Origin: a virus
Taxonomy: Duplodnaviria > Caudoviricetes
Virus record (IMG/VR): IMGVR_UViG_3300020461_000009
Coordinates: 1 to 52,363 of that record
Strand: one strand, 5' to 3'
DNA length: 52,363 nt
Part shown: positions 1 to 52,363 of the stretch, one piece after another
Layout of the letters: every line of letters begins with the position of its first letter
Position numbering within the stretch: the first letter of the stretch is position 1
Position numbers and translations under genes: made by a program
The notes under the pieces: generated by a model
Seen by the model: only the letters and a program-made list of their open reading frames with translations
The model's database searches: none
Told to the model about the DNA's origin: nothing

Positions 1-13
1 CTCCGAAGTTACC
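1..13. repeat. Left copy of 13-nt terminal direct repeat CTCCGAAGTTACC (probable cos cohesive end or circular overlap)
   Basis: Identical to 52351-52363; the junction lies just upstream of terS on the circle. Confidence 0.85.
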
Positions 14-26
14 CACCGCCACACAG

Positions 27-39
27 CCAGAAAGAACCT
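27..39 (-). other. cosQ-like packaging termination subsite
   Basis: Minus strand AGGTTCTTTCTGG resembles lambda cosQ context GGGTCCTTTCCGG and lies just upstream of the terminal repeat. Confidence 0.6.
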
Positions 40-43
40 ATTT

Positions 44-59
44 TGTATCAACTTGTACA
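44..59. promoter_or_regulatory. NtcA-type box TGTA-N8-TACA
   Basis: TGTATCAACTTGTACA; nearly identical to the box at 1683-1698. Confidence 0.5.
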
Positions 60-86
60 TATAAACTAAGCTTATATATTTTACTT

Positions 87-236
87 AAAATATAAGCTCA
101 ACTTATTATTTCAATTTATAAATATTTTGTAATTTTACTTGACAATTTTTTATACAAGTCTCAAGTCTTAAAATTGTCTCATCATAAGATTGACTAAGTA
201 TTTATACTTAGTCAGTAAAATATAAGCCCAGCTTAT
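87..236. repeat. Cos-proximal repeats: two 20-bp direct repeats around a 10-bp inverted repeat
   Basis: AAAATATAAGCTCAACTTAT (87-106) and AAAATATAAGCCCAGCTTAT (217-236); TGACTAAGTA-ttta-TACTTAGTCA (191-214). Confidence 0.7.
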
Positions 237-476
237 CAATCAGACTTAAATGATAAGCTAAATACTAAAATTTTAAAATATAGCTATTTTTGGGTTAACA
301 GCTTTTTATAAGTACTCTCTAAGTACTCTATAAGGCCGTCAGGCAGGCCTAAATACTCCTAGAGTACTATCACACCCAAAACAAAAAACAAGCCTATTAC
401 AGGCGATTTTAGGCGAGATCGCTTGCTATCACTAGGCTCAGTTTTGTATAATGCTTATACAAAAACAAAAAAGCAT

Positions 477-502
477 AAAAAAAGCAGGCTTTAAGCCTGC
501 TT
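477..502 (-). terminator. Rho-independent terminator of the early transcript
   Basis: AAGCAGGCT-tta-AGCCTGCTT stem with adjacent A-run (U-tract on minus), after ORF 522-830. Confidence 0.8.
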
Positions 503-521
503 AAATCGTTTTAAATAGGGA

Positions 522-830
522 TTAATCGATATAACCCGTATAATATTCGATTATTTCCTTAGACTCTTTTTCGCCAGCTTTTAACTCTTTTTTAGTGAGT
601 TTATTATCAGTATTTGAAGCCATAAATAAATCTATAAAATGCCTTCTTATAGCTGGTTTAATGTCCCTGTAATCCTCGAATAAAGCGAGACTACAAAACA
701 CTATTAAAGCCCTTTTGCCCTCGGCCTTAGTTCTTTTTTGTAGCCTATGGAATGTCCCTGTATAACAAGTAAGCCAGCTTTTAACCTCGCTTGTTATGTC
801 CTCGGGTTTTTCAAACAAATCAGAATACAT
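522..830 (-). CDS. Hypothetical early protein
   Basis: 102-aa ORF with CTATCTTT leader and downstream terminator. Confidence 0.75.
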   Translation of the reverse strand: MYSDLFEKPEDITSEVKSWLTCYTGTFHRLQKRTKAEGKRALIVFCSLALFEDYRDIKPAIRRHFIDLFMASNTDNKLTKKELKAGEKESKEIIEYYTGYID

Positions 831-869
831 AATAAAAAATAAAGATAGAGTACTAATACAGTATTACAT

Positions 870-895
870 AAAAAAAGGGGTTTTAACAACCCCTT
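870..895 (-). terminator. Rho-independent terminator
   Basis: A-run followed by AAGGGGTT...AACCCCTT stem. Confidence 0.65.
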
Positions 896-955
896 AATGT
901 TTATTTAGTTTTAATGTCTATCAAAATAGTAATTGATAGGAGAATAAAAAAGAGA

Positions 956-1384
956 CTAACCATTAATTAACTTTAACCTCAATTCTCTTTTCATTAAGTC
1001 AAGTTCAAACGGCCTGATCTTTTCATACAATCTACCGCCTAGACAGTTAAAGATTTTAGACTCTGATAATATTTCCTCGCCTAGAATATAGGCGGTCATA
1101 TTGGCTATATCTTCAGAGTTAGAAAGATCACTTGAGATCTCGCCAAAATTAAATAACTCATAATCTTTAATTAGATTAATTGCATTTAATATGCTATCCC
1201 CTAACCACTTCTTACAGCGATAATAACCAATTAAGAAATAATCTTCATTAAATAAATAATAATGAAGTTCAGCCCAGTCAATAGTTAACCAGTTAGAGGT
1301 ACAAGGGAAATTAAATAAATCTTCTTGAATTTCCTCTATTTTTTCGATTGCATGATTGATGCAATCATTTTTTAAATCTTGCAT
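956..1384 (-). CDS. Hypothetical acidic phage early protein (LHxxLFNxDY.IGYY...NFGE type)
   Basis: Within ORF 956-1438; start re-called at MQDLK (1384), just after the upstream small ORF. Confidence 0.7.
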   Translation of the reverse strand: MQDLKNDCINHAIEKIEEIQEDLFNFPCTSNWLTIDWAELHYYLFNEDYFLIGYYRCKKWLGDSILNAINLIKDYELFNFGEISSDLSNSEDIANMTAYILGEEILSESKIFNCLGGRLYEKIRPFELDLMKRELRLKLING

Positions 1385-1388
1385 TGAA

Positions 1389-1538
1389 TTAACCTCTAAA
1401 GATAAGTTTAAAAAGTTTAACAATGAAAGAATAATCATTCTTTCTTTGTTGATTTTCTATAAATTCCATATAAGCAATGGAATTAACGTCTTGAATGTCT
1501 AGCCTGTCGGGTAGATAATCGTTAGAAAATAAGTTCAT
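1389..1538 (-). CDS. Small hypothetical protein, 49 aa (MNLFSNDYLPDRLDIQDVNSIAYMEF...LIFRG)
   Basis: Not in ORF track; translated by hand; CTATCTTT leader abuts the ATG; downstream of an HLR1-type promoter. Confidence 0.6.
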   Translation of the reverse strand: MNLFSNDYLPDRLDIQDVNSIAYMEFIENQQRKNDYSFIVKLFKLIFRG

Positions 1539-1567
1539 AAAGATAGTATTTAAGAATACTTTTTTAA

Positions 1568-1625
1568 AATATAAGAAAATACATTAAATTCAATACTATA
1601 TTACTACTTCTTAACAATATGTAAC
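1568..1625 (-). promoter_or_regulatory. Early promoter with HLR1/RpaB-like direct repeat
   Basis: Minus strand GTTACATA-TT-GTTAAGAA (1625-1608), -10 TATATT (1573-1568). Confidence 0.6.
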
Positions 1626-1635
1626 AATTGTAAAA

Positions 1636-1724
1636 TGTATCGTATGATACAGAAATTTTTGTATAATATGCTACACTCATTTTGTATCATCTTGTACCTT
1701 TTTAAGGTTGTAACATTTGATACA
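1636..1724. promoter_or_regulatory. Tandem array of four NtcA-type boxes (GTA-N8-TAC)
   Basis: TGTATCGTATGATACA 1636-1651; TGTATAATATGCTACA 1660-1675; TGTATCATCTTGTACC 1683-1698; TGTAACATTTGATACA 1709-1724. Confidence 0.75.
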
Positions 1725-1737
1725 TTAAAATTTTTGT

Positions 1738-1766
1738 AAAAAAAAATAGGCTTGTAAAAACCTATG
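1738..1766 (-). terminator. Probable terminator
   Basis: A-run followed by ATAGG...CCTAT stem, downstream of ORF 1855-2193. Confidence 0.5.
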
Positions 1767-1776
1767 TGTGAGTTAG

Positions 1777-1854
1777 CGAGTCCCCGAGTCCCCGAGTCCC
1801 CGAGTCCCCGAGTCCCCGAGTCCCCGAGTCCCCGAGTCCCGAGTCCCGAGTCCC
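1777..1854 (+). repeat. Tandem array of 10 CGAGTC-containing units (CGAGTCCC / CGAGTCC)
   Basis: CGAGTC starts at 1777, 1785, 1793, 1801, 1809, 1817, 1825, 1833, 1840 and 1847. Confidence 0.95.
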
Positions 1855-2193
1855 TTATGATTTGTAGATTTGCCCTGATCTAAAAGGCATTAAAATTTCC
1901 TCTTGATAGCGATCATAGATAAACCACTTAAAGTTTTTTTGAAATACACTTAAACCAAAAGCAAACTCCTCTAATAAAGCGTTTAACCTTGATTTAGTTG
2001 TATTAGTTTGCCAGCCGCCATCGAAGATGGTTAATTCTCTTTTAGGGTGGTTATAACTGCCTATAAGGTTATTATGTAGGTAGATTTGTGACTCTATACC
2101 ATCAGCAGAAGTTCTTACTGCTGTGTTACCTTTTGAGAAGTATTTTTTTTGAACCCTGATAGCGTGGTTCATTTCTTTTTCAATTTTTCTCAT
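1855..2193 (-). CDS. Conserved cyanophage-type hypothetical protein (GGWQTNTTKSRLNALL motif)
   Basis: 112-aa ORF; motif recalled from cyanophage early proteins. Confidence 0.75.
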   Translation of the reverse strand: MRKIEKEMNHAIRVQKKYFSKGNTAVRTSADGIESQIYLHNNLIGSYNHPKRELTIFDGGWQTNTTKSRLNALLEEFAFGLSVFQKNFKWFIYDRYQEEILMPFRSGQIYKS

Positions 2194-2218
2194 AACATTT
2201 AAAGATAAAGAATAAAAA

Positions 2219-2280
2219 ATAGGACTTACGTTCTTAGTGTGATTTAGTAAATAGTGTGAGTTAGTTAGTGAACTGCCTAT
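2219..2280 (-). ncRNA. Putative 5'-leader RNA element (GG-CN / GUAAGY-CC internal loop)
   Basis: ATAGG-CA-GTTC...GAAC-GTAAGT-CCTAT, starting at the predicted TSS; same pattern at 4370-4429 and 20855-20900. Confidence 0.45.
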
Positions 2281-2286
2281 GACCTA

Positions 2287-2346
2287 ATATTAGTGCATAT
2301 TTTGGCCTAGTTAGTATTGTTACAGTACTTCTTAATACTTTGTAAC
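2287..2346 (-). promoter_or_regulatory. Early promoter with HLR1/RpaB-like repeat
   Basis: GTTACAAA-GT-ATTAAGAA then GTACTGTAACAATACTAA; -10 TAATAT. Confidence 0.65.
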
Positions 2347-2348
2347 AA

Positions 2349-2558
2349 TTAATAAAGAGAGCATTTTTTTATTCTCTCAGGGAAATAAGTTCCTACAACC
2401 TCATTGTACATAGCCATAAAATTAACTATTTCAGTATCGCTAAATTTTGCAAGTGCATCTTTTTTAGCGTGTTCTAAAGATTGCAACATTAAGTTAGTCT
2501 GCCAATCAGTTAACTTAAAAACTCGCATCTTTTTGATTTGATTGTCTGTAAGGTTCAT
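2349..2558 (-). CDS. Hypothetical early protein
   Basis: Within ORF 2349-2582; start re-called at MNLTD after the CTATCTTT leader. Confidence 0.7.
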   Translation of the reverse strand: MNLTDNQIKKMRVFKLTDWQTNLMLQSLEHAKKDALAKFSDTEIVNFMAMYNEVVGTYFPERIKKCSLY

Positions 2559-2586
2559 AATAAAAGATAGTTGCTTTAACAATTCA

Positions 2587-2646
2587 AATGTACCTTAGAT
2601 TTATAGCTAATTAGTATTGTAACAGTACTTCTTAACATTTTGTAAC
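2587..2646 (-). promoter_or_regulatory. Early promoter with HLR1/RpaB-like repeat
   Basis: GTTACAAA-AT-GTTAAGAA; -10 TACATT; spacing identical to 2287-2346. Confidence 0.7.
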
Positions 2647-2649
2647 AAT

Positions 2650-2678
2650 AAAAAAAGAGCTAATTTTACTTAGCTCTT
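2650..2678 (-). terminator. Rho-independent terminator
   Basis: A-run plus AAGAGCTAA...TTAGCTCTT stem. Confidence 0.75.
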
Positions 2679-2740
2679 ACTAACCCTTTTGTGTGTGTGA
2701 TCGCTTGCCTGCGAGTCTCTCAGCGAGTGCCTGCAAGTCT

Positions 2741-2953
2741 TTAACCCTCTTCTACCAAGTGAGTTAATTTCATAGTTCTCAATCCAGTATCGTCAGTAAA
2801 GAAAAATTTACCTATATGCTGTTTTTGAGCTTTCTCGATAATTGCATGACATCTATCAGCAATTTCTTGATGATTTTCGGCCATACGTCTTTCTACTCTT
2901 TGGTATAAAGTTCGATTATCGAAAATTTCTTGAATGATGTAATAATCGGTCAT
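2741..2953 (-). CDS. Hypothetical protein
   Basis: 70-aa ORF, ATGA overlap with upstream gene. Confidence 0.7.
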   Translation of the reverse strand: MTDYYIIQEIFDNRTLYQRVERRMAENHQEIADRCHAIIEKAQKQHIGKFFFTDDTGLRTMKLTHLVEEG

Positions 2954-3219
2954 TTTCGTACCTCCTCAAAGTTGTAAGTTTTTTCTAAAATGCTCCGCAC
3001 TCTCTCTCTATCTATAGAATCGCCATCCCCCCAAGTCCAAGTAGATTCGGGATTATCTAAAAACAATTCATAATCTTTTACTGCCTTTTTGATGTCAGTT
3101 TTTGTAAGTTTTTGCCCTGTTACCATCTGGTGTAAGGGGTAAATTGCATCATAAGAACCATAAAAGCTATAGACATAATCTATAAATTCTTGTTTTTGTG
3201 AAGTTAAGATAGAAGTCAT
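2950..3219 (-). CDS. Conserved cyanophage-type hypothetical protein (FIDYVYSFYG...GDSIDRERVR)
   Basis: Start re-called at MTSIL after CTATCTTTATC leader. Confidence 0.75.
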   Translation of the reverse strand: MTSILTSQKQEFIDYVYSFYGSYDAIYPLHQMVTGQKLTKTDIKKAVKDYELFLDNPESTWTWGDGDSIDRERVRSILEKTYNFEEVRK

Positions 3220-3247
3220 TGATAAAGATAGTTTGTTGAACACCCTT

Positions 3248-3306
3248 ACTATAGCTGTAATTTTTACTTGTTAGTATTGTTACAGTATTTCTTAACATTC
3301 TGTAAC
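3248..3306 (-). promoter_or_regulatory. Early promoter with HLR1/RpaB-like repeat
   Basis: GTTACAGA-AT-GTTAAGAA; -10 TATAGT. Confidence 0.7.
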
Positions 3307-3309
3307 AAT

Positions 3310-3339
3310 AAAAAAAAGAGGGGTTTATCACTCCCCTCT
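3310..3339 (-). terminator. Rho-independent terminator
   Basis: A-run plus AGAGGGG...CCCCTCT stem. Confidence 0.75.
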
Positions 3340-3397
3340 AGGTACTATCTTTATATGCCACCCTGTTTGCGTGCCTGCGAGTCTCTGCAAGTCTCTA

Positions 3398-3850
3398 CTA
3401 GCCATAAACTAGGGTGTTATAGGTTGTTATCTGCAGTATAGAATCTGCTATAGAAGAATCTATAAGTCCCAAGTCTTTATCCTTAAATGCTTCAAAAACT
3501 TGACCACAATCATAAGTATTAAGATTAGTTTTACCTGAGACTATGTTTTCTATAGCTTTAATAACATCTCCAACTTTTAATTCATGTTTATCTTCTTCAA
3601 TATCTTCTATCCTAATTTTGGTGTCTAGTGTTAAATCTTTTACCCAAGCGCAACAGCCCTCATGCTCATAATCTTGATTAGGTAGGTAGTAGCCATCTTC
3701 GTCTTCTTCAATGTCTCCTACTGTAACGCTATGCGCCCAATATCCTGACCCTTGACCCATAGTGCAAAATAAATCTCTAAGGTCTTGTATGCTAATTTCA
3801 AACCAAAAATTAGCGTGTAATTGAAATTTTTGTTCGGTTGTTTTAGGCAT
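3398..3850 (-). CDS. Hypothetical acidic protein
   Basis: 150-aa ORF, TAATG coupling, GGAGGAG SD. Confidence 0.8.
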   Translation of the reverse strand: MPKTTEQKFQLHANFWFEISIQDLRDLFCTMGQGSGYWAHSVTVGDIEEDEDGYYLPNQDYEHEGCCAWVKDLTLDTKIRIEDIEEDKHELKVGDVIKAIENIVSGKTNLNTYDCGQVFEAFKDKDLGLIDSSIADSILQITTYNTLVYG

Positions 3851-4341
3851 TACTCCTCCTCCTTTTTGTTTTCGTCAATGTAATCTAATAACTTATATGC
3901 CATATCATTAATAACTTCATACTGAGCCAAACCAATAAGCTCAAATATATTTTCTTGACCACTAGCATGATCTGACTCAACAAGGCCACGATTTAGGTTC
4001 TCTCCTAACCATCTAACTCGATCAGCATTGTAAACATCTACAAGACCATCAACAATTTCAAATCTACGATCTTCTACCTCGTCACGATCTTCGCACTCTA
4101 CGAAATCTAAAAGTAAAAAATAGATAGTGCTATATCGCCAATCATTAGGCCACTCTTCATCATGCAATTTATATATGAGATTATCTAGTATCTCTTCTCT
4201 ATCGACATGATTATCATCAATAGTGTAATAAGTTTTACTCATGCCACGATCTACTTGCTCTTGAGTTCTAGTGTTTCTTACAAAAGCGTCAATTAAATAC
4301 TGTGTGTATTCTTGAAATTTAGTTTTAGTTGAATTAGCCAT
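3850..4341 (-). CDS. Acidic protein resembling the T7 Ocr (gp0.3) DNA-mimic anti-restriction family
   Basis: DRDEVEDRRFEIVDGLVDVYNAD...QYEV aligns by eye with Ocr [23 protein letters not shown]...IYEQ; highly acidic; early position. Confidence 0.5.
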   Translation of the reverse strand: MANSTKTKFQEYTQYLIDAFVRNTRTQEQVDRGMSKTYYTIDDNHVDREEILDNLIYKLHDEEWPNDWRYSTIYFLLLDFVECEDRDEVEDRRFEIVDGLVDVYNADRVRWLGENLNRGLVESDHASGQENIFELIGLAQYEVINDMAYKLLDYIDENKKEEE

Positions 4342-4369
4342 AAGCTTAAAGATAGAAAATAAAAGTTAG

Positions 4370-4429
4370 TCAGGACTTACAAGACGTAATTTCTTAACTG
4401 AATTAAGACAACCATAGATCTCGGCCTGA
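4370..4429 (-). ncRNA. Putative 5'-leader RNA element (GG-CN / GUAAGY-CC)
   Basis: TCAGG-CC-GAGAT...GTCTT-GTAAGT-CCTGA immediately after the predicted TSS. Confidence 0.45.
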
Positions 4430-4436
4430 TATTTAT

Positions 4437-4485
4437 ACAATAGCAAATTATAATACTATTGTGGTAGTTTGTTACATTTGTTAAT
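4437..4485 (-). promoter_or_regulatory. Early promoter with HLR1-like repeat
   Basis: ATTAACAA-AT-GTAACAAA; -10 TATTGT (alternative TATAAT at 4452-4447). Confidence 0.5.
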
Positions 4486-4717
4486 ACTCAATACCATATC
4501 CGTCAGTATCTTTAAATTCATTTAAAAACTTTTTTATAACATAAGGATTCAAAGTTTTATTATGAAAGACTTTAATAAATTGAGCAGCCATAAAAATTCT
4601 TTCTTCGTCCCAAATAGTATTATGATTCACATCAAATTTAATTTGATTTCTAATTGCCTGTGAATAATTTAATTCAACAGTTACATCTTCAAATTTTTTT
4701 GTTTTTCTAGTAGCCAT
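4481..4717 (-). CDS. Hypothetical protein
   Basis: 78-aa ORF. Confidence 0.7.
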   Translation of the reverse strand: MATRKTKKFEDVTVELNYSQAIRNQIKFDVNHNTIWDEERIFMAAQFIKVFHNKTLNPYVIKKFLNEFKDTDGYGIEY

Positions 4718-4735
4718 AATAATTGATAAAAATAA

Positions 4736-4799
4736 GGGTTAGTATTATACCTAGAAGTTTTTTCAAGCCCCTTCTAGGCGATTCTGAGAGGGCAATTTT
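4736..4799 (+). repeat. Dispersed ~60-bp element (GGT-N9-ACC...AAGCCCCTTCTAGGCGATTCTGA)
   Basis: Related copies at 362-414, 6347-6399 and, inverted, 25312-25374. Confidence 0.6.
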
Positions 4800-4963
4800 A
4801 TACCTAAAGCGTCATATTCTGCTTTAAGTTGCTCATCACTAATTTCGTGATTAAACCAAGCGTTTTCAATAATGGCTCTTCTTTCGGCTCTTTCTTTTTT
4901 TGTTGATATTCTTTTCATAGGTTTAAAAATAGCGTAAGGAGAGCAGATATAATTGTTTTCCAT
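4763..4963 (-). CDS. Hypothetical protein
   Basis: 66-aa ORF, TAATG coupling; alternative start at 4918. Confidence 0.6.
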   Translation of the reverse strand: MENNYICSPYAIFKPMKRISTKKERAERRAIIENAWFNHEISDEQLKAEYDALGIKLPSQNRLEGA

Positions 4964-5184
4964 TAATGGTCACAATTATGAGCTTTATAAACATCTTCAT
5001 TCCAATGTTCATTATTTTTAAGTATTCCTAGACGAGTCATAATCTGGTCATATACAAACATACCTGATCTACTCATGCGGCCAGAAGTGTAGTCCCAACC
5101 TAAATCTACTAGGTCATCTATTAATTCAGAATTTTTTTTGTATTTATCTGTTTTGATTTTTTTAGGTGCAAATGGATTAGACAT
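4963..5184 (-). CDS. Hypothetical protein
   Basis: 73-aa ORF. Confidence 0.7.
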   Translation of the reverse strand: MSNPFAPKKIKTDKYKKNSELIDDLVDLGWDYTSGRMSRSGMFVYDQIMTRLGILKNNEHWNEDVYKAHNCDH

Positions 5185-5225
5185 AATAATAAAAAATAAG
5201 GTTTACATATAATGGTTAGGGGGTC

Positions 5226-6017
5226 TTATGACCCACCTAACCTTTTGTAGCCACCGCTTGCGACTTGCCTAGATAAGCCTACGCTACCGCCTGCTGATTG
5301 CCCTGCTGAACTACCAGAACCGCCTTGAGTAAAACCAGAACTAGAACCTAATCTAGGATACTTTTGTTTTTTGTATGCTCTGATAATTTCTTTTTCTGTA
5401 TTGTTTTTCTTTTGAACTGCTAGTGCAGATTGGTTAACAGTTTTACTGTCAAGTTGTAATTGTCTACCATTCTCTTCCTCTTCTAATTTCATTTCATAGA
5501 AACGACTAGCAACTTTGTTTGCCCAACCTTTTCTAAAGCTGTTTCTGTGGGCTGAACCCATCATTGCAACTTGAAATGGATCTTCTTTGCAATGCTTTGT
5601 CCAATCATCTTCTAAAGCCTGTAAAAGATAATCTGTATAGATCTCTATTTCTATTTGACTTTTCTTTGATGAGAAGACCTCGAAATGTCTAGTTATCGTA
5701 CGCTTATAACTATATCCGTTATAGTCAGCGTCATCAAAAGCATAAACAATAGAGCCATTATAAAACCTAGCAACTGCACCTAATATTGTTGCTGTAGCAG
5801 GGTCGATGCGCTTGTAAGGTTGTCCATATCTGAATGAGATAGCTTCTATCTCCTCGTCAACAGTAGACATATCTAACTGCTGCTCTAGTTGTTCTTTAGT
5901 AATACCTCTAGCTTGAAGCTGTTGCTCTAGCTTTTCTTCTGCTGCTCTTCTCTCGTTAGGATTAGAAGAAGTTGTTAGTCCTAAAATTTTAGATAGAACT
6001 GATAATGATCTTGCCAT
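5226..6017 (-). CDS. DUF2786-domain protein
   Basis: N-terminal LSKILGLTTSSNPNERRAA matches the DUF2786 pattern; NSFRKGW motif and Gly-rich tail; start re-called at MARSL. Confidence 0.75.
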   Translation of the reverse strand: MARSLSVLSKILGLTTSSNPNERRAAEEKLEQQLQARGITKEQLEQQLDMSTVDEEIEAISFRYGQPYKRIDPATATILGAVARFYNGSIVYAFDDADYNGYSYKRTITRHFEVFSSKKSQIEIEIYTDYLLQALEDDWTKHCKEDPFQVAMMGSAHRNSFRKGWANKVASRFYEMKLEEEENGRQLQLDSKTVNQSALAVQKKNNTEKEIIRAYKKQKYPRLGSSSGFTQGGSGSSAGQSAGGSVGLSRQVASGGYKRLGGS

Positions 6018-6050
6018 GTGATAAAAGATAGTAAAATTGTTTACATATTT

Positions 6051-6099
6051 AATATAGCGCATTATGGTACTAATGCGCTACTTTGTTACATTCTGTAAT
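6051..6099 (-). promoter_or_regulatory. Early promoter with HLR1-like repeat
   Basis: ATTACAGA-AT-GTAACAAA; -10 TATATT; contains the TAGCGCATTA...TAATGCGCTA palindrome. Confidence 0.6.
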
Positions 6100-6101
6100 A
6101 T

Positions 6102-6329
6102 TTAATTATTGGTTTTTTGAAGCTTTGAAAAAAATAAATATTTAAGATTATTGTTCATTAAAAAAGCAAGAATATAACTTCTTACTATTTTTCTTATGCC
6201 TTCTATGTCTGAATAAGTTAATTTATCAGATTCAAAAATATAAGACATTTTATTAAGATCATGTATAAATTCAAAAAATAAATCTTCATTTGAATTGTTG
6301 CATCTTTCTATAAGTTCAGAAGTAATCAT
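6102..6329 (-). CDS. Hypothetical protein
   Basis: 75-aa ORF, very AT-rich. Confidence 0.6.
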   Translation of the reverse strand: MITSELIERCNNSNEDLFFEFIHDLNKMSYIFESDKLTYSDIEGIRKIVRSYILAFLMNNNLKYLFFSKLQKTNN

Positions 6330-6408
6330 AATTTTTCTAAAGATAAGGGTTATAGATATACCTAGAACAACTTAGAGGGCTGTTCTAGGCGATTGTGAGT
6401 GGACTAAA

Positions 6409-6714
6409 TTAGACCACTACATAAATTTTTTCAAGATAAGGACATTCTTGCTTTGTTTCTAAACAAGTAACAACATCAAAGCTATCCATTGACCAACCTT
6501 GAGCATTTGAAATATCAAAAATGTGAACTGTCAACTTTTGATTCTTAGGAAATTTATAAAGATGTTTGTTGCATCTTTTAAAATGTTTCCCTGCTTTGGT
6601 TGATAATACATAATTGTCTTCTGAGCCTTGCGCCCAACAATTACAAAGTTCTCGACCTCCAAAGATAAAAGCAAGCTTAGTTGCTTTTTCTGTTTTCAAT
6701 AAAGTCTTAGACAT
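6409..6714 (-). CDS. Hypothetical protein
   Basis: 101-aa ORF, CTATCTTTT leader. Confidence 0.75.
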   Translation of the reverse strand: MSKTLLKTEKATKLAFIFGGRELCNCWAQGSEDNYVLSTKAGKHFKRCNKHLYKFPKNQKLTVHIFDISNAQGWSMDSFDVVTCLETKQECPYLEKIYVVV

Positions 6715-6742
6715 AAAAGATAGTAAAATAAACTACACACTT

Positions 6743-6791
6743 AATATAGCAACTATTAGTATTAATATGCTACTCTGTAACAATTTGTAAT
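6743..6791 (-). promoter_or_regulatory. Early promoter with HLR1-like repeat
   Basis: ATTACAAA-TT-GTTACAGA; -10 TATATT. Confidence 0.6.
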
Positions 6792-6867
6792 AATTAGTAG
6801 TGGGCTTACATTATTGGAATGTGGCTCAAAAAAGAACTCAGGTATGCCAAATCAAATGCCACTATGC

Positions 6868-7248
6868 CTATGCCTGCGAGTCTTCCGAGTCTTGCAAGTC
6901 TCCCAAGTCTTTAGCATATGGGTCTTTATCAGACCATTCAATATCACCTATTATTTGACCAAGTTGTGATGCTTCTATCTCTACGCAATCGTAATCCCAT
7001 AGATCATTACCATAATTTTTTCTGTTTTCTGGTGTATCGAAATTTTCCCAATTTTCAATAAAACTGGTATTTATCATACCCGAATCATAAAAAATTTCAT
7101 CCCAAGATACTGTTTGGATATGTGGTTCTGGTTCAATAAGAAACTGTGGACTATATCCATAAGCTTCTTCAAAGCTTTCCCAATCTCCACTACATCCAAC
7201 AAATCTCCAATTAAAAAAAGAATGTTTGTTAATAATTGCTTTAGGCAT
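6868..7248 (-). CDS. Acidic hypothetical protein, paralog of 7862-8173
   Basis: Shared IIxxxxFxxWRF...SxDxxxxxxGxIxxxxIEN pattern. Confidence 0.75.
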   Translation of the reverse strand: MPKAIINKHSFFNWRFVGCSGDWESFEEAYGYSPQFLIEPEPHIQTVSWDEIFYDSGMINTSFIENWENFDTPENRKNYGNDLWDYDCVEIEASQLGQIIGDIEWSDKDPYAKDLGDLQDSEDSQA

Positions 7249-7862
7249 TAATCTTCCTCCTTCTTATCAAGAAAAGCTGTATCAATTCCCATATGCGTAA
7301 ACTTTCTAAGGATATGGTCTTTGGTATATTCATCTGGAACATATGACATAAGAATTTGTATAGCTGTTTCATATTTGCTATTTTTTCTTTTGTCAACAGG
7401 TTGTTTAATAATATCCATGTATTCATCATTATTTTGAATACCACCTGCCACAAAGTCCCATTCGTCTTGCATATAAGATACAAAATCTAGGTATTCTTCA
7501 ATATGCTCGAAGTCAGCACCTAACCACTCGAACTCGTTATCCTCAACATAACTATAGAGAGAATCGTAATCCATATCCATAAGTTCCTGTAATAACTTTG
7601 GATTGTTAACTTTAAATTTTTCTACTGTAGTATTCTCAGTAAACGTATAAAATTCTATGCAGTTATAGAATTTATTTTTTTCTTGGCCTTCCTTTAATTT
7701 TCTACCATTATATAAATAAGGTAATTCACAGGTGGCGAGTACATAGCGTAGTGTCTCGTCTGACATCTCATAAAAGTCTTGATTGTTGTAACCTTCTTCT
7801 GGTAAATCAAGATAAACAAATTTTTTAACGATTTGTTCTTGTGTAAATGTTGTTGTTGTCAT
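7248..7862 (-). CDS. Acidic hypothetical protein
   Basis: 204-aa ORF, coupled at both ends. Confidence 0.8.
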   Translation of the reverse strand: MTTTTFTQEQIVKKFVYLDLPEEGYNNQDFYEMSDETLRYVLATCELPYLYNGRKLKEGQEKNKFYNCIEFYTFTENTTVEKFKVNNPKLLQELMDMDYDSLYSYVEDNEFEWLGADFEHIEEYLDFVSYMQDEWDFVAGGIQNNDEYMDIIKQPVDKRKNSKYETAIQILMSYVPDEYTKDHILRKFTHMGIDTAFLDKKEED

Positions 7863-8173
7863 TACTCTTCCTCCTTATTAGTCCATTCGACATAATACCA
7901 ATCTTGTTCTGGATGAGTTTCAATTTCTTCAAAGTCTCCATAATCATCAACAATTCCATATTCATCAATAAATTCCTTAGGAAGTTCATTTTCAATAATA
8001 TGGGATGGAATATAACCAGTATTAGATATTAAATCATCTAAACTAATAGTGGCTACATTTTTTTCCCCTAGTTGTTCTTCAACAATAGTATTTAGAACAT
8101 CATAATCATCAGAATCGGAGAATCTCCAATCAAGAAAAGTTTTTCTATCAATAATAAGTTTTTGTTTAGTCAT
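7862..8173 (-). CDS. Acidic hypothetical protein, paralog of 6868-7248
   Basis: Start re-called at MTKQK after CTATCTTTTATC leader. Confidence 0.75.
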   Translation of the reverse strand: MTKQKLIIDRKTFLDWRFSDSDDYDVLNTIVEEQLGEKNVATISLDDLISNTGYIPSHIIENELPKEFIDEYGIVDDYGDFEEIETHPEQDWYYVEWTNKEEE

Positions 8174-8203
8174 TTGATAAAAGATAGTTGCGTGAACATT
8201 CTT

Positions 8204-8262
8204 ACTATAGCTTATATTTTTAACTATTAGTATTATTACAGTATTTTGTAACAAATTGTTAC
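8204..8262 (-). promoter_or_regulatory. Early promoter with HLR1/RpaB-like repeat
   Basis: GTAACAAT-TT-GTTACAAA; -10 TATAGT. Confidence 0.65.
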
Positions 8263-8263
8263 A

Positions 8264-8959
8264 TTAAAATAATATTCCTTGTCTGTTTATATTATCGTAA
8301 GTATCGTATCGTACATTATCGCCTTTCGGATATGGCTCTATTGCGTAAGTTAACGAGTCTCTCATAGATTTCTTTTGCTTGCGAGTCCCTAAAAAATAAA
8401 AATATCTATGTTTTCTTGGTCGATCTAAAGTATATAATCTATCTCCATACATTTCTCTAAGTTTTAAAATTTTACCCTTTGCGAGTCCTCTGCCTACTTT
8501 GTCCATCAAAGATGCACTATGCAAGTGTTCGAGTCCCTTTACCTTATAGTCAAATCTTTTTGCTGAAAGTCCAGTATAAATAAAATTACAAGCTTGATAA
8601 ATATAACCATGATGATTAAGAGATGTATCTGCATAACTTACAACAACATTTGGTGTCGATAATTGTTTTAGGGTTTGAGATACAAAAAAAGATAAAACAT
8701 TTTTTTCTAAACCTTCATCAACAACTAATCTATTTAACTCTAAAAAAGTATCTTGAAATTTACCTGCAAAAGCATATTTAACTAGAGTATGAGCAACTGG
8801 TCTTCCGTAGCTGCAAATACCAACAATAAATTTATTTTTATATAGTCCATAAGCATAAGAAACACTTGGAATACGTTTTGCATAATGTTTTTGTGTAAAC
8901 CACTCAACATATTCATTTGTACTAAGCTTGCGAACTATATATTGATCTTTAAGTCTCAT
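8264..8959 (-). CDS. mom: Mom-family (GNAT fold) DNA adenine-modification protein
   Basis: KHY, GICSYG, LELNRL and VVSYADxxxxHxGYIYQACNFxYTG motifs match Mu Mom-like proteins. Confidence 0.75.
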   Translation of the reverse strand: MRLKDQYIVRKLSTNEYVEWFTQKHYAKRIPSVSYAYGLYKNKFIVGICSYGRPVAHTLVKYAFAGKFQDTFLELNRLVVDEGLEKNVLSFFVSQTLKQLSTPNVVVSYADTSLNHHGYIYQACNFIYTGLSAKRFDYKVKGLEHLHSASLMDKVGRGLAKGKILKLREMYGDRLYTLDRPRKHRYFYFLGTRKQKKSMRDSLTYAIEPYPKGDNVRYDTYDNINRQGILF

Positions 8960-9273
8960 TAGTCATCATAATAATCATCAATATCAATTTCCTCAAAATC
9001 AGGAATTGTATCTAATGTTTTAAGTATGTAGTCAACATGATTAGCGTTTCCATTCTCGTCATAAACATCAAAATATTCTTTATCAGACCAAGTACTATAT
9101 TCTTCTTCTTCCCAACCCTCCTCTATATATTGGTAAACAAGATGACGTTCAAACGCTTTAATGAGTTGCTCGTCTGAAAACTCTTTATCACTCTTTATGA
9201 CAAGTTTTTCTGTAAACTCTGTACCTGATAAGTTATTACCAAACACTTGCTTGCCTAGGATTAAATAATTCAT
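8959..9273 (-). CDS. Acidic hypothetical protein
   Basis: 104-aa coupled ORF. Confidence 0.75.
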   Translation of the reverse strand: MNYLILGKQVFGNNLSGTEFTEKLVIKSDKEFSDEQLIKAFERHLVYQYIEEGWEEEEYSTWSDKEYFDVYDENGNANHVDYILKTLDTIPDFEEIDIDDYYDD

Positions 9274-9500
9274 TGTGCTACCTCCTCTGGTACTCTTTTC
9301 ATAATTACATCATTTGCAAGTTGCCAAATAATTTGGTGGATAAGTTTACCTTTAAAATCTTCAAAAGGTTGCCAAGAATTATCTTCTAAGTGTTTAAGCT
9401 GTTCATCAATTGTTAATTTAAAAAAGCTATCAGGTACATCATCATCTAAATAATGACCTGATGCCCATTGATAAACTTTTTGCTCATAAGTTAGTGTCAT
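9270..9500 (-). CDS. Hypothetical protein
   Basis: 76-aa ORF with AGGA SD. Confidence 0.75.
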   Translation of the reverse strand: MTLTYEQKVYQWASGHYLDDDVPDSFFKLTIDEQLKHLEDNSWQPFEDFKGKLIHQIIWQLANDVIMKRVPEEVAQ

Positions 9501-9511
9501 TGTTTAATCTC

Positions 9512-9697
9512 CTATGAATTTTGATTAACAATATCCCATGTAGAGATAAAGCTTTCTAGCCAGTAAGCTTGATTACCTGTAAGTCTGTCTTTGGTGTCCG
9601 CACTATGAAGTAAATCACTAGCGCATCTATGTGGAAAATGATTTTTCTTGCACCAAGCTTCAAGTACATCACATAGAAATAACATTTCTCTTGTCAT
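9512..9697 (-). CDS. Hypothetical protein
   Basis: 61-aa ORF, ATGA coupling. Confidence 0.7.
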   Translation of the reverse strand: MTREMLFLCDVLEAWCKKNHFPHRCASDLLHSADTKDRLTGNQAYWLESFISTWDIVNQNS

Positions 9698-9891
9698 TCT
9701 TCCTCCTCCTCGTCATCATAGTCATCTTCTTCTTTGAGTTCTAACTCTCCAATAGATGATTCTCTTATAAGATCAATAACATCAACAAGTGCATCTGAAA
9801 ATTCTTCATTCTCACTTGTATCTGGTGCATCATAACAAGACGCATAATTATAGATAGCTTTATCTATATATTCATAAAGTTTAATCGCCAT
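9694..9891 (-). CDS. Very acidic small protein
   Basis: 65 aa with a poly-D/E tail. Confidence 0.7.
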   Translation of the reverse strand: MAIKLYEYIDKAIYNYASCYDAPDTSENEEFSDALVDVIDLIRESSIGELELKEEDDYDDEEEEE

Positions 9892-10232
9892 TACACTACC
9901 TCCTCCTCACAACAAGGGCATAATGGTGGAACAATAGGCTCTTTTGTTAACATTGCGACTAAAAACATTATTGATGCTTTAGCAGGTGTTAACTCATTGT
10001 TCATAAGCAAAGAAACGTGATTATCAACAAACTCTATTCTGTCTTGAAAAACAGTAACAGCCGTATCTCTGTCGCCTTCTATTTGCATAAATAAGAAACC
10101 CTGCTCATTTGTTTCATTATGCTTTACCCAACAAGGATAAAATTCATCTATATCTAAGTCGGCCATATGCAAGCCATGAGATAAATGATCTATAAAAGTT
10201 TGCACGTTTGATGGTGTTTTTCTTCTTGGCAT
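9891..10232 (-). CDS. Hypothetical protein
   Basis: Start re-called at MPRRK; C-terminal CPCC. Confidence 0.7.
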   Translation of the reverse strand: MPRRKTPSNVQTFIDHLSHGLHMADLDIDEFYPCWVKHNETNEQGFLFMQIEGDRDTAVTVFQDRIEFVDNHVSLLMNNELTPAKASIMFLVAMLTKEPIVPPLCPCCEEEVV

Positions 10233-10234
10233 GA

Positions 10235-10588
10235 TTAATACTCCTCTGGAAATAAAATAACTGTGTTGCAATAATCTTGCTCGGAAAACTGAGTCAAGTC
10301 CATGTCATCTTTCGTAAGACCATAACCTGATGTAATAATCCAAATAGTTTTGTTGTCTTGTAATTTATAAACAGAATGTAATCTGCCACCATTACTACTT
10401 CTAACTACCTGATTGTTAGTCTCTGCGTCTTCTGGTGCTAGATCTCCCCAATCTCCGTTAGCGTGTAGCATAACTTTTGATCTAATGTCTAACTCTCTAG
10501 CGGAATTAAATAATTGATACTCGTTAACTTTCTGAGAGAAAGCTAGTGTACCGAGTAATTTTCTTTTAGGTTTAACTGATGTTGTCAT
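10235..10588 (-). CDS. Conserved plasmid/phage hypothetical protein (HxxGDWGD...IWIIT...TVILFPEEY family)
   Basis: Motifs typical of a widespread mobile-element protein family of unknown function. Confidence 0.75.
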   Translation of the reverse strand: MTTSVKPKRKLLGTLAFSQKVNEYQLFNSARELDIRSKVMLHANGDWGDLAPEDAETNNQVVRSSNGGRLHSVYKLQDNKTIWIITSGYGLTKDDMDLTQFSEQDYCNTVILFPEEY

Positions 10589-10617
10589 TGATAAAGATAA
10601 AGATAAAGTACATTTTT

Positions 10618-10669
10618 AATGTACAGGATAAGTTAGTACTTTTGTAGTACTTTGTTACAAAATCGTAAC
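10618..10669 (-). promoter_or_regulatory. Early promoter with HLR1-like repeat (3-nt spacer)
   Basis: GTTACGAT-TTT-GTAACAAA; -10 TACATT. Confidence 0.5.
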
Positions 10670-10671
10670 AA

Positions 10672-10893
10672 TTAACTTTGGCTATCTTGAAATAACTGGT
10701 CGATAGCTTTTTCTAATAGCTGACTTGCTAGGACACTATGTTGTACAGGGTCAGTTTTAACTCCTCCATGCAAGTCCCAAGCCCTGCCACAAGTAGGGCA
10801 AGCCTTGTATTTGTAACCATTGGCGAGTGCTTTTAGTTTTGTTAATGTAGATTCTTCTACTCGGCAATTAACTTGTTGCCTTTGATTTGACAT
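10672..10893 (-). CDS. Putative ribbon-helix-helix regulator with a CxxC insertion
   Basis: QVNCRVEESTLTKLKALA (strand + helix), CPTC, then SQLLEKAIDQL (helix 2). Confidence 0.5.
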   Translation of the reverse strand: MSNQRQQVNCRVEESTLTKLKALANGYKYKACPTCGRAWDLHGGVKTDPVQHSVLASQLLEKAIDQLFQDSQS

Positions 10894-10918
10894 AGTTGAT
10901 AAAATATAAACTACTGTT

Positions 10919-10947
10919 ATAATACTCGATACTTACTTAGTAGTCAA
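10919..10947 (-). promoter_or_regulatory. Sigma70-type promoter
   Basis: TTGACT-N17-TATTAT. Confidence 0.6.
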
Positions 10948-10948
10948 C

Positions 10949-11728
10949 CTACCAAGTCTTTTTCCATGTATCTTTAATAGCTGTAGCCCAACTTGGTGCG
11001 ATTGACGTTCTGCCAATTTTATCTTGCAAGTCTTTATCTAAAACCTTAACAACGATTCCGTCAGTTGGATAGCGACTAAATATCAACGAGTCTTGCCATT
11101 GACTATGTAACTTCTTAACTCTATTTACAACATCTTTATCTATTTTAATGTAACCACAAACATGAAAACCCCACTTAACAAGTTGTTGTAGGTTAGAGAC
11201 TTCTGTACCCTTGGCATCAAATATTTGAAAAGCACAAAAAGACAAGCCCATGCCTGATGGTTGCTTCTTGCGTAAATGACCTGCTGCGAGTCTCTGTGAT
11301 CTAGCAGGTATAAGCCCTTTGCCATATAACTCTCCTCTAATATCAACAGTACCTTTTGCAATAATATGTTTCGGTAAATCCTCAATCATTCTCATGCAAT
11401 ATGTTTTATCTATACCCTTGCGAGTCCATGCTTTAACTAATAAACCATCTACATATCTAACAGCCATAGCGCAGCCATCTATCTTAGGCTCAACAATTAC
11501 AGGTGTATTTTTTGGTAAATAAGAATACCACTCTGCAAAAGGTAAAGTACCAAGTCCTGATAATACACAACCTTCTTCTACTTTCTTAAGTGCAGGGTGT
11601 TTTGGGTTAGATTTTATAAGTGCTTGTTTTATCGCATCAAATTGTTTGTCAGATATTATTGATCTACCTGCTCTATAAAGATCATTGTGATATAAAAATT
11701 CTTTTGCTAATTCGTCTGCGATTGACAT
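10949..11728 (-). CDS. NAD-dependent DNA ligase, adenylation (Ia + NTase) domain only
   Basis: HNDLY...ISDKQFD (Ia), EPKIDG active Lys, IRGEL, YPTDGIVVKV; ends at WATAIK before the OB fold. Confidence 0.85.
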   Translation of the reverse strand: MSIADELAKEFLYHNDLYRAGRSIISDKQFDAIKQALIKSNPKHPALKKVEEGCVLSGLGTLPFAEWYSYLPKNTPVIVEPKIDGCAMAVRYVDGLLVKAWTRKGIDKTYCMRMIEDLPKHIIAKGTVDIRGELYGKGLIPARSQRLAAGHLRKKQPSGMGLSFCAFQIFDAKGTEVSNLQQLVKWGFHVCGYIKIDKDVVNRVKKLHSQWQDSLIFSRYPTDGIVVKVLDKDLQDKIGRTSIAPSWATAIKDTWKKTW

Positions 11729-11767
11729 AGTTGTGATAAAGATAATAATACTATTATAGTATTAAAC

Positions 11768-12535
11768 CTATTGCTTTGCAAGTCTTTTTATCTCTTCTTT
11801 CCAATATTTGTAAAATCTATCATCTGCAAGTTTTTCTACTCTCATCTTAAATGTTGCCTGTGGCTTTTGTCTTGGAGTTGGTTTAAACATGAACAATGGT
11901 CGCAAAAATGATCTGTACTTACCATCACTCGGTGTTTGTTCTCTGTAGATACCTCTCCTGTATTTACTGCCATCACTTTTAAAAGCTATTACTCTTGCGT
12001 CTTGAATTTTTCCATTTTTTCTTGATCTAGGTGGTGTTACTTTATCTCTTGTTTGACCAAGTGCAATCATAGTATTTGAGTAAGTTGATTTTGTGACCCT
12101 ATTATTTTTTCCCATTTTTATTAATGGATTATCTCTTACTGCAAATGGATAATCACCTTGATTCATATAACTTCTATTTTTTAAAAATTGAGTAAATAAA
12201 GTTCCATATGCTTTTGTTGAACCTCCACCTATAGGGGGATAAAGATATTTGCCTGCTGGATTACCTTTGCCAGTTGTATCTTTAACTCCAACAAATAAAC
12301 TTAATCCACTTTGCTTTGTAAAAGTACTATTTAATGTAAAAAAAACAGCACTTTCAAAAGGTTTAAACCCATGTTTACCTAAATATGTTTGAGCTATTAA
12401 TCCATTTTTACCTTTTAATTCCTTTCCAAGTTTTGTTAAAGTTCTTTTTGCAGCAAATTCAGACTGACTTTTTTCATAAACATTAAGTCTTTTTTTGATT
12501 TTACTGAAGTCATATATTATGGCTGCACTTTTCAT
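11768..12535 (-). CDS. Basic protein, possibly tail-completion/neck-type family
   Basis: AAKRTLT...F...FTLNS pattern recalled from lambda-like phages; located away from the structural block. Confidence 0.4.
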   Translation of the reverse strand: MKSAAIIYDFSKIKKRLNVYEKSQSEFAAKRTLTKLGKELKGKNGLIAQTYLGKHGFKPFESAVFFTLNSTFTKQSGLSLFVGVKDTTGKGNPAGKYLYPPIGGGSTKAYGTLFTQFLKNRSYMNQGDYPFAVRDNPLIKMGKNNRVTKSTYSNTMIALGQTRDKVTPPRSRKNGKIQDARVIAFKSDGSKYRRGIYREQTPSDGKYRSFLRPLFMFKPTPRQKPQATFKMRVEKLADDRFYKYWKEEIKRLAKQ

Positions 12536-12583
12536 ATCGAGTCTTGTTTTTTATATATTAGCAAGTCTTAAAGTGTGAGACTA

Positions 12584-12780
12584 GGTGTTTATTAGGTGTC
12601 CATAGTGTCCTATGTGTGCCGACCTTCCCTATAGAGTTTCCTAAACCCCTATTTTTCCCCTATATACTCCCTATACTCCCTCTCCCTTTACTTAATATAC
12701 TTTATAGTAAAAGGTATAGACACTATAGACACGCTTCATATCGCAAGTCCTGACATTGTTTGCGGTGTCCATAGCGTGTA
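12584..12780. other. Candidate replication origin with iterons
   Basis: GGTGTCCATAG at 12595 and 12764; inverted TATAGACAC copies at 12715 and 12724; CCCTAT repeats 12627-12675; directly downstream of the primase-helicase. Confidence 0.6.
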
Positions 12781-12786
12781 CTAACC

Positions 12787-14946
12787 TCACACAGAGGTTA
12801 AGACACGCTCCGAGTCTCGAATGTAGACCCATTTGCGACAGCCCCTACTTCCTCTGCGCTTTTTTTCGTAGCCTAGATTCTTTAAAATCGTTGCAACTTG
12901 CATTTGATCGTATCTTGTTTGTCTTTCGATTGGCTTTTCAATAGCTTCAGATAAAACAAGTTCCGTTGTTAATTCTCTATGAAAGTTTTGTGGTGTTTCG
13001 CAGAAAGATTCGATAACAGCTTTCCAAGGCGATTCGATTAAATAATCTAAATTTTCCTCATTTACCTTTAATTCGTTTTCTTTTGTAAGATATGTAGTCT
13101 CGCCGTTCTTGTAAGCCATCACGACAGCCGACCATATCGAGTCTCTCTCTGCAAGTAAACTTTCGCAATCTATAGGGTTTTCTATTCCAATATTTTCCCC
13201 TAACTTGATTATCCAAAATCTACGATTCCCAGTCTCATCAACTAGGAATCCGTCATGTCTGTTCGTACTTCCCACGATGATTCCTCTTCTAGGAAATGCC
13301 TCAGTAACTTTGCCATAAGGAACTCTAAAAACATCTATTTCTTGAGATAAAAAAGATTTTATCTCCCCTGCCATTTTTTTAGATGTTACGGCCTCCAATT
13401 CGGCCATCTCACATATCCAACTACGATGCAAGATCATAAGCGAGTCTTTTCCGTTAATATCTCTAAGTCCATCACTAAAAAACTCTCCTCCCAAAACAGA
13501 CCAAAATGTAGATTTTCTTGACCCTTGTTCTCCTAACAAAACACAGGCATTATCAAATTTATGTGGTGGTTCATAGGCTCTTGTTACTGCTGCAATAAGA
13601 GTTTTTTTCAACATATCATCATAGATAGTTGGTTCTGGAAGATGTGCATCTTCTGGTCTTAAGTAAGTACTTGCGAGTCTGTCGATATAAGCAGGCGATA
13701 CTGTTTTATAAACTTTATTCAAATAATTAACTACAGGATTGTATTCATATTCTCTTGCTATCTGCACAACACAATCAAATGCTGTATCCTTATTACATTT
13801 ATAGCCTTGTCTTGCAAGTTCAAGATAATATCTATCTATAGAAGTTGACCCCTGACAAACTTCTCCATTTAATTCTATTTGTTGAGTAAATATGTTGTAT
13901 CTAAAAGCGTGTTCGCCATTGTCTCTGCGAGTCTTTAACAGATTTAATAATTCATTAGCTTCTATTTTTTGTAATTTATCTGAGTGAACTAATGTAGGAT
14001 TATCTGGATTATCTGGATTTATAACCTTCATTACCTTTGGCGGCTTGTAACCATGTTGCATCGCCCAGTACCAAAAGCTATTAGCTTCTATTTTTTGTCC
14101 TCCAGACTTAGCAACTTGATCGAGTCCTCCCCATGCTGGCGAGTGTTCTCTCATAAGACTTATTGCATCAGCAGAACTCTTGCCTGCATCTTCGCAAGCT
14201 TTTATAAGACCCCATAAAATATTGCGATACATATGATATGTGTTCGAGCCGGGTGTTCTTGGTGGTATGTGTGCGAGTGCTTTTTGTACTGTTGCAAAAT
14301 CTTCTTTACGATATTCTTTAAACTCTACAGATTCTTTATTTTTTTCATATTGTCTTTTTGTTGGCAAACATTTTTCTAAATCTTTTACTGTATATTTTTT
14401 ATCTGATGTATGAATAATTTTAGTCATACCACCATGAGTGCCATCATCTCTCATATGAAAAGTTCCCGGCAGACGCATTACTCTTGATGGGTTTTTCAAA
14501 GCCCTATCTGCATCTGCATAGTCCAATAATCTCTCTTGTATAGGCTTCCAAGTCTCTGGGTCTATGGCTTTTTTTAATATCCAATAATTATGAATAGATT
14601 TACCGCCTGTATCAATCTGAATACTAGGCTCTGGCAAACCTAGTTCCTTCCACGCATTAATTTGCCAATATTTTTCCTTATCATCCCATTCTACAAAGAA
14701 GGCTCGGCATCCTGTTATTGAAGAATCTGTATCTTCTCCATCATTAATTACAAGATAAACACCTCTACCTTCTTCTTGACAATGTTTAATCCAATCTCCA
14801 TTTGCGTTAGATTTTTTACCACGATCTCTTTCTTTTAGTGGATGACCTTTAGGAAAGAATGATCTTAAACGAACTTTACGAATATCTTTTCCAAGAAGTT
14901 CTAAAAATGACCGCCATTGGCTGCGGTCTAACTCAAATGCAGACAT
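12787..14946 (-). CDS. Primase-helicase: RepB-like primase + PriCT-2 + VapE/VirE P-loop domain
   Basis: FFVEWDD, TGGKSIHNYW, NPSRVMRLPG (primase); GEQGSRKST Walker A; ETGNRRFW (VapE). Confidence 0.85.
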   Translation of the reverse strand: MSAFELDRSQWRSFLELLGKDIRKVRLRSFFPKGHPLKERDRGKKSNANGDWIKHCQEEGRGVYLVINDGEDTDSSITGCRAFFVEWDDKEKYWQINAWKELGLPEPSIQIDTGGKSIHNYWILKKAIDPETWKPIQERLLDYADADRALKNPSRVMRLPGTFHMRDDGTHGGMTKIIHTSDKKYTVKDLEKCLPTKRQYEKNKESVEFKEYRKEDFATVQKALAHIPPRTPGSNTYHMYRNILWGLIKACEDAGKSSADAISLMREHSPAWGGLDQVAKSGGQKIEANSFWYWAMQHGYKPPKVMKVINPDNPDNPTLVHSDKLQKIEANELLNLLKTRRDNGEHAFRYNIFTQQIELNGEVCQGSTSIDRYYLELARQGYKCNKDTAFDCVVQIAREYEYNPVVNYLNKVYKTVSPAYIDRLASTYLRPEDAHLPEPTIYDDMLKKTLIAAVTRAYEPPHKFDNACVLLGEQGSRKSTFWSVLGGEFFSDGLRDINGKDSLMILHRSWICEMAELEAVTSKKMAGEIKSFLSQEIDVFRVPYGKVTEAFPRRGIIVGSTNRHDGFLVDETGNRRFWIIKLGENIGIENPIDCESLLAERDSIWSAVVMAYKNGETTYLTKENELKVNEENLDYLIESPWKAVIESFCETPQNFHRELTTELVLSEAIEKPIERQTRYDQMQVATILKNLGYEKKRRGSRGCRKWVYIRDSERVLTSV

Positions 14947-14972
14947 AAAGATAATAGGTATGTTTAAAAGCG

Positions 14973-15329
14973 TTAGTTAACCTTGAGTATTTCTAAGGCA
15001 TCTCTTACGTTACGAGCTACCCCTGTAATTCCTCCAGCTTTCTTAACAGCTTGAAGCCAATTATGTTGGTTTTTTGAGAGTTGTCCAGTATTTGTTTTAA
15101 CTTCGACACTACAAAAAACTGCCAAGTCTTGTCCTATCATCTCAGGAGTAACCTTGATAGTCTTAAAACCAATAAGGTCAGAACTACCCTTTGCCAGCCC
15201 AAACTGTACCCATCTCCCTGTTCTAGGATCTGGAAGTTTTCCAGTTTCGTTGCGAAATAAACGTAAATCAGAATGTTGTCCAAGAGCTAACCTTATATTT
15301 TGTTGTAAAACTGTCTCTTGGTTTGACAT
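14973..15329 (-). CDS. VRR-NUC domain nuclease
   Basis: FGLAKGSSDLIG...EVKT.TG.LS..Q..W motif. Confidence 0.85.
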   Translation of the reverse strand: MSNQETVLQQNIRLALGQHSDLRLFRNETGKLPDPRTGRWVQFGLAKGSSDLIGFKTIKVTPEMIGQDLAVFCSVEVKTNTGQLSKNQHNWLQAVKKAGGITGVARNVRDALEILKVN

Positions 15330-15357
15330 CTAACGATGTAGTTTTTTCCATAATACA

Positions 15358-15627
15358 TTATTTATAAGAATAATTTGGTTTATCAGAAAACTTACTTCGG
15401 AGTTTTTCTAACATAGCTTGAGTATCTTGCTCAAAACCATCATCTAGTTTTTCTTGTCGTTGCTCTTCAAACATAGAGGTAAATCTGCCACTATAATATT
15501 TTTCTCTAACAAGATTTCGTAAATACTGGCTAGTAGACACACCATTTTTATCGGCTTGTTGTTTTACAAACTCATGCCGATCTGGTTCGAGTTGAAAAAT
15601 TACTCGAACATACTTCTTGTCATCCAT
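15358..15627 (-). CDS. Ribbon-helix-helix (CopG/Arc-like) DNA-binding protein
   Basis: RVIFQLEPDRHEFVKQQADKNGVSTSQYLRNLV; start re-called at MDDKK. Confidence 0.65.
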   Translation of the reverse strand: MDDKKYVRVIFQLEPDRHEFVKQQADKNGVSTSQYLRNLVREKYYSGRFTSMFEEQRQEKLDDGFEQDTQAMLEKLRSKFSDKPNYSYK

Positions 15628-15659
15628 GTTATAAAAATTAGTTAGGTTTGTACAAACCA

Positions 15660-16631
15660 CTAAGTTAAGTTAGTGGCTTGTGTTGATGATATTTCTATTA
15701 TCTCATTTGTAGATGGAAGATCAATAAATATTTTAAAAGGGTCTTCTAATACTTGCTTTATGTAGCTTGTATCTGTACCACACATAAAATGATGTGCAGA
15801 TCTTAATGTATAAGCCCAAGCATCAGCACTATTCCAATAAGAAGATTTAAGAGATCTATCACAAGTTTTTTTATAAAGTAATTGTGCTGCTCTATCTACA
15901 GGTTTAATATCCTTATCCACACCATTAATAGGTGATGCCATTCCGCAAGAAACAATATTTAAAAAATGTATTGCTCTTTCTTTTGGTGTCATATCGTGAT
16001 TTAATTTACGTTTTCCAGATTGATTGTTATAAATCATCTCTGCATAAATTTTTAAAGATGCTGCAATAAAAATATTGCGTGTTTTTGAACAATGCAATTT
16101 ATTTATATAACTTAGAAACTGATTATGTTTTAAATAAGTTTGAGCAACAATACTATCGTGACAGGGTTTTGCAAATTGTTGTACACCTGTAGCTACATTT
16201 ACTCTAGCCATTGCATGACGAATAATAGAACAATCTTTTCTTGTTATAGCGATACCACTTACAGTAATCCTGTCGTGCATAACTCTTGATTTACCGACAT
16301 CCATAATTAGTTTGGATTTGTCTGGTAGATTTTTTACTACTAAAAATGGTTGTGTTAGACCAGTTTTTATAACTGCTAGTAATCTATGTTGACCATTTAC
16401 TAATACGTTTTCTGTATTAAAACAAATAGCAGAATCAGAGAGAATAAAACGATCAGTTTTCATTTCTTTTTCTAATTCCAAAATATTATTTAGGACAACT
16501 TTTCTATTATTTTTAAAATTACGACCCATATAAATTTGAGCCTGTTCTGGCGTAATAAATTCGATACCTACTTGAACATCTTTGTACTGCTCAGTAAGTT
16601 TAGAAGTAATTTCTTGTGCTGTTAGTGTCAT
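15660..16631 (-). CDS. ParB/Srx-like (DGQHR-type) domain protein
   Basis: ITPEQA...NNR...LVNGQHRLLA; start re-called downstream of the promoter. Confidence 0.65.
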   Translation of the reverse strand: MTLTAQEITSKLTEQYKDVQVGIEFITPEQAQIYMGRNFKNNRKVVLNNILELEKEMKTDRFILSDSAICFNTENVLVNGQHRLLAVIKTGLTQPFLVVKNLPDKSKLIMDVGKSRVMHDRITVSGIAITRKDCSIIRHAMARVNVATGVQQFAKPCHDSIVAQTYLKHNQFLSYINKLHCSKTRNIFIAASLKIYAEMIYNNQSGKRKLNHDMTPKERAIHFLNIVSCGMASPINGVDKDIKPVDRAAQLLYKKTCDRSLKSSYWNSADAWAYTLRSAHHFMCGTDTSYIKQVLEDPFKIFIDLPSTNEIIEISSTQATNLT

Positions 16632-16653
16632 CACTTTTGCGATCTGTAACATC

Positions 16654-16682
16654 ACTATATAAATAGAATCTAGTTATGTCAA
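16654..16682 (-). promoter_or_regulatory. Sigma70-type promoter
   Basis: TTGACA-N17-TATAGT. Confidence 0.75.
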
Positions 16683-16716
16683 CAAATTTATCTGTCTAGT
16701 TTTCCACACTATGACA

Positions 16717-18405
16717 TCAGAACCCGAAAAACTTGTCATCATTGTAGTTATTTCTAGGTTTTTGCTTCTTTCTAAGTTCCCATCTTTTCTTAGCCCAAAA
16801 TTGATTATGACCACGTTTCTCTGCGAGTCTCATCCAATCTTTTAGAGTCTTACAACTCCATTCTTCTAATTTTTTTCTACGTTGTTGTTCTGATCTAATT
16901 ACAGCAATATCATCTATCTCTACTTCTGCTAATCTTACTAAACTTAAAAATTGTTCTGTAAATTTTTTCTTAGCATAATCTGTATGTTTTGAATGAATAC
17001 CATACAAGTCTTTTTTACAAAAATCTTTAAATTGTAGCTCTGTAAAACATTTAGCTTTTGGATTCTTTCTGTTTAGTGAAAACTGAAAACCTGTTTTTCT
17101 TTGGTCATCATCCCAAGCATAAAAATATAATTTTGCACCAGTAGATTTTTCAATAATTGGATCTCCCTCATCTAATCTCAGTTCTTTCTTCATCTTTACT
17201 AACTCTCCATCCTCGTATGTAATTTCTCTTTTTCTTATTTCTTTTTGATGTCCACATACAGGGCATATTGGTTGTGGTCTATATACTGCAAAACAAACCT
17301 CGCAAGTTTCTACTGCTGGTGCAAGTTCTCCTTTTCTTTTTGTTTTTGCTTTCTGGTGTAGATCAAACTCTCTAACATCATCAACAAATCCATGACGTTT
17401 TGTATTGCCTACATGATCTAAAACTATTGCAACTTTATTAGGTTCTGGCCTTAGAACTCTGCCTACCTGTTGTATATATAAAGCTTCTGATTGTGTCGGT
17501 CTAAGAAGAATAGCGACATAGCATCCCTCAACGTCAAATCCCTCACTAACTACGTCTATAGAAACTAATATCTGTACCTTTCCATCTTTAAAATTATCTA
17601 TTAATGTTTTTCTCTCGTCAGATTTCATAGAACCTGTTATAAGTTCTGCTGTATATCCAGCTTGTTTAAATTTATTAGTTACATACTGTCCATGCTTTAC
17701 TGATATGCAAAATGCTATAGCTGGTTTGTTCTTTCCAAGTCTTCGGTAATTCTCTACTGCATCACCAACAATATCAACCTTGTCTAACTCATCTTCTACC
17801 TCTTTTTTGCTGTAATCACCTCTAATTGTCCTTATTTTGTCTAAATTTAGCTTATTTGGTGGTGCATATACTTCATGTTCAGCTAAATATTTTTGTTCTA
17901 CAAGTTCTGGAATAGTAGAGCCAACTATTAGATCATCAAATATTTCTCCTAACCCTGCACCTGTCATTCTCATAGGTGTAGCAGTTACTCCAAGTCTTAT
18001 TGCTTTTTTGTAAAAATTAAATATTTTTCGCCAAGAATTAGCTACTGAGTGATGAGCTTCATCAATAATTATTAAATCAAACTGATCTGGATTGTTAAGT
18101 CTATTAATTAAAGTTTGCACAGAAGCAACTTGTACATTACTCTTAGATTCCTTACGGCCTGCTGCAATTATTCCATACTTAACATCAGCTTTAGTTAATT
18201 TATCGCCAGCCTGATCTATTAATTCTTTTCGGTGTACGAGTATAAGAACATTAGAATCTTTTAACCCTGCAAGTCTTGTTATTTCAGAAAATATAACAGT
18301 CTTGCCAGCACCTGTAGGAAGAGTAAGCAGCACATTTTTGTTGCCCGCTTTGAAGGACTTTCTTATGTTAGAGATTGCTAAATTTTGGTAATCCCTTAGT
18401 TGCAT
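16717..18405 (-). CDS. Superfamily 2 DExH helicase (RadD/YejH-like) with C-terminal Zn ribbon
   Basis: LRDYQ, PTGAGKT, DEAHH, TATP, QQVGRVLR, CxxC...CPxC. Confidence 0.9.
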   Translation of the reverse strand: MQLRDYQNLAISNIRKSFKAGNKNVLLTLPTGAGKTVIFSEITRLAGLKDSNVLILVHRKELIDQAGDKLTKADVKYGIIAAGRKESKSNVQVASVQTLINRLNNPDQFDLIIIDEAHHSVANSWRKIFNFYKKAIRLGVTATPMRMTGAGLGEIFDDLIVGSTIPELVEQKYLAEHEVYAPPNKLNLDKIRTIRGDYSKKEVEDELDKVDIVGDAVENYRRLGKNKPAIAFCISVKHGQYVTNKFKQAGYTAELITGSMKSDERKTLIDNFKDGKVQILVSIDVVSEGFDVEGCYVAILLRPTQSEALYIQQVGRVLRPEPNKVAIVLDHVGNTKRHGFVDDVREFDLHQKAKTKRKGELAPAVETCEVCFAVYRPQPICPVCGHQKEIRKREITYEDGELVKMKKELRLDEGDPIIEKSTGAKLYFYAWDDDQRKTGFQFSLNRKNPKAKCFTELQFKDFCKKDLYGIHSKHTDYAKKKFTEQFLSLVRLAEVEIDDIAVIRSEQQRRKKLEEWSCKTLKDWMRLAEKRGHNQFWAKKRWELRKKQKPRNNYNDDKFFGF

Positions 18406-18409
18406 AAGG

Positions 18410-18455
18410 TTGACATTTGTTGCCCTATACTATAATATGTTGTTATATGTGTCAA
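18410..18455. promoter_or_regulatory. Overlapping divergent sigma70 promoters
   Basis: Plus: TTGACA(18410)-N17-TAATAT; minus: TTGACA(18455)-N17-TAGTAT; at the transcription switch point. Confidence 0.7.
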
Positions 18456-18462
18456 GTAATTT

Positions 18463-18699
18463 ATGAAAGAGCCTAACAACTGGAGCAAAATGCAAAAAGA
18501 AACAAGCGAAGAGTTTGTAGATAAATTATTGCTTCATGTAAGAACTAATAATTTTGAGGCGTTTTGTTTCGCTGTTGATCGTGGTATGTGGTATTACGGC
18601 CAAGAAAAACTTACCTATCTTATGCACAAAAAACTTCTTGCAAAAATATATGAATGTGGTGAGTTAGATAAATTTCTTAAGTGGGGAGAAAAATTCTAA
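18463..18699 (+). CDS. Hypothetical protein
   Basis: 78 aa; first gene of the plus-strand operon. Confidence 0.7.
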   Translation: MKEPNNWSKMQKETSEEFVDKLLLHVRTNNFEAFCFAVDRGMWYYGQEKLTYLMHKKLLAKIYECGELDKFLKWGEKF

Positions 18700-19541
18700 T
18701 GATATATAAACCACTTGTAATGTCTAACGAAGAGTATCATGGCAAGACTAAGTACGAGTCTTCTTCTACTATTCGTAAAGTATTAACTAGCCCTAAAAAA
18801 TATCTTTACGATAAAACTGCTGAATCTGTGCCTACTAAAGCTATGGAAGAAGGTACTGCTGTGCATACATTCTTTTTAGAAAATGAATTGTTCAAGAATA
18901 GATATTGTTTTAAACCTAAAGCATTTAATGGTAGAACTAAAGAAGGTAAGCAATGGATGGAAGAACATGGTCATCTAAATATATTGGCTGCTGAGTGGGA
19001 AGAAAATCTAATCCACATGAACCATAGTTTTTTAGATAGTCCAGCAAAAATAATTTACGATAGAAAAGGATTAACAGAATTAAGCTATTTTAGTGAAGAT
19101 TTAGGCGGAATAAGAGCAAAATGTAGACCTGATTGGATTTCTAGCGATGGTCATACAGTAGTAGATTTAAAAACTACACAAGATGCAAGTCCTAAAGGTT
19201 TTCAAAAATCTATAGCAAACTTTGGCTACCATATTCAAAGTTCATGGTATATGCGAGTCCTTAAAAACTTAGATGTACCTGTAAAAGAATTTATATTTAT
19301 TGCTATAGAAAAAACAGCACCTTTTTGTGTTGGTGTTTATCGTGCTAGTGAAGAAATGCTAGAAGAAGGCAATAAGAAAGTAGATGAAGCTATTGACAAA
19401 ATATTATGGTGTAAAGAAAACGATAGCTACCCAGACTATACTCCTAACGAAATAGAAACAATCGACTTACCTCCTTGGATGAAGAAAAAACAACAACCAG
19501 AATACGACCCTAATTTAGATCAGGAGATTCAACTTTACTGA
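18699..19541 (+). CDS. recE: RecE-like exonuclease VIII (PD-(D/E)XK, DUF3799 type)
   Basis: GTAVHTFFLE, KCRPD, VDLKTT, YHIQSSWY. Confidence 0.85.
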   Translation: MIYKPLVMSNEEYHGKTKYESSSTIRKVLTSPKKYLYDKTAESVPTKAMEEGTAVHTFFLENELFKNRYCFKPKAFNGRTKEGKQWMEEHGHLNILAAEWEENLIHMNHSFLDSPAKIIYDRKGLTELSYFSEDLGGIRAKCRPDWISSDGHTVVDLKTTQDASPKGFQKSIANFGYHIQSSWYMRVLKNLDVPVKEFIFIAIEKTAPFCVGVYRASEEMLEEGNKKVDEAIDKILWCKENDSYPDYTPNEIETIDLPPWMKKKQQPEYDPNLDQEIQLY

Positions 19542-19672
19542 TGAGAAAAGAATTTCCCTATGACCCTTATGAGGGCATGGTCTTTTACGACCCAGAAACA
19601 GAAAAAACTTGGGTGTTTGCTCGTGACGAGTGGGTAGACATCACTTATGAGGACATTACCTATGACATCTGA
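19541..19672 (+). CDS. Small hypothetical protein, 43 aa (MRKEFPYDPYEGMVFYDPET...)
   Basis: Not in ORF track; TGATG coupling to recE; translated by hand. Confidence 0.6.
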   Translation: MRKEFPYDPYEGMVFYDPETEKTWVFARDEWVDITYEDITYDI

Positions 19673-20282
19673 AATTACAAAAACTAATCAAGAGGGCGAG
19701 TCCTCTATATATCAAAGCACCGAGTCTTTTGAGTTTGCTCAAAGACAAGCTAAAAGTCTTGCAGAATCTAACCTTGTGCCAATAAGCTATCAAGGTCAAA
19801 AAGGATTATCTAACTGCCTTGTTGCATTAGAAATGAGTAAGAGAATGAATCTTAGTCCTCTTACAGTAATGCAAAATCTAAATATTATTCATGGCAGACC
19901 AAGTTGGAGTGCTGCTTTTGTATCTAGTCAAATATTAGGCTGCAATAGATTTAAAAACTTTGACTATATTGTTACTGGAAAAGATGATACTTTATCTGTG
20001 CAATGCCAAGCTATAAGACTAGAAGATAACAAGTTAGTAAAAGGAACAGCAGTAACAATGAAGATGGCGAGACAAGAAGGCTGGACTAAAAATAGTAAAT
20101 ATCAATCAATGCCAGAACTAATGCTCAGAAACAGGGCTGCTACTTTCTTCGGTAGACAATACATACCTGATTTGTTGTTAGGTGTGCAAACTAGCGAAGA
20201 GGTAGTCGATATACAACCTATAGACGTTACTACAAGTAATGTTGAGGTAGTACAGGAGGCTAAAGATGACTTCGGATTCTAA
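19662..20282 (+). CDS. recT: RecT-like ssDNA annealing protein
   Basis: LVP.SY..., MQNLNIIHGRPSWSA, PELMLRNRAA; follows recE. Confidence 0.75.
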   Translation: MTSEITKTNQEGESSIYQSTESFEFAQRQAKSLAESNLVPISYQGQKGLSNCLVALEMSKRMNLSPLTVMQNLNIIHGRPSWSAAFVSSQILGCNRFKNFDYIVTGKDDTLSVQCQAIRLEDNKLVKGTAVTMKMARQEGWTKNSKYQSMPELMLRNRAATFFGRQYIPDLLLGVQTSEEVVDIQPIDVTTSNVEVVQEAKDDFGF

Positions 20283-20457
20283 GAAAGAGTTTTTAACACC
20301 TAGCGAACTTGCTGAAAGATGGCGAGTTCATATTGGTTCTGTTGAAAGATGGAGAAGAGAAGGCAAACCGCCTTCTTTCTACACCATCAATGGAAAGATC
20401 CTCTATAAGTTGGCTGAGATAGAGGATTTAGAATCAGCCAAACGTCAATCCAATTAA
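20266..20457 (+). CDS. Excisionase/MerR-like HTH protein
   Basis: FLTPSELAERW...WRREGKPP...ILY. Confidence 0.8.
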   Translation: MTSDSKKEFLTPSELAERWRVHIGSVERWRREGKPPSFYTINGKILYKLAEIEDLESAKRQSN

Positions 20458-20466
20458 TTTTTATCT

Positions 20467-20850
20467 ATGGACTTTAAATTACCACTTGCAGTTTTCTCAC
20501 AAGATGCAGAAGACCACAAAAAGCGTTACAAGGAGAACTACGATCCTAATAAAAACTATCCTAAGTATTCTGGTGTTATGCAGATTACAGAGGCCGATAT
20601 TATCAAGCTATGTGAGTATGTACAGAAAGCAAAGCCAGAACATAGCGACTTTCATGGAGAAGGTGTAGTTACTATTAGAGCTACTGGCTATCTTAACGAG
20701 AGTAAGATGGGCAAAAAGTATATCGGTCTTAACCTAGAGCCTGACTATAAAACGATGAAAGCTATAGAGGAAGCTGATGCGAATGACTCTGCGAGTCCCT
20801 CACCTGCACCTAGAACAGTAGACAAAAAAGAAGAGGAGTTTCCTTTTTAA
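20467..20850 (+). CDS. Putative ssDNA-binding protein
   Basis: P.YSG, G.KY..L motifs and acidic EEEFPF tail; within the recombination operon. Confidence 0.6.
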   Translation: MDFKLPLAVFSQDAEDHKKRYKENYDPNKNYPKYSGVMQITEADIIKLCEYVQKAKPEHSDFHGEGVVTIRATGYLNESKMGKKYIGLNLEPDYKTMKAIEEADANDSASPSPAPRTVDKKEEEFPF

Positions 20851-20854
20851 ATAT

Positions 20855-20900
20855 GGGGCTGTAAGAGTTTTTGGTGAGTTTTTCTCTTATGTAAGCCCCC
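20855..20900 (+). ncRNA. Hairpin with GG-CT / GUAAGC-CC internal loop (possible terminator or RNA element)
   Basis: GGGG-CT-GTAAGAG...CTCTTAT-GTAAGC-CCCC. Confidence 0.45.
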
Positions 20901-20941
20901 TCACTTTTACTAGATTTTAAGCCAAATTAAGCTAAAATAGA

Positions 20942-21346
20942 ATGAAATTATCCTTATCTATGCCTTTAACTTTTAATAGTAAACAAATTGATAAAGTTGT
21001 TACGATTGATGATGTCGGGTCTTTATCTAATCCAGAAGTTTTGTTGTTGAAAGATGAGCTAATGACAGCTATCAACAATATGGATAACTATATTAAGAAA
21101 TTTAAACAAGAAAAACAAGAAAAATACGATAAAGATTGGCATCAAAAAGTAAGACGCAAACAACAGGTATGCAAAGCTTTTTTATCTCAACTTATAAGCC
21201 TAGATCACGATGAAAGTCTATTCCGATCTATTTATGATAAACATTTTTCTAAAATTATCTTAGAATATATAGATAGAAACGACTTTAGAATTATTCACGA
21301 CAAAGCACGTTCTTTAGCTATTGCTGAATTAGAAAAAATAACATGA
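20942..21346 (+). CDS. Hypothetical protein
   Basis: 134-aa ORF; start may be 20960. Confidence 0.75.
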   Translation: MKLSLSMPLTFNSKQIDKVVTIDDVGSLSNPEVLLLKDELMTAINNMDNYIKKFKQEKQEKYDKDWHQKVRRKQQVCKAFLSQLISLDHDESLFRSIYDKHFSKIILEYIDRNDFRIIHDKARSLAIAELEKIT

Positions 21347-21645
21347 CACCTAAATACGTTAACGGAAAAAGAAGTAACAAATCAGAATTAAAATTGCAAA
21401 AATTAAAAGAAAACAAGCTAGAAGAATTAGCAAAAAAATTAGATTCTGATATTAGAGGTTACGATCATATTGTTCAATATGCAGACAATCATACTGCGAG
21501 TCTTCGTAGTGATTGGGTTGATGAAAATATTAGAACTATTATTATGAAACATAATTATCAAGTTAATAAAGTTTCAAAAATGTTAATTCGTGATTTTACA
21601 GCCAAAGAACAGGAGGCAGTTGACAATGCAATCACAGAATTTTAG
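21343..21645 (+). CDS. Hypothetical protein
   Basis: 100 aa, ATGA coupling. Confidence 0.7.
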   Translation: MTPKYVNGKRSNKSELKLQKLKENKLEELAKKLDSDIRGYDHIVQYADNHTASLRSDWVDENIRTIIMKHNYQVNKVSKMLIRDFTAKEQEAVDNAITEF

Positions 21646-21853
21646 AGATAAAGAATTATTAGCAATGACACCTGATATGGAAGGTGTTACAAGACCACAA
21701 AAAGATAAAAAAACTAAAAAATTTACTTTTATTGTTAAAGGTATTGGGATAGGAACTGCACCAATGAAAATATCAACATATGCAGAAACACAAGCTAAAG
21801 CTGTTAAATATATTAAAGCTAGATGGAAAAATTGTAGTTACGAATTGATATAA
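21626..21853 (+). CDS. Hypothetical protein
   Basis: Start re-called at MQSQN after AGGAGG. Confidence 0.7.
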   Translation: MQSQNFRDKELLAMTPDMEGVTRPQKDKKTKKFTFIVKGIGIGTAPMKISTYAETQAKAVKYIKARWKNCSYELI

Positions 21854-21869
21854 AAAAAGTAAAAAAATC

Positions 21870-22055
21870 TTGTATGTCACACATTTAGCCTGCAAAGGTA
21901 ATTTTGGAGTCCAGCCAATATATTATGGTCTTACATATAAATTTAAAGGTTGGTTTTATGACGGAAAAGTTGTCTATCTTAGCAAAACATTTGAAACACG
22001 ATCAGAGGCACAAGCTGAAGCAGAAAGAATCAGGAGAAATTGTATGTTGCGGTAA
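21870..22055 (+). CDS. Small hypothetical protein (possible AP2-like DNA-binding fold)
   Basis: GW.YDGK.VYL.K.FET..EA..A pattern. Confidence 0.45.
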   Translation: MYVTHLACKGNFGVQPIYYGLTYKFKGWFYDGKVVYLSKTFETRSEAQAEAERIRRNCMLR

Positions 22056-22133
22056 TCATGTATTTAGAGTTATAAATGGAAAAAGATACTGGCTTAGTCC
22101 TCCTCCTAATGATTACGAACCATAAATACAAAA

Positions 22134-22448
22134 ATGGCATCTCTTAGATACCATGCTGGTCGCATGGTTCTTTATGAGGAAGAGCCTACTGTATGGCGAG
22201 TAAAAATTAAAACAAAAAAAGGTAAATTAAATTTACCCTTACAAGCAAAAGAATTAGAGCCTGCACTAATAGAAGCAGAATATTTATATGCTGACGCTAG
22301 ATGTATGAGCAGAGATCATCCTTATTGTATAGATTGTATACATCATCATGTAATAAAAGCAGAATGTAGTCTTGGTTTACCAGAAGGCAAAGCTAGTGGT
22401 GGAGTATGGGCTAAAGACTGCGCTTACTTTTGGGAAAGGAAGATTTAG
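22134..22448 (+). CDS. Hypothetical protein with C-terminal Cys cluster
   Basis: CIDC...C...C motif. Confidence 0.7.
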   Translation: MASLRYHAGRMVLYEEEPTVWRVKIKTKKGKLNLPLQAKELEPALIEAEYLYADARCMSRDHPYCIDCIHHHVIKAECSLGLPEGKASGGVWAKDCAYFWERKI

Positions 22449-22683
22449 TATCTTTTCTATCTATATAATCTCCAGCTTGATTTATTATTTTTACTAACCT
22501 AAAATTTTCTTTAGCAAAAGCACTAATAAGATCTGGTATGTCATCAGGATCGACAGTATCAATAATATGACGTAAAAATACTTCAACGTATAATTCTTCT
22601 TCTAATGAAACTTCAGCTAATACCCAAGGCTCAACCTTGCGCCTTCTTTTAGCTTGTTTATCAAACCAATTAGACCAAGGCAT
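22411..22683 (-). CDS. Hypothetical protein
   Basis: Within ORF 22411-22695; convergent with the plus operon. Confidence 0.65.
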   Translation of the reverse strand: MPWSNWFDKQAKRRRKVEPWVLAEVSLEEELYVEVFLRHIIDTVDPDDIPDLISAFAKENFRLVKIINQAGDYIDRKDTKSSFPKSKRSL

Positions 22684-22777
22684 TACAAGTTTCATTACAA
22701 GTCCCTTTAAACTAAGACTAGCGTACTGGTCATATAAGGCAACAAAGCTATACTTAGCTTAGTTACACCTACACATT

Positions 22778-22840
22778 ATGCCAGGTCATTACGGAACAGG
22801 AATGAAGAAGAAAAAGAAGAAAAAAGGCGGTAAAAAATAA
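22778..22840 (+). CDS. 20-aa poly-lysine peptide MPGHYGTGMKKKKKKKGGKK
   Basis: Translated by hand; resembles tiny basic peptides recalled from marine phages. Confidence 0.55.
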   Translation: MPGHYGTGMKKKKKKKGGKK

Positions 22841-23002
22841 TTACCTACCTGGAAACAAAGCTTTTTCTAACGCATCAACTAATCTGTCATCAACTGTATT
22901 GTCAGTTTTTTTGACCATAGCTCGTACTATATCAAGTGCGAGTTTTTTTAATGCTTTTCCACGAAGAAAAGCAAAAATAATTGGCTCGATAATTTTTAGC
23001 AT
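22841..23002 (-). CDS. 53-aa amphipathic protein (TDNTVDD motif), possibly lysis-associated
   Basis: Translated by hand: MLKIIEPIIFAFLRGKALKKLALDIVRAMVKKTDNTVDDRLVDALEKALFPGR. Confidence 0.65.
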   Translation of the reverse strand: MLKIIEPIIFAFLRGKALKKLALDIVRAMVKKTDNTVDDRLVDALEKALFPGR

Positions 23003-23087
23003 AATTTTTTTTATGTTGCTAGATTAATACTAGCTCACTCCTCACACATAGAGCTATAGCCTCTTCTACTGGTCATAAAGGAAGAGG

Positions 23088-23318
23088 CTATCTTCTTGGC
23101 TTAATCTCTGCAACAGCAAGCTCCACTTCCTTTAGTCGATGAAATACCTCTTTCATGTCATCGTGCATATCATCTATTTTTGTTGTTAATAATTCTATAG
23201 CTGTTGTATTTCGCACAAGATCATCTCTCGATTGTCTACCCCTATAAGATATTGATCCCACAGATACAAAACACGCTGTAAGTAATGCCCCACCTGTTGC
23301 TGCTATTACTTCAATCAC
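23088..23318 (-). CDS. Membrane-anchored coiled-coil protein
   Basis: GTG start re-called; N-terminal hydrophobic helix followed by coiled coil. Confidence 0.6.
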   Translation of the reverse strand: MIEVIAATGGALLTACFVSVGSISYRGRQSRDDLVRNTTAIELLTTKIDDMHDDMKEVFHRLKEVELAVAEIKPRR

Positions 23319-23360
23319 TTTACGAGTCCTCGATCTATGTCTATTATACAGAAAAAGGCT

Positions 23361-23786
23361 ATGGAAAAAGAAAAAATAAAAAATATACCACAAAAAATTA
23401 AAGAAATAGACGATGATAAACCTGATTATCAGGAAAAAATCACGTTTTTAGTTTCTACAGTTGCACAAGGTTTTATATTAACTTGGTGTTTGCTTGTCTT
23501 GTCTTTAGGATATGTAAAGCTTCCTAATAAACTATTTGGTATGGACATACCAGACCAGCCAAGGGTTGACAGTACTTTTGCAGCAGGTCTTTTAGGTAAT
23601 ATTCTTGGAGGTCTAGGCATTTCTGTTAATGCTGCACAAGGTAATAAGAAGAAAAAGAAAGAAGAAGCAGAAAATGGTAATATTAGTAACTCTGCTGGTG
23701 GCGTACAAACTATAATAATAAAGCAGCCACTAGAAATCGTCACAACAAAACCTGACGTAATCAAAGTTGATCCCACAAAAAAATGA
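23361..23786 (+). CDS. Two-TM membrane protein (holin-like candidate)
   Basis: Two hydrophobic segments around DSTF, then a basic KKKKK tail. Confidence 0.6.
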   Translation: MEKEKIKNIPQKIKEIDDDKPDYQEKITFLVSTVAQGFILTWCLLVLSLGYVKLPNKLFGMDIPDQPRVDSTFAAGLLGNILGGLGISVNAAQGNKKKKKEEAENGNISNSAGGVQTIIIKQPLEIVTTKPDVIKVDPTKK

Positions 23787-24304
23787 AAAAACTACTTCCA
23801 TTTATTTTTGCAGTCGTAACTACTCCAACTTATGCCGAGATTACGGCTAAATATGTAACTTCAGCACAAATTTCCATAGATTCGCCTTATGTAATTACTA
23901 ATGCTGCACCATCAAGTTACAGTATTAGTGGAAGTAACATTACCACTTCTACAGGAACAGGAGATAGTGTTGTCACTAATGCAATTGGTGGATTGAATCT
24001 TGGAAGTTTTGGTAATACTGGTACGCCAAACGCAATACATACTAATAAGACAGTTACAAACGCTGGATCTGCTTTTTCTCTAAGCGAAAGTTATCAAGCT
24101 GGTGACGGGACACAAACTGCAATTACACCATCTAGCGGAATAGCAACTTTGCCTGTTCTTGGTGGACAAACTACAGTAATTTCTGGAGGTACTGCTGGAA
24201 ACTTAGCCTTAACCTCTGTATCATCAGGAATCCATACTTGTACGGCTGGTGGAAGTGGTACTAGCTGTATTGGATCTACTACTGTTAGTATAGAAATTGA
24301 CTAA
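23783..24304 (+). CDS. Secreted Ser/Thr/Gly-rich beta-strand protein
   Basis: Signal peptide MKKLLPFIFAVVTTPTYA; two Cys near the C terminus. Confidence 0.75.
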   Translation: MKKLLPFIFAVVTTPTYAEITAKYVTSAQISIDSPYVITNAAPSSYSISGSNITTSTGTGDSVVTNAIGGLNLGSFGNTGTPNAIHTNKTVTNAGSAFSLSESYQAGDGTQTAITPSSGIATLPVLGGQTTVISGGTAGNLALTSVSSGIHTCTAGGSGTSCIGSTTVSIEID

Positions 24305-24734
24305 ACTCTGGCTGCTGCTAGTATTTATATACCCGATCAAGGTTTTTGCTACCCCTGTAGTCCCTCAGTTCAGATCTGGGAGTTCTACGACTTCATCAAC
24401 TTCTGAATCTGTCATAAATGAAACTATAACCAGCTATCAGTATCGAACTGGTTATACATTTAGTGTTTCGGGTCACAATATAGAATCAACAGATATTAAT
24501 GGTTACATCAATCCAACACCTACAAGTGTTAATGAACAAACTGTTGGAGGAGTAAACTTTTCTTGGACTACTTTAGATGGCACAACAAATGCAAGGTGGA
24601 AGGTAGCAGTTCCCGGAAGTTCTTTCAGTTTAGTCGAAAGCGTGATGGCTCCCGGCCTCGATACAGTCACAAATATAACCCGGACTATAACTACGTCAAC
24701 TACCACAGAATCTACAAGTACGTTTGGGCAATAG
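24297..24734 (+). CDS. Secreted Thr/Ser-rich protein (PVVPxF motif)
   Basis: Signal peptide ending VFA; cyanophage-type conserved pattern. Confidence 0.75.
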   Translation: MTKLWLLLVFIYPIKVFATPVVPQFRSGSSTTSSTSESVINETITSYQYRTGYTFSVSGHNIESTDINGYINPTPTSVNEQTVGGVNFSWTTLDGTTNARWKVAVPGSSFSLVESVMAPGLDTVTNITRTITTSTTTESTSTFGQ

Positions 24735-25318
24735 CTGTAATTCTTTGCCCTGCAAGGGTTTTAGCGAATACAACAGTAGCGAGTCCACAAAGTCAATCGA
24801 CAGGGGTAGTAAATAATAATGCAACAATGATAACCCCTTCTAGTCATCCACAATTTAAAATGTCGCAAGGTATTATCTGCTCTTCTCCTAGCCTTACGTT
24901 TACACCCTATGTAACCGATGCTTGGTCATTTAACAGGCCAATAGAACAGGTGACGAGACAGAATATCTATGACGAAAATACTGGAGAAGTAAAATATGTG
25001 CAAGAAACTCCTCGCTTTGAAAAAGATAATTACAATTTAAACTATGGTTTTAGTCTTCAACTAAACATACCATTAGGAAAATCTCCAGCCCTTTGCCAAG
25101 AAGCGACTCAAGTAAATATAGATGCACAAAGATTACTAATAGCTAAAACACAAATGGAGATGGAATTATACAGACTTAAAATATGTGGTGAACAAGCTCG
25201 CCTCGGCGTACAGTTTGTTGGTAAGTATGCTATTAGTTGTGAAGGAATACAAGTTAACATACCTCCTAATCAAGTTCTGCCTCATGTACACAAAATTGAG
25301 GTAAAAGCACAAAAATAG
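24563..25318 (+). CDS. Secreted or outer-membrane-type protein with amphipathic beta strands and Cys-containing helical C terminus
   Basis: Signal-like segment ending RVLA (true start uncertain, downstream of 24563); YNLNYGFSLQLNIPL. Confidence 0.65.
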   Translation: MDYFRWHNKCKVEGSSSRKFFQFSRKRDGSRPRYSHKYNPDYNYVNYHRIYKYVWAIAVILCPARVLANTTVASPQSQSTGVVNNNATMITPSSHPQFKMSQGIICSSPSLTFTPYVTDAWSFNRPIEQVTRQNIYDENTGEVKYVQETPRFEKDNYNLNYGFSLQLNIPLGKSPALCQEATQVNIDAQRLLIAKTQMEMELYRLKICGEQARLGVQFVGKYAISCEGIQVNIPPNQVLPHVHKIEVKAQK

Positions 25319-25374
25319 CCCCTTCAGAATCGACTGTAAGGGGCTTGTAAAAAAGTCTGCTTATGTTTGTACCT
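25312..25374 (-). repeat. Inverted copy of the dispersed element; also a probable bidirectional terminator
   Basis: AGCCCCTT...AAGGGGCT stem between convergent genes; similar to 4736-4799. Confidence 0.6.
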
Positions 25375-26017
25375 ACGATTTTGGCTCTTTTTTCTTTGTC
25401 AGCTTTGTAAAGACTTGCTTTACTAAAGGTCGCACTAATTGTAAAACAAGCGGAGCAGAAGCACCAACCAGAGCCAAGCTAAACACCCCAACAAACTGAG
25501 GGGCAGAAGGTATGTACTGATCTTTGAAGGGTACGTCTTCATAAAGAGTAATGCACTCTTGTTTATTATCAGACAATTTATGACCTGTAACACGTTCAAG
25601 TTTTTTTTCGTTACGAAAATCACCTATTCGTTGGTCTTTTGAACTTGGACATTCTGGGATTACTATGTCATCTTTTTTTTCTTCCTCTGGTATTTTAGGG
25701 GTTTCAGTTTCTGGAATATTAGGTTCTAAATTATTTGTTGGTGGTGGCTCTTCTACAATTGTCATTTGGTTAGGGTTAAAAACAGGAGGTATAAAATTAG
25801 GAAAAGAAAAATCGCATATTGTATATACACCATTTGGGTCATCTAGTAATAAATTATGATTACCTGTGTTTTTTATATCTCGATGCTGATAAGTACAACC
25901 TGGTGTATTTATATTTAAATATTGTGTTAATACAGGAATATCTGGTGAATATGGCTCTGGAATGTATATTTCTGGAATATATATTTCTGGAACACTAATA
26001 TTAGGAATCTCCATCAT
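25373..26017 (-). CDS. Pro-rich, Cys-containing protein with C-terminal membrane anchor
   Basis: PEIYIPE repeats, PGC...C, C...C, C-terminal TM plus basic tail. Confidence 0.75.
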   Translation of the reverse strand: MMEIPNISVPEIYIPEIYIPEPYSPDIPVLTQYLNINTPGCTYQHRDIKNTGNHNLLLDDPNGVYTICDFSFPNFIPPVFNPNQMTIVEEPPPTNNLEPNIPETETPKIPEEEKKDDIVIPECPSSKDQRIGDFRNEKKLERVTGHKLSDNKQECITLYEDVPFKDQYIPSAPQFVGVFSLALVGASAPLVLQLVRPLVKQVFTKLTKKKEPKS

Positions 26018-26216
26018 CCCCAATAGAAATAGACCAACCTTTCTCTCCAAACTTGCCAACTTCTTTTATAACAGGTTTTCTTATTTTTTTATCTAATTCT
26101 TCGTGATATTTTTTTATATCATTATCAAGTTCTAAATTAAATTTTTGCATACGCATCCAATGAACTAATTTATCAATATAGTATTTAATTAATTTTTTTA
26201 TAAAACCAAATACCAT
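26001..26216 (-). CDS. Hypothetical protein
   Basis: 71-aa coupled ORF. Confidence 0.65.
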   Translation of the reverse strand: MVFGFIKKLIKYYIDKLVHWMRMQKFNLELDNDIKKYHEELDKKIRKPVIKEVGKFGEKGWSISIGDDGDS

Positions 26217-26365
26217 TAATCAAAAGCATCTCTAGGTAGATACACTTCTACATAAGAATTACATTTAGGACAAGATAAATTTGTGACCATAGAATATTCT
26301 GTGTTTTCTTCAGTATCGTGATCTCCACCCCAAATTAATTCAGTTTTACAATGCCAACAATTCAT
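26216..26365 (-). CDS. 49-aa Zn-ribbon protein (MNCWHC...CPKC)
   Basis: Not in ORF track; TAATG coupling at both ends; two CxxC motifs. Confidence 0.7.
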   Translation of the reverse strand: MNCWHCKTELIWGGDHDTEENTEYSMVTNLSCPKCNSYVEVYLPRDAFD

Positions 26366-26595
26366 TATTTTTTTGGATTTATTGGAAATGTTGGAATTTG
26401 TTTTGATGTTTCTGAGGGTAAAGTGTTACCTAATACGTCAGGCATAAGTCCTTTTACATTATCAAGCACTTGATTCATCATCTTTGCCTTAAATTGTTCT
26501 GAAGTTACATACTTAAATGTAAAAAAACCACCGCCCAAGATTCCCAAAACTAGGATCGTAGTTACGATAGTTAAAGCATCTAAAATTTTTCTCAT
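26365..26595 (-). CDS. Single-TM membrane protein
   Basis: N-terminal hydrophobic helix. Confidence 0.7.
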   Translation of the reverse strand: MRKILDALTIVTTILVLGILGGGFFTFKYVTSEQFKAKMMNQVLDNVKGLMPDVLGNTLPSETSKQIPTFPINPKK

Positions 26596-26725
26596 GTTAA
26601 AAGAGCAAATAGCACGAGCTACAGCATTAATGTCAGTAGTCGTTTTGTTACTTATTGTAGCTCTATCTCCTCTCTATGTCACAATGAGCTTAATGACAAG
26701 GCAAATGCAAGAAAAGCCTAACTAG
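26594..26725 (+). CDS. 43-aa hydrophobic peptide (LSPLYVTM motif)
   Basis: Translated by hand; divergent start shares the CATG with 26365-26595. Confidence 0.5.
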   Translation: MLKEQIARATALMSVVVLLLIVALSPLYVTMSLMTRQMQEKPN

Positions 26726-26939
26726 ATTTTTGTGCGTCAGAAGGTTTTAACTGTTCTTCTTGAGCTTTCGTAGATAATAATTGTGCCTGTGCATCTTTTA
26801 CACCAATAATTGCACCTTGATACCTATGTTCGTTTTGACACTCTAATTCATAAGACCTTTTTGCTTGTGCTTTACGATTTTGTATAGCAATAAGCTCCTG
26901 TTCGTATCTTTTTAAAAGATCATCTAGTGGATTGGTCAT
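26718..26939 (-). CDS. Small coiled-coil protein
   Basis: Start re-called at MTNPL (ATGA coupling). Confidence 0.7.
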   Translation of the reverse strand: MTNPLDDLLKRYEQELIAIQNRKAQAKRSYELECQNEHRYQGAIIGVKDAQAQLLSTKAQEEQLKPSDAQKSS

Positions 26940-27532
26940 GCTGCTACCTCCATTACTTGAATCCAAGAAGAAGTCCTAACATTATCACCACCATCTGCGT
27001 CATTATGATATTGATTTACATAAAGAGTTCTTGTTGATCCACTTATGTTGTATTGAGCTAGTCGGTATGTTAAAGCACTTGTACTGCCAGCAGTATCAAG
27101 ATAAGAAAAACTTTGAGGAACAATTGAATAAGTACCATGTTGACGAACAGCAGTCATAGCACCTTCTCTAGTGCCTACTATTGCACCATTTGCTGCTGTT
27201 ATTGAAGCAAAAGAACCAGACCCAGTTTGTTTTTGCAAAATAACTGGAATATTATTTACATCATTTGATGAAGTAAAATGTGTATTAGCTATAATTAAAA
27301 TTTTATTTGAGGCATTGCTTGGTGTGATAGTAACTTGAATATTATGTCCTGTCCAAAGTGCTTCTGAAGCTGTACTTTGTGAGGCAACATCATTTCTACC
27401 GCCCTGCACAACTTGAAGAATTTTACCAGCACCACCATTCGGAAAGGAACATTTACCAGCCGAATCTAAAGTAATAGCATCACTAGACGCTCCAGTATGC
27501 CTAATACTATTAACAATTAACCTACTGCTCAT
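26936..27532 (-). CDS. Tail fibre tip paralog, class C (module 2)
   Basis: MSSRLIVNSIR N terminus; GKILQV...MEVAA domain. Confidence 0.75.
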   Translation of the reverse strand: MSSRLIVNSIRHTGASSDAITLDSAGKCSFPNGGAGKILQVVQGGRNDVASQSTASEALWTGHNIQVTITPSNASNKILIIANTHFTSSNDVNNIPVILQKQTGSGSFASITAANGAIVGTREGAMTAVRQHGTYSIVPQSFSYLDTAGSTSALTYRLAQYNISGSTRTLYVNQYHNDADGGDNVRTSSWIQVMEVAA

Positions 27533-27870
27533 GGCTTGGGATACTTGTCTTTAGTAGCTTTAATTGCAGTAGCCCAAGTCCCTGTTGTATCTAACTTACC
27601 AGCAACCATATCTTTATAAAGCATATCTAACTGATCTCCTATCGTTGGATAGATAGTATCTGTTGTCCCTGCTGCACCTGTTCTCTGTGACTTATACAAA
27701 ATCGCTGCTGCTGCATCGTCTAACGATTTTCGGGCTGCTGCTATTTTTGTATCATCTAGTGTTACTTTTGATCCGTCAGCAGCAAACGCTCCAGCAGTAT
27801 CGTCTATAGAAACAACAGGTTTTGTTTCTGATTTGTAAGCCTCATAAATAGCTTCGTGGTCTAACGCCAT
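27529..27870 (-). CDS. Tail fibre assembly chaperone-like protein
   Basis: YP.IGDQLDML...W...IK..K.KYPKP motif. Confidence 0.65.
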   Translation of the reverse strand: MALDHEAIYEAYKSETKPVVSIDDTAGAFAADGSKVTLDDTKIAAARKSLDDAAAAILYKSQRTGAAGTTDTIYPTIGDQLDMLYKDMVAGKLDTTGTWATAIKATKDKYPKP

Positions 27871-27910
27871 AATTAAAAAGTCCTTTTTACTAAATTATAT
27901 AGGATGGACA

Positions 27911-28558
27911 TTAAGCTGCCACCTCCATGACTGTTATTGTTGATTGAGTTCTTATGTCATAAGCATAGTTATCATCTGAGTGAGAACGATTCAAATATAC
28001 AGTTTTTGTACCATTTGCACTATGACCCAATCTGACAGAATATGTTATTTGACTTGTCCCACCAGCAGTATCTAAATACTGACCACCAGTTGTATTATGA
28101 GTTCCTACCCATCTTACGTCCCCACCAGATGTTCTTGGTTTACGATTACCAGCAGCGGTTCCAGCAGCTCCAGTAAGTAATGAACCCGCTTTATAAAAAA
28201 CCCAATTCACTTCATTATCATTATTCAATCCCATACTGACATGAGCCGTAAGAAAAATCTTATTGTTTGCATTTGATGGTGTGATATTAACTGTTAGAGC
28301 ATCTGCACTAAGAGTTCCAGTAGCAAGACTTTCTGAAAAAGTATCAGTTCTTGTTGTTGAAACAACTTGTAAAATTTTACCTCCCCCAGCTTCAGCAAAT
28401 GATAAATTTCCAGAGCCATCCGTTTTTAAAAAAGTATCAGCACTCCCGTCAGACTGCGGTAGCTTTAGTTCAACTTCACTTGAAGAAGGGTTTGATGTTG
28501 GTACAGCTAATGAAACCGCATTACCACCAGAATGTACGAGTTTAATTTTTCCTGTCAT
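27911..28558 (-). CDS. Tail fibre tip paralog, class B (module 2)
   Basis: MTGKIKLVHSGGN N terminus; GKILQV...MEVAA. Confidence 0.75.
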   Translation of the reverse strand: MTGKIKLVHSGGNAVSLAVPTSNPSSSEVELKLPQSDGSADTFLKTDGSGNLSFAEAGGGKILQVVSTTRTDTFSESLATGTLSADALTVNITPSNANNKIFLTAHVSMGLNNDNEVNWVFYKAGSLLTGAAGTAAGNRKPRTSGGDVRWVGTHNTTGGQYLDTAGGTSQITYSVRLGHSANGTKTVYLNRSHSDDNYAYDIRTQSTITVMEVAA

Positions 28559-29163
28559 GCTGATACCTCCATTGCTGTGATAGATGATACTCCATGAAAC
28601 CAATTATTATCCCAAGTTCTATTAAGATACATTGTTCCAGAGTGCATATGCCATTTAATACCATATGTAATCGCACTTGTTGTATTTGGAGAATCTAAAA
28701 ACTCGAAATTGGCTGTTAAGTATAAAGATGAACCACCTATAGCAAAAGTGCCGTCTGCATCATCATCTACAACACTTGCATTACCTATTTCAGTTGTAGT
28801 CCCACCTATTGTTCTCTTTAGTCTAAAGTTTCCTTCAGCACCTGTGTAAGCCAAGTACAAACTACCTTTATATAAAATTTTATTACTTGTTGCGGATGGT
28901 GTAATACTAACAGTTAGTCCTGATATATCTGAAAAACTACCCGAGCTAGTACTTGCAGTATCATTTTTAAAAGTTTGTTTTACTTGTAAAATTTTACCTC
29001 CAACACCACTTGCTAATTTTGCAGCAGTAATCGCACCACTTGCTATTTTTCCACTTGCTACAGAGTTTGCTGCAAGCATATCTGCATCTACTATTCCATC
29101 AGGCAACCCACCAACTGCAAGTCCTGTTATTACTCCTGTGTTTCCGTTGATTGATACTGGCAT
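28555..29163 (-). CDS. Tail fibre tip paralog, class A (module 2)
   Basis: MPVSINGNTGVI N terminus; GKILQV...MEVSA. Confidence 0.75.
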   Translation of the reverse strand: MPVSINGNTGVITGLAVGGLPDGIVDADMLAANSVASGKIASGAITAAKLASGVGGKILQVKQTFKNDTASTSSGSFSDISGLTVSITPSATSNKILYKGSLYLAYTGAEGNFRLKRTIGGTTTEIGNASVVDDDADGTFAIGGSSLYLTANFEFLDSPNTTSAITYGIKWHMHSGTMYLNRTWDNNWFHGVSSITAMEVSA

Positions 29164-29459
29164 TAGACTACTGTGAACACCGATCCAGAAGGTATAGTTA
29201 AAGTATAAGACCCCATTGAAAAAGGGCCAGCTACCATACCATTTTTATTTGTACCAACTGTAATATTTCCTGCTGCTGCTATTGGGTTTTGAAATATGGA
29301 ATCTGTCTCACCACCAGCAGATATTGCATTGGTAGATGCAGCAGTTATTCTTCCCTGGGCATCAACTGTAATAGCTGGTATTGCAGTAGCAGAACCATAA
29401 CTTCCTGCACTTACAGAAGTATCAGCTAATCCTTGAGCTTGTGCTTTAGTTAATCCCAT
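29163..29459 (-). CDS. Short fibre adapter-like protein (module 2)
   Basis: AGSYG...ITVDAQGRITAA fibre repeat; C-terminal TIPSGSVFTVV matches the end of 31202-33253. Confidence 0.65.
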   Translation of the reverse strand: MGLTKAQAQGLADTSVSAGSYGSATAIPAITVDAQGRITAASTNAISAGGETDSIFQNPIAAAGNITVGTNKNGMVAGPFSMGSYTLTIPSGSVFTVV

Positions 29460-30037
29460 TATCCTGCCACCTCCAAAAGAGTGAGAGATGAAGGTACTCT
29501 TCCTCTTGATACATCAGTTGAACCTTGTTCATCTCTTCCAATATAACTCGTAAATCCACCAGAATAACCTTGTTTCCATTGTATTTTATATGTATGTGAA
29601 CCAGCACCACTTGGAATATCTAAAGCACTAAAGGAAGCAGTACTTGCTCCGTAGTTATAATAACCAGTATATCCACCAGCACTTGCACGAGTTACACTAC
29701 CATCTGCATCACCGAGCCAAGGATAATTTGTACTTCCGTCTACATCTACTCTTACTAATCTAAACCAAGTGCTATATGCAGCAGATGATCCAAAAAAGAC
29801 ATTTCCTAAACAAAGAACTTTACTACCAGCAGAAGTAGTTATTGCTTGTGATAAACCAGTCACATCTACAAAAGTAGCAGATTGTGTAGATTGTGTGTCT
29901 GTTTTAGCTACTTGAACAACTTGAAGAATTTTACCAACACCGCCATTTGGAAAGGCTGGTTTGCCAGAGTTATCAAATGTTATCGCATCTGCTGAAGCAG
30001 AAGTGGATCGTATTGCGTTTGTTATTAACCTACTCAT
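29459..30037 (-). CDS. Tail fibre tip paralog, class C (module 1)
   Basis: MSRLITNAIR N terminus; GKILQV...LEVAG. Confidence 0.75.
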   Translation of the reverse strand: MSRLITNAIRSTSASADAITFDNSGKPAFPNGGVGKILQVVQVAKTDTQSTQSATFVDVTGLSQAITTSAGSKVLCLGNVFFGSSAAYSTWFRLVRVDVDGSTNYPWLGDADGSVTRASAGGYTGYYNYGASTASFSALDIPSGAGSHTYKIQWKQGYSGGFTSYIGRDEQGSTDVSRGRVPSSLTLLEVAG

Positions 30038-30639
30038 GCTGCCACCTCCATAGCTGTTATTGTTGAAACACAATTTGTCATGTAAGTGTAATTATCTAAC
30101 GTTGGAGAACTATTAATACCAATAATGTAACTAGAAGAATACGGACTATGTGCTTGTAATTTATAAGTTGTTGCAGACGTTGTATTTGGAGAATCTAAAA
30201 GCTCTTGAGTTACACTCCTTCCATCAACATAAGATGACATATAACTACCAAAAGAACCTCTATTTTGACTTGTAGCACTTGGGTTTTGATCTCCTATAAA
30301 AATTGTGCTATCACTACCTCTTAGTAAACGCATAGACCAATATTGATTATTTGTAAAAGCACTAACACAATATCTAATTAGAACTTTATTAGAAGATGAG
30401 CTAGGTGTAATAGTAACACTCATACCTGCAATATCAACTAAAGTTGTCGATTGTATAGTTGTTCTATCTTTTTTAACTGTTTGTATAACTTGCAAAATTT
30501 TACCTGCATTTGCAGTTGTAGCTATTGTTCCATCTGCATCACCAGGTAATGTAAGAGTTCTGTCTGCTGCTGGATTAGAACTTGGTGCAGCTAATATAAC
30601 TCCATTACCACCACTATGTAATAATTTAATCTGACTCAT
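30034..30639 (-). CDS. Tail fibre tip paralog, class B (module 1)
   Basis: MSQIKLLHSGGN N terminus; GKILQV...MEVAA. Confidence 0.75.
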   Translation of the reverse strand: MSQIKLLHSGGNGVILAAPSSNPAADRTLTLPGDADGTIATTANAGKILQVIQTVKKDRTTIQSTTLVDIAGMSVTITPSSSSNKVLIRYCVSAFTNNQYWSMRLLRGSDSTIFIGDQNPSATSQNRGSFGSYMSSYVDGRSVTQELLDSPNTTSATTYKLQAHSPYSSSYIIGINSSPTLDNYTYMTNCVSTITAMEVAA

Positions 30640-31190
30640 GCTGCTACCTCCATAACTGTAATTTGACTAATAGGATTCTGACCTGATGAACTACTAGGGT
30701 TAGAGTTAGCTGTATTCACACCATAAACATTCCCACCACCATTATGTGTAGTAATTTGTATTTTATATGTTGTAGCACTTGTTGTTGATGGGGAGTCTAA
30801 AAATGTTCCAGTATTTTGATAAGATGGCACAGAACCAACTTGGTCATTTCGAGTGTATATAAAATTACTACATCTTGTTCGAGAACTTGCATCATCACCT
30901 CGATAAATGTCTGTAGATCCTCTCATCAAATGAAGAAAAGCTCTATAACCACCATTAGGCCCACCAACATTGACGTTATAAACAATTAAGATTTTATTTG
31001 ATGAAGATGAAGGAGTTATAGCAACACTTAAACCAGTTATATCGTATCTATCACCACCACTACTAGAAGAAGTAAAAGTTTGAGAATCACTTTTAAGTGC
31101 TTGTACTACTTGCAGAATTTTACCTGTAGATATACCTGATAAACTTGAGGCTGATATAACTCCAGTAGATCCGTTTAATACTATTGGCAT
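30636..31190 (-). CDS. Tail fibre tip paralog, class A (module 1)
   Basis: MPIVLNGSTGVI N terminus; GKILQV...MEVAA. Confidence 0.75.
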   Translation of the reverse strand: MPIVLNGSTGVISASSLSGISTGKILQVVQALKSDSQTFTSSSSGGDRYDITGLSVAITPSSSSNKILIVYNVNVGGPNGGYRAFLHLMRGSTDIYRGDDASSRTRCSNFIYTRNDQVGSVPSYQNTGTFLDSPSTTSATTYKIQITTHNGGGNVYGVNTANSNPSSSSGQNPISQITVMEVAA

Positions 31191-31201
31191 AATTTTACCT
31201 C

Positions 31202-33253
31202 CTAGACAATAACATAACGTGAACCTGACGGAATGGTAACTGTTACCCCACTTGCTACTATTATATCTCCTGCACTTATACCTGACTTGTTTGTGGTCAT
31301 AGTATAATTATTTGAAATTGTTAACGAGTTTTCTGTAACGCAACCATCAGCTTTTTGTGATGAAACTCCAGTTAATGCTGACCCATCAATAGCTGGCAAC
31401 GCTCCAGTAAGTGCGGAAGAAGGTAAATTAGTTAAACTTGCACCTGACCCACTAAATGTAGTTGCTGTTAATAATCCTGTAGAAGAGTTAAATGTAAGAT
31501 TTGATCCTGACTTTAAGCCTAAATCTCCTGTAGCTGCGGTGGTAAACAGAGGAAAACAAGTAGTATCAGAACTTTCATCAGCAATCGTAGAGGTAGTCGC
31601 ATTGCCAACAGCAACTTGAGTTCCCATATTAATGATGAAATATGTAGATCCACTAGGAGGAGCAGAATCAAAAATTATATCTGTACCACTTACAACATAT
31701 CCATCTGTCATATCCCCTTGACCAGACCCATCATTGGGTTGCTGCATAACACCATTGATAGATACTCTTAATATCTCTGCATTAACTGGTGTTACTGCTG
31801 TACTTGTGCCTTTCGTGACTAGCTTAAATCTATAAGCAGATCCGTTGAATGTAGCTGATCCACCACCAGTTCCAGAAGATGATGCAATATCTAATAAATC
31901 TGCTGTTCCCGAAGTAGCTGCTGATCCACCAATCTCTCCCCAAGCACTACCATCATATCCTTCAAATTCTGATGTCTGACTATTGAATCTGAACATCCCG
32001 GCAGATGGAGAGCCGGGTCTTTGTGCTGTAGTTCCAGCAGCAACATCAATCGCACCTGTTCCTGTCATTGAAATATCACCACTTACACTAAAGTTTCCAC
32101 TAACAGTAAGACTAGAAAGTAAAGTTCCTGTAGCTGTAGCTGAGTTTGTCTGAACAGCATTACCCATCAATGAGTGACTTGAGCATTGATAATGGATAAC
32201 CATTGGAGTGTTATCTGCTATGACAATCTGCACATATGCACCACTTTGACCTGCTGTTCCATTTACAGTTACGTTTGTTGTATAAGCTGTAGTTTTATTT
32301 GACTCAAGATAAAAACGTAAAGGATGACCAGAATTACTTGAATGTGATTGGTCAAACTTATAAGTACGGCCAGGTGTAAGAGTTAAAAATGGTGCTTCTT
32401 TGCCATCAATTAAATAACCATTTCCAGACCCACTTCCGTTATATCTATGCGCTGCTGTTTTGCTTGCAACAGTAACAGTTAGAGTTTTTACAGATCCAGT
32501 ATATGTAGCCTGAGTAGAAGCAAATCCTCTAATGTTTCCATCATCGGTGAGAGTTAACGTACCAGTAAAATTAGGATCTGCATTTTGACCAGGTGCTACC
32601 CAACTAAGAACTCCAGAAGCGTTACTTGATAAAACATATCCACTTACAGAAGAGTCAGCAGAAGGTAAAGTCCAAACAACATTAGATGAAACTGTTGCAG
32701 CAGATTTAAAACCAACATAATGAGAAGAGTCAGCATCTAAATATCTAACCTCTTTTTGACCAGAAACAGATAGATGTTCACTACTTGTCCAAGAGTCTGT
32801 TGCATTTACCCAATTAAATGTTTTATCAGACGCACCTTTTAGAGTAAGTCCACCTCCGTCAGCAGTTGTATCAGATGGTGTTGAGACTTTTCCAAGAGTT
32901 ATATTTTTATCCTCTACATCAAGATTGGTAGTGTTGATTGTAGTTGTTGTACCCCCAACTGTTAAGTCTCCTACTATATTTACAAGACCAGCAGAACTGA
33001 TAGACATTCTGCCTGTTCCACCTGTGCTAAAGGTTAAAGTATCTGATCCTCCACTAATTCCTGTATTTGGATCAGAATTAAAACTAAATGCAGGGCTACC
33101 AGCAGATCCATCAGGTGCTTTACTTAATAAATTTGAATAACTTATCTTTTTATTTTTAGCAGAACCTGTGGCACTTTGATCTATTATCGGCAAAGTATCT
33201 GTACTGGCTGGTGCAGTAAGTTCTGTAAATTCTGATATTTTGCGGTTTGTCAT
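31202..33253 (-). CDS. Long tail fibre protein with internal cupredoxin-like domain
   Basis: KISE N terminus, Gly/Ser/Thr-rich fibre motifs, GHPL...YQCSSHSLMG, GTTAQRP...FEGY repeat, C-terminal TIPSGSRYVIV. Confidence 0.8.
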   Translation of the reverse strand: MTNRKISEFTELTAPASTDTLPIIDQSATGSAKNKKISYSNLLSKAPDGSAGSPAFSFNSDPNTGISGGSDTLTFSTGGTGRMSISSAGLVNIVGDLTVGGTTTTINTTNLDVEDKNITLGKVSTPSDTTADGGGLTLKGASDKTFNWVNATDSWTSSEHLSVSGQKEVRYLDADSSHYVGFKSAATVSSNVVWTLPSADSSVSGYVLSSNASGVLSWVAPGQNADPNFTGTLTLTDDGNIRGFASTQATYTGSVKTLTVTVASKTAAHRYNGSGSGNGYLIDGKEAPFLTLTPGRTYKFDQSHSSNSGHPLRFYLESNKTTAYTTNVTVNGTAGQSGAYVQIVIADNTPMVIHYQCSSHSLMGNAVQTNSATATGTLLSSLTVSGNFSVSGDISMTGTGAIDVAAGTTAQRPGSPSAGMFRFNSQTSEFEGYDGSAWGEIGGSAATSGTADLLDIASSSGTGGGSATFNGSAYRFKLVTKGTSTAVTPVNAEILRVSINGVMQQPNDGSGQGDMTDGYVVSGTDIIFDSAPPSGSTYFIINMGTQVAVGNATTSTIADESSDTTCFPLFTTAATGDLGLKSGSNLTFNSSTGLLTATTFSGSGASLTNLPSSALTGALPAIDGSALTGVSSQKADGCVTENSLTISNNYTMTTNKSGISAGDIIVASGVTVTIPSGSRYVIV

Positions 33254-33255
33254 AA

Positions 33256-34221
33256 TTAAAACTTGATTATGTACATAAGAGCTACGTTTTTAACACGAAC
33301 CTCAGTCCCACCACCACTACTTGCAATTGTGTGTGAGTGAGTTGCATCCATACTAAAGCTACCGCATTGTGCTTCTCCTCCAGCATTACCATACAATCTT
33401 GCGTTTCTATTTCCTCCTTTAGTAAAGACTCCACTTGCTGAACCATCCATTCTATAAGATTGTGATATTGCTTGAACATCACCAGTAAGAGATGTGGAAT
33501 CAGTTGTGTGCGTATGATTCTTGTTTTGATCTGTTTGTGTCGAACCAAAAACTCTACTTGCATCTACTCCAGCACTATTATCCCAACCTCTAACAAACTG
33601 ACCTCTTAAGTCAGGTAGGTTGAAGGTAGAAGATCCATCCCCTGTTCCATGTGTTGTTGATAAAATTGAAAATAATGAAGCATATGTAGATCTACTAATA
33701 GCACTACCATTACATTCTAAAAACCCAGAAGGAGGAGTAGAAGCTCCAAAAGTTAATATAGTTCCTACTGGAATACCTGATGCTAAACCACCCCAAGCTG
33801 ATCCGTTATAACCCTCAAAACTCGTTGTTGTACTATTGAATCTTATTTGGCCTGTAGCTGCTGTTGGTCTTTGAGCGGTTGTACCACTCGGCAATTTTAA
33901 TGCACCTGTACCACCCATCACTATGTCACCAGCAGAATCTACTGTACCTGTGAAATCTGGAGATGCTTTTGTTGCTAATCCGAAATTATTAGTATGTGCA
34001 GCATCTGTAAGACTTCCTAAAACCAACCAGCCATTATTTGCAGAGTTTCTTATTTTAAGTAAATTTGTTGAGGTATCAGCCCAAATTTTATAAGCAACAG
34101 TTGTAGTGGGATCTGATGATCCACTATTTAAAGATTGTATATCTCCTAAAACAGCATTAAGCTCAGTTCTAAAAGTAGAACCAACTTGATTAGCTAAATT
34201 ATAATCTGCTGTATTACTCAC
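33256..34221 (-). CDS. Tail fibre protein with phage tail collar domain
   Basis: PVGTI...GFLECNGSAISRSTYASLF...FNLPDLRGQFVRG. Confidence 0.85.
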   Translation of the reverse strand: MSNTADYNLANQVGSTFRTELNAVLGDIQSLNSGSSDPTTTVAYKIWADTSTNLLKIRNSANNGWLVLGSLTDAAHTNNFGLATKASPDFTGTVDSAGDIVMGGTGALKLPSGTTAQRPTAATGQIRFNSTTTSFEGYNGSAWGGLASGIPVGTILTFGASTPPSGFLECNGSAISRSTYASLFSILSTTHGTGDGSSTFNLPDLRGQFVRGWDNSAGVDASRVFGSTQTDQNKNHTHTTDSTSLTGDVQAISQSYRMDGSASGVFTKGGNRNARLYGNAGGEAQCGSFSMDATHSHTIASSGGGTEVRVKNVALMYIIKF

Positions 34222-37200
34222 TAAGTAACCTCCTTACCAAATCCTGATGCAGCCCATACAAATGATCTTGCGACTGCTGAACTTCCATTTTTGAAAGTGA
34301 CTTGAAAACCTGTCCTACTTATATTAGCAAGTTCATGGAAATCTCCAGATTGTTGATTGATTGGAGTCACTACTACAGTTGGTGTTTGCTTAAATGGATT
34401 TGTAAAAGAAACAGTATATTGAGAAGATCCAGTTGTTACTGGAGTCGAGATACTTTCTGTTCTTCCTTGTAATTCTAGTGTAGCTCCTAATTTAGTAACA
34501 GCTATATTTTGGTTTGTGTCATTACTTGTTAATAATGCTTTAAATTGAAATGCTCTTCCTGTAATTAAAACATTACTAAATTCTTTATAGTCACTCCAAG
34601 TTGGCGATCCTGATGGGTTATCATTAGTTGCTCTTACATAGACAGCAGCATTACATTTTGTGGCTTCAGTTAATCCACCAACTTGATCTATATATCCCCA
34701 ACTATCAATTAAATCTGTTCTATCATCCCATAAGTTATTTAAATTAAAACTAGAAGCTTCTAATACTTTCCTAATGTTTACATCATATGGCTGTGTTAAA
34801 TCTATTGAATTGTTGAATACATATTCACCAGAAGTTGAAACTGCATTACTGCTTTCTGTAAGCTTTAAAGCATCTAATGAAGCATCATATATAGTATTAG
34901 TTTTTGATCCTTGAAAGTTAGGTGTGTGTTCATCTATTGAGCCTACTGCAAGTCTTTCTGATGGTGCTGGAAGATTAGTTGTAACTCTAGTATTATTCCA
35001 AGCTGAATCTTGTGAACCAGGAGAAGGACTTTCTCGACCACCATCATCCTCAAACTTAATTAGATAAGTTCCAGCAAGTAAAGGCACGATTTTTTGTGTT
35101 TGGTTTCCAGCAGCAGCTACAACAATATTTTGCCCATCTTTCCATTGCGCTCCTGTTGTTTTACTAGAATGTCTGATAAGGGTTTTTCCTCCTAGCAACA
35201 CGTCAAGTTCTGTAGCTCGATTCCAACTTAGTATTGCACTTGTCTCATCAATCGGTAAAAGACTTACACCACTAACATTTTGTGGAGGTGCAGTTTTACC
35301 ATTAGCCACAAAGAAATTACCATTACCTGTAACAAGTTTTGCTGACTGTACAGATCTTAATCCTGATGGACTTACACTAAAAACTTCTATTTCATAATTA
35401 CCAGCAATAGTATCTAAAATCTCATAACTTTTTGAGTTTTCAACTGTCCTAGAAGTGTAATTACCATTCTGCAATCTAAAACGAATATAGTGTGTATCAG
35501 ATGTGCTAGTCCAACTTACAATAATTTTAGTTCTTGCAATGCCAGTATTCTCATAAATAACCTCCTCGCCTGTGATTCCTGTTGGTGATGCTGGTGGTAT
35601 GTCTAAATTGGTGACATCTCTTACAGGTAAAGCTATGCCACTTTCTATGTGATTGTATTTACCAGAGTTATATTCACTAGCAGTTACTGAATAAAAAGAT
35701 CTATCTTTTTCCTCTACTGATAATACTCTCCAAGTGCTTGTAGCTATTCCTGTCCCACTACTAAAAGTTTGATATACCCAAATACTATTTGGATTTGGCG
35801 CAGCAGAAAAATGTTGACCTAAACTAAATACATTGTTTGACAGCCCAGCAACTGTTTTTGTTTCAACAGTACCATCAGGTAATACACAACTTAATGTAGA
35901 GTTTGGCTCAAAAGTTAAATTTACATCTGATCCGCTTACTGTTTTTGCAAATATAGTATCTACTGTCACAGAGTTAGTTGTTGCAGATGTTATACGACCT
36001 GCTCTTCTTTCTCCAGACCTCATTGGATCTGCAATTTCTATGATTTGACCAGGCCTTACAACAACTCCAGCCTCTATACCACAGCTAAAAGTTACAATCT
36101 CACGTTCTACGTTGCTCATATATAGCATCCATTTCGCTAAACGAGAAGCCTGTCCTCTTGATGTGCAGGCGAAACTGTCAATATTTTTAATTACTGAGCC
36201 GTACCTTGCTTGGTTTGCAGTATCAATCTGCTCAACATAATTTATATCTCTAAGTTCTAAATCTAAATATTTTGCAATTACAACTGTAGGTCTTGTTTTT
36301 TGGCTTGCATTTGAATAGCTAAAACCTGGTTCTAATACATTTGACAATGAAAATAAATAACTTGAGTCCTTTGGTGCGTCTTGTGTAATTGTTAATGATC
36401 CAGCACTCCAAAATGGCATTGATCTAAATACAGAACACATTTGATTTACTACGTTATATGCTTCGCTTTGACTATTTATACAGACATTACAACTAAATCT
36501 TGGTTCTGTATTACCTGTACCTGTTCCATCATCGACTTGTTGTGAGCAATAAACAGAAGCTTGATAAAAACTAAATTTATCAAGATCAGACTCAGATAAG
36601 TGTGAACCTAATCCATACCTCTCAGAACTTAAAAGATCATATAAGCACCAGGCTGGATCATTTGTAAATTGTGCTGCGCCAAGAGTTCCATTAAATGTTC
36701 CAGTATATTCCAAGCTCCCATCAGCACGAACAGTTGCATTATGTGGGATTTTTACTTTTATACCATTTACTAAGTATTTTCTTGATGGTATTGATGAGAA
36801 TTGCTCTGCATCTACTTTTAAACCAACTAAAGCACTATTTGGATAGCTTCTTTTGTCGTATTTTATTTCTACATAATTATTAAATTGAAAAGCATCAACT
36901 AATTTACTTGATGAACTATTTGCAGTTATTCTTGTCACCTTAATATTGACAGGAAAAGCACCACTTAAATTAATCAAATAGTCTCTTACATAAGCATCAG
37001 GAGTTCTACCTGCAATAGTGCCATCATTACCAGAAACAACTGTTTGATAACCTCCTCCGCTATATTGAACAGCTATTTGTAATTCTATAGATGTACCAAA
37101 TATATCTCCCTCATCACTAAACTTTTGTAGTTGTGGAACTGTTATTTGTATAGAAACTGCATCAACATCTGAGTCGGTAATTTGTATAACTTTAGGAGAA

Positions 37201-37523
37201 CCTTGTTCTACTAGAGAAAAACCACTTGCTTTTGTTGTTGCAACATCTCTTGTAATTGGTATTACTGTTTGGCTTGATGTACCAGTTCTAACTTCAAAAG
37301 TAACATCTTTAAAATTAAAAGACCCATCAGCAGCTTGAAGAGGTGTGTTATTCAGAAATATAGATTTTCCTCCATCAACAAGTCCTCCGATTTCACCCTC
37401 ACCTATTAAATCAAGAACTCTTGCAAATGCTTTTGAATCGAGATTATCTTTGGCTTCATGTGGACTACCACCGCCACCGCCACCGCCTTTTCCACCGCCA
37501 CCGCCAGAACCAATAATCTTCAT
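34221..37523 (-). CDS. gpJ: Tail tip / host specificity protein (lambda J-like)
   Basis: DLIGEGEIGG, YPNSALVG, NDPAWCLYD, EPRFSCN motifs; follows L-K-I. Confidence 0.9.
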   Translation of the reverse strand: MKIIGSGGGGGKGGGGGGGSPHEAKDNLDSKAFARVLDLIGEGEIGGLVDGGKSIFLNNTPLQAADGSFNFKDVTFEVRTGTSSQTVIPITRDVATTKASGFSLVEQGSPKVIQITDSDVDAVSIQITVPQLQKFSDEGDIFGTSIELQIAVQYSGGGYQTVVSGNDGTIAGRTPDAYVRDYLINLSGAFPVNIKVTRITANSSSSKLVDAFQFNNYVEIKYDKRSYPNSALVGLKVDAEQFSSIPSRKYLVNGIKVKIPHNATVRADGSLEYTGTFNGTLGAAQFTNDPAWCLYDLLSSERYGLGSHLSESDLDKFSFYQASVYCSQQVDDGTGTGNTEPRFSCNVCINSQSEAYNVVNQMCSVFRSMPFWSAGSLTITQDAPKDSSYLFSLSNVLEPGFSYSNASQKTRPTVVIAKYLDLELRDINYVEQIDTANQARYGSVIKNIDSFACTSRGQASRLAKWMLYMSNVEREIVTFSCGIEAGVVVRPGQIIEIADPMRSGERRAGRITSATTNSVTVDTIFAKTVSGSDVNLTFEPNSTLSCVLPDGTVETKTVAGLSNNVFSLGQHFSAAPNPNSIWVYQTFSSGTGIATSTWRVLSVEEKDRSFYSVTASEYNSGKYNHIESGIALPVRDVTNLDIPPASPTGITGEEVIYENTGIARTKIIVSWTSTSDTHYIRFRLQNGNYTSRTVENSKSYEILDTIAGNYEIEVFSVSPSGLRSVQSAKLVTGNGNFFVANGKTAPPQNVSGVSLLPIDETSAILSWNRATELDVLLGGKTLIRHSSKTTGAQWKDGQNIVVAAAGNQTQKIVPLLAGTYLIKFEDDGGRESPSPGSQDSAWNNTRVTTNLPAPSERLAVGSIDEHTPNFQGSKTNTIYDASLDALKLTESSNAVSTSGEYVFNNSIDLTQPYDVNIRKVLEASSFNLNNLWDDRTDLIDSWGYIDQVGGLTEATKCNAAVYVRATNDNPSGSPTWSDYKEFSNVLITGRAFQFKALLTSNDTNQNIAVTKLGATLELQGRTESISTPVTTGSSQYTVSFTNPFKQTPTVVVTPINQQSGDFHELANISRTGFQVTFKNGSSAVARSFVWAASGFGKEVT

Positions 37524-38167
37524 ACTTCTACCTGCTCGTTTTCAATATTTGCTGATACAACCACCGATCCAACCATTGTACGACCATATATCACAGGAAC
37601 GGCAACACCTGCTCTACTCGTGTTTTGTATGCCACTAAAATTAAATGATCTTCTTGGATCTTGATTTTCTTCGGGAATAGTCTCGACAGGTGTAAGTAAA
37701 GTAGATACTCCATTTAAAACCATTGAAGCACCAATAACAGATGTTATTGTTCCCACTTTTGTTAAAAATGCACCTCCCGCAGTAAATCCTGTCATAGTAG
37801 TCCCTGCTGCGATTTTACCTCCAGCACCAATCGTTCCAAACATACCAGCACCAGGGAAAAGAAATGAAATACCTATCAATGCTGCCCCAATCAATATTTG
37901 CCTACCAGCACCACCTCCAGCACCTGCTACAACAGGAACAATTTTTATGTCATTCTGCCCTGTAGGATGATGTAATTCCTCATCAGTTAGTGTCCAATCA
38001 TTATCGACTATTATTTTGTAATATCTATCAGCCATATGACTTTCTAGCTTTGGAAAATTAACAACTAAAAACCTAATAGCTTGTGCAGCATTATTAACCT
38101 CTGCCTCAAAAGTTTTCTGACCTAAAAACTTTGCGAGTTCTCCGTATAGCTTAATTTTTCTTAGCAT
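37520..38167 (-). CDS. gpI: Tail assembly protein I
   Basis: KLYGELAKFLG, IVPVVAG, VPVIYG. Confidence 0.88.
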   Translation of the reverse strand: MLRKIKLYGELAKFLGQKTFEAEVNNAAQAIRFLVVNFPKLESHMADRYYKIIVDNDWTLTDEELHHPTGQNDIKIVPVVAGAGGGAGRQILIGAALIGISFLFPGAGMFGTIGAGGKIAAGTTMTGFTAGGAFLTKVGTITSVIGASMVLNGVSTLLTPVETIPEENQDPRRSFNFSGIQNTSRAGVAVPVIYGRTMVGSVVVSANIENEQVEV

Positions 38168-38858
38168 AACGAATCCTTTTACCTGTGCATTTTAGCAACC
38201 ATTCATCTAATAAATCACGACTTGATAATCTATTTTGTAAATGATGCAAAACTGTTTGCTGTCCTAAGTAAACACCAATATGATTCAATCCGCTACTACT
38301 TATTGACATTAATAATAAATCTCCATATCTTAAGTCTTCTGTTGGTAATAATTCTCTGAATCCTGTTTCTTCAAAACAATCATCAAACATTGGATTTTTT
38401 ATAAATTCATCGGGATCATTAGGTCTTACCCAATCTTTTAATTCTATTCCAAATTCTTCTGCATACCAATCTCTACATAAACTCCAACAATCATTAACAC
38501 CCCAAACCCACTTTCTACCTATTAATGGTGCTTTATAGCCACATGGCTCACAATATTGCCAATCGTTTGAATCTGGTTGTACGATCCACCATTTTAAATT
38601 CGATTTTTCACAGGCAACCCTATCTGCCTCACTTGGTCTTGCACTTGTTAAAGGATGACTATGCACAACAGCAGTTATTTCGCCTTGATCTTCTGCCTCA
38701 ATCCAATCTTCTGGAGACAATATAAATTGATTGTCTGGATTCGTAGCTAAATTCTGACATGGAAAATATACTTCTTTTCCTTTTTTAATTATTAATAGAC
38801 CACAAGATTCTTTTGGCTTGCTTTCTATTGCGTGTTGTAATGCCTCATTTTGCCACAT
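38151..38858 (-). CDS. gpK: Tail assembly protein K (JAB + NlpC/P60)
   Basis: ESCG, VHSHP, DCWSL, HIGVY. Confidence 0.9.
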   Translation of the reverse strand: MWQNEALQHAIESKPKESCGLLIIKKGKEVYFPCQNLATNPDNQFILSPEDWIEAEDQGEITAVVHSHPLTSARPSEADRVACEKSNLKWWIVQPDSNDWQYCEPCGYKAPLIGRKWVWGVNDCWSLCRDWYAEEFGIELKDWVRPNDPDEFIKNPMFDDCFEETGFRELLPTEDLRYGDLLLMSISSSGLNHIGVYLGQQTVLHHLQNRLSSRDLLDEWLLKCTGKRIRYAKKN

Positions 38859-39481
38859 TAGAAGAACCCACCTACACCAGGAAAATCATCTGGCAAAACT
38901 TGTCGTTTAGGCAACCTAACTCCATTTAGGTCAAAACTTGCAGCAAGTTCAAATGCAACTTCTGCTCTATTTTCTCCTGTCTTACGATCTATAAAGAATA
39001 CTTCATCAGGAAACTTAGCTGTAGGATCAGCAGTACCAAATGTGTTTTGACCTGATTCTAAGTCAACAACACTATCATCTTCTTGTAAAAGAAAAGAACC
39101 ATCTTCTAATAAAATATCACCACCCTCAAAGTTATCATCATCAATAAAACGTCTTAGAGTTCTTATTCTTGTCACCTTTGCCCCTTCTAAGCCTTGAGGT
39201 AAAGTTAAAAGAATAGTAGTTATGTCTCCAAAAATATTTGATATTTTTAACGTAGGTCTTGGTAATTGTTTACCATTAAACTCGAACCCCTCTGCTTCAA
39301 TAGGCATCCTTGTATATTCATTATTAGCAAATATTAGATTTGCGTCATTATTAACTCCAACACCATTATGAAAATAATAAGTTTGAGAAACACCATGAAT
39401 AGTTGTATTTAACTCAAGTTGAAAAAGCTCAACAATATTGTCTATATTTGGGGTTTGTAACTCAGATACAGGTACAGCCAT
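38858..39481 (-). CDS. gpL: Minor tail protein L, lacking the C-terminal Cys domain
   Basis: PIEAEGFE, PRPTL.ISN, GAKVTRIRT, FELA..FDL.G..LP.RQ; no cysteine. Confidence 0.85.
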   Translation of the reverse strand: MAVPVSELQTPNIDNIVELFQLELNTTIHGVSQTYYFHNGVGVNNDANLIFANNEYTRMPIEAEGFEFNGKQLPRPTLKISNIFGDITTILLTLPQGLEGAKVTRIRTLRRFIDDDNFEGGDILLEDGSFLLQEDDSVVDLESGQNTFGTADPTAKFPDEVFFIDRKTGENRAEVAFELAASFDLNGVRLPKRQVLPDDFPGVGGFF

Positions 39482-39828
39482 TAAGGTTCAAATACTTCTG
39501 CAAATTGAACTGTTATCGTTGCCAAACCTGGATTATTTATTTGTTTTTTTCTATTTAAAGCACGATATTTACTTGTTGTTGGCTCATCAGGTGCTTGCCA
39601 GTTAAAATAATCACCATCTGAAATACGAGCATCTAAGAAAGTTTCTATAGTATCGCTTTCTGCTTCTGTAATATTTTCAAAAGTAAGATCATAAACTTTA
39701 GGATTTATGTTTAATCCAAACTTCACTATTTGTTCATAACCATCTTGAAATCTAGCTCTAGTCACAAAAGGTTCAACAGACTTAGTAACTCCGTAAACAG
39801 GTTGTATTGATGGAAAAGTTTGAGCCAT
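39481..39828 (-). CDS. gpM: Minor tail protein M
   Basis: F.DGYEQ...GLN...F.W..P; synteny. Confidence 0.85.
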   Translation of the reverse strand: MAQTFPSIQPVYGVTKSVEPFVTRARFQDGYEQIVKFGLNINPKVYDLTFENITEAESDTIETFLDARISDGDYFNWQAPDEPTTSKYRALNRKKQINNPGLATITVQFAEVFEP

Positions 39829-41930
39829 TATGAAAGTAAGCCTCCAGGTCGTTTTTGTTTAATAAGTTCTGCTTGTACTGCCATACCTAGCATTTTGCCA
39901 AGCTGTGCAGCTTGATTTGAGTCACCTTCAACACTCGATCCTGACGCATTAACATTAACACTTATATTACCAATTCCGCCTCCTTGTGATGCTACCCCAA
40001 GTTTTCCATCTCTTCCACGTTTTAAAGGGATTATAGCTTCTGCACCAGCTTCACCCATTAAACCAATACCGCCATTCGCCATTGGGAATAAGGTTGGTTT
40101 TTTTACTATTCCACCATAAGCATATGGAACAATTTTGTTTTTAGCAAACACATTACCCATTGCACTTGGAACTACATTACCTTTATCAAATACATTACCT
40201 TTTGCATTAGATATATCTATATTTGGAAATATGCTTGTGAATAATGGTTTAACTATTGCATATCTAACAAACATTCTTGTTAAATCAGCAATTATAGAAT
40301 TTGCAAGATCTCTAAAGTTTAACTTACCTGTTTGGACAAATTTTACTAACGCATTTTCTATACCCTTAAATGCGTTCACAAAAGCTTCTTCTGTTTGTTT
40401 AGCAATATCAAAAGCAGATTTAGCAAATTGTTTTAAAGGTGAGTCAGTTCCTGTTCCAGTTAGTTTTGGCAAATTAGATACATTTGTTGAACCATCGCCA
40501 GTTGTACCTTCTCCAGTTTCCCCCTCTACAAAAAAACCTTTTAGAGTCTTCATATTTAATTTAAGCTGTTCAAAAGTATCTCCAAATCCTTCTTGTATTA
40601 CTTCAAAAGCTTTTTTAAACTCAAAGTTTGCAACGTGATATAAAATTTTAGTCAAATCAACTAATGATCTAGTCAAAAACCTAACTCCCTCAAGAGTTAC
40701 AAATATAAAAGTACCTAATACTTTAAATGTACCTGTTATAAATTTCATTGCTCCTTCAGACTCTAATATTCCTTTGGTGATGTCCGCAAAAGCTTTTTGG
40801 AAAGCAGCACCAATAGGCTGAACAGCATCTCCAATCTCTTTTTTAAACAAAGAACTTATAACACTTAATCTTTGACCTGCATCGGCTGATGAATTTGCAA
40901 TATCAAGTGCAATCTGACCGAAATCTAAATTTAATTTTTCAGCAAATTTTATAACTTGATCTAAGCTAACAGTACCATCCCTCAAGTCTTTCTGAAGCTC
41001 TTGCAAGCTACTACCATTAGCTTCTGCAAATTTCACAACCGCACCAGCCAATCTTTCACCTAACTGACCTTGTAGTTCTTCAGCAGATACCTTACCTTTA
41101 CCAAAGATCTGCGTCATGGCTCTTATCGCAGATTGTACATCATCTGCACTACCACCAGTTGCTTTAATAGAACTTGCTACCCCAAGAAATACTGTTTTTG
41201 CGTCTTCGAGACTTCCTCCAGCACCTAAAACAGAAGCTGCTAATTGAGTAAACTGTTTAGTAGTTGTATCAATAGGTATATTAAGTTTTAAAGCAGTATC
41301 ACTAATAAATTGCAAACTATCTTGGAATGAGGCACTATCCCCAACTATTGCCTCAAGTGCAATTTCTAGCTTTTGTATTTGTGCTGAAAACTCAGCAGCT
41401 TCTTTTGTATATCGTGCAAGAGCAACTGAGGCATCTATTCCAAGACCAATACCAGCACCAGCTATACCACCAGCTAATGTGCCAGTTTTTAAATAACCTG
41501 CTGTCATTCCAGTTTGTGCGCCAGCAGGTAAAAATCTACCTATAGAAGCAGTTAAAGCAGTTCCACCACCTGCTTTTGCTCCAGCCCCTAGCTGTCTGAA
41601 AAGACCACCAGATTTTGTTTGCTTACCCATCAAAACATCATATTTAGCCGATAACTTATCTATCTCTCTTCCAAGTCTTTTGTAGGCATCACTTCCAATA
41701 CCTACATTATTTCTTAATTGCTTTAAAGCAGCTATTTGTTGATTAAATGTATTTACACTACGCTGACCTCTTTTGTCATAAGAAGTTATTGATTTGATAG
41801 CTTTATTAAGTTCTACTGGTGTTAATCCAATATTTTTATTTAGCTTGCCAAATGATGAGGACAGCTTCCCTAATTTTGCTACACCTTCAACCTTTACTCG
41901 TATTTCTTCTATATTGACAGATTTAGCCAC
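39828..41930 (-). CDS. gpH: Tail tape measure protein
   Basis: 700 aa, QIFGKGKVSAEEL tape-measure domain, GEAGAEAI C terminus; synteny. Confidence 0.9.
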   Translation of the reverse strand: MAKSVNIEEIRVKVEGVAKLGKLSSSFGKLNKNIGLTPVELNKAIKSITSYDKRGQRSVNTFNQQIAALKQLRNNVGIGSDAYKRLGREIDKLSAKYDVLMGKQTKSGGLFRQLGAGAKAGGGTALTASIGRFLPAGAQTGMTAGYLKTGTLAGGIAGAGIGLGIDASVALARYTKEAAEFSAQIQKLEIALEAIVGDSASFQDSLQFISDTALKLNIPIDTTTKQFTQLAASVLGAGGSLEDAKTVFLGVASSIKATGGSADDVQSAIRAMTQIFGKGKVSAEELQGQLGERLAGAVVKFAEANGSSLQELQKDLRDGTVSLDQVIKFAEKLNLDFGQIALDIANSSADAGQRLSVISSLFKKEIGDAVQPIGAAFQKAFADITKGILESEGAMKFITGTFKVLGTFIFVTLEGVRFLTRSLVDLTKILYHVANFEFKKAFEVIQEGFGDTFEQLKLNMKTLKGFFVEGETGEGTTGDGSTNVSNLPKLTGTGTDSPLKQFAKSAFDIAKQTEEAFVNAFKGIENALVKFVQTGKLNFRDLANSIIADLTRMFVRYAIVKPLFTSIFPNIDISNAKGNVFDKGNVVPSAMGNVFAKNKIVPYAYGGIVKKPTLFPMANGGIGLMGEAGAEAIIPLKRGRDGKLGVASQGGGIGNISVNVNASGSSVEGDSNQAAQLGKMLGMAVQAELIKQKRPGGLLS

Positions 41931-42270
41931 TATTTCTTCTCCTTATTAAATTCTGTCAAAACAACTTGTTCCATTAGTTGTAAACCTTCCAGCATTTCTT
42001 TGCGGTTATCCACATCATAGAGGTCAAATAGTCCTCCATCAAGTAATAACACTTCATATTTCAATCCTACTACACCTCCAAAGGTTGTGTTCCATTGTGT
42101 CTGACAACGTAAGAACATATTTACAATATCCCAATTTTCTTGAAAAACCTCAAAGTCTTTCTTTTCCTCTGGTTGCTTCTCGATTTTTACACCAAGCGCA
42201 GCAGCGTCTTGTTGAGTTTCATCTATAACTTGTTTGCCACTCGAAGCCCAGTATTTAGCAGCATCAATTA
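41930..42270 (-). CDS. gpT: Tail assembly chaperone, -1 frameshift extension (G-T, DUF1799-like)
   Basis: Open -1 frame from the slippery site (LIDAAKYWAS...) to 41930; TQW...GLKY motif. Confidence 0.75.
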
Positions 42271-42600
42271 GTTTCCCACTTGTGCATTAGCATAGAATTT
42301 TTTAAAAGCATCTAATACACCAGCTACAAAATCAAGATCTTCTGAAAACTCTTTTAAAGCTTTTTCTGAAAACTCAATAGGTGTACCATCTTCTTCACTC
42401 ACATCAGACCATCCAACTAATACTTTTTTTAGTGCCTCAAACTCATCTGCACCTTCAAATTCGGTAAGTTCTTTTCTTGATAGACGTTTAAATTTACCAG
42501 TAAACGTAGTCTCATCAAATTCGCCTGTTTTTTCTTCACTAGGCTTACTAACAGTTACAGGCCAAGGATAAACCTTAGTTTTTTTTCTTACAAATGCCAT
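42268..42600 (-). CDS. gpG: Tail assembly chaperone G
   Basis: Between major tail and tape measure; ends at the slippery sequence. Confidence 0.8.
   Translation of the reverse strand: MAFVRKKTKVYPWPVTVSKPSEEKTGEFDETTFTGKFKRLSRKELTEFEGADEFEALKKVLVGWSDVSEEDGTPIEFSEKALKEFSEDLDFVAGVLDAFKKFYANAQVGN
42271..42277 (-). other. Programmed -1 frameshift site G GGA AAC
   Basis: XXXYYYZ heptamer in frame immediately before the gpG stop. Confidence 0.8.
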
Positions 42601-42655
42601 AAATTAAAATATATACTTCTCTACTCTACCTCAGTAGTCAATACTTAGTCAGTAT

Positions 42656-43585
42656 CTATAAGTAAACGATTGAAACCTCGTCATTTGCCGTTGATGGTAC
42701 TAATGTGTATGGAATATCTAACATTTGTATTCCATCCATCTCTGAATAAGCAACATCGCCAATATCAGCTTTGGTGGATGTTACTTGAACCTTGTTTCCA
42801 GCAGTAGTTCCATGCAAGAAAGTAAGATTACCAGTAGTTTCAGCAACAGCAGCAGCAAAATAATCTTTTGTACCAAGTGCCATTGCTTCTATTTGTACTG
42901 TACCTGAGATGTTTCTATTTGTTATTAGTGTTTCTTTTGTACCACCAACAAGCTCACGATAAACTATTTCATTACCTATATCCATAGATATACTTTGTAA
43001 AGCTGCACTATGAGATAAAAGTTGGAAGCCAGTTGTATTACCATTTTTAAATATTAATGGTGTTGCTTGATTTCCATATGTAGTAGCAGGCAATGCTGTG
43101 TCAGTAGGAGCATTGTATATCCCAGTAAAAGTAAAATCAATCGAAGGAATTTCGCCAACGGAAGCGTTAATCGTAAAACTTCCTCGACACCCAGTAACGA
43201 TATGTCTTACACCATCTGTGTTGTAGTGAATAGTAACAGATGAAAAACTAGCTGAGATTGGTTCGTAAGTAACGCTAGTTCCAGAAGCTACAGTCTCCGA
43301 AAAACCACACGCTTTAAGCGCACTTCCGTATCTCGGAGCCGTCCCGGCTGCGCCAGATCCAGCAAGTTCCACACTAAAAGTAACCTCAACTTTTGTGTTT
43401 GCAAGAAGCTGCTGAAAAGCACCTAAAAATGGTCTTACAACATCTCTGCTTACAACATCACTTGATTGTGGTGTAATTGACAGATCTCTTACAAGAACAA
43501 CATCTGTTGCTGCTGGAGTTGGATCTGTTCCGTAGCTGCTCTCAGCTTCAATTAGAATTACTCTCTTCCTTGTCAGTTGTGCCAT
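42656..43585 (-). CDS. Major tail tube protein
   Basis: 309 aa, beta-rich, E..YG.DP start; upstream of the chaperones. Confidence 0.8.
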   Translation of the reverse strand: MAQLTRKRVILIEAESSYGTDPTPAATDVVLVRDLSITPQSSDVVSRDVVRPFLGAFQQLLANTKVEVTFSVELAGSGAAGTAPRYGSALKACGFSETVASGTSVTYEPISASFSSVTIHYNTDGVRHIVTGCRGSFTINASVGEIPSIDFTFTGIYNAPTDTALPATTYGNQATPLIFKNGNTTGFQLLSHSAALQSISMDIGNEIVYRELVGGTKETLITNRNISGTVQIEAMALGTKDYFAAAVAETTGNLTFLHGTTAGNKVQVTSTKADIGDVAYSEMDGIQMLDIPYTLVPSTANDEVSIVYL

Positions 43586-43700
43586 CTGTAGTTACCTCAG
43601 TAGGGGGTTCAGCTTGTTTAGTTTGTTGAACTAGCTTACGTTTGCCAGTTTTGGGGTTCAGTATGTAAGTACCGCCCTCGTTTGGAATTTCATTTTCCAT
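43548..43700 (-). CDS. 50-aa hypothetical protein (GGTYILNPKTGKR motif)
   Basis: Translated by hand; between tail terminator and major tail genes. Confidence 0.6.
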   Translation of the reverse strand: MENEIPNEGGTYILNPKTGKRKLVQQTKQAEPPTEVTTDGTTDKEESNSN

Positions 43701-43742
43701 ATTACTCAATCAGGGTTGTTAGGCTTGCAGTTTCATTATAAT

Positions 43743-44171
43743 TTATGTTGATAAATCGTTATAACTGCTCCTGTAGTCGATTTCATACTCACAGGATACT
43801 ATGCCTGCTGGCTGATCTGCTTCAATAACATCAAAGGTTACTGTTGCTGGTCTAACATCTATTGCAAGTCCTCCTAAAGTTGGATCGTTAACAACTTTAG
43901 TATGTAAACTCTCAATAGTTGGATCTGCTGAAGTATCAGGTGTTTGTGATCTAACAACAACTACTATTCTTACTCTTAATGTCCAATCTATCTTTAGATA
44001 GGTTGCACTATTAACAGTAGGCTCATCAGTAACAAATTCTAAAACCAAACTAGGGGACTCTGCTCTAGCCATAGGCTCTGCTCTACTTCTGTAGATACGA
44101 TTTCCTACTCCTGTTGTATTAGCAAGATTAGTTTTAATCGCAGCTAAAATTTGTTCTCGTTTACTAGCCAT
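43743..44171 (-). CDS. Tail terminator protein (gpU-like)
   Basis: REQILAAI, DPTLGGL; synteny. Confidence 0.7.
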   Translation of the reverse strand: MASKREQILAAIKTNLANTTGVGNRIYRSRAEPMARAESPSLVLEFVTDEPTVNSATYLKIDWTLRVRIVVVVRSQTPDTSADPTIESLHTKVVNDPTLGGLAIDVRPATVTFDVIEADQPAGIVSCEYEIDYRSSYNDLST

Positions 44172-44172
44172 T

Positions 44173-44451
44173 TCACACCTTCATCAAAGATACTATACAT
44201 AAACTACCATCATCTATTTTTCTTACACTCCTTACTTTATAACTAACTGAATCTACTGATAAAGTAGAGTCATATAAGACCGCACCTAAATCAGAAGTTT
44301 TAGCTGTTAACTGATAGTCAGTTGTTAGAACACGATCATCAGCAACAATTTCGTCTGGTTGATCTAATATTCCTTTATAAGTAGTGCCACTATAAACAAC
44401 AGTATCTGTAAAATCAGCAAAATATGTATCGAGATCTTCAGTAAATGCCAT
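44173..44451 (-). CDS. Head-tail joining protein (FII-like)
   Basis: 92 aa, GILD, DDG; synteny. Confidence 0.7.
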   Translation of the reverse strand: MAFTEDLDTYFADFTDTVVYSGTTYKGILDQPDEIVADDRVLTTDYQLTAKTSDLGAVLYDSTLSVDSVSYKVRSVRKIDDGSLCIVSLMKV

Positions 44452-44454
44452 AGG

Positions 44455-44477
44455 AAAAAGCCCTCACTAAGAGGGCT
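44455..44477 (-). terminator. Terminator after the head genes
   Basis: A-run plus AGCCCTC...GAGGGCT. Confidence 0.7.
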
Positions 44478-44483
44478 ATATTT

Positions 44484-44867
44484 TTATCCGTACTTTTTAA
44501 GACCAACTAAGTTGATGCTAAAAGTAAATGTTGGGGATGATCCACCAATTGTTTGAACAATCTTGATGTAACGCTTGCACTCATCTTTATTAATTGCAAG
44601 TGTTTGCATTGAAGCAGATCCTGTTACCTGAGTAAAAGTAGCACCAGATAAATCTGTATATGTACCACTTGAGGCATCAGATTCAGTAATTTTAATATCT
44701 AATGTTGGAGAAGAACCGCCACCAGCAGCACTATCCAAAATTAACATTACATCTCCATCATATTCGAGAAGATCTATTGCACTTGATGTAGCTGTGCTTG
44801 TAACAGCAGCAGTAGCAACACCAGCAACAACAGTAAGTTTTTCTAAGTTCTGTTGAATAACAGACAT
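44484..44867 (-). CDS. Putative head decoration protein
   Basis: Beta-rich 127 aa downstream of the capsid gene. Confidence 0.55.
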   Translation of the reverse strand: MSVIQQNLEKLTVVAGVATAAVTSTATSSAIDLLEYDGDVMLILDSAAGGGSSPTLDIKITESDASSGTYTDLSGATFTQVTGSASMQTLAINKDECKRYIKIVQTIGGSSPTFTFSINLVGLKKYG

Positions 44868-44868
44868 T

Positions 44869-45201
44869 TTAAGATTCCTCCTGAGTAGAAATAAACTCTT
44901 CTAATTCTGCAATTAGAGCAGTTTTGTTTTGTCTTCTATCGAGTTCTATTCCAAGCTTGCGACCATAAGTTTCGATCTGTGATTTTGTCATTTCAGAAAA
45001 ATCAACTTCGTCACTATCGGCAGGCTCTGGCTCGACAACTGGCTTTGTACTGGCAATAGGTGCTTCACAAACTTCAACAGCTAATTCAGCTTTCTCTACT
45101 GCTATCAAATACTGACCAGTTTGCTCTTCAACATCAACGATAGTGCCGACACTCGTAGGAGTGCCAGCTATCATTGTTGCTCGTAGCAATTTAACCTTCA
45201 T
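44869..45201 (-). CDS. Head-associated protein (FI-like / Rho-N-like C terminus)
   Basis: Start re-called at MKVKL; MTKSQIETYGRKLGIELD...K..LI. Confidence 0.55.
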   Translation of the reverse strand: MKVKLLRATMIAGTPTSVGTIVDVEEQTGQYLIAVEKAELAVEVCEAPIASTKPVVEPEPADSDEVDFSEMTKSQIETYGRKLGIELDRRQNKTALIAELEEFISTQEES

Positions 45202-45202
45202 A

Positions 45203-47683
45203 TTATGTTCCGAAAGAGAACGCAGTTGGTTGCTTAACAGCAAAGTCAACATCCTGTAACGCTATTATTCTTACGCTACCGCTTGTTGCGTTTGCATATG
45301 GATCTACTGTTAGATCTAAACCAGACCACATACCAATCACAAACTGCGAGAAGTCTCCAAAGAGTACATCATTGTTTGCAAGTTGGTTAGAAACAATAGC
45401 TGGATAACCATTAATTTCGTTGTTCTCAAACACGAACTGTCCTGTGTTTGTAGCCTTTTCTGTTGACTTCAAAGCACCTCTAGCAGAAGCGTTAATTAGG
45501 TAGTACATATTAGCTACATCAGCATTTGCTGCGGCAACGTCTGTCTCAAGTGCTATGTACTCAGCAAAAGTACCGAATGTAGTAATTGTTGATGTACCTA
45601 CACCAGTTGTATCTTTGATACCTAATGGCTCATTAGAACTACCAGATCCATAGATAGCTGCGTTATCTAATTTAGTAGCAATAACCTTTGCAATGTCATC
45701 TCTAATCATTGTCTCAACGTCTATAGATGACTGAAGAAGTAATCTTCTTGAGTAGTCAACAAAAGCACCAATTGTCTTTGGTGTCATGTTCACTTGGTCA
45801 AAAGCTTGCTGACTTTCTGTTGGTGCGCCTGACTCACCTACAAAGTAAGCAGTTGATGTAGATGTCATTCTTGGGATAGACACGTTACCAGACAATCCTG
45901 TAAGCATTGTTGGGTTTGTTGCCATCACAGCCATTCTCTTTCTAAGAATGTCAATAAATGAACCTGCTAATAATTCTGTTGGAACTAAGTTACCACCAGC
46001 AGTTGCAGTACCCACGTTCAAGTCTCTTTGTAAAACTTCGTTAGGAACTAAAATTCCATTTGCAGGTTTCTCATACTTCTTAGAAGCTGCGTCAGAAACC
46101 TCTCTCTCAAAAGCTGCTGCTTCTTGAGCTTGACGATCTGTTGGGTTTGCTAATGCGTTTAATGCTCTTAAGAAAGAGAAACGCTTAATTTCTTTTTGGT
46201 CTAAGCCAACTTCATTAGTACTCATGTCAGTAGAACGTATTGGTGTATTAACTGCCTCTGCCTTGTTTTTAACAAGATCGAGGATAGCTGCTTTAGCTTC
46301 TGCTGGTGACTTATTAGATTTAATAAGTGAGTCAGTAAGCTCTTCTGCTCCATACTTTCCAAACTCACGACATAATGAAGTGATTGCTGCTGTACGAGCA
46401 TTATTTTCATCAATAGCACGTTGAACTTCGGCTTTGATGTCGATCTCAACGGATTTCTCCGCTTCAACCGCAGTTTCTTTAGTTGATTCTTCCATAGTGC
46501 GAACCGAGGGTGATGCGGATTCTTCCGCAGAAATAATCTCCTGTTGAGGTGATTTATCTTCCATAGTAATACTATTGCCTTGTGAGGGTGAGATCAAGCT
46601 TCTGCCGAAGCCTATTGTTGGATCTGCCGGGACTGTTACGACAGACAATTCATGGACAGACCATGATCTTGCAAGCATACCATCAGAAGTCTCATCCATA
46701 TCATTTATAGAATACCCAAAGCTAATACCTCTTAATATTCCATCTTTTACATCCTCTAAAATCTCAGATGCAAACTTACTTCTTGAGAAACGTATTTTTG
46801 CATAACCTCTTTTATCTTCTCCAATATATGCACTCTCAACCACACCTATAGGCTTATCCATATTGTGATTAAAGAGAACTGCACCGCCATCATTTAGCCT
46901 GCTAAGATCAGCAGCACCATCTTCATGGCTTAATACTTCGTTACCAAAATATCTTTTTACTGGATATTCAGAACTAAAAGGAAACTCAAATGTGCGTGAT
47001 TTCACATTTTTAAAGTCCGTAACCTCTTTACGTTCAAATCTATCTCCAGCATCAACACTTCTAATCGCTGCAATTTTTGTAAGTGTCGAAAATTTATGGC
47101 CGACCTTTCTATCGGTAGCCTCCCCATTTCGATACAACGTAATTAATGCAGCAGGGTCATCTGCTGTTCCAGTAATAGTAAAAGAACTATCAGGTACATC
47201 TATTGATCCATCTCTAACGATACGATCAATTTTACCCCTAGCCGTACCACCGCTAGAGTTCCATCTAACAAAATCACCAACCTTTAACCCATCAGGTTCG
47301 GCTCTGTGTTCTGTTTTAGTTTCTTCAGTCATAGTGCGTTCTCTTGCTTTTTTGATTGAATTAGATTTAGCCCTAGCCCAAGTCTGGCCGGGGTCACCTC
47401 CCCAGGCAGCCCAAGCTACCCTTCCGTTACTAGGATAGCCAGGTTCCCCTGGTCGGTATCCCTCGCCTGATTTATCCGACTCATGCCGAGCAAACCATGC
47501 GTTCATTGTAATCACAGTATCAGGTGATAGCTCATTTCCGCTTAATATTTGTGTTGCTCTTGTTCTTGCGTCATCAGTTCCACCACCTTCTCCTTCTTTT
47601 TTCCATTTTCTATATTTTTCTGCTTCCTTTCTCATACCATCAGTAGGCATAAGATTTATCTCTGTTCCATTAACATTCGCCAT
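45203..47683 (-). CDS. Prohead protease-major capsid fusion (HK97 fold) with two extra N-terminal domains
   Basis: LFNHN, GISFGY, ELSVVTVPAD (S78 protease); GGNLVPTE, FGDFSQ (MCP). Confidence 0.9.
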   Translation of the reverse strand: MANVNGTEINLMPTDGMRKEAEKYRKWKKEGEGGGTDDARTRATQILSGNELSPDTVITMNAWFARHESDKSGEGYRPGEPGYPSNGRVAWAAWGGDPGQTWARAKSNSIKKARERTMTEETKTEHRAEPDGLKVGDFVRWNSSGGTARGKIDRIVRDGSIDVPDSSFTITGTADDPAALITLYRNGEATDRKVGHKFSTLTKIAAIRSVDAGDRFERKEVTDFKNVKSRTFEFPFSSEYPVKRYFGNEVLSHEDGAADLSRLNDGGAVLFNHNMDKPIGVVESAYIGEDKRGYAKIRFSRSKFASEILEDVKDGILRGISFGYSINDMDETSDGMLARSWSVHELSVVTVPADPTIGFGRSLISPSQGNSITMEDKSPQQEIISAEESASPSVRTMEESTKETAVEAEKSVEIDIKAEVQRAIDENNARTAAITSLCREFGKYGAEELTDSLIKSNKSPAEAKAAILDLVKNKAEAVNTPIRSTDMSTNEVGLDQKEIKRFSFLRALNALANPTDRQAQEAAAFEREVSDAASKKYEKPANGILVPNEVLQRDLNVGTATAGGNLVPTELLAGSFIDILRKRMAVMATNPTMLTGLSGNVSIPRMTSTSTAYFVGESGAPTESQQAFDQVNMTPKTIGAFVDYSRRLLLQSSIDVETMIRDDIAKVIATKLDNAAIYGSGSSNEPLGIKDTTGVGTSTITTFGTFAEYIALETDVAAANADVANMYYLINASARGALKSTEKATNTGQFVFENNEINGYPAIVSNQLANNDVLFGDFSQFVIGMWSGLDLTVDPYANATSGSVRIIALQDVDFAVKQPTAFSFGT

Positions 47684-47685
47684 AG

Positions 47686-49239
47686 TTAATCAGTTTTCTT
47701 TTTGCGTGTTTTTTTAGCTCTAGTAGGTGGAGGAGTCGGAGGTGCTTCCTGTCCTATTTCTACCTCTAAATCTAAATCTTTATCTAATGTAACTCCTAAC
47801 CCTTGTGCGACATCCTGTTCTCTTGCAATCTCAGAAACAATATCGTCATAATCACCACCATTTGTCTGTGCTATGACTTGTGATTTAGTCATATAGCCAG
47901 CCTGTTCTGCTTCTCTATAAGCTTTTATTTCTTTTAGAGGATCAACATAATGTTGCGCTGGTGGAGTCCATCTTGGTTTGCAATATCTCATAGAGTTTGC
48001 AGAATAATCAGGAAAATCTAACTCTCCTGTCAATACTGCAAGTTCTATCCACATTTTAAAAACTCTAAGATGAAAGTTTTTAATCATGTACTTTTGACAG
48101 AAACTCCAATGTTGCCTGTCTTCTAACAAGCTAAGTCTTGAGCTTGAATAATTAGTTTCTGAAAAGTCTTTTGATATTGTCTCAAAACTGCAACCTATAC
48201 CAGTTGCAAAACGTCTAATTTTGTTTTTTACAAACATCTCATATTGCTGACTTGGATAATCAATGTCAGGTACATTTACAGATTCATTAGGCATTAGATA
48301 CCTAAATGTACCCGGCTCAAAGTTTTGTATTCTCTGTGCATTTTGTACATCATCACCAATCAATTCACCCTGATCGTTTTGTATAAATCCCATAATACTT
48401 GCACCAGCCCTAGCTCGTATAACAGCAGCTTCTTCATAGCCCTGTAATTGGTGCATATCGTTCATCACGCTATGAAACCAAGGTACACCTCTGTTCTGGC
48501 CGGGTCGTTCTGGCATAAACAGATGAATAATCTCAGAAGCATTTATAAAAATATGCAATGACTGTTTATTTGCATAATCCAAGTAATAAGCATCGCCCGG
48601 ATGTTTCTTTAAAATGGCATACCTTTGTGGTCTTCCCCATTCATCAACCTCTACACCATTTCTCCACTCATTGCCTTTGGTGAGTGTCTTGCCGTCATAT
48701 TCTTCATCTAACAAATCACTTTCAATCAGTTGCAATGCAAGAGGTACTTTTGAATCGCCAAATTGTTGCTTAACAACTCTAAATATTGCTTCTCCTGATT
48801 CACACAATGCACCAGCAGCTAACCACTCAAATTCATGGAAGCTATATTTACCAGCACAATCACAACTATCAGCACTTGTCCATTCTGACCATTTTTCTTC
48901 TATTAAGTTGTTAACTCTTTGATCTCTTTTGCCACCTCTTTGTTGTAAAACAAGAGACTGAAACTTCATACCTGTACCAACAATATTTATTTGTGTTGTA
49001 CGCTTTGCTTGTCTAGCATAAGGATTGTTTCTTACAAGTTCTCTTGATCTATCTCTTAGCTTACGCAAACTATTGCGTATTTCGGCATCGGCACTCAACT
49101 GGCTACTCATCCAATCGGAAGTAAGCCTAGAAACTAATGCACCTTGATATGCTCTTTTCAAACTGCCAAGAGGTGTAGCTTTCCTACCAAACCCAAGAAC
49201 TCTTTTTACTGTGTTAGCAATGTTAGATCGTATGCCCAT
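47686..49239 (-). CDS. Portal protein, lambda family
   Basis: LRDRSRELVRNN, RPGQNRGVP, NYSSSRL, VDPLKE. Confidence 0.92.
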   Translation of the reverse strand: MGIRSNIANTVKRVLGFGRKATPLGSLKRAYQGALVSRLTSDWMSSQLSADAEIRNSLRKLRDRSRELVRNNPYARQAKRTTQINIVGTGMKFQSLVLQQRGGKRDQRVNNLIEEKWSEWTSADSCDCAGKYSFHEFEWLAAGALCESGEAIFRVVKQQFGDSKVPLALQLIESDLLDEEYDGKTLTKGNEWRNGVEVDEWGRPQRYAILKKHPGDAYYLDYANKQSLHIFINASEIIHLFMPERPGQNRGVPWFHSVMNDMHQLQGYEEAAVIRARAGASIMGFIQNDQGELIGDDVQNAQRIQNFEPGTFRYLMPNESVNVPDIDYPSQQYEMFVKNKIRRFATGIGCSFETISKDFSETNYSSSRLSLLEDRQHWSFCQKYMIKNFHLRVFKMWIELAVLTGELDFPDYSANSMRYCKPRWTPPAQHYVDPLKEIKAYREAEQAGYMTKSQVIAQTNGGDYDDIVSEIAREQDVAQGLGVTLDKDLDLEVEIGQEAPPTPPPTRAKKTRKKKTD

Positions 49240-49823
49240 TAGTATGCCTCATTAAAACGAACAAATGTAGCTCTTGGATTGCCAAGGCCATTAGCAATCA
49301 TTTCTGCTTGTTTTTCTCTAACAAGCTCGGCTTTGTATCTTGCTTCTAACATTATTAACTCTGATAATTCATATTTTTTTGCTGTTCTTGTACCAATTTT
49401 ATATTCTTGTATAGCACCACCACTAATAATTGTTCTAATAGCTGCTTGTATAACATCTAAATCTTTTTCTACTTGCGAGCGGCCATCATAAGCTGCTGGT
49501 GTTCCGCTATAAGATTGTGTTGCAAAAACTTCAAACGATCCTCTATAAATTGTTTGTGTTTCTTGTCCTGACTTGTTAGCTACAGCTTGATAAAACCAAT
49601 TACCAGCATCAAAATTAGCTGTTGTGGCAGCAGGTATGCTGAATTGAAAGCCATCATTATATGCAGAGCTATTGACAGTAGCTCCTTCTGAGGAAGTGTT
49701 TGTTCTTAAATAGTACACAACCGACCAATCTGGACTGCTGATACTGTTTCCGAAGACATCTTGACTCGCTGGGATTCTCCATTGAACAAAATCTCCTGCA
49801 ATTACTTTTTGTGGAAAGGTCAC
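49239..49823 (-). CDS. Head completion (gpW-like) protein with extra N-terminal domain
   Basis: C-terminal QEYKIGTR...LSEL; between terL and portal. Confidence 0.65.
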   Translation of the reverse strand: MTFPQKVIAGDFVQWRIPASQDVFGNSISSPDWSVVYYLRTNTSSEGATVNSSAYNDGFQFSIPAATTANFDAGNWFYQAVANKSGQETQTIYRGSFEVFATQSYSGTPAAYDGRSQVEKDLDVIQAAIRTIISGGAIQEYKIGTRTAKKYELSELIMLEARYKAELVREKQAEMIANGLGNPRATFVRFNEAY

Positions 49824-49829
49824 GATTAA

Positions 49830-51698
49830 TTACCAATTAGCGACAAAATTCGTCTTTTTAGGCGAATTAGTACGTTTTAAGTCTACCTTAGTCTCCTTTA
49901 GAGGCTTTTTAGGGTTAATTTTTCTTTCAAACTGGTCAAATATAGTTCTTCTGTCATATTTTTGCAATAATCGTTGATATGCAGCCCACGAATAAACCAT
50001 TTCATCTAATGCCTCATTCCTAGCATTGCTTTTTTTAACCCAAACACGTTCTTGATAACCATTTTTATACTTTAATACCTGTTTCTCTGCTGTAAGCTCT
50101 TGAAAATAATCAGGTGTGATTGTTGGATAGAAATGTATATAACCTTTGCCAATTTCTGCATCTTTTAGCTTATTACTTAAAGTCGTTTTAATTACATCTA
50201 CACCTACAGGAAATAGTTGCACTCCTTTCTTAAGTGCTTTACCTGTAAAGTTAATATCTACTTTTGAAGGTTTGCCTAATGGTGGTTTTCCTTTCTGACC
50301 AACACCTTTAATTCCTATCAATCCAATATGTGATCTTTCCCTGACATATTGATATACCTCATGTGTGTAATGACCACCAGTATCAATCGCAGCACTTTCA
50401 ATTTTAAGTTCTTTATCATTTACATTTTTAAACTTACCTAGCAAAACCTCATCTAACTGTTTCCATACATCTGCTCTAGCTGGTGAGCCATATAAAACTT
50501 GTCTATCTATCAAATACATTTCCTCATTTCTGCCAAATCCAAAAACTGACAAACTTAATCTGTCATCCTGTGTATCAATACCAGCAGTTAAAAATAGTAC
50601 TTCTTCTGGAGGTTTTGCTCTTTCATATTTTGCTTCTGATGCTCTAATCATCAAAGCATCTGCACCAACCTTTGCCTGATATTCATCTTCCCATGTCTCC
50701 CCTAATATTGTGTTTATCCATGTCTTTAGCTGTTCTGGATCATCTTTACTTAATAAAAACTCCTCTACAAGATTTGACCAACTTGCATTAGGTGAATAAG
50801 AATATGCAGCCCATATGTGAAAACCAACGTGTTTAGATTTGCCGGGTGCAGTTGCCCTCCACTCACCACGTTCTACCATCCATCTTTTCTTGTTATGAGG
50901 TATGGCTTTTGTACAAGACTCACATTGATAGTGAACTGTATCAGGATCGTCATTTTGCCACTTAAATTGCGCCCATCTTAGATATTGCATATGACCACAA
51001 TGCGGACATGGTACATAAAAACGATTTTGACAAGTTTGTAAAAACATTTTTTCTATACGAGAAAAATCTTTTACAGTCGGTGTGGAGCCAGATACGATTT
51101 TACGATTCCAATAATATTCTGTTCTTCTAATACCTAACTTTATTTGATCTCCCTCAGTACCAGCAGATGCAGGGTAGCCATCTATCTCATCAAACAAAAC
51201 TATTCTTCTGCTAACCCTTCTAAATCCTCTAGGTGAATTAGCACCTACTAGAGATAATGTGCCACCAGGAAACTGTTTTTGTAAAAGCGTATTTTGACCA
51301 TCTTTTGCTTTTGCATCACTTACAAGACCATGCAAACATTTAGTGTCTCTTAGCATAGGTGCTACTTCTTCTTTGGAATATCCAGTTGCATCTTCTATAG
51401 TTGGCTGCACAACCATAATTGGACATGGATCTTGGTGGATGTGATAGGCAATAACATGATTAAGAATTTTAGAATATCCAACCCTAGCTGATTTCATTAT
51501 TGTTACTTGCTCTATATCAGGATTAGTTATTGCATCCATCATCCCTTTTTGATATGGCAATGTTCTCCATCTGCCACCTTCTGCCGAACTTTCTGCTGAT
51601 AGATAGGCATACTCATCTGCCCAATCACTAAGACTTAATTTCTTAGGAGGTTTAAAACTATCAAATGCTATTTGTTCTAAAGATAAAAGATTACTCAT
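49830..51698 (-). CDS. terL: Terminase large subunit (lambda GpA family)
   Basis: KSARVGYS, DEID, STPT, CPHC...CESC, GIDTQ, IDTGG, RNEALD. Confidence 0.95.
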   Translation of the reverse strand: MSNLLSLEQIAFDSFKPPKKLSLSDWADEYAYLSAESSAEGGRWRTLPYQKGMMDAITNPDIEQVTIMKSARVGYSKILNHVIAYHIHQDPCPIMVVQPTIEDATGYSKEEVAPMLRDTKCLHGLVSDAKAKDGQNTLLQKQFPGGTLSLVGANSPRGFRRVSRRIVLFDEIDGYPASAGTEGDQIKLGIRRTEYYWNRKIVSGSTPTVKDFSRIEKMFLQTCQNRFYVPCPHCGHMQYLRWAQFKWQNDDPDTVHYQCESCTKAIPHNKKRWMVERGEWRATAPGKSKHVGFHIWAAYSYSPNASWSNLVEEFLLSKDDPEQLKTWINTILGETWEDEYQAKVGADALMIRASEAKYERAKPPEEVLFLTAGIDTQDDRLSLSVFGFGRNEEMYLIDRQVLYGSPARADVWKQLDEVLLGKFKNVNDKELKIESAAIDTGGHYTHEVYQYVRERSHIGLIGIKGVGQKGKPPLGKPSKVDINFTGKALKKGVQLFPVGVDVIKTTLSNKLKDAEIGKGYIHFYPTITPDYFQELTAEKQVLKYKNGYQERVWVKKSNARNEALDEMVYSWAAYQRLLQKYDRRTIFDQFERKINPKKPLKETKVDLKRTNSPKKTNFVANW

Positions 51699-52195
51699 GC
51701 AGTAGATAATTCTTCTAACGCTTCTCTAACAATGTCATCTATACAACTAACTGCATTTGTATCTAAATCAGGTAATCGTTGTTTTGCTTTAGATGATATT
51801 CCTAATAATTTTGTTCTTGCTGTAGTTATAACTTCTGTCCATTTTTGTTGTACTTCTTTTAATGGCACAAGACTGTCTTCTTTTTGTTTGCGTTCTAACT
51901 CAAGCAACTCAGCTTTTAAATGTTCTGTCCTAGCCCTGCTTTCTTCGTACTCAGGTATAGAGTCTAATGTTATAGAAGATCGCTTACGTTTTGGTGCTGA
52001 TGTTTGTGGATTAGTCTTCATCTGTCTAAAAGCAGACTTTTTGTTCCATTCTGCAACCATAGTGTCGCTGTTTATAACTATATTTCCTTGATTATCTTCC
52101 ATTGCTGTAAGACGGCCTTGCTTGATCGCCATGTAAACCGCTTGTATAGTCACACCCATTTTTTCTGCTGCTTCTTTTCTAGTGATAAGAGCCAT
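51695..52195 (-). CDS. terS: Terminase small subunit (Nu1-like)
   Basis: N-terminal HTH, YEESRAR.E...A coiled coil, coupled to terL. Confidence 0.85.
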   Translation of the reverse strand: MALITRKEAAEKMGVTIQAVYMAIKQGRLTAMEDNQGNIVINSDTMVAEWNKKSAFRQMKTNPQTSAPKRKRSSITLDSIPEYEESRARTEHLKAELLELERKQKEDSLVPLKEVQQKWTEVITTARTKLLGISSKAKQRLPDLDTNAVSCIDDIVREALEELSTA

Positions 52196-52350
52196 AGTGT
52201 AAATCTGATAATGCTATTTCTATTTACAATAGCGTATCTTGATAAATATGGTATAATATACCGCCCTGATTAGGGTTAATAAATTATAAATAGGTCGGTT
52301 TGTAAGCAATGTAAATACATTTGTAAATTTGTGCCTAGAAAAATTTTGCG

Positions 52351-52363
52351 CTCCGAAGTTACC
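52351..52363. repeat. Right copy of the 13-nt terminal repeat
   Basis: CTCCGAAGTTACC, identical to 1-13. Confidence 0.85.

Follow-up and report, generated by a model that had tools for sequence, protein, structure and literature searches.

Four tandem palindromes of the form GTA-N8-TAC occupy 88 bp near the left end of a marine siphovirus genome, in the gap between the terminator of one early gene and the promoter module of the leftmost gene cassette. NtcA, the global nitrogen regulator of cyanobacteria, is a Crp-family dimer activated by 2-oxoglutarate. We put a probability of roughly 0.55 on the reading that the four boxes are a hub of predicted sites for the NtcA of the host, with predicted LexA sites in relatives, and that this hub controls the terminal cassette.

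The window, by which we mean the whole stretch of DNA analysed, is the 52,363 bp of IMG/VR record IMGVR_UViG_3300020461_000009, with an estimated completeness of 100%. Its two ends share the same 13 bases. A search for relatives of its large terminase (TerL) in IMG/VR gave 545 stretches from 549 pattern matches, and most of the 80 contigs kept from these end about 665 nt upstream of terL, which is the window end. Since contigs of TerL relatives stop at exactly that point, the window ends are real cohesive ends, and the window represents a complete cos siphovirus genome of 52 kb, recovered from marine metagenomes. Pfam identified a lambda-type large terminase (gpA), a lambda-family portal and a protease-capsid fusion, while an integrase was absent from the Pfam scans of 60 window ORFs. 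The DNA has about 30% G+C, and all genes from 522 to 18405 are on the minus strand. The siphovirus lineage is uncultured and common in ocean metagenomes; all listed holders were marine metagenomes, and the left arm was present in part in 20 runs from 8 studies. One of these runs is a metatranscriptome (share 0.06), whose contigs come from a diverged relative.

The sequence and a pattern scan gave the four GTA-N8-TAC sites at the starts that the original prediction had assigned to them, 1637, 1661, 1684 and 1710, with start-to-start spacings of 24, 23 and 26. Box 1 (1636-1651, TGTATCGTATGATACA; core 1637-1650, GTATCGTATGATAC) is a perfect 6+4+6 palindrome of the NtcA type. Box 2 (1660-1675, TGTATAATATGCTACA; core 1661-1674, GTATAATATGCTAC) contains a TATAAT hexamer on the plus strand, box 3 (1683-1698, TGTATCATCTTGTACC; core 1684-1697, GTATCATCTTGTAC) is palindromic at GTA and TAC only, and box 4 (1709-1724, TGTAACATTTGATACA; core 1710-1723, GTAACATTTGATAC) completes the array. 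As predicted, two boxes, 1 and 4, have the extended form TGTAWC-N4-GATACA. The predicted fifth copy beside cos was also recovered: box 5 (44-59, TGTATCAACTTGTACA), with GTA-N8-TAC at 45-58, lies 44 nt from the left cohesive end and is identical to box 3 at 14/16 positions. The full TGTA...TACA form, which is optimal for an NtcA site, is present in four of these five boxes. An alternative reading of boxes 3 and 5 is as direct repeats (TGTATC-N4-TGTAC). A sixth GTA-N8-TAC site (1546-1559, GTATTTAAGAATAC) lies 8-21 nt upstream of the ATG at 1538 and could be a palindrome or hairpin of the leader, or else a site in a repressor position. The pattern scan found a further GTA-N8-TAC at 2325.

The GTA-N8-TAC motif fixes six bases only, and its frequency was compared with chance at several scales. 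Genome-wide, 20 sites were observed against 12.84 ± 3.66 in 100 shuffles, and 20 was reached in 4 of the 100. Because this excess is weak, the signal is the clustering; the first 2.4 kb holds 7 of the 20 sites. For the longer TGTA-N8-TACA, five sites were observed against 1.68 expected, one shuffle in 100 reaching five, and four of the five lie at 44-1724. Clustering itself was assessed by first-order Markov simulations of 52,363 bp each. Four sites within any 90 bp arose in 0/400 simulations of a whole-window model and in 0/400 of an AT-rich non-coding model, so the claim that four abutting boxes in 90 bp are improbable by chance is borne out by 0/800 simulations; three sites within 90 bp arose once in 400 under each model. 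In an empirical control of 325 loci (2.29 Mb), at least three sites in 114 bp were seen at only four loci, all of which are relatives with the same module.

The boxes stand in a well-defined place. On the minus strand the order is ORF 2193-1855, a repeat array, a terminator, the four boxes, the promoter module, a leader and the ATG at 1538. The upstream gene, ORF 1855-2193 (minus strand, 112 aa, phrog_554), is followed directly after its stop codon by ten copies of CGAGTCCC (1777-1854, minus strand; GGGGACUC repeats on the mRNA strand), for which relatives have the variants CGAGTCTC and CGAGTCTCAG/CATAG. Its intrinsic terminator (1738-1765, minus strand) consists of a stem-loop at 1746-1765 with an 8-bp stem and a U-run at 1745-1738 (U8), and the stem covaries among relatives, with ATAGGC/GCCTAT in some and ATAAGC/GCTTAT in others. 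The boxes occupy the 110-bp gap from this terminator to the promoter of the leftmost cassette. That promoter module (1598-1626, minus strand) is composed of GTTACA (1625-1620), 16 nt and TAATAT (1603-1598). Similar modules occur at about 2313-2350, 2619-2650, 3278-3310, 6760-6790, 8230-8262 and 10630-10670, and at least six other early genes are preceded by such a module, which abuts the preceding terminator directly; the insertion of about 100 bp of boxes between terminator and module is found at the terminal cassette only. A scan for consensus promoters was not discriminating (36 sites against 31.6 expected), and Rfam gave no window match at the gathering score, with four weak chance-level matches in 1-2600.

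The promoter module contains a candidate HLR1 element. HLR1 is described as two (G/T)TTACA(T/A)(T/A) octamers 2 nt apart (available part of bioRxiv 10.1101/443713), and GTTACATA-TT-GTTAAGAA (1609-1626, minus strand) matches this consensus at 14/16 positions by eye. The second octamer of the other modules is consistently GTTAAGAA. Of the earlier statement that the boxes lie between an HLR1 promoter and a CGAGTC array, the position upstream of the terminal-cassette promoter module stands, while the HLR1 assignment is a 14/16 match by eye; the proposed integration with light through RpaB, which had that match as its sole basis, was overstated.

The terminal cassette (1538-522) is on the minus strand. 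Its first genes are ORF 1389-1538 (49 aa) and ORF 956-1438 (160 aa, phrog_10208, a family of unknown function). ORF 522-830 (102 aa, no family) is the last gene of the left arm and is flanked by terminator-like hairpins at 875-895 and 482-502. Pfam and PHROGs assigned the terminal-cassette genes only to families of unknown function, and a protein atlas returned nothing for ORF 956-1438 or ORF 522-830.

Looking for the array in related phages, as had been suggested, yielded ten related contigs with the module (L095, L165, L178, L218, L222, L241, L305, L306, L310 and L317), giving 11 sequences with the window. L095 spans the cos junction, and L165 and L178 begin at the same left end as the window. 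L218, L222 and L241 are three relatives among at least 120 metagenome stretches that match the GAGTC-array pattern, and L305, L306, L310 and L317 come from a set of 33 loci, in which L303 and L309 are contigs of L165 and L178. Further relatives beyond these certainly exist. Exact-pattern scans of IMG/VR returned two stretches for the array pattern, one for a leader 24-mer and three for the left-end pattern. The module was absent from loci found through its flanking genes, namely two distant loci with ORF 956-1438 and 80 distant loci with ORF 1855-2193, the latter mostly on long contigs.

Each of the ten module-bearing relatives has between one and four exact GTA-N8-TAC sites in the gap between terminator and promoter module. 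The window, L095 and L310 have four exact boxes in the gap and no other sites. L165 and L222 have three exact boxes and a LexA-consensus box at the place of box 4, and L178 has two exact boxes with a LexA box between them. Boxes 1 and 2 are missing in five relatives (L218, L241, L305, L306 and L317), which keep one exact box and the near-site TGTATCATTTATCACA; L305 and L306 have a LexA box in addition. Relatives share a conserved distance between the terminator and box 4 or the LexA box.

Where the boxes can be aligned, substitutions avoid the half-sites. In L095, L165, L222 and L310 the half-sites of box 1 are unchanged and changes are confined to the spacer. Box 2 is identical in L095, L165 and L310 and reads TGTAAAATTTGCTACA in L222, the left half of box 3 (TTGTATCA) is invariant in 7/7 sequences of alignment A2, and box 4 is kept in L095 and L310 (TGTATCATTTGATACA). 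L165, L178 and L306 retain box 5 with an altered spacer. At the site 1546-1559, L222 and L310 have the window sequence, and L095 and L165 have GTAATTAATATTAC, with compensatory inner changes. Across boxes 1-3 of the window, L095, L165, L222 and L310, no half-site column varied (0/18), against 17/45 neighbouring columns (7/24 in the spacers and 10/21 between boxes), and 1/6 of the flanking T/A columns varied. The one-sided Fisher p of 0.0011 is indicative only, as these five related sequences were chosen because they could be aligned and are no independent lineages. In four sequences, 14/69 columns of the box region varied, against 34/92 in the adjacent leader and promoter. The conservation of the GTA and TAC half-sites that had been expected of relatives was thus found.

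The genes flanking the module differ between relatives on both sides. Downstream of it, L095, L165 and L178 encode a 95-aa DUF3574 protein in place of the 49-aa and 160-aa ORFs of the window; this protein has a weak, sub-threshold match to S-adenosylmethionine lyase. As the module is kept while its neighbours differ, we regard it as a conserved control region before an exchangeable cassette. Three complete distant relatives, G001-G003 (TerL 75-80% identical), have no cluster. Their whole genomes contain 5, 4 and 15 sites, compared with 22, 12 and 14 occurrences of the reversed control pattern, and 0, 0 and 1 sites fall in the left 4 kb. The array is therefore not essential to the lineage.

The second dyad found in relatives, AGTAC-N4-GTACT, points to the host. 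Six relatives carry a perfect match to the 14-bp cyanobacterial LexA consensus, AGTACWNWTGTACT or RGTACNNNDGTWCB (Li, Xu and Su 2010, PMC3091678), and their boxes are near-identical to the Prochlorococcus recA boxes tabulated in that paper. A LexA box stands at the place of box 4 in L165 and L222, and L095 has one at the place of box 5. In total there are 11 perfect matches in seven loci, representing the six different relatives (four in L095, two in L310 and one each in L222, L303, L305, L306 and L309), all in the left arm, and none in the other 318 loci. None was found in 516 kb of cyanomyovirus-like loci or in other TerL relatives. The window contains no perfect LexA box either; the best match there, at 10635-10648, has one mismatch. 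The four boxes of L095 and the two of L310 lie in an ORF-free region beside cos with no gene directly downstream. After circularisation this region would be about 200-330 bp upstream of the terminase and late operon, on the same strand.

LexA motifs are group-specific and stable within groups, and those of Bacteroidetes, alphaproteobacteria and E. coli all differ (PMC8565304, available part); the LexA-type dyad in relatives is the most diagnostic evidence on the host. Homology agrees for the early genes. DNA-level matches of window positions 1-6000 comprise 39 phage records (30 Synechococcus, 5 'Cyanophage', 3 Prochlorococcus and 1 'Marine'), and 381 of the 416 phage records with homologues of ORF 1855-2193 are Synechococcus or Prochlorococcus phages or cyanophages. 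The capsid fusion has its best full-length matches in the Synechococcus siphoviruses S-CBS1 and S-CBS3 (44-45% identity). For TerL, roseophages are the closest cultured phages, at 45% identity, and a GTDB search with TerL gave 12 loci of at most 55% identity, none of them cyanobacterial and the best in a Proteobacteria MAG. Perfect cyanobacterial-type LexA boxes in relatives, together with cyanophage homologues of the early genes, make a cyanobacterium the probable host, as the original prediction had assumed, and point to a picocyanobacterium.

From these sequence features we infer which host and binding protein take part, which promoter is controlled and with what sign, as follows. When 2-oxoglutarate is high, in nitrogen-limited and possibly in infected cells, host NtcA would occupy the array. 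Occupancy would modulate transcription that starts in the gap, most probably that of the leftward cassette 1538-522, so that the genes regulated would be a variable, moron-like set. Sister phages with LexA boxes at some of the same positions make the region look like a hub that reads host physiology, and the exchange of an NtcA-type for a LexA-type box at the places of boxes 4 and 5 is easier to understand if both serve host factors. The phage itself offers no obvious binder: the TIGR03697 profile found no Crp- or NtcA-like phage protein, and none of the 60 window ORFs matched a Pfam family of dimeric repressors, be it CI/Cro-type, Crp-type or other. The single clear helix-turn-helix among these ORFs is HTH_17 (ORF 20266-20457), which is a poor candidate because it is kept, at 69-77% identity, in 3/3 complete relatives without arrays.

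Relative to GTTACA-N16-TAATAT, the best leftward core promoter, the boxes are centred at about −52.5, −76.5, −99.5 and −125.5, with no box at the canonical −41.5 position, and the TAATAT −10 hexamer is not kept in L165. The proposal of nitrogen-status control of the terminal operon is thus strengthened by the non-random boxes upstream of the cassette promoter module, and weakened by the empty −41.5 position. On the plus strand, TAN3T hexamers follow boxes 1, 2 and 3 at 21, 20 and 23 nt (TACACT, TACCTT and TACATT); these carry little information, since each is simply the TAC of the next box. On the minus strand there is a TAN3T for box 2 only (TACATT, 21 nt).

Those plus-strand hexamers would acquire a role if boxes 1-3 were class II sites of rightward NtcA-dependent promoters, each borrowing its −10 from the next box and together producing a transcript, non-coding or antisense, that crosses the CGAGTCCC array and is antisense to ORF 1855-2193; the LexA boxes of relatives would be the repressor site of that promoter. 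The 20-23 nt spacing of the hexamers is the canonical NtcA spacing, about 22 nt (PMC6316151, available part), L222 has NtcA box 3, a LexA box and a perfect TATAAT 23 nt after the box in that order, L178 repeats the order with an NtcA box, a LexA box and TATCAT, and the conserved spacing between the terminator and box 4 or the LexA box would suit such a layout. Yet these hexamers arise from the box spacing itself, a TAN3T is missing from the equivalent position in L165, and neither an ORF nor an Rfam family lies downstream on the plus strand, which makes rightward promoters distinctly unlikely. We also think it unlikely that the boxes are operators of a phage-encoded dimeric protein, comparable to lambda OR1-OR3, in which host NtcA plays no part. 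Four 16-bp dyads spaced by 24, 23 and 26 do resemble cooperatively bound tandem operators, a further site lies near cos, and the many small early ORFs without a family leave room for a novel phage binder. Against this, the profile and Pfam searches turned up no such protein, the HTH_17 protein persists in relatives with no boxes, the module has non-conserved genes on either side and both flanks are transcribed in the same direction instead of divergently; moreover, exchange for host-type LexA boxes would not be tolerable in a phage operator set.

Two further accounts dispense with regulation of the adjacent promoter. In one, which the original prediction had offered as a decoy for NtcA, replicating phage genomes titrate NtcA (LexA in relatives) and so blunt or trigger the host regulons, without targeting the adjacent promoter. 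Several high-quality sites per genome multiplied by replication, the LexA boxes of L095 and L310 beside cos, and the free turnover of box number and position among relatives would all fit a sponge. However, the main array has a fixed place between terminator and promoter module in 11/11 sequences, there are only 1-6 copies per genome and three relatives manage without an array; the sponge is not directly supported and we hold it to be highly improbable. In the other, the boxes are neutral, function-free AT-rich palindromes conserved through close kinship alone. The motif is short, the DNA has a low G+C content, and identity among relatives reaches about 90% across the region. These points are outweighed by the simulations, by the invariant half-site columns beside variable neighbours, by the lower variability of the box region than of the adjacent leader and promoter, and by the diverged type II relatives, in which the gap is filled by boxes of different sequence, so that neutrality is extremely improbable. 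Control by host NtcA through the terminal-cassette promoter remains our preferred reading.

Several other candidates were considered and rejected. A replication origin with iterons does not agree with units that share GTA and TAC only, or with primase and helicase genes 11 kb away. RNA hairpins are not indicated, as box 1 alone is a perfect dyad and the inner positions show no covariation. A role as cosQ or terminase sites is contradicted by L095 (TerL 97% identical), which has a different box at the cos-proximal place. The CTG/CAG ends of gamma-proteobacterial LexA boxes are missing, and a simple Pho box (CTTA-N7-CTTA) is absent.

A broader interpretation, which we consider very unlikely, is that an abundant lineage without a recognisable repressor or integrase has handed its developmental decisions to the few global regulators of its host. 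The NtcA and LexA clusters before the terminal cassette and beside cos would then form a host-state switch by which nitrogen status and DNA damage delay or release the development of the phage. If true, such a switch would give a molecular basis for nutrient-dependent pseudolysogeny in picocyanobacteria. More generally, the array bears on how phages time their infections while the host is chronically short of nitrogen and exposed to UV stress every day. Transcription factors are very few in marine picocyanobacteria and include NtcA, LexA and RpaB (bioRxiv 10.64898/2026.04.15.718746, available part). The array is a compact, testable cis-element of 88 bp and four sites, with natural variants in which single boxes are swapped for LexA boxes; if NtcA and LexA bind, nature has with these swaps already set up the experiments for studying how phages rewire the sensing of their hosts. 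For a phage group with no cultured member, the LexA boxes also serve as a marker of host lineage.

The comparison with published systems draws on the available parts of the papers cited. As early as 2010, NtcA sites had been predicted in cyanophages (1-16 per genome), along with the idea that phages exploit the NtcA of the host (Sullivan et al. 2010, PMC3037559). The array, named earlier as the best candidate for an undescribed system, is therefore not one; duplicate and triplicate NtcA sites upstream of nirA have also been reported (Gazitua et al. 2020, PMC8115048). The marine cyanophage sites share with the window the GTA-N8-TAC dyad, the intergenic location and the logic of exploiting nitrogen stress through 2-oxoglutarate and NtcA. 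They differ in being dispersed over the roughly 170-250 kb genomes of T4-like myoviruses, whereas the window has four abutting sites in 88 bp before a variable cassette of a 52-kb lambda-like siphovirus and, unlike in the T4-like cases, its sister phages have boxes exchanged for LexA boxes. GTA-N8-TAC is the NtcA site, for which activating positions upstream of −41.5 (e.g. −77.5) and repressing positions near the core promoter (−30.5, −28.5 and −7.5) are known (PMC6316151). The window thus resembles NtcA class II promoters in its dyad, but has no box that can be put at −41.5 of any supported promoter.

A related arrangement is that of Synechocystis nirA, where an NtcA box adjoins or overlaps HLR1 and co-stimulation by NtcA and RpaB has been proposed; the same paper mentions HLR1 motifs in cyanophage genomes (Riediger et al. 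2019, PMC6525291). In the window an HLR1-like repeat over the −35 region likewise has an NtcA-type box immediately upstream, but there is a gap of about 10 nt between box 1 and the repeat, there are four boxes instead of one, and the repeat is a 14/16 match only. With respect to cyanobacterial LexA boxes, the relatives carry the perfect consensus and the window does not; among the listed papers on cyanophage LexA and SOS, taken by titles and the openings of abstracts, we found no description of LexA boxes in cyanophages. The tandem arrangement itself recalls the lambda operators. OR and OL are tandem operators of a temperate phage, with dyads of about 16 bp and centre spacings of 23-26 bp; the dyads and spacing of the window are similar, but neither a repressor nor divergent promoters nor an integrase were found there. 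Host LexA is used as a regulator by Bacillus phage GIL01 and by CTX-phi. What appears to be new is the tight array of four sites (the supplementary tables of PMC3037559 and PMC8115048 aside), the presence of an NtcA-type array in a lambda-like siphovirus lineage, before an exchangeable terminal cassette, and the interchange of NtcA-type boxes with perfect LexA boxes.

Immediately past the stop codon of the 112-aa ORF upstream of the boxes (1855–2193, minus strand) lies an array of ten copies of CGAGTCCC, at positions 1777–1854 of the window. A GANTC site is present in every unit. The mRNA strand of the array consists of GGGGACUC repeats, which match a G-quadruplex-type pattern, and strong folding was predicted for this repeat RNA (z = −6.1). 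Equivalent arrays are found in three related contigs that carry the same module (L178, L306 and L310), with units in relatives reading CGAGTCTC or CGAGTCTCAG/CATAG. Since the relatives retain an array built from other units, it is the repeat itself that is maintained, and not its exact sequence.

The sequence immediately before the ATG at 1538 (window 1539–1549) was AAAGATAGTA on the plus strand, or TACTATCTTT on the mRNA strand, and was invariant in all seven rows of the alignment of the module region. The same AAAGATAGTA lies upstream of other start codons in the window (~831–850). No Shine–Dalgarno sequence was present ahead of the ATG at this leader, and AAAGATAGTA/TACTATCTTT may serve as a phage-specific signal, either for translation initiation or in the leader.

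A Mom-family protein in the window (8264–8959, minus strand; Pfam PF25680, E = 1e−35) suggests DNA base modification by the phage. In L165, L095 and L178 the module is followed by a cargo gene (1046–1333 in L165, minus strand) for a DUF3574 protein of 95 aa, which weakly matches the S-adenosylmethionine lyase family (E = 0.0014, under the cut-off); this protein could have an anti-restriction function.

The first and last 13 bases of the window (1–13 and 52351–52363) are identical (CTCCGAAGTTACC) and the same right end terminates the contigs of many relatives, which is consistent with a 13-nt cohesive end. Perfect boxes of the cyanobacterial LexA consensus occur in related contigs: at 1511 in L165, 1625 in L178 and 785 in L222, in L305 and L306, and as tandems of four in L095 (1365–1499) and two in L310 (129–212, reverse complement), within an ORF-free region adjacent to cos. 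On the circularised genome, this region of L095 and L310 falls ~200–330 bp upstream of, and on the same strand as, the gene for the small terminase subunit. In the complete, more distant relatives G001 and G002, GTA-N8-TAC was under-represented over the whole record (5 versus 22 and 4 versus 12 for the reversed control pattern). The left 4 kb of G001 has a G+C content of just 24% and holds one LexA-like box with one mismatch (3070–3083).

A near-consensus sigma-70 promoter (TTGACA, 17 nt, TAATAT, overlapping TATAAT; 18410–18440, plus strand) stands at the transcription divergence point, upstream of the exonuclease (DUF3799)/RecT/HTH_17 block. The early genes have a recurrent minus-strand promoter module, TTGTTACA-N4-GTTAAGAA-GTAC..., immediately behind terminators (~2313–2350, 2619–2650, 3278–3310, 6760–6790, 8230–8262, 10630–10670 and 1598–1626). 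Dyads of a third type, AGTAC-N7-GTACT (such as AGTACTCTCTAAGTACT), with a spacing unlike the LexA box, occur repeatedly in the left non-coding region (307–334 and 355–368; ~310–330 in L165) and also in one promoter module (10635–10659). The promoter module resembles HLR1, the RpaB site; its second octamer, however, is always GTTAAGAA.

What the first reader, a model, noticed from the sequence alone, without database searches (positions are those of the whole stretch)
1777..24785. Strand-polar CGAGTC/CAAGTC signal restricted to the left half, with a 10-copy array near the end
Seen by eye: besides the array, plus-strand CGAGTC at about 2712, 3378, 5033, 6877, 6886, 8354, 8382, 8482, 8530, 11087, 11287, 11421, 12538, 12811, 13138, 13674, 13928, 14121, 16824, 18755, 19254, 19697, 19721, 20792, 21497, 23323 and 24780. 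It is often TGCGAGTC(T/C) and is accompanied by many CAAGTC. I noticed only one reverse copy (49763) and no forward copy beyond 25 kb. A rough base-composition estimate gives about 2 per 25 kb. Orientation does not flip at the 18.4 kb transcription switch or the candidate ori, so it is not codon- or transcription-driven. Inference: a directional DNA signal, such as a Chi-like RecBCD attenuator protecting one end, a primase site, or a translocase/ejection cue.
Basis: partly seen in the sequence, partly recalled or inferred. Interest (0 to 1): 0.85.

Follow-up and report, generated by a model that had tools for sequence, protein, structure and literature searches.

The report
One-strand DNA signal in ocean phage
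A short DNA word sits about forty times on one strand of the non-structural half of an uncultured Prochlorococcus virus and almost never on the other strand, the same statistical pattern as the site-specific nick sites of a few known phages, though what reads it is not shown.

Summary
CGAGTC occurs 38 times on the + strand: a 10-copy array at 1777-1852 plus 28 dispersed copies at 2712-24780. It occurs once on the - strand (49763) and never forward beyond 24.8 kb. The dispersed copies number 28 against 1.3 expected. The full word is about TGC(G/A)AGTCYY.

It falls in all codon phases, on coding and template strands alike, and is built from the rarest codons. It is therefore a DNA-level signal.

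The window is a complete cos siphovirus with 13-nt cohesive ends, linked to Prochlorococcus through a single-cell genome contig. Divergent relatives keep the polarity (20:0 in a second complete genome) and the arrays. One relative keeps only the arrays.

The host genus has RecBCD, but the word is neither enriched nor clearly skewed in host DNA. That weakens the Chi reading.

The same k-mer scan applied to phage tf recovers its experimentally mapped nick consensus with the same signature and the same genome layout. T7 primase sites show no such signature. The phage also encodes a stand-alone LigA-type adenylation protein like "ligase subunit A" of T5-like phages.

Best reading (about 0.35): strand-specific nick sites. 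Main rival (about 0.22): recognition sites and origin iterons of the phage PrimPol-helicase. No nicks, binding or priming were shown.

The parts
1777..1852 (+). Tandem array of 10 CGAGTC copies (8 units CGAGTCCC, then 7-bp spacing). It lies directly after the stop codon of the minus-strand gene 1855-2193, in an AT-rich repeat-rich intergenic region.
   Evidence: Arrays with the same core but other spacers occur in relatives: L010 7 copies of CGAGTCTC, L015 5, L019 6; G051 5 copies at 24-bp period; G046 two arrays.
2712..2739 (+). Mini-array CGAGTC / CGAGTG / CAAGTC at 11-bp spacing, just after the stop of minus-strand ORF 2741-2953.
   Evidence: repeat families D3/D4.
3378..3393 (+). Pair CGAGTC + CAAGTC at 10-bp spacing, just after the stop of minus-strand ORF 3398-3850.
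6877..6909 (+). Mini-array of four copies (CGAGTC x2, CAAGTC x2) at 9-bp spacing, at the 3' end of minus-strand ORF 6868-7248.
   Evidence: Also present in L007, L008 and L014.
2712..24785 (+). Domain of the 28 dispersed CGAGTC copies, plus 22 CAAGTC copies against 2 reverse. Consensus about TGC(G/A)AGTCYY, mean spacing about 0.8 kb.
49763..49768 (-). The only copy in the opposite orientation, 2.6 kb from the right end. One copy is within chance expectation.
1..13 (.). Left copy of the 13-nt terminal direct repeat CTCCGAAGTTACC, read as the filled-in 5' cohesive end.
   Evidence: Three other contigs start at this same place. Contig L126 spans the junction.
52351..52363 (.). Right copy of the 13-nt terminal repeat. 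The small terminase gene starts 168 bp inside.
   Evidence: 22 of 26 contigs inspected start at this same terminus.
10949..11728 (-). Stand-alone NAD-ligase-type adenylation (NTase) protein, 259 aa, with the KxDG motif kept.
   Evidence: Pfam DNA_ligase_aden 3.7e-24. LigA structures. 29% identical (E 4e-17) to 'NAD-dependent DNA ligase subunit A' of a T5-like Klebsiella phage. Present in all array-bearing relatives and absent from motif-less S-LBS1 and L023.
11768..12535 (-). Conserved 255-aa protein of unknown fold, with the same phylogenetic distribution as the NTase gene.
   Evidence: AF2 model pLDDT 75 without a PDB match. Not similar to T5-like ligase subunit B.
12787..14946 (-). PrimPol (AEP) fused to a VapE/D5-type helicase. 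It carries 6 of the sites.
   Evidence: Pfam VapE 1e-61. PDB 6ZP9 S-2L PrimPol AEP domain 2e-35 and 7PDS 6e-31.
14973..15329 (-). VRR-NUC nuclease, a possible but unspecific nickase candidate.
   Evidence: Pfam 1.7e-10. Also present in motif-less S-LBS1.
8264..8959 (-). Mom-like DNA modification protein. It carries 4 sites but is not required for the signal.
   Evidence: Pfam Mom 9.7e-36. No homologue found in G051, which still shows 20:0 polarity.

Best explanation
The words TGC(G/A)AGTCYY are cis-acting sites for a phage-encoded, strand-specific DNA enzyme. I think they most likely mark localized single-strand interruptions (site-specific nicks) in one strand of the virion DNA, as in phages tf, phiKMV-like phages and T5. 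In this reading a late nickase, not identified here, cuts at each site. Because all sites lie on one strand, no double-strand break results. After injection the nicks are resealed with the help of the phage's own LigA-type adenylation protein. The tandem arrays near the cos end opposite the terminase genes would be high-occupancy pads for the same enzyme, or would give a short gapped stretch. Shown: the polarity, the enrichment, the DNA-level selection, the conservation in relatives, the genome layout and the ligase-like gene. Inferred: that the sites are nicked, which strand is cut, the role of the arrays and the enzyme.
For: (1) The signature matches that of an experimentally mapped nick consensus. 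In phage tf all 14 nick sites TACT/RTGMC lie on the top strand only. Twelve lie in the early half (2.1-24.7 kb), and the terminase genes sit at the far right end on the minus strand, which is the layout of this window (passages of PMC3517423; annotation). My k-mer scan on tf returns TACTGTGAC as the top 9-mer (11 against 0.18 expected, 0 reverse). Here TGCGAGTC is 13 against 0.1 with 0 reverse. (2) The signal is independent of transcription direction and codon phase. It is built from the rarest codons: TCG is 3% of Ser codons and CTC 3% of Leu codons. (3) Density and polarity are kept in relatives down to 55-64% PrimPol identity: L007-L020 show 8-27 copies against 0-2 reverse, and G051 shows 20:0. 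(4) A stand-alone LigA adenylation protein resembles 'ligase subunit A' of T5-like phages, the classic nicked-genome group. It co-occurs with the arrays. The tf paper reports that nicks of phikF77 are repaired early in infection and reappear late. (5) The T7 primase pentamers, the best-known primase sites, show no polarity and at most twofold enrichment, so the pattern fits nick sites better than primase sites.
Against: No physical evidence exists. All 23 runs found are kept as contigs, and laying four of them gave no read starts or ends. No nickase was identified. The VRR-NUC and PD-(D/E)XK proteins also occur in relatives without the signal. The 255-aa co-occurring protein has no recognisable fold. 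Tandem arrays of sites are not described in the tf paper passages I read, and ten nicks 8 nt apart would leave a gap. The number of sites (38, plus about 22 CAAGTC) is larger than the 14 in tf. G046 keeps the arrays and the ligase-like gene but has no polar dispersed copies (4 forward, 7 reverse). The arrays may therefore have a separate, primary function such as an origin.
Confidence: 0.35

Rival explanations
1. The word is the recognition element of the phage's own PrimPol-helicase. The arrays are origin iterons or loading pads, and the dispersed copies are template sites where primers start on the + strand, which would be the lagging-strand template for forks moving rightwards from the array.
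For: The phage encodes an AEP PrimPol fused to a VapE/D5 helicase. Full-length orthologues, including the N-terminal ~300 aa, occur in all signal- or array-bearing relatives, whereas motif-less S-LBS1 and L021-L024 match only from residue ~276-324 onwards. The arrays look like iterons: intergenic, in AT-rich repeat-rich DNA, with a conserved core and variable spacer, at periods of 8 or 24 bp, and 1.8-3.2 kb from cos in three lineages. The related S-2L PrimPol gave no primase activity on M13 or random oligonucleotides, and its authors suspect a template requirement (passages of PMC8065100). The NrS-1 PrimPol has an 8-nt recognition sequence (passages of PMC8718748). The mean spacing of about 0.8 kb and the pyrimidine run 3' of the core would suit purine-initiated primers.
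Against: The confinement to half of the genome is not explained. A bidirectional origin at the array predicts the opposite orientation across the other half, which is at background (9 CAAGTC against 11 GACTTG, and 0 against 1 for the G form). A unidirectional fork predicts sites genome-wide. T7 primase sites show no such polarity or enrichment. G046 has a PrimPol as similar (63%) as that of L018 (61%) but lacks polar dispersed copies.
Confidence: 0.22
2. A Chi-like signal that attenuates host RecBCD entering at the cos end opposite the terminase genes. That end is first into the cell and is left free after cos cutting in the lambda model. The active word would be 5'-RRGACTCGCA-3' on the minus strand.
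For: The geometry fits: orientation correct for entry at the window's left end, an array 1.8 kb from that end, density falling with distance, and the single opposite copy 2.6 kb from the other end (lambda polarity rules recalled). recC is found in 17 of 26 genomes of the host genus. A review states that marine Prochlorococcus carry recBCD (passages of PMC5101192). No Gam-like gene was seen among the ORFs I searched.
Against: In 400 kb of a host-genus genome the word is at expectation: CGAGTC 8 and GACTCG 15 against 10-14 expected; the octamers 0 and 2 against about 1. In 26 genomes there are 32-51 forward and 32-65 reverse copies per 1.5-1.8 Mb. My tally of the 100 listed places in G012 gives 59 against 41 with respect to the presumed leading strand. 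After a 10-copy array, 28 further sites would add little as a barrier, yet they are kept at the cost of rare codons. Digestion up to the array would already have removed the cos end.
Confidence: 0.1
3. A polar cue for a DNA translocase acting on the last-packaged, first-ejected half, for example slowing terminase before the terminal cos or guiding an entry motor.
For: The signal lies in the half next to the end opposite the terminase genes, and the arrays lie 1.8-3.2 kb before that end in three lineages. Strict polarity is typical of signals read by translocases (KOPS, Chi; recalled).
Against: No such cue is known to me for cos terminases beyond cosQ (recalled), and no candidate reader was found. 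G046 lacks the dispersed copies with the same terminase (76% identical).
Confidence: 0.07
4. A by-product of avoiding a host restriction system that needs inversely oriented asymmetric sites (type III or type ISP).
For: All copies point one way, as would be selected against head-to-head pairs (mechanism recalled).
Against: Avoidance cannot explain 20- to 100-fold enrichment, tandem arrays, or construction from rare codons.
Confidence: 0.02

Closest known systems
Localized single-strand interruptions of Pseudomonas phage tf (consensus TACT/RTGMC), and more loosely those of phiKMV-like phages and T5
   Same: A 9-nt-scale asymmetric word found on one strand only and strongly over-represented. It is concentrated in the early/replication half, independent of gene orientation, and conserved in relatives. 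The terminase genes sit at the opposite end on the other strand.
   Different: Nicks are not shown here. The word is different. There are 38 copies rather than 14. There are tandem arrays and a frequent G/A variant. The phage is a cos siphovirus of a cyanobacterium rather than a podovirus with terminal repeats.
Template recognition sequences of phage primase-polymerases (NrS-1: TTTGGTTA or GTG(A/G)) and iteron origins of primase-helicase replicons such as P4 (P4 recalled)
   Same: The phage has a PrimPol-helicase of the S-2L type. The word is about 8-10 nt long and strand-specific. Arrays of direct repeats lie in AT-rich intergenic DNA.
   Different: No binding or priming data exist. The half-genome distribution and the T7 negative control do not fit simple lagging-strand priming.
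Chi sites of RecBCD/AddAB
   Same: A polar short word, correctly oriented towards a DNA end, and the host genus has recBCD.
   Different: Not over-represented and not clearly skewed in host genomes.
GAGTC-specific nicking and type IIS enzymes (Nt.BstNBI, PleI, MlyI; specificities recalled, only a search listing seen)
   Same: The invariant core contains GAGTC.
   Different: No matching large enzyme was seen among the ORFs searched. The frequent CAAGTC variant lacks GAGTC.

Membership tests
Localized strand-specific nick sites (tf / phiKMV-like / T5 type) | Asymmetric consensus present on one strand only and far above chance | tested here: met
   38 against 1. The 28 dispersed copies compare with 1.3 expected. 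The same scan recovers the tf nick consensus.
Localized strand-specific nick sites (tf / phiKMV-like / T5 type) | Physical nicks with ligatable 3'-OH/5'-P ends at the sites in virion DNA | not testable with these tools
   All runs are held as contigs only.
Localized strand-specific nick sites (tf / phiKMV-like / T5 type) | A phage function responsible for nicking | tested here: inconclusive
   VRR-NUC and PD-(D/E)XK proteins are present but also occur in motif-less relatives. The unknown 255-aa protein co-occurs with the arrays but has no fold match.
Chi (RecBCD/AddAB) | Host encodes RecBCD or AddAB | tested here: met
   PF04257 found in 17 of 26 genomes of the host genus, many of them incomplete.
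Chi (RecBCD/AddAB) | Word over-represented in the host chromosome | tested here: not met
   8 and 15 copies in 400 kb against 10-14 expected. 77-103 copies per genome in 26 genomes.
Chi (RecBCD/AddAB) | Orientation skewed with replication in the host | tested here: inconclusive
   59 of 100 listed places in G012 lie on the presumed leading strand. Origin and terminus were assumed at the contig start and middle.
Primase / PrimPol template recognition sites | Phage encodes a primase able to read a template word | tested here: met
   AEP PrimPol domain (6ZP9, 2e-35) fused to a VapE helicase.
Primase / PrimPol template recognition sites | Sites lie on the lagging-strand template throughout the replicon | tested here: inconclusive
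   The origin and fork direction are unknown. The sites are absent from half of the genome.
Iteron-type replication origin (arrays only) | Tandem direct repeats in AT-rich intergenic DNA, conserved in relatives | tested here: met
Iteron-type replication origin (arrays only) | Bound by the initiator and needed for replication | not testable with these tools
Type III / ISP restriction avoidance | Sites depleted, or merely unidirectional, without enrichment | tested here: not met
   The word is enriched 20- to 100-fold.

The most novel reading that the evidence does not exclude
The word TGC(G/A)AGTCYY is the obligatory template and loading sequence of S-2L-type phage PrimPol-helicases in this clade. 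That would make it the 'template that triggers primase activity' which the S-2L study could not find. The arrays would be the origin. The dispersed copies would be programmed initiation points that leave strand-specific discontinuities, linking the primase-site and nick-site readings.
Probability: 0.15. Interest if true: 0.8.

Novelty: new variant of a known kind. Interest (0 to 1): 0.6.

Why it matters
Strand-specific site-specific nicks have been known in T5 for decades and later in a few Pseudomonas phages. According to the tf paper, their function is still not clear. If this abundant, uncultured clade of Prochlorococcus siphoviruses carries such sites, it gives a sequence-defined case with about forty sites, tandem arrays and natural variants that lack the dispersed copies (G046). 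That would allow comparative tests of what the sites are for. If instead the word is read by the PrimPol-helicase, it would supply a concrete template for an enzyme family whose primase activity could not be triggered in vitro. Either way the word is about 40 times denser per strand in the phage's non-structural half than in host DNA, by my arithmetic. It is therefore a handy marker of this clade.

Tried and rejected
1. Mom-like modification target. The core fits the Mu Mom consensus as I recall it, but G051 has 20:0 polarity and no Mom homologue, so Mom is not needed.

2. Codon or protein-motif origin. Rejected by the codon phases and strands and by the rare codons.

3. Wider family of arrays. 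A scan of viral contigs for three copies at 8-bp period gave 25 stretches. Seven belong to this clade and one to the relative G046. Six (GC 0.43-0.49, unit GACTCGCG) come from the records G047-G050 and L132. Where I checked, the array lies inside type I HsdS genes next to a methylase, so these are unrelated. The other 11 look like unrelated tandem repeats.

4. The protein 11768-12535. There were 217 homologues, all unnamed marine sequences, of which 120 were listed. An alignment of 29 of them plus the query gave an AF2 model with pLDDT 75. There was no PDB fold match (best E 1.4) and no PDB sequence match. The Atlas gave only a DUF6441 lead, carried by 14% of one cluster. It is not similar to T5-like ligase subunit B. 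Dead end.

5. Gene-content correlation with the dispersed copies. I compared the window, G051, L018 and L020 against G046, S-LBS1 and L023. No accessory gene separates them cleanly.

6. Other cyanosiphoviruses (S-CBS1, S-LBS1, S-2L) have no comparable polar word. TACGTC in S-LBS1 is codon-driven.

7. E. coli Chi octamer. There are 29-37 copies per host genome against 1-6 for the reversed control, with no obvious skew. In the phage there are 10 copies, 8 of them on the coding strand of the local genes. Not pursued.

8. Replication-linked base skew. None separable from the transcription-linked skew.

9. Sequencing runs. All 23 are held as contigs. Laying X1, X2, X7 and X19 on 1-20000 gave no starts or ends. 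X1 contigs break inside the array, as expected for a repeat. The RNA-library contig of 11.3 kb spans genes of both strands and shows nothing about transcription.

10. Papers. Searches for GAGTC/CGAGTC with phage terms, and for a nickase of nicked phages, gave nothing on this word.

Full report
What the window is. The window is a whole virus record of 52,363 bases, classed as linear and 100% complete. Genes on the minus strand from 52195 down to 25373 encode a lambda-type small and large terminase, portal, a protease-capsid fusion, tube, tape measure and a gpJ-like tip protein. The left half holds the non-structural genes. On the minus strand in 1-18.4 kb lie a Mom-like protein, a LigA-type adenylation protein, a PrimPol fused to a VapE/D5 helicase, VRR-NUC and an SF2 helicase. 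On the plus strand in 18.7-25.3 kb lie a PD-(D/E)XK exonuclease and a RecT-like protein.

The genome ends. The two ends carry the same 13 bases. 22 of 26 other contigs inspected begin at exactly the right terminus, and three begin at the left one. One contig runs across the junction. I read this as 13-nt 5' cohesive ends filled in during library preparation. By analogy with lambda (recalled), the end far from the terminase genes, the window's left end, would be packaged last and ejected first.

Host and closest isolates. A 2.5-kb contig of a Prochlorococcus single-cell genome is 98% identical to the capsid gene. This, with the low G+C, points to Prochlorococcus as host. The closest isolates are Synechococcus siphoviruses S-CBS1, S-CBS3 and S-LBS1 (capsid 44-47%) and, for the PrimPol, S-LBS1 and S-2L.

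The observation. There is one reverse copy at 49763 and no forward copy beyond 24.8 kb. With the array masked, CGAGTC is the most over-represented hexamer of the left half: 28 against 1.3 expected under order 1 (5.1 under order 3), with none in reverse. TGCGAGTC occurs 13 times against 0.1. The flanks extend the word to about TGC(G/A)AGTCYY. CAAGTC shares the polarity (22 against 2 in the left half). It replaces CGAGTC at the same aligned positions in relatives, so G/A at the second position is tolerated. If sites fell at random along the genome, all 28 landing in the left 48% would have a chance near 1e-9 (my arithmetic).

It is a DNA-level signal. The sites occupy all three codon phases. They lie on the template strand of the minus-strand genes and on the coding strand of the plus-strand genes, at the same density. 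They are assembled from the rarest codons of the phage: TCG is 3% of serine codons, CTC 3% of leucine codons, and CGC/CGT are minor arginine codons. In 15 relatives with alignable DNA (of 19 loci; L021-L024 did not align), identity within the six bases exceeds that of the flanks in every case, by 0.01 to 0.17.

Distribution among relatives. Loci around the PrimPol gene from other metagenomes carry 8-27 copies in one orientation against 0-2 in the other. This holds even at 55-62% PrimPol identity (L018, L020). More distant loci (L021-L024) and 80 loci around the capsid gene do not show it. Arrays recur with the same core but other spacers: CGAGTCTC in L010, L015 and L019. A second complete genome, G051 (capsid 74%, PrimPol 64%, no Mom homologue), has 20 forward and 0 reverse copies, all in 3.1-17.5 kb, with five copies at 24-bp period. 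A third, G046 (PrimPol 63%, terminase 76%), keeps two arrays 1.9 and 3.2 kb from the small terminase gene. Its dispersed copies are not polar (4 forward, 7 reverse). Arrays and dispersed copies can therefore be separated, and the arrays are the more conserved part. In the window, the arrays and mini-arrays sit directly after stop codons of minus-strand genes, inside a repeated intergenic cassette.

Testing the Chi idea. The geometry is right for RecBCD entering at the left end, and recC is found in 17 of 26 genomes of the host genus (see also PMC5101192, passages). The word, however, has no special status in the host. There are 32-51 forward and 32-65 reverse copies per genome in 26 genomes. 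In 400 kb of one complete genome there are 8 and 15 copies against 10-14 expected under Markov orders 1-4, and the octamers occur 0 and 2 times against about 1. My tally of the 100 listed places in that genome gives 59 against 41 relative to the presumed leading strand. Two defining features of Chi are thus not met. A barrier function also does not explain why 28 single sites are maintained behind a 10-copy array.

Testing the primase idea. The phage does encode a PrimPol-helicase. PrimPols can need specific templates: NrS-1 has an 8-nt recognition sequence, and the S-2L enzyme was inactive as a primase on unselected templates. The N-terminal part of the protein co-occurs with the signal, and the arrays look like iterons. 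Against this, neither a bidirectional nor a unidirectional fork from the array predicts a signal confined to one half. In addition, the classic T7 primase pentamers (recalled) show no polarity and at most twofold excess in T7.

The closest match. In phage tf, 14 mapped nicks lie in the word TACT/RTGMC, which occurs on the top strand only. Twelve lie in the early half, the genome has two convergent gene blocks, and the terminase genes are at the far right on the other strand. Run on tf, my scan returns that word as the top 9-mer with no reverse copy. An experimentally verified nick consensus therefore leaves exactly the statistical footprint seen here. The phage also has a 259-aa LigA-type adenylation protein with the KxDG motif. 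Its best matches among cultured phages include 77 Klebsiella records; those listed, and Pectobacterium phage My1, have genomes of about 110-123 kb, and the one I opened is a T5-like phage (Demerecviridae) where the match is annotated as ligase subunit A. This gene is present in every array-bearing relative and absent from motif-less S-LBS1 and L023.

Verdict. I rank strand-specific nick sites first (about 0.35). PrimPol or origin recognition comes second (about 0.22). Chi-like (0.10), a translocase cue (0.07) and restriction avoidance (0.02) follow, and the rest is unknown. The two leading readings need not exclude each other. Nothing here shows nicks, binding or priming. Raw reads were not available.

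Novelty and interest. I class it as a new variant of a known kind: a polar phage word of the nick-site type, with unprecedented tandem arrays and site number, in an abundant uncultured cyanophage clade. Interest 0.6.

Noticed in passing
window 1-13 and 52351-52363: A 13-nt direct terminal repeat, CTCCGAAGTTACC. Many independent contigs end at the same two places, and one contig spans the junction. This indicates 5'-protruding 13-nt cohesive ends. The 13 bases vary between lineages, while the adjacent block on the terminase side (CCTAGAAAAATTTTGCG on the + strand) is conserved.
   Followed up: yes
window 1586-1646, 2307-2367, 2607-2667, 3267-3327: Four copies of a ~61-nt intergenic element containing the inverted repeat TTGTTACAG...CTGTAACAA. 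It looks like a repeated operator or promoter cassette of the early minus-strand genes. A further repeat, ATTTTGTATCAnCTTGTAC, occurs at 40-58 and 1679-1697.
   Followed up: partly
window 1777-1852, minus strand: On the minus strand the array reads (GGGACTCG)n, giving runs of GGGG separated by ACTC, a potential G-quadruplex. Relatives with the CGAGTCTC unit lack the G runs, so this is probably incidental.
   Followed up: partly
window 8264-8959: A Mom-like DNA modification gene (Pfam Mom 9.7e-36) in a Prochlorococcus siphovirus. It is present in G046 (70%) and L015 (79%), but no homologue was found in G051.
   Followed up: partly
window 45203-47683: A single 826-aa ORF combining an Hva1_TUDOR-like domain, a prohead protease and the major capsid protein. 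It is shared with S-CBS1 and S-CBS3.
   Followed up: no
L116 9635-9840, L133 2704-2773, L131 7319-7364 (records G047, G048, G050; also G049): Octanucleotide repeats (GACTCGCG)n of 26, 9, 6 and 7 copies inside type I restriction specificity (HsdS) genes. In L116 the 26-copy array coincides with a break of the frame. This could be a phase-variable specificity subunit and is unrelated to the finding.
   Followed up: partly
L015 and L019 (relatives): The palindromic pair ACCCGCA / TGCGGGT is strongly over-represented on both strands: TGCGGGG-type hexamers occur 11-13 times against 0.6 expected. This is a different repeated element, not seen in the window.
   Followed up: no
window, whole: The E. 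coli Chi octamer GCTGGTGG occurs 10 times in 52 kb, 8 of them on the coding strand of the local genes. Host-genus genomes have 29-37 copies per 1.6-1.7 Mb against 1-6 for the reversed control.
   Followed up: partly
G046 4716-4775 and 6006-6057; L018 (reverse complement) 2828-3009: Clusters of TACGTC repeats lie 130-200 bp to the left of the CGAGTC arrays in two relatives. This suggests that the arrays are part of a larger composite element.
   Followed up: partly
window 1855-2193: The gene next to the array belongs to the Kyano_Gp96 family (Pfam 1.4e-35), otherwise known from T4-like cyanophages. Its function is unknown.
   Followed up: no

Follow-up and report, generated by a model that had tools for sequence, protein, structure and literature searches.

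A gene cluster encoding five hypothetical proteins and a plasmid stability protein was described in 15 of 16 T4-like cyanomyoviruses (Sullivan et al. 2010, PMC3037559). In the available part of that paper the cluster is given no function and mobility is proposed, a proposal repeated in PMC9602691. The window analysed here (52,363 nucleotides) is a whole virus record and represents a complete 52.4-kb lambda-like phage genome (CheckV completeness 100%). The cluster T4-GC 218/219/234/235/237 is the same gene set as the cassette found in the window, with the same order and convergent layout. The S-SSM7 annotation and our own HMMs paired g03 with GC218, g04 with GC237, g06 with GC235, g07 with GC234 and g10 with the 'plasmid stability' gene, and g05 is presumably T4-GC 219. 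Compared with the cyanomyovirus cluster, g03 heads the plus-strand operon in the window siphovirus, and g01, g02, g08, g09 and g11 are extra. The sequence-only reading of this DNA had called the set uncharacterised, which is right in that no function has been assigned, but it overlooked the publication of this cluster in 2010.

The ORF list and the sequence confirmed 12 small genes in alternating orientation at positions 22841–26966, where about a dozen had been noted. The features are as follows:

g01, 22841–23002, minus strand: amphipathic, net basic protein of 53 aa; phrog_2738/402 (PHROG E 5e-16)
g02, 23088–23315, minus strand: accessory protein, TM segment at the N-terminus, helical tail at the C-terminus; phrog_26178
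g03, 23337–23786, plus strand: core protein, DUF6450 / T4-GC 218; Pfam PF20048 (25.9 bits, cut-off 25)
g04, 23783–24304, plus strand: core protein, T4-GC 237, phrog_564 (PHROG E 2e-35)
g05, 24297–24734, plus strand: core protein, DUF6322, phrog_650; Pfam PF19847 (86.5 bits, cut-off 30.6)
g06, 24596–25318, plus strand: core protein, T4-GC 235, phrog_848/1755 (PHROG E 2e-64)
Hairpin, 25317–25345, no strand: GC-rich, between the convergent g06 and g07 (MFE -22.3 kcal/mol, z -3.1); likely a two-way terminator
g07, 25373–26017, minus strand: core protein, T4-GC 234, phrog_570 (PHROG E 1e-39)
g08, 26001–26216, minus strand: accessory charged helical protein of 71 aa; phrog_6464 (PHROG E 1e-4); 10 loci
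g09, 26216–26365, minus strand: accessory Zn ribbon of 49 aa; weak Pfam Zn-ribbon matches under the cut-offs; 36 loci
g10, 26365–26595, minus strand: core 'plasmid stability protein' of 76 aa; phrog_568 (PHROG E 7e-12)
g11, 26594–26725, plus strand: single-TM peptide of 43 aa; 61 loci by our own HMM
g12, 26718–26966, minus strand: coiled-coil protein of 73–82 aa, with the cassette on one side and the first tail-fibre paralog on the other

The core consists of six genes: g03 (DUF6450), the DUF6322 paralogs g04 and g05, g06, g07 and g10. Membrane or export signals were present on nearly all 12 cassette genes and on all six core proteins; hydrophobic segments were called with a Kyte-Doolittle script, and cleavage sites were judged by eye. 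None of the cassette proteins matched a holin, endolysin or spanin family, or any other family that has been characterised.

The consensus and hydrophobicity of g03 showed an acidic/basic N-terminus and one strong TM segment; a second segment, conserved and rich in Gly/Ala, is weakly hydrophobic, and the tail is Lys-rich. It had been read as a 2-TM protein; one segment is strong, but the second is weak. Our g03 HMM matched in all five annotated myovirus loci (E 2e-25 to 3e-36) and matched PSSP7_043 (E 1e-28). By its architecture, g03 is a holin-like candidate. The proteins g04 and g05 carry N-terminal Sec signal peptides ending in TYA↓E and VFA↓T, with Ser and Thr at 54 of 173 and 48 of 145 residues, respectively; g04 is Ser/Thr/Gly-rich. 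They are paralogs (hhalign probability 96%, E 2.6e-9), and g04 falls in Atlas clusters where 96–98% of members bear PF19847. g04 is predicted to be all-beta, with only strands beyond the signal-peptide helix in its AF2 model (mean pLDDT 56). In the g05 alignment, the mature N-terminus PVVPxF is conserved and a C-terminal F-x-Q is invariant; PSSP7_044 is a g05 homolog (E 1.4e-11).

Signal peptides had been claimed for three proteins at 23783–25318, which holds for g04 and g05 and needs qualifying for g06, where the hydrophobic segment lies behind an extension of ~46 aa. This short segment ends in a cleavage-like AxA-type motif, VLA↓N. The nearest in-frame ATG, GTG or TTG is 46 codons upstream of it, within the 3' end of g05, and the basic extension is encoded in the -1 frame there. 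In 160 of 164 loci, 40–59 codons separate the nearest upstream canonical g06 start from the hydrophobic segment, and the g05/g06 overlap is retained between lineages of only ~30% identity. Beyond the segment, alignments of g06 showed a domain of ~180 aa in which four Cys and one Asp are invariant, with P-H-x-H at the C-terminus. This domain is a candidate periplasmic enzyme or membrane-anchored effector. A tblastn search with g06 found 385 phage records.

On the minus strand, g07 has I-P-x-I repeats at the N-terminus and two Cys-pair modules with a Pro-rich linker; a hydrophobic anchor and then a basic tail make up its C-terminus. With 28 Pro and 4 Cys, it is the Pro/Cys-rich C-anchored protein noticed before. 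C41, C68 and K200 are invariant in the alignment, and conservation of C123 and C155 reaches 90% or more. An N-out/C-in topology is predicted, but g07 has no signal peptide that would account for exporting its N-terminal 190 aa. In g10 the N-terminal TM segment contains a GGG motif, and the C-terminal tail is short. Its HMM matched all five annotated myovirus loci, and no family match was found in Pfam or NCBIfam. The hydrophobicity script gave a TM segment in g02, g10 and g11, in line with the single-TM proteins noted earlier.

The arrangement is not due to chance, as IMG/VR has the same genes in the same order at 80 loci of the sipho type and 80 of the myo type. The order is g01- g03+ g04+ g05+ g06+ g07- g10- g11+ in the sipho type and g04+ g05+ g06+ g07- g10- g03- in the myo type, the full set being present in 52 of 84 myo loci. 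The two versions share only ~30–35% identity. In siphoviruses the cassette lies at the end of the late structural genes; g07 to g10 are on the late strand, after the tail-fibre genes, in the window phage and MED4-117. Its occurrence in cyanosiphoviruses is new here, as is a reduced version of it in T7-like cyanopodoviruses, P-SSP7 among them. P-SSP7 carries homologs of g03, g05, g06 and g01 and a g07-like gene between its tail-fibre genes and terS, and the T7 holin gene 17.5 sits at the equivalent place. The unannotated g01 homolog of P-SSP7 directly follows the g06 homolog (E 8e-14, own HMM). g01 goes with the cassette in siphoviruses and P-SSP7 (58 of 83 loci by tblastn). The co-occurrence check proposed with the earlier reading showed that the set stays together in siphoviruses and in myoviruses and is reduced in podoviruses. 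The cassette is common to most viruses of ocean cyanobacteria. Its family is phage-restricted: a search of 185,579 species genomes gave only 13 loci, and almost all of these lie on contigs from SAGs or MAGs. In many myoviruses it lies among photosynthesis genes, sometimes with PetE or PTOX inserted in it. Contigs of four RNA libraries from two studies cover cassette relatives.

The motif [CTA]TAAATA was found ~30–50 nt upstream of g04 in 64 of 68 myo loci and of g03 in 60 of 66, compared with 4.5% of random windows and 58 of 532 (11%) other ORFs. The late promoter of cyanomyoviruses is reported as NATAAATA in the available part of PMC2984593. Both myovirus operons bear a T4-type late promoter motif, which is a new observation. 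The late-type motif also precedes non-lysis genes, such as psbA and hsp20.

Searches of 70 ORFs with Pfam and PHROGs found no muralytic domain but NlpC/P60 in the tail protein gpK (38151–38858), and Pfam at E<=1 gave no further one among the 44 unassigned ORFs. Because the genome is 100% complete by CheckV, the absence of an endolysin holds genome-wide at HMM sensitivity, which bears out the earlier remark that only gpK has such a domain. A canonical endolysin, named then as evidence against the reading, was looked for by HMM and none was found. No conserved lipoprotein was found in the cassette or in the window genome. A Phage_lysozyme gene was present in none of seven cassette-bearing genomes, and six muralytic Pfam families gave one match in five such genomes, inside a 1003-aa ORF. 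According to the available part of Kongari et al. 2018, 20 of 91 spanin-less phages infect Prochlorococcus or Synechococcus.

S-PM2 lacks the cassette and has a PF00959 lysozyme (S-PM2p157) with the lipoprotein genes p160 and p161 adjoining. This region is probably the functional counterpart in cyanomyoviruses without the cassette; it is built of recognisable parts (PF00959 lysozyme, lipobox proteins) that are absent from the window. Among seven lysin-bearing Kyanoviridae (cyanomyovirus) genomes, five had no cassette gene, S-CAM7 had only a 20-bit fragment, and DSL-LC03 alone had both, its cassette directly adjoining two endolysin genes. In Synechococcus-named records, g06, a lysin and a T4-type polymerase occurred in 301, 63 and 377, respectively. 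The distribution of the cassette is complementary to that of the canonical lysozyme gene, although the lysin-bearing genomes were chosen by lysin and may be phylogenetically clustered, so that the cases behind the complementarity are not independent. Syn5, P60 and P-SS2 had neither the cassette nor any of four lysin families tested, indicating that other unknown lysis systems exist and that an absent endolysin alone is weak evidence.

We put at about 0.5 the probability that the cassette is a non-canonical, late-expressed lysis (host-envelope disruption) module of marine picocyanobacterial phages, because it occupies the place expected for lysis genes and relatives with an ordinary lysozyme do not have it. 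It would be made late in infection and replace the missing holin-endolysin-spanin set. The roles of the individual proteins are inferred. At the cytoplasmic membrane, g03, with two hydrophobic segments and a charged tail, could act with g10, g11 and g02 in a timing or permeabilising, holin-like step. g06 would be exported via its short hydrophobic segment, be kept oxidised by two disulfides and act on the wall as the effector, possibly as a peptidoglycan hydrolase of a new, metal-dependent kind that uses the invariant Asp and P-H-x-H. g07, with its C-terminal TM anchor and a Pro-rich, disulfide-bonded periplasmic part, might cross the periplasm in concert with g04 and g05, the secreted paralogs, and disrupt the outer membrane in spanin fashion. 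Neither structure nor complex prediction was informative: the confidence of the AF2 models is low (pLDDT 62 and 56), and they therefore show no catalytic fold. They neither favour nor contradict the surface structure with an outer-membrane pore that had been suggested earlier for superinfection exclusion. The co-existence of cassette and endolysins in DSL-LC03 speaks against the lysis reading, as do the lack of matches to characterised families, the missing lipoprotein partner and g07 signal peptide, the late-type motif before non-lysis genes and the location among photosynthesis genes in many myoviruses. The suggestion of a lysis or spanin-like machine, made before, gains support from the late position, the late promoter motifs and the lysozyme complementarity, but a canonical spanin was rejected, as neither cassette nor genome encodes a conserved lipoprotein.

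Like the lysis sets of lambda, T7 and T4, the cassette is expressed late if its promoter motifs are a guide, lies after tail-fibre genes or beside terminase, combines a small 2-TM protein with a charged tail and periplasm-facing proteins with conserved Cys, and is complementary in distribution with the canonical lysozyme. Two envelope proteins in overlapping reading frames recall Rz/Rz1. Unlike these sets, it has no sequence or fold match to holin, endolysin or spanin families and no outer-membrane lipoprotein; its candidate inner-membrane spanning protein, g07, is anchored at the C-terminus, and the two secreted beta-rich paralogs g04 and g05 have no counterpart. Judged by eye, the 2-TM g03 and the exported g06, with its short, weakly hydrophobic segment, presumably resemble the pinholin/SAR-endolysin pair of phage 21, from which g06 differs in that it has no known muralytic domain, carries a cleavage-type site (AxA) and is extended by 45–55 aa at the N-terminus.

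Since all products are envelope-bound, the exported g04, g05 and g06 might instead coat or block envelope receptors, or membrane proteins might block DNA entry by later phages or keep progeny off cell debris. Such superinfection exclusion or receptor masking seems unlikely to us. A family limited to phages of one host group but found in three morphotypes is what a host-envelope-specific function predicts, the cassette is dispensable in some lineages, and cyanomyoviruses lack the r genes and exclusion genes of T4 according to the available part of PMC2984593, which leaves a function without an assigned gene. However, known exclusion systems are single early proteins, whereas the cassette has six genes with late-type promoters; PADLOC gave no family match save a weak Zn-ribbon match of the accessory g09, and the endolysin adjacency in DSL-LC03 and the holin-like position in P-SSP7 would be left unexplained. 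So would the lysozyme complementarity, which is equally unaccounted for if the exported proteins alter transport, photosynthetic electron flow or membrane organisation without lysis. We regard this auxiliary-like remodelling of envelope or thylakoid as just as doubtful as exclusion. It would fit the specificity for phages of cyanobacteria, the RNA-library contigs, the PetE and PTOX genes inside the cassette at some loci and the hli, psbA, psbD, petF and heme oxygenase genes beside it in several myoviruses. Unlike typical auxiliary genes, the cassette has no host homolog; it is retained in the compact P-SSP7 genome between tail-fibre and terminase genes, and the window phage and MED4-117 have it, while their scanned or annotated ORFs include no gene for photosynthesis.

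A role as maturation factors or minor virion parts tied to the neighbouring fibre genes is improbable to a greater degree. The cassette adjoins tail-fibre genes in the window phage, MED4-117, S-SSM7 and P-SSP7 and has late promoters, but Sec signal peptides and TM anchors place its products outside the cytoplasm, where tailed-phage virions are assembled. The set is also common to three unrelated tail types and lies among replication genes in Syn9 and P-TIM40; the Syn9 and S-RSM4 records carry no structural label on these genes, while S-RSM4 labels a neighbour structural. The least credible account, to which we assign very little weight, is the 2010 proposal of a selfish cassette with mobility or maintenance through the 'plasmid stability protein', the original hypothesis in the available text of PMC3037559. 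Its position does vary between myovirus genomes. However, g10 is an N-terminally anchored membrane peptide of 76 aa with no plasmid partition or stability match in Pfam or NCBIfam, no recombinase or repeats were seen, and the low sipho/myo identity points to long vertical retention rather than recent hopping.

The remaining genes are accessory or of narrow distribution. The longest g02 ORF reaches 23393, the PHROG match covers residues 27–96 of this long ORF, and the start is probably the GTG at 23315; g02 was found in 21 loci, all of close relatives. g12 gave no family match in Pfam or PHROGs, occurs in 10 loci of close relatives and may belong to the fibre genes. The start codons of g11 and g10 overlap back to back (CATG). 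g09 is the Zn ribbon recognised earlier, with a CxxC...CxxC pattern, and it shares 83% nucleotide identity over 135 nt with Pelagibacter phage HTVC027P.

The sequence-only reading had proposed a set of envelope-directed genes, and every feature that it listed was recovered in the ORF list, the sequence and the hydrophobicity profiles. Twelve small genes (g01 to g12) occupy 22841-26966 with strands, in order, of - - + + + + - - - - + -, and six of them (g03, g04, g05, g06, g07 and g10) form the core. Topologies were assigned with a hydrophobicity script and by inspection, not with SignalP. T4-GC numbers were taken from the S-SSM7 record and mapped with our own HMMs. The genes discussed here are the following:

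23337-23786 (+), g03: DUF6450 (PF20048) protein, GC218; two hydrophobic segments, one strong and one weak, and a Lys-rich tail
23783-24304 (+), g04: paralog of g05, GC237; classical N-terminal signal peptide with AxA-type site, Ser/Thr/Gly-rich
24297-24734 (+), g05: DUF6322 (PF19847) protein, presumably GC219; signal peptide and composition as in g04
24596-25318 (+), g06: GC235
25373-26017 (-), g07: GC234; 4 Cys, 28 Pro, hydrophobic anchor at the C-terminus with a basic tail after it
26216-26365 (-), g09: CxxC...CxxC ribbon
26365-26595 (-), g10: single-TM protein, annotated elsewhere as 'plasmid stability protein'
26594-26725 (+), g11: single-TM protein, as is g02

Co-occurrence across cyanophages, suggested as a check, was borne out: tblastn with g06 returned 385 phage records, nearly all of them T4-like cyanomyoviruses. 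Syn9 has the same layout, with gp167, gp166 and gp165 convergent on gp164, gp163, gp162 ('plasmid stability') and gp161. All six core genes were matched by our HMMs in 5/5 annotated myovirus loci, with E values from 1e-11 to 1e-95, and both the clustering and the convergence of g04-g05-g06 on g07/g10 were those of the known cyanophage cassette (168 loci; Syn9 layout). By homology and gene order, the window cassette is the cyanophage T4-GC 218/219/234/235/237 plus 'plasmid stability' cassette. Sullivan et al. 2010 (PMC3037559) place the cluster in 15/16 cyanomyoviruses, with S-PM2 as the sole exception, and propose a mobile cassette without assigning a function; the mobility idea is repeated in PMC9602691. 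No functional study of DUF6322/DUF6450, of the cassette or of cyanophage lysis genes was found in the literature searched, and the P-HM2 paper contained nothing on the cassette genes.

Family assignments differed in strength. g05 scored well above the PF19847 gathering cut-off (86.5 vs 30.6 bits), and g03 was marginally above that of PF20048 (25.9 vs 25 bits); the DUF6450 homologs of Syn9, P-SSP7, MED4-117 and DSL-LC03 reached 64-111 bits. g04 had no direct match to the PF19847 model; its Atlas clusters, 96-98% of whose members have PF19847, relate it to DUF6322, and g04 and g05 were paralogs by hhalign (probability 96%, E 2.6e-9). A plasmid stability or partition role for g10 found no support in Pfam or NCBIfam, where no family matched this 76-aa N-terminally anchored peptide. 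Its name rests on the phrog_568 label and older annotation, and the present analysis corrects a misleading label that has stood in cyanophage annotations since 2010.

For the comparison of loci, 80 sipho-type and 80 myo-type loci were drawn from IMG/VR, one HMM was built per gene, and architectures were counted over 168 loci. The siphovirus order was g01- [g02-] g03+ g04+ g05+ g06+ g07- [g08-/g09-] g10- g11+, and the myovirus order was g04+ g05+ g06+ g07- g10- g03-. The full myovirus set was present in 52/84 myo loci, contig ends cutting most of the rest, and an additional membrane protein (phrog_605) was present in 53 of the myo loci. Occasional inserts in myoviruses were PetE, PTOX, SNase and a secreted HEGWH-motif protein. 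The last of these (phrog_591, 224 aa, HExxH-type motif) lies inside the cassette at L142:8939-9613 and in 3 other myovirus loci; it had no Pfam match and could, from its motif, be a metallopeptidase. Only 13 loci were found among 185,579 species (one genome each), nearly all on SAG/MAG contigs, and the family is, on this distribution, phage-restricted. A g06 homolog with 30% identity was located on a 188-kb contig (L175) of a flavobacterial isolate assembly (Nonlabens xiamenensis strain 1Q3), which may be contamination or a phage contig because 188 kb matches cyanomyovirus genome size.

In the g06 alignments (A1 and A2), four Cys and one Asp were invariant, and the C-terminus carried a P-H-x-H motif. 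In 160/164 loci (those with the upstream region not cut off), the nearest in-frame ATG/GTG/TTG lay 40-59 codons before the hydrophobic segment, and a closer start occurred in none. This start is in the -1 frame relative to g05, within its 3' end; the g05/g06 overlap is kept in siphoviruses, myoviruses (Syn9 gp166/gp165) and P-SSP7. The resulting N-terminal extension is basic, with many Asn, His and Tyr residues, partly because Thr-rich g05 codons are read out of frame. Four related contigs (L012, L015, L017 and L019) had a stop 54-84 nt upstream of the hydrophobic segment with g06 intact and no ATG/GTG/TTG between the two; a near-cognate start or coupling to g05 termination are possibilities for initiation there. 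No classical slippery heptamer for a programmed -1 frameshift from g05 into g06 was present at the junction. In g07 (alignment A4), C41 and C68 were invariant and C123 and C155 were at least 90% conserved, the four Cys making up two modules. Its basic tail, which extends up to ~60 residues beyond the anchor in myoviruses, argues under the positive-inside rule for an N-out/C-in topology despite the lack of a signal peptide.

The statement that no endolysin is recognisable besides gpK held, since NlpC/P60 in gpK was the only muralytic domain found when the window ORFs were searched with Pfam and PHROGs and the 44 unassigned ORFs at E<=1. Muralytic domains were not detected in the cassette proteins with Pfam, PHROGs, NCBIfam or profile searches of PDB sequences. 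Six muralytic Pfam families searched against Syn9, MED4-213, S-SSM7, S-RSM4 and MED4-117 gave a single match, M23 within a 1003-aa ORF. The lack of recognisable lysins in cassette-bearing genomes is the first line of evidence pointing to lysis. Cyanophages are conspicuous among 'spanin-less' phages (PMC6139136), Prochlorococcus/Synechococcus phages making up 20 of the 91 listed by Kongari et al. 2018, and the T4 r genes are reported to be missing from cyanophages (PMC2984593).

The second line is a cassette distribution complementary to that of canonical (PF00959-type) lysozyme. A search confirmed that the cassette is absent from S-PM2, which has a PF00959 lysozyme annotated 'putative lysin', an adjoining 'lipoprotein precursor' and a further lipobox ORF, all with S-PM2-specific T4-GC numbers. 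The S-PM2-type lysin was found in 63 Synechococcus-phage records; rough counts for Synechococcus-named records were 301 for g06, 63 for the lysin and 377 for the T4-type polymerase. Seven lysin-bearing Kyanoviridae genomes were tested, which were selected by lysin and are possibly related to one another. g06, g07, DUF6322 and DUF6450 had no match in S-PM2, ACG-2014f, S-CREM1, S-SRM01 and S-CRM01, S-CAM7 retained only a 20-bit cassette fragment with a stop, and DSL-LC03 had both lysin and cassette, the cassette directly adjoining two endolysin genes. In this freshwater cyanomyovirus, the cassette and the two endolysin genes flank a gene annotated as 'autotransporter outer membrane beta-barrel domain-containing protein' (L195, record 10873-12522). 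Neither cassette nor lysin system was found in Syn5, P60 and P-SS2.

The T7-like podovirus P-SSP7, the third line of evidence, carries a reduced cassette flanked by its tail-fibre genes and by terS, at what we take to be the place of holin gene 17.5 in the T7 gene order:

PSSP7_042: g07-like by architecture only, missed by the HMM
PSSP7_043: g03 homolog (E 1e-28)
PSSP7_044: g05 homolog (E 1.4e-11)
PSSP7_045: g06 homolog (E 1e-21), overlapping the g05 homolog
unannotated ORF after PSSP7_045: g01 homolog

A query with the P-SSP7 protein matched 446 records, other cyanopodoviruses included.

Late expression was suggested by promoter-like motifs. [CTA]TAAATA was found ~30-50 nt upstream of g04 in 64/68 myovirus loci and upstream of g03 in 60/66; the background rate was 4.5% in random windows and 11% (58/532) before other ORFs. 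The same motif precedes baseplate gp9, and also hsp20 and psbA, in annotated loci. The cyanomyovirus late promoter is reported as NATAAATA (PMC2984593), and many of the motif matches were CTAAATA, one position away from it. In the window phage and MED4-117, g07-g10 extend the late strand directly past the tail-fibre genes. A sigma-70-type promoter scan gave 23 sites vs 20.3 expected, and no k-mer common to intergenic regions pointed to a phage promoter. Contigs of four RNA libraries from two studies cover relatives of the cassette, with no information on timing, strand or level and with DNA carry-over possible. In the palindrome CATG (26593-26596), the g10 (-) and g11 (+) starts overlap back to back, so neither gene has intergenic room for a promoter.

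Structure prediction did not identify a fold. AF2 models of g06 (93 sequences, pLDDT 62, pTM 0.34) and g04 (63 sequences, pLDDT 56, pTM 0.28) were too weak for their folds to be named. VIA-align of these low-confidence models against 48,161 PDB representatives gave nothing usable, the best Z being 4.1 for g06, confined to the long helix, and 3.3 for g04. Complex prediction for mature g04+g05+g06 was likewise of no use, with ipSAE of 0.04 and 0.01. Profile searches of PDB sequences with alignments A2, A3 and A4 returned nothing below E 0.1, and in the ESM Atlas, where neither protein has a model, g04 matched only its own DUF6322 clusters and g06 had no usable match. The A2 profile matched 614 of 1.84 billion representatives, all unannotated, and twelve of those that run well past the matched region contained no extra Pfam domain. 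Longer DUF6322 proteins numbered 13, mostly doubled DUF6322, one singleton also having PF13385. PADLOC and NCBIfam gave nothing for the core genes.

g03 has the architecture of a holin, being small with TM segment(s) and a charged C-terminal tail, which is an architectural criterion only; no cassette protein matched a holin-annotated family in Pfam or PHROGs. A pattern scan for a lipobox Cys lipoprotein, as expected of Rz/Rz1 spanins, gave one unconvincing antisense candidate genome-wide and none in the cassette. A lipobox ORF embedded in g07 was rejected as a spanin lipoprotein, being kept in 1/159 homologs, and the Cys of the g06 hydrophobic segment is not conserved. g06 could adopt an N-in/C-out type II topology if uncleaved, and its low-confidence model contains a 40-residue helix. 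The type II inner-membrane subunit of Rz/Rz1 is N-in/C-out and has a coiled coil in the periplasm, whereas g07 is anchored the opposite way.

The cassette is genuine and conserved, its products are directed to the envelope, and it had already been published as a cluster with no assigned function. The reading with the best support, to which we assign a probability of roughly one half, is a late lysis module of non-canonical type. g03 would be its holin-like part, g06 its wall effector, and g07 with g04/g05 the part that would span the periplasm and break the outer membrane. Superinfection exclusion, which the sequence-only reading had offered through a surface structure as the alternative to an unrecognised lysis module, is possible, and so are envelope or thylakoid remodelling and help in assembly. 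A larger form of the lysis-module reading is tentative and rather doubtful. Under it, most T4-like, many sipho- and some T7-like Prochlorococcus/Synechococcus phages would use the cassette as a complete and novel kind of lysis system, with g06 the founder of a new family of Sec-exported, disulfide-bonded, metal-dependent wall hydrolases, g07 and g04/g05 a lipoprotein-free outer-membrane breaker, and g03 a new holin family. If so, this is where the lysis genes of the ocean's most abundant phages, long missing, would lie.

Much of the ocean's carbon is moved by viral lysis of Prochlorococcus and Synechococcus, and to our knowledge the genes with which their main phages lyse them have yet to be identified. 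If the cassette is a lysis module, it would make burst timing and host-envelope specificity testable through a defined set of genes and would provide late-infection markers for metatranscriptomes, and a new family of wall-degrading enzymes might follow.

The window is a complete virus record (52,363 bp, rated 100% complete by CheckV, GC ~35%) and was annotated with PHROGs and Pfam as a lambda-like siphovirus. Its structural genes comprise terS/terL, a portal of the lambda family, a capsid fused to a protease, tube, tape measure and gpM/L/K/I/J, after which come several tail-fibre genes in succession; the left arm encodes helicases, a VapE-type primase-helicase, ligase, Mom, RecE/RecT and a Kyanoviridae Gp96 homolog. 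The host is very probably Prochlorococcus, because the cassette DNA has its nearest relatives in three Prochlorococcus MED4 siphoviruses (MED4-117, MED4-184 and P-HS2) and in contigs of Prochlorococcus single-cell genomes.

Other features were observed in the same DNA. A GC-rich hairpin (folding z -3.1) lies between the convergent g06 and g07; together with the 3' end of g07 (about 25311-25384) it shares 84% identity over 74 nt with the T7-like cyanophage P-SSP2, where the match falls within a 'predicted protein'. The g09 region (26239-26373) matched Pelagibacter phage HTVC027P at 83% nucleotide identity over 135 nt, and records of other marine phages and of SAG-associated viruses matched less strongly; g09 is, by DNA similarity, a tiny gene common to phages of unrelated hosts. 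The 826-aa ORF at 45203-47683 combines Hva1_TUDOR, prohead protease S78 and HK97-type capsid domains, and a Mom-like DNA modification gene (Pfam Mom, E 1e-35) is present at 8264-8959 in this cyanosiphovirus. At 26936-31190, downstream of the gpJ gene and larger tail-fibre genes (31202-34221), a C-terminal module of tail fibres (phrog_6942/29834) recurs as five small paralogs in tandem (184-230 aa), which look like a set of alternative receptor-binding tips.

Follow-up and report, generated by a model that had tools for sequence, protein, structure and literature searches.

We propose that the small genes downstream of the 683-aa tail fibre gene in this phage form a modular extension of that one fibre with several receptor-binding proteins (RBPs), which would be carried as separate mini-fibres, docked by class-specific anchors and tipped with cassette-like heads. 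We put the probability of this reading at about 60%, and we favour separate mini-fibres over a single tip mixed from three chains. What the analysis establishes is the grammar of the genes, the fold of the shared head and the exchange of heads between anchors.

Organisation of the fibre region

The window, meaning the whole stretch of 52,363 nt that was analysed, comes from a marine lambda-like siphovirus with two trios of small genes and an adapter in its fibre region. All genes of the fibre module are open frames on the minus strand in the ORF list of the window, in the order fibre, A1, B1, C1, adapter, A2, B2, [o], C2, where [o] stands for a 113-aa protein. The J-like and collar-domain fibres (33256..37523) lie directly upstream of the 683-aa fibre.

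34221-37523, minus strand: lambda-J-like central fibre (PF24801, PF13550; phrog_31 'central tail fiber J')
33256-34221, minus strand: collar-domain fibre, 321 aa (PF07484 Collar)
31202-33253, minus strand: tail fibre ORF, 683 aa, ends TIPSGSRYVIV; residues 599-683 match the profile ends of phrog_30742 and phrog_34255, tail-fibre families
30636-31190, minus strand: A1, A-class anchor MPIVLNGSTGVIS, 23-aa N-terminal part and TNF-like head; matches phrog_6942 at positions 528-707 of 708
30034-30639, minus strand: B1, B-class anchor MSQIKLLHSGGNG, 46 aa, and TNF-like head
29459-30037, minus strand, ATG at 30037: C1, starts MSRLITNAIRS; C-class anchor MSRLITNAIRSTSASADAITFDNSGK, 35 aa, and TNF-like head
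29163-29459, minus strand: adapter, 98 aa; E-class N-terminus (MGLTK...), short shaft motif and second knob copy; ends TIPSGSVFTVV
28555-29163, minus strand: A2, A-class anchor MPVSINGNTGVIT, 56-aa N-terminal part and TNF-like head
27911-28558, minus strand, ATG at 28558 taken as start: B2, B-class anchor MTGKIKLVHSGGN, 60-aa N-terminal part and TNF-like head
27529-27870, minus strand: [o], 113 aa, between B2 and C2 (phrog_9114, E 1e-22)
26936-27532, minus strand: C2, starts MSSRLIVNSIRH; C-class anchor MSSRLIVNSIRHTGASSDAITLDSAGK, 36 aa, and TNF-like head

ATGA or TAATG overlaps are found at six of the seven junctions downstream of the fibre, the sole exception being a spacer of ~40 nt between B2 and the 113-aa gene. 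An earlier note on this DNA had described six paralogs with a common domain, and this is borne out: ~160 residues align across A1, B1, C1, A2, B2 and C2 (28-44% identity to A1), with GKILQV, I58, T59, S61, K66, G91, L131, D132, T141, Y142, S175, E181 and V182 invariant. A search of the 52,363-base virus record with A1 matched these six proteins only, at E-values of 8e-10 to 2e-22, so their similarity is not due to chance. NKI, which the note listed as a shared motif, is not invariant, since C1 reads GS-KVL. The three kinds of N-terminal part are unlike in motif and length (23-60 aa). The statement that the classes occur twice in the order A, B, C holds insofar as both trios are present, but the second trio is interrupted by the 113-aa gene, which the note had missed.

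On modelling, the shared head is a TNF-like jelly roll. The best PDB matches of the AF2 model of A1 (pLDDT 88.1, pTM 0.83) in Foldseek are the C-domain of Chlamydia Pgp3 and the TNF-like lectins PLTL and BC2L-C, with a probability of 1.0 (TM 0.55/0.72 and rmsd 3.4 against PLTL), and the motifs GKILQV, ITPS..SNKIL, TYK and MEVAA sit on strands of the model. The A1 fold is like that of Pgp3, PLTL and the BC2L-C N-terminal domain, at a sequence identity of only 10-18%. All three of these form homotrimers, with sugars bound between subunits in the case of the lectins; for each mini-fibre we infer a homotrimeric state. Long fibres, namely phrog_6942 (a 708-position profile) and fused forms of 230-595 aa, have the head domain as their C-terminal ~160 aa, and the head family matches residues 495-656 of the fibre orf22 of Legionella phage LME-1 (E 5e-36), present as 18 chains in PDB 9EFK. 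That fibre was built as six trimers, with the distal fibre left out of the model (PMC12407071), and the oligomeric state of the LME-1 head is therefore not actually seen. In LME-1 the head is covalent, at the end of one 658-aa chain, whereas the heads in the window are on separate small proteins.

The last ~46 aa of the 683-aa fibre (ENSLTISNNYTMTTNKSGISAGDIIVASGVTVTIPSGSRYVIV) form a C-terminal 'knob' that is conserved in an alignment of 35 sequences. The adapter aligns over its full length with fibre residues 586-683, the last 98 aa (31% identity, E 2e-6), and the note's reading of the region as a duplicated receptor-binding module is supported. In relatives, N-termini of the A and C classes also occur joined straight to the knob (72-aa proteins of loci L079/81/82 and a 90-aa protein of L037), and knob subtype co-varies with A-anchor subtype, a co-variation that is confounded by linkage. 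The N-terminal part of A2 has a GLPDG.../KIASGAITAAKLASG motif. BLAST of B2 against the 683-aa fibre gave no match, and the shaft-like motifs of the anchors rest on inspection by eye. No Pfam match to a T4 gp10-like branching domain was found.

The [o] protein is homologous to PSSP7_040, encoded by gene 40 of phage P-SSP7 (50% identity, E 4e-31), and its gene follows the head genes even where one long fibre carries the head. Its AF2 model is confident (pLDDT 91) and had no fold match in the PDB; the C-terminal half of the L079 homolog matches PF16778 (Phage_tail_APC; E 8e-15). We consider [o] a candidate fibre-assembly chaperone, and probably not a tip subunit. The myocyanophage Pam3 likewise pairs a TNF-like fibre, the homotrimeric gp24, with a separate downstream chaperone, the two-domain gp25 (PMC9608196). 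The fibre gp24 differs in its glycine-rich tip and helical shaft, and neither a sequence nor a fold match to [o] was found.

Gene order and head exchange across relatives

We took a census of the best 80 of at least 535 related IMG/VR loci together with the window, P-SSP7 and Lederberg, with classes assigned by custom HMMs, regular expressions and crude start-codon calls; the counts in this section are for these best 80 of at least 535 loci. The layout of the fibre module recurs in P-SSP7 and in many of the loci, in T7-like and lambda-like phages alike. Of 68 dereplicated pairs of a knob-ending gene and its successor, 59 have an A-class gene in second place, and B or C almost never stands there, in agreement with the note's claim that each trio follows a TIPSGS-type end. 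B is preceded by A in 54 of 77 cases and by 'other' genes in 15, the latter largely small ORFs behind an A gene with a different head; D is preceded by B in 14 of 16, C by [o] in 25 of 33 and by B in 7 of 33, and E-class genes (mostly the adapters ad98/ad106) by C or D in 17 of 21 dereplicated cases. Among closed dereplicated modules, trios are much the most frequent size, and 29 of 49 read ABC; four read AB and one ABCC, and AC and ABB also occur. With these modules and the order A B D [o] C in P-SSP7, the check that the note had proposed, conservation of A-B-C order in relatives, came out in its favour. Such an order could be inherited synteny that homologous recombination at conserved flanks maintains, rather than an order of assembly.

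Heads that are more than 85% identical occur on different N-terminal classes in different phages, and the note's view of the heads as swappable is borne out by such near-identical heads on different anchors. The head of C2 resembles an A-class protein of L009 (87% identity over 175 aa), that of B1 an A-class protein of L039 (84% over 177 aa), that of A2 a D-class head of L010 (86%), and that of C1 a B-class protein of L014 (91% over 158 aa), the last in an alignment that begins at GKILQV. Head pairs with at least 90% identity have the same N-terminal class in 7 of 15 cases, against a chance expectation of 0.34, and a tree of 151 dereplicated heads has 60 class changes, compared with 69-74 in five shuffles. 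Judged from these sequences, the lineage of a head and the class of its N-terminus are nearly independent, and the anchors would act independently of the heads. Indeed, N-termini of classes A, B and C also occur on heads outside the head HMM (143-390 aa), and in 9 of the 41 closed modules with at least two members a TNF-like head stands beside heads of other lengths that the HMM does not recognise. In L080/L083, a 199-aa non-TNF A is combined with TNF-like B and C, followed by a TNF-like A with non-TNF B and C of 234 and 332 aa. A 347-aa protein of L026 with a head outside the HMM scored 21.6 bits against Peptidase_S74, just under the 22-bit cut-off. Some genes for non-TNF heads have a small downstream gene of their own, that of L083 encoding 84 aa that match PF16778 Phage_tail_APC (E 2e-15).

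We propose that each of the six small genes of the window encodes its own mini-fibre, which would begin with a docking peptide of class A, B or C, continue in some cases with a stretch that resembles a fibre-shaft motif by eye, and end in a ~160-aa TNF-like jelly-roll head that would bind the host surface, probably a glycan. The A-class protein may dock on the ~46-aa knob of the 683-aa fibre, with B and then C (or the variant D) joining in a fixed hierarchy, either at the knob or at the neck of the preceding protein. The adapter would be a free-standing fibre end with its own class E anchor, providing a second knob on which A2, B2 and C2 could repeat the series. Recombination at the GKILQV start and the MEVAA end would shift heads from one anchor class to another, and between podoviruses and siphoviruses. 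Since heads are exchanged as cassettes, host range could change with the docking parts untouched.

Alternative readings of the locus

An alternative that we consider unlikely is that the paralogs compete for one knob site, with one per fibre or virion and a bet-hedging mixture in the population. Heads that are interchangeable cassettes, a variable number of paralogs per fibre, and host-range mutations in more than one P-SSP7 paralog would fit such competition. However, it predicts one shared N-terminus, whereas four or five distinct conserved classes are seen in nested order, with the knob adjoined by A in 59 of 68 pairs and hardly ever by B or C (among the best 80 of at least 535 loci), and an adapter would serve no purpose if all could use a single knob.

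The earlier note had instead inferred that A, B and C chains assemble 1:1:1 into a heterotrimeric TNF-like head nucleated by the TIPSGS end of the fibre, which, if true, would make A1B1C1 and A2B2C2 two composite tips, possibly with three unlike binding grooves between subunits. Folds of the TNF-like kind are trimeric, the superfamily includes heterotrimers such as C1q, and the strand motifs common to all heads, if they form the trimer interface, could permit mixed trimers. Trios dominate the census (of 49 closed modules in the best 80 of at least 535 loci, 29 read ABC), the three anchor classes have a fixed order and the genes overlap, and there is a reported precedent in three consecutive small tail proteins of the virophage DSLV2 (PMC12724248). 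Nonetheless, heads do not cluster by position, near-identical ones being carried by anchors of class A, B or C whose neighbours differ; TNF-like and other heads are mixed in 9 of 41 closed modules with at least two members from the same best 80 of at least 535 loci, as in L080/L083; AB, AC, ABB and ABCC modules occur; and the N-terminal parts differ in motif and length (23-60 aa). A and C anchors are, moreover, fused to the knob, the end of homotrimeric-type fibres, without partner chains of the other classes, and the same head ends the LME-1 fibre, built as six trimers in a model that leaves out the distal fibre. Given the near-identical heads on different classes, the mixed-head modules and the knob-fused A and C N-termini, we regard the 1:1:1 heterotrimer as unsupported and quite improbable, though it could hold for trios whose heads are all TNF-like.

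It is far-fetched that the small proteins are non-virion assembly factors, decoys or soluble lectins acting during infection: small genes 3' of fibre genes often encode chaperones, and there is no proteomic support for incorporation of the P-SSP7 cassette proteins into virions (PMC5520035), but a separate chaperone-like gene, [o], is already there, the same domain ends long fibres (phrog_6942, the fused 230-595-aa forms and LME-1 orf22), and mutations in P-SSP7 genes 37 and 38 alter which hosts can be infected.

Comparison with known systems

The separate mini-fibres proposed for the window would place several RBPs on one attachment point, as in the Klebsiella podoviruses, CBA120, G7C and T4. 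The first three have anchor-and-branch systems, in which secondary RBPs dock via short conserved N-terminal peptides and receptor-binding parts are exchanged as modules; the T4 long tail fibre is joined end-to-end. In contrast to these systems, the window would have for its docking platform a ~46-aa knob, which is also supplied by a free-standing adapter of 98 aa; there are anchors of four or five classes in fixed order, and the heads are small TNF-like domains rather than depolymerase spikes.

DSLV2 is like the window in having three consecutive small tail-protein genes in conserved positional order; its reported heterotrimer was derived from AF3 modelling and co-purification, and the authors relate the proteins to Synechococcus phage fibres (PMC12724248). 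The DSLV2 proteins are described as gp37-tip-like and as having a collar domain, and their full-length sequences group by position, whereas in the window this applies to the N-termini only.

The Prochlorococcus podovirus P-SSP7 has true homologs in the same layout, with a fibre knob of the same type that ends TIGTGENWTIV and N-termini, in genes 37-41, of A (MPITLNGSG), B (MSQLKLTADSGGG) and D (MATLNATNLKH), then gene 40 ([o]), then C (MSRIIVDAIRN). Genes 37-39 have been described as a three-gene cassette of paralogs downstream of tail-fibre gene 36 (Schwartz and Lindell 2017, PMC5520035). Resistance-breaking mutants have changes in genes 37 and 38 (PMC5520035, Table 2), and a host-range role of the cassette has already been shown genetically; the authors note that a structural role of its proteins lacks direct evidence. 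The distal fibre of P-SSP7 is unresolved by cryo-EM; on the head model, the mutated residues of genes 37 and 38 fall in inter-strand loops. P-SSP7, a podovirus of the T7-like kind, has a single four-member module and lacks an adapter, whereas the lambda-like siphovirus of the window has two trios as well as an adapter.

The fibre module in the window

The window is a complete virus record of 52,363 bases (CheckV 100%), and the virus is a lambda-like siphovirus, with a gpA-type terminase, a lambda-family portal, tube and tape-measure genes and a J-like central fibre. Protease and capsid are fused in one gene, an 826-aa ORF (45203-47683, minus strand) with Hva1_TUDOR, prohead protease (Peptidase_S78) and HK97-type major capsid domains. 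There is no close cultured phage: the nearest TerL in culture shares no more than 45% identity, too little to name a host, and a DNA-level search of the fibre-module region against cultured phages returned short patches only, with coverage of at most 5%.

Genes of the fibre module, in order on the minus strand after J and a collar-domain fibre
31202-33253 (-), 683-aa fibre, whose last ~46 aa form the "knob"; last residues TIPSGSRYVIV
(-), A1, B1 and C1, first trio of head paralogs, named by N-terminal anchor class
(-), 98-aa adapter with a second knob; last residues TIPSGSVFTVV
(-), A2 and B2, second trio
27529-27870 (-), 113-aa companion gene
(-), C2, end of the second trio

The earlier note described six paralogs in three N-terminal classes, in the same order twice, and this is borne out by the minus-strand open frames and by alignment. 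The duplicated trio layout likewise stands, except that the 113-aa gene between B2 and C2 had been overlooked. All six paralogs end in a common domain of ~160 aa (the "head"), running from GKILQV to MEVAA and 28-44% identical to that of A1, and these are the only head copies in the genome. The adapter aligns over its full length with fibre residues 586-683 (E 2e-6), and thus represents the fibre end copied as a gene of its own. Downstream of the fibre, six of the seven gene junctions overlap (ATGA or TAATG), while B2 and the 113-aa gene are spaced by ~40 nt.

Other genes near the module
25373-26059 (-), protein of 228 aa, ~0.9 kb downstream of the module, rich in proline, with PEIYIPE repeats and a C-terminal segment that is hydrophobic
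23783-25318 (+), three ORFs (173, 145 and 251 aa) opposite to the structural genes, the third overlapping the second

Two of the three plus-strand ORFs have signal-peptide-like hydrophobic N-termini and are Ser/Thr-rich. The 173-aa and 251-aa ORFs matched no Pfam family, nor did the 228-aa protein; we rejected the latter as a counterpart of gene 42 of P-SSP7, a T7-like Prochlorococcus podovirus, the likeness being by eye only (BLAST E 0.59).

Anchor order and head exchange in relatives

A scan of IMG/VR gave at least 600 pattern matches, at least 535 of them confirmed, and we kept the best 80, that is, the loci most like the window. For their annotation we built local HMMs (head, knob and companion protein) and assigned N-termini by regular expression; the first Met served as a crude gene start, and the anchor classes, which include the C-like class D and the adapter-type class E, are our own definitions.

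Neighbours by class, dereplicated pairs, best 80 of at least 535 loci
After a knob-ending gene: A in 59 of 68, B in 1, no class in 8
Before A: a knob gene in 59 of 63
Before B: A in 54 of 77, another gene in 15 (mostly small ORFs that follow an A gene of a different head type)
Before C: companion gene in 25 of 33, B in 7 of 33
Before D: B in 14 of 16
Before E (MGLTK or MALTK start, mostly adapters): C or D in 17 of 21

Conservation of the A-B-C order in relatives, which the earlier note had proposed as a check, is also seen at the level of whole modules: 29 of the 49 closed, dereplicated modules from the best 80 of at least 535 loci read ABC (C and D merged). Four others read AB and six are empty; the remainder occur once each (AC, ABCC in P-SSP7, ABC?, ABB, ACC, BB, B, ?, ??C and ?BC). 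In other phages, fibres are known to carry several receptor-binding proteins attached by docking peptides at their N-termini, and the corresponding pattern is found here, with anchor classes A, B, C/D and E kept across the best 80 of at least 535 loci and the heads variable. Upstream of the modules, a P-SSP7 gp16-like core protein is present in 15 of these best 80 loci and a J-like protein in 18, indicating that the system serves podoviruses and siphoviruses alike.

Positions 1-2452 of the Pelagibacter phage Lederberg (L002) hold four consecutive head genes, the first crossing the record's origin, with B-like, C-like and MALTR (E-like) N-termini, followed by a companion-gene homolog. A second small head family, of ~130-170 aa, with the motif AWVNFNGTGT..IRDS.N(V/I)SS(I/V)TDNGTGDYT, sits behind the same knobs, substituting for the TNF-like heads (L079 5218-6839; also L081, L082, L053, L049 and L056), and is often followed by its own ORF of 81-143 aa starting MSKIIYTN or similar. 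S-TIP37, reached through the adapter N-terminal motif, has neither knob nor anchor system.

Near-identical heads were found on different anchors. The head of C1 has a counterpart of 91% identity on a B anchor (L014), the alignment beginning exactly at GKILQV; counterparts on A anchors reach 87% for C2 (L009) and 84% for B1 (L039), and A2 has one of 86% on a D anchor (L010). Class is shared by 7 of 15 head pairs at 90% identity or more and by 24 of 43 at 80-90%, against a chance level of 0.34, and a FastTree phylogeny of 151 heads requires 60 class changes, compared with 69-74 in the five listed shuffles. By both measures, the heads do not form the position-specific clades expected of an obligate heterotrimer; judged from these comparisons, they are cassettes indifferent to position. 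The GKILQV and MEVAA boundaries are natural junctions for head exchange, and could guide attempts to match head repertoires to host strains in metagenomes.

Exchange also extends across virus types. Heads that are 82-86% identical occur both in this lambda-like siphovirus and on contigs whose core protein and fibre are of the P-SSP7 type; on the T7-like contig L010, the heads are 82-86% identical to those of A1 and A2. This sharing suggests a common host pool, possibly Prochlorococcus. Transfer of heads between T7-like podoviruses and lambda-like siphoviruses would account for the region appearing as a metagenomic island.

Head fold, docking and composition of the tip

An AF2 model of A1 (pLDDT 88.1, pTM 0.83) is a two-sheet jelly roll that superposes on TNF-like lectins, and thus has a TNF-like/C1q-like fold. 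It has 39 PDB matches at E <=0.001, led by the Chlamydia Pgp3 C-terminal domain, PLTL and BC2L-C-Nt. In five of the six paralogs the PHROG match is phrog_6942 (E 6e-11 to 4e-19), covering about positions 522-707 of the 708 in the profile, and A2 matches phrog_29834 only; over their whole length, the heads thus correspond to the C-terminus of PHROG tail-fibre families. A profile of 150 relatives matches residues 495-656 of the 658 of LME-1 orf22 (E 5e-36), which is present as 18 chains in PDB 9EFK. The 9EFK paper describes the LME-1 fibre as six trimers, with the distal part lacking a model (PMC12407071). By analogy with the structural relatives and with the resolved part of the LME-1 fibre, the phage heads are probably trimeric around a three-fold axis. 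BFVD holds hundreds of uncharacterised viral look-alikes of the A1 model, both as proteins of ~160-190 aa and as the ends of proteins of 385-780 aa. A similar head fold lies behind collagen repeats in Cedratvirus collagen-like proteins (E about 1e-7), a C1q-like build in giant viruses.

We propose that each small protein is its own mini-fibre, probably homotrimeric. The A anchor would dock onto the knob; B, then C or D, would be added in a fixed hierarchy, either on the knob or on the neck of the preceding protein; and the E-anchored adapter would provide a new knob, from which the series would start over. The subtype of the knob co-varies with that of the A anchor, which is compatible with docking but confounded by linkage. 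Complex prediction for the C-terminal 100 aa of the fibre together with A1, in three copies each, run with separate alignments and without controls, scored 0.20 against a mark of 0.32, and is neutral on docking. The knob profile found no convincing relative among PDB sequences (best E 0.58), and a Pfam search of the 683-aa fibre gave one sub-threshold match and no T4 gp10-like branching domain. A shaft-motif likeness between B2 and the fibre was seen by eye only, with nothing significant by BLAST.

An alternative possibility, put forward in the earlier note, is that A, B and C form a single 1:1:1 heterotrimeric tip. Trios are the dominant module size (the 29 of 49 closed modules from the best 80 of at least 535 loci), and strand motifs conserved in all heads could be a universal interface; for these two reasons we retain the idea, as improbable. 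Evidence against it as a general mechanism comes from the movement of near-identical heads between anchor classes in different phages and from variation in module size, three not being universal. A and C anchors are also fused directly to the knob, in proteins of 72 and 90 aa, without partner chains of other classes. Moreover, module subunits do not all share one interacting fold: TNF-like heads and others (of different lengths, and unseen by the head HMM) are mixed in 9 of the 41 closed modules with at least two members, again among the best 80 of at least 535 loci. For example, L080/L083 combine a non-TNF A (199 aa) with TNF B and C, followed by an adapter, a TNF A, and non-TNF B (234 aa) and C (332 aa), and one A-anchored protein scores 21.6 bits for Peptidase_S74 (cut-off 22). 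The six heads of the window are all TNF-like. For such all-TNF trios, including both window trios, it is conceivable, if doubtful, that the anchors gather one A, one B and one C, and that the conserved inner strands allow a mixed trimer; each tip would then have three distinct inter-subunit sugar-binding grooves, and one head-cassette swap would create two new specificities at once. A reading of the paralogs as chaperones was rejected, because the same domain terminates long fibres.

The 113-aa companion protein is a separate case. Its gene comes after head genes, even where the head is carried by a single long fibre (595-aa, 538-aa and 271-aa forms). The C-terminal half of the homolog in L079 matches PF16778 (Phage_tail_APC; E 8e-15), and the C-terminal half of the companion protein aligns with this motif. 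Across the 44 family members, PF16778 was found in that one and XkdW in two (weak, best E 7e-5); the window protein itself matched no Pfam family. Its AF2 model is confident (pLDDT 91), with no PDB match at E <=0.001 by Foldseek and a best Z of 3.6 against 48,161 chains by VIA-align. Separate small genes also lie downstream of other head types, and one of these encodes a clear PF16778 member. A putative role for the companion protein as a fibre-assembly chaperone is plausible.

P-SSP7 and other known systems

Recognition of Prochlorococcus and other abundant marine bacteria by cyanophages of the P-SSP7 type and related phages is a standing question. Cryo-EM does not show the distal fibre, and a structural explanation for host-range genes 37 and 38 has so far been missing. 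Among the best-ranked papers since 2017 on Prochlorococcus podovirus tail fibres, judged by title and abstract, we found only Schwartz and Lindell bearing on the cassette; that paper already reports the three paralogs of P-SSP7 as a cassette with a role in host range (PMC5520035).

Fibre genes of P-SSP7, in order
gp17, fibre, ending TIGTGENWTIV
37, class A
38, class B
39, class D, the C-like variant, starting MATLNATNLKH
40, companion gene, product 50% identical to the window's 113-aa protein
41, class C

The resistance-breaking mutations given in the same paper are SGTW130-133R in gene 37 and M126I, R127S/H, Y163H and SS165-6FRF in gene 38 (PMC5520035). When mapped here onto the head model, the mutated residues of both genes are predicted to fall in inter-strand loops. 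The genetic evidence obtained by others in P-SSP7 thus indicates that the heads are the receptor-binding parts.

In the portions of the literature available to us, we found no description of the knob, the ordered anchor classes or the free adapter, of the TNF-like fold of these heads, or of head exchange between anchor classes or between podoviruses and siphoviruses. The cyanophage Pam3 is described as having a fibre with a TNF-like domain and a separate chaperone (PMC9608196). In the DSLV2 virophage, three tail proteins reported to form a heterotrimer cluster by position (PMC12724248), whereas heads of the window type do not. A knob, anchor classes in the order A-B-C/D-E, an adapter, TNF-like heads that can be exchanged and a companion gene make up the five-part grammar found here. 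This gives genes 37 and 38 of P-SSP7 a concrete, testable architecture.
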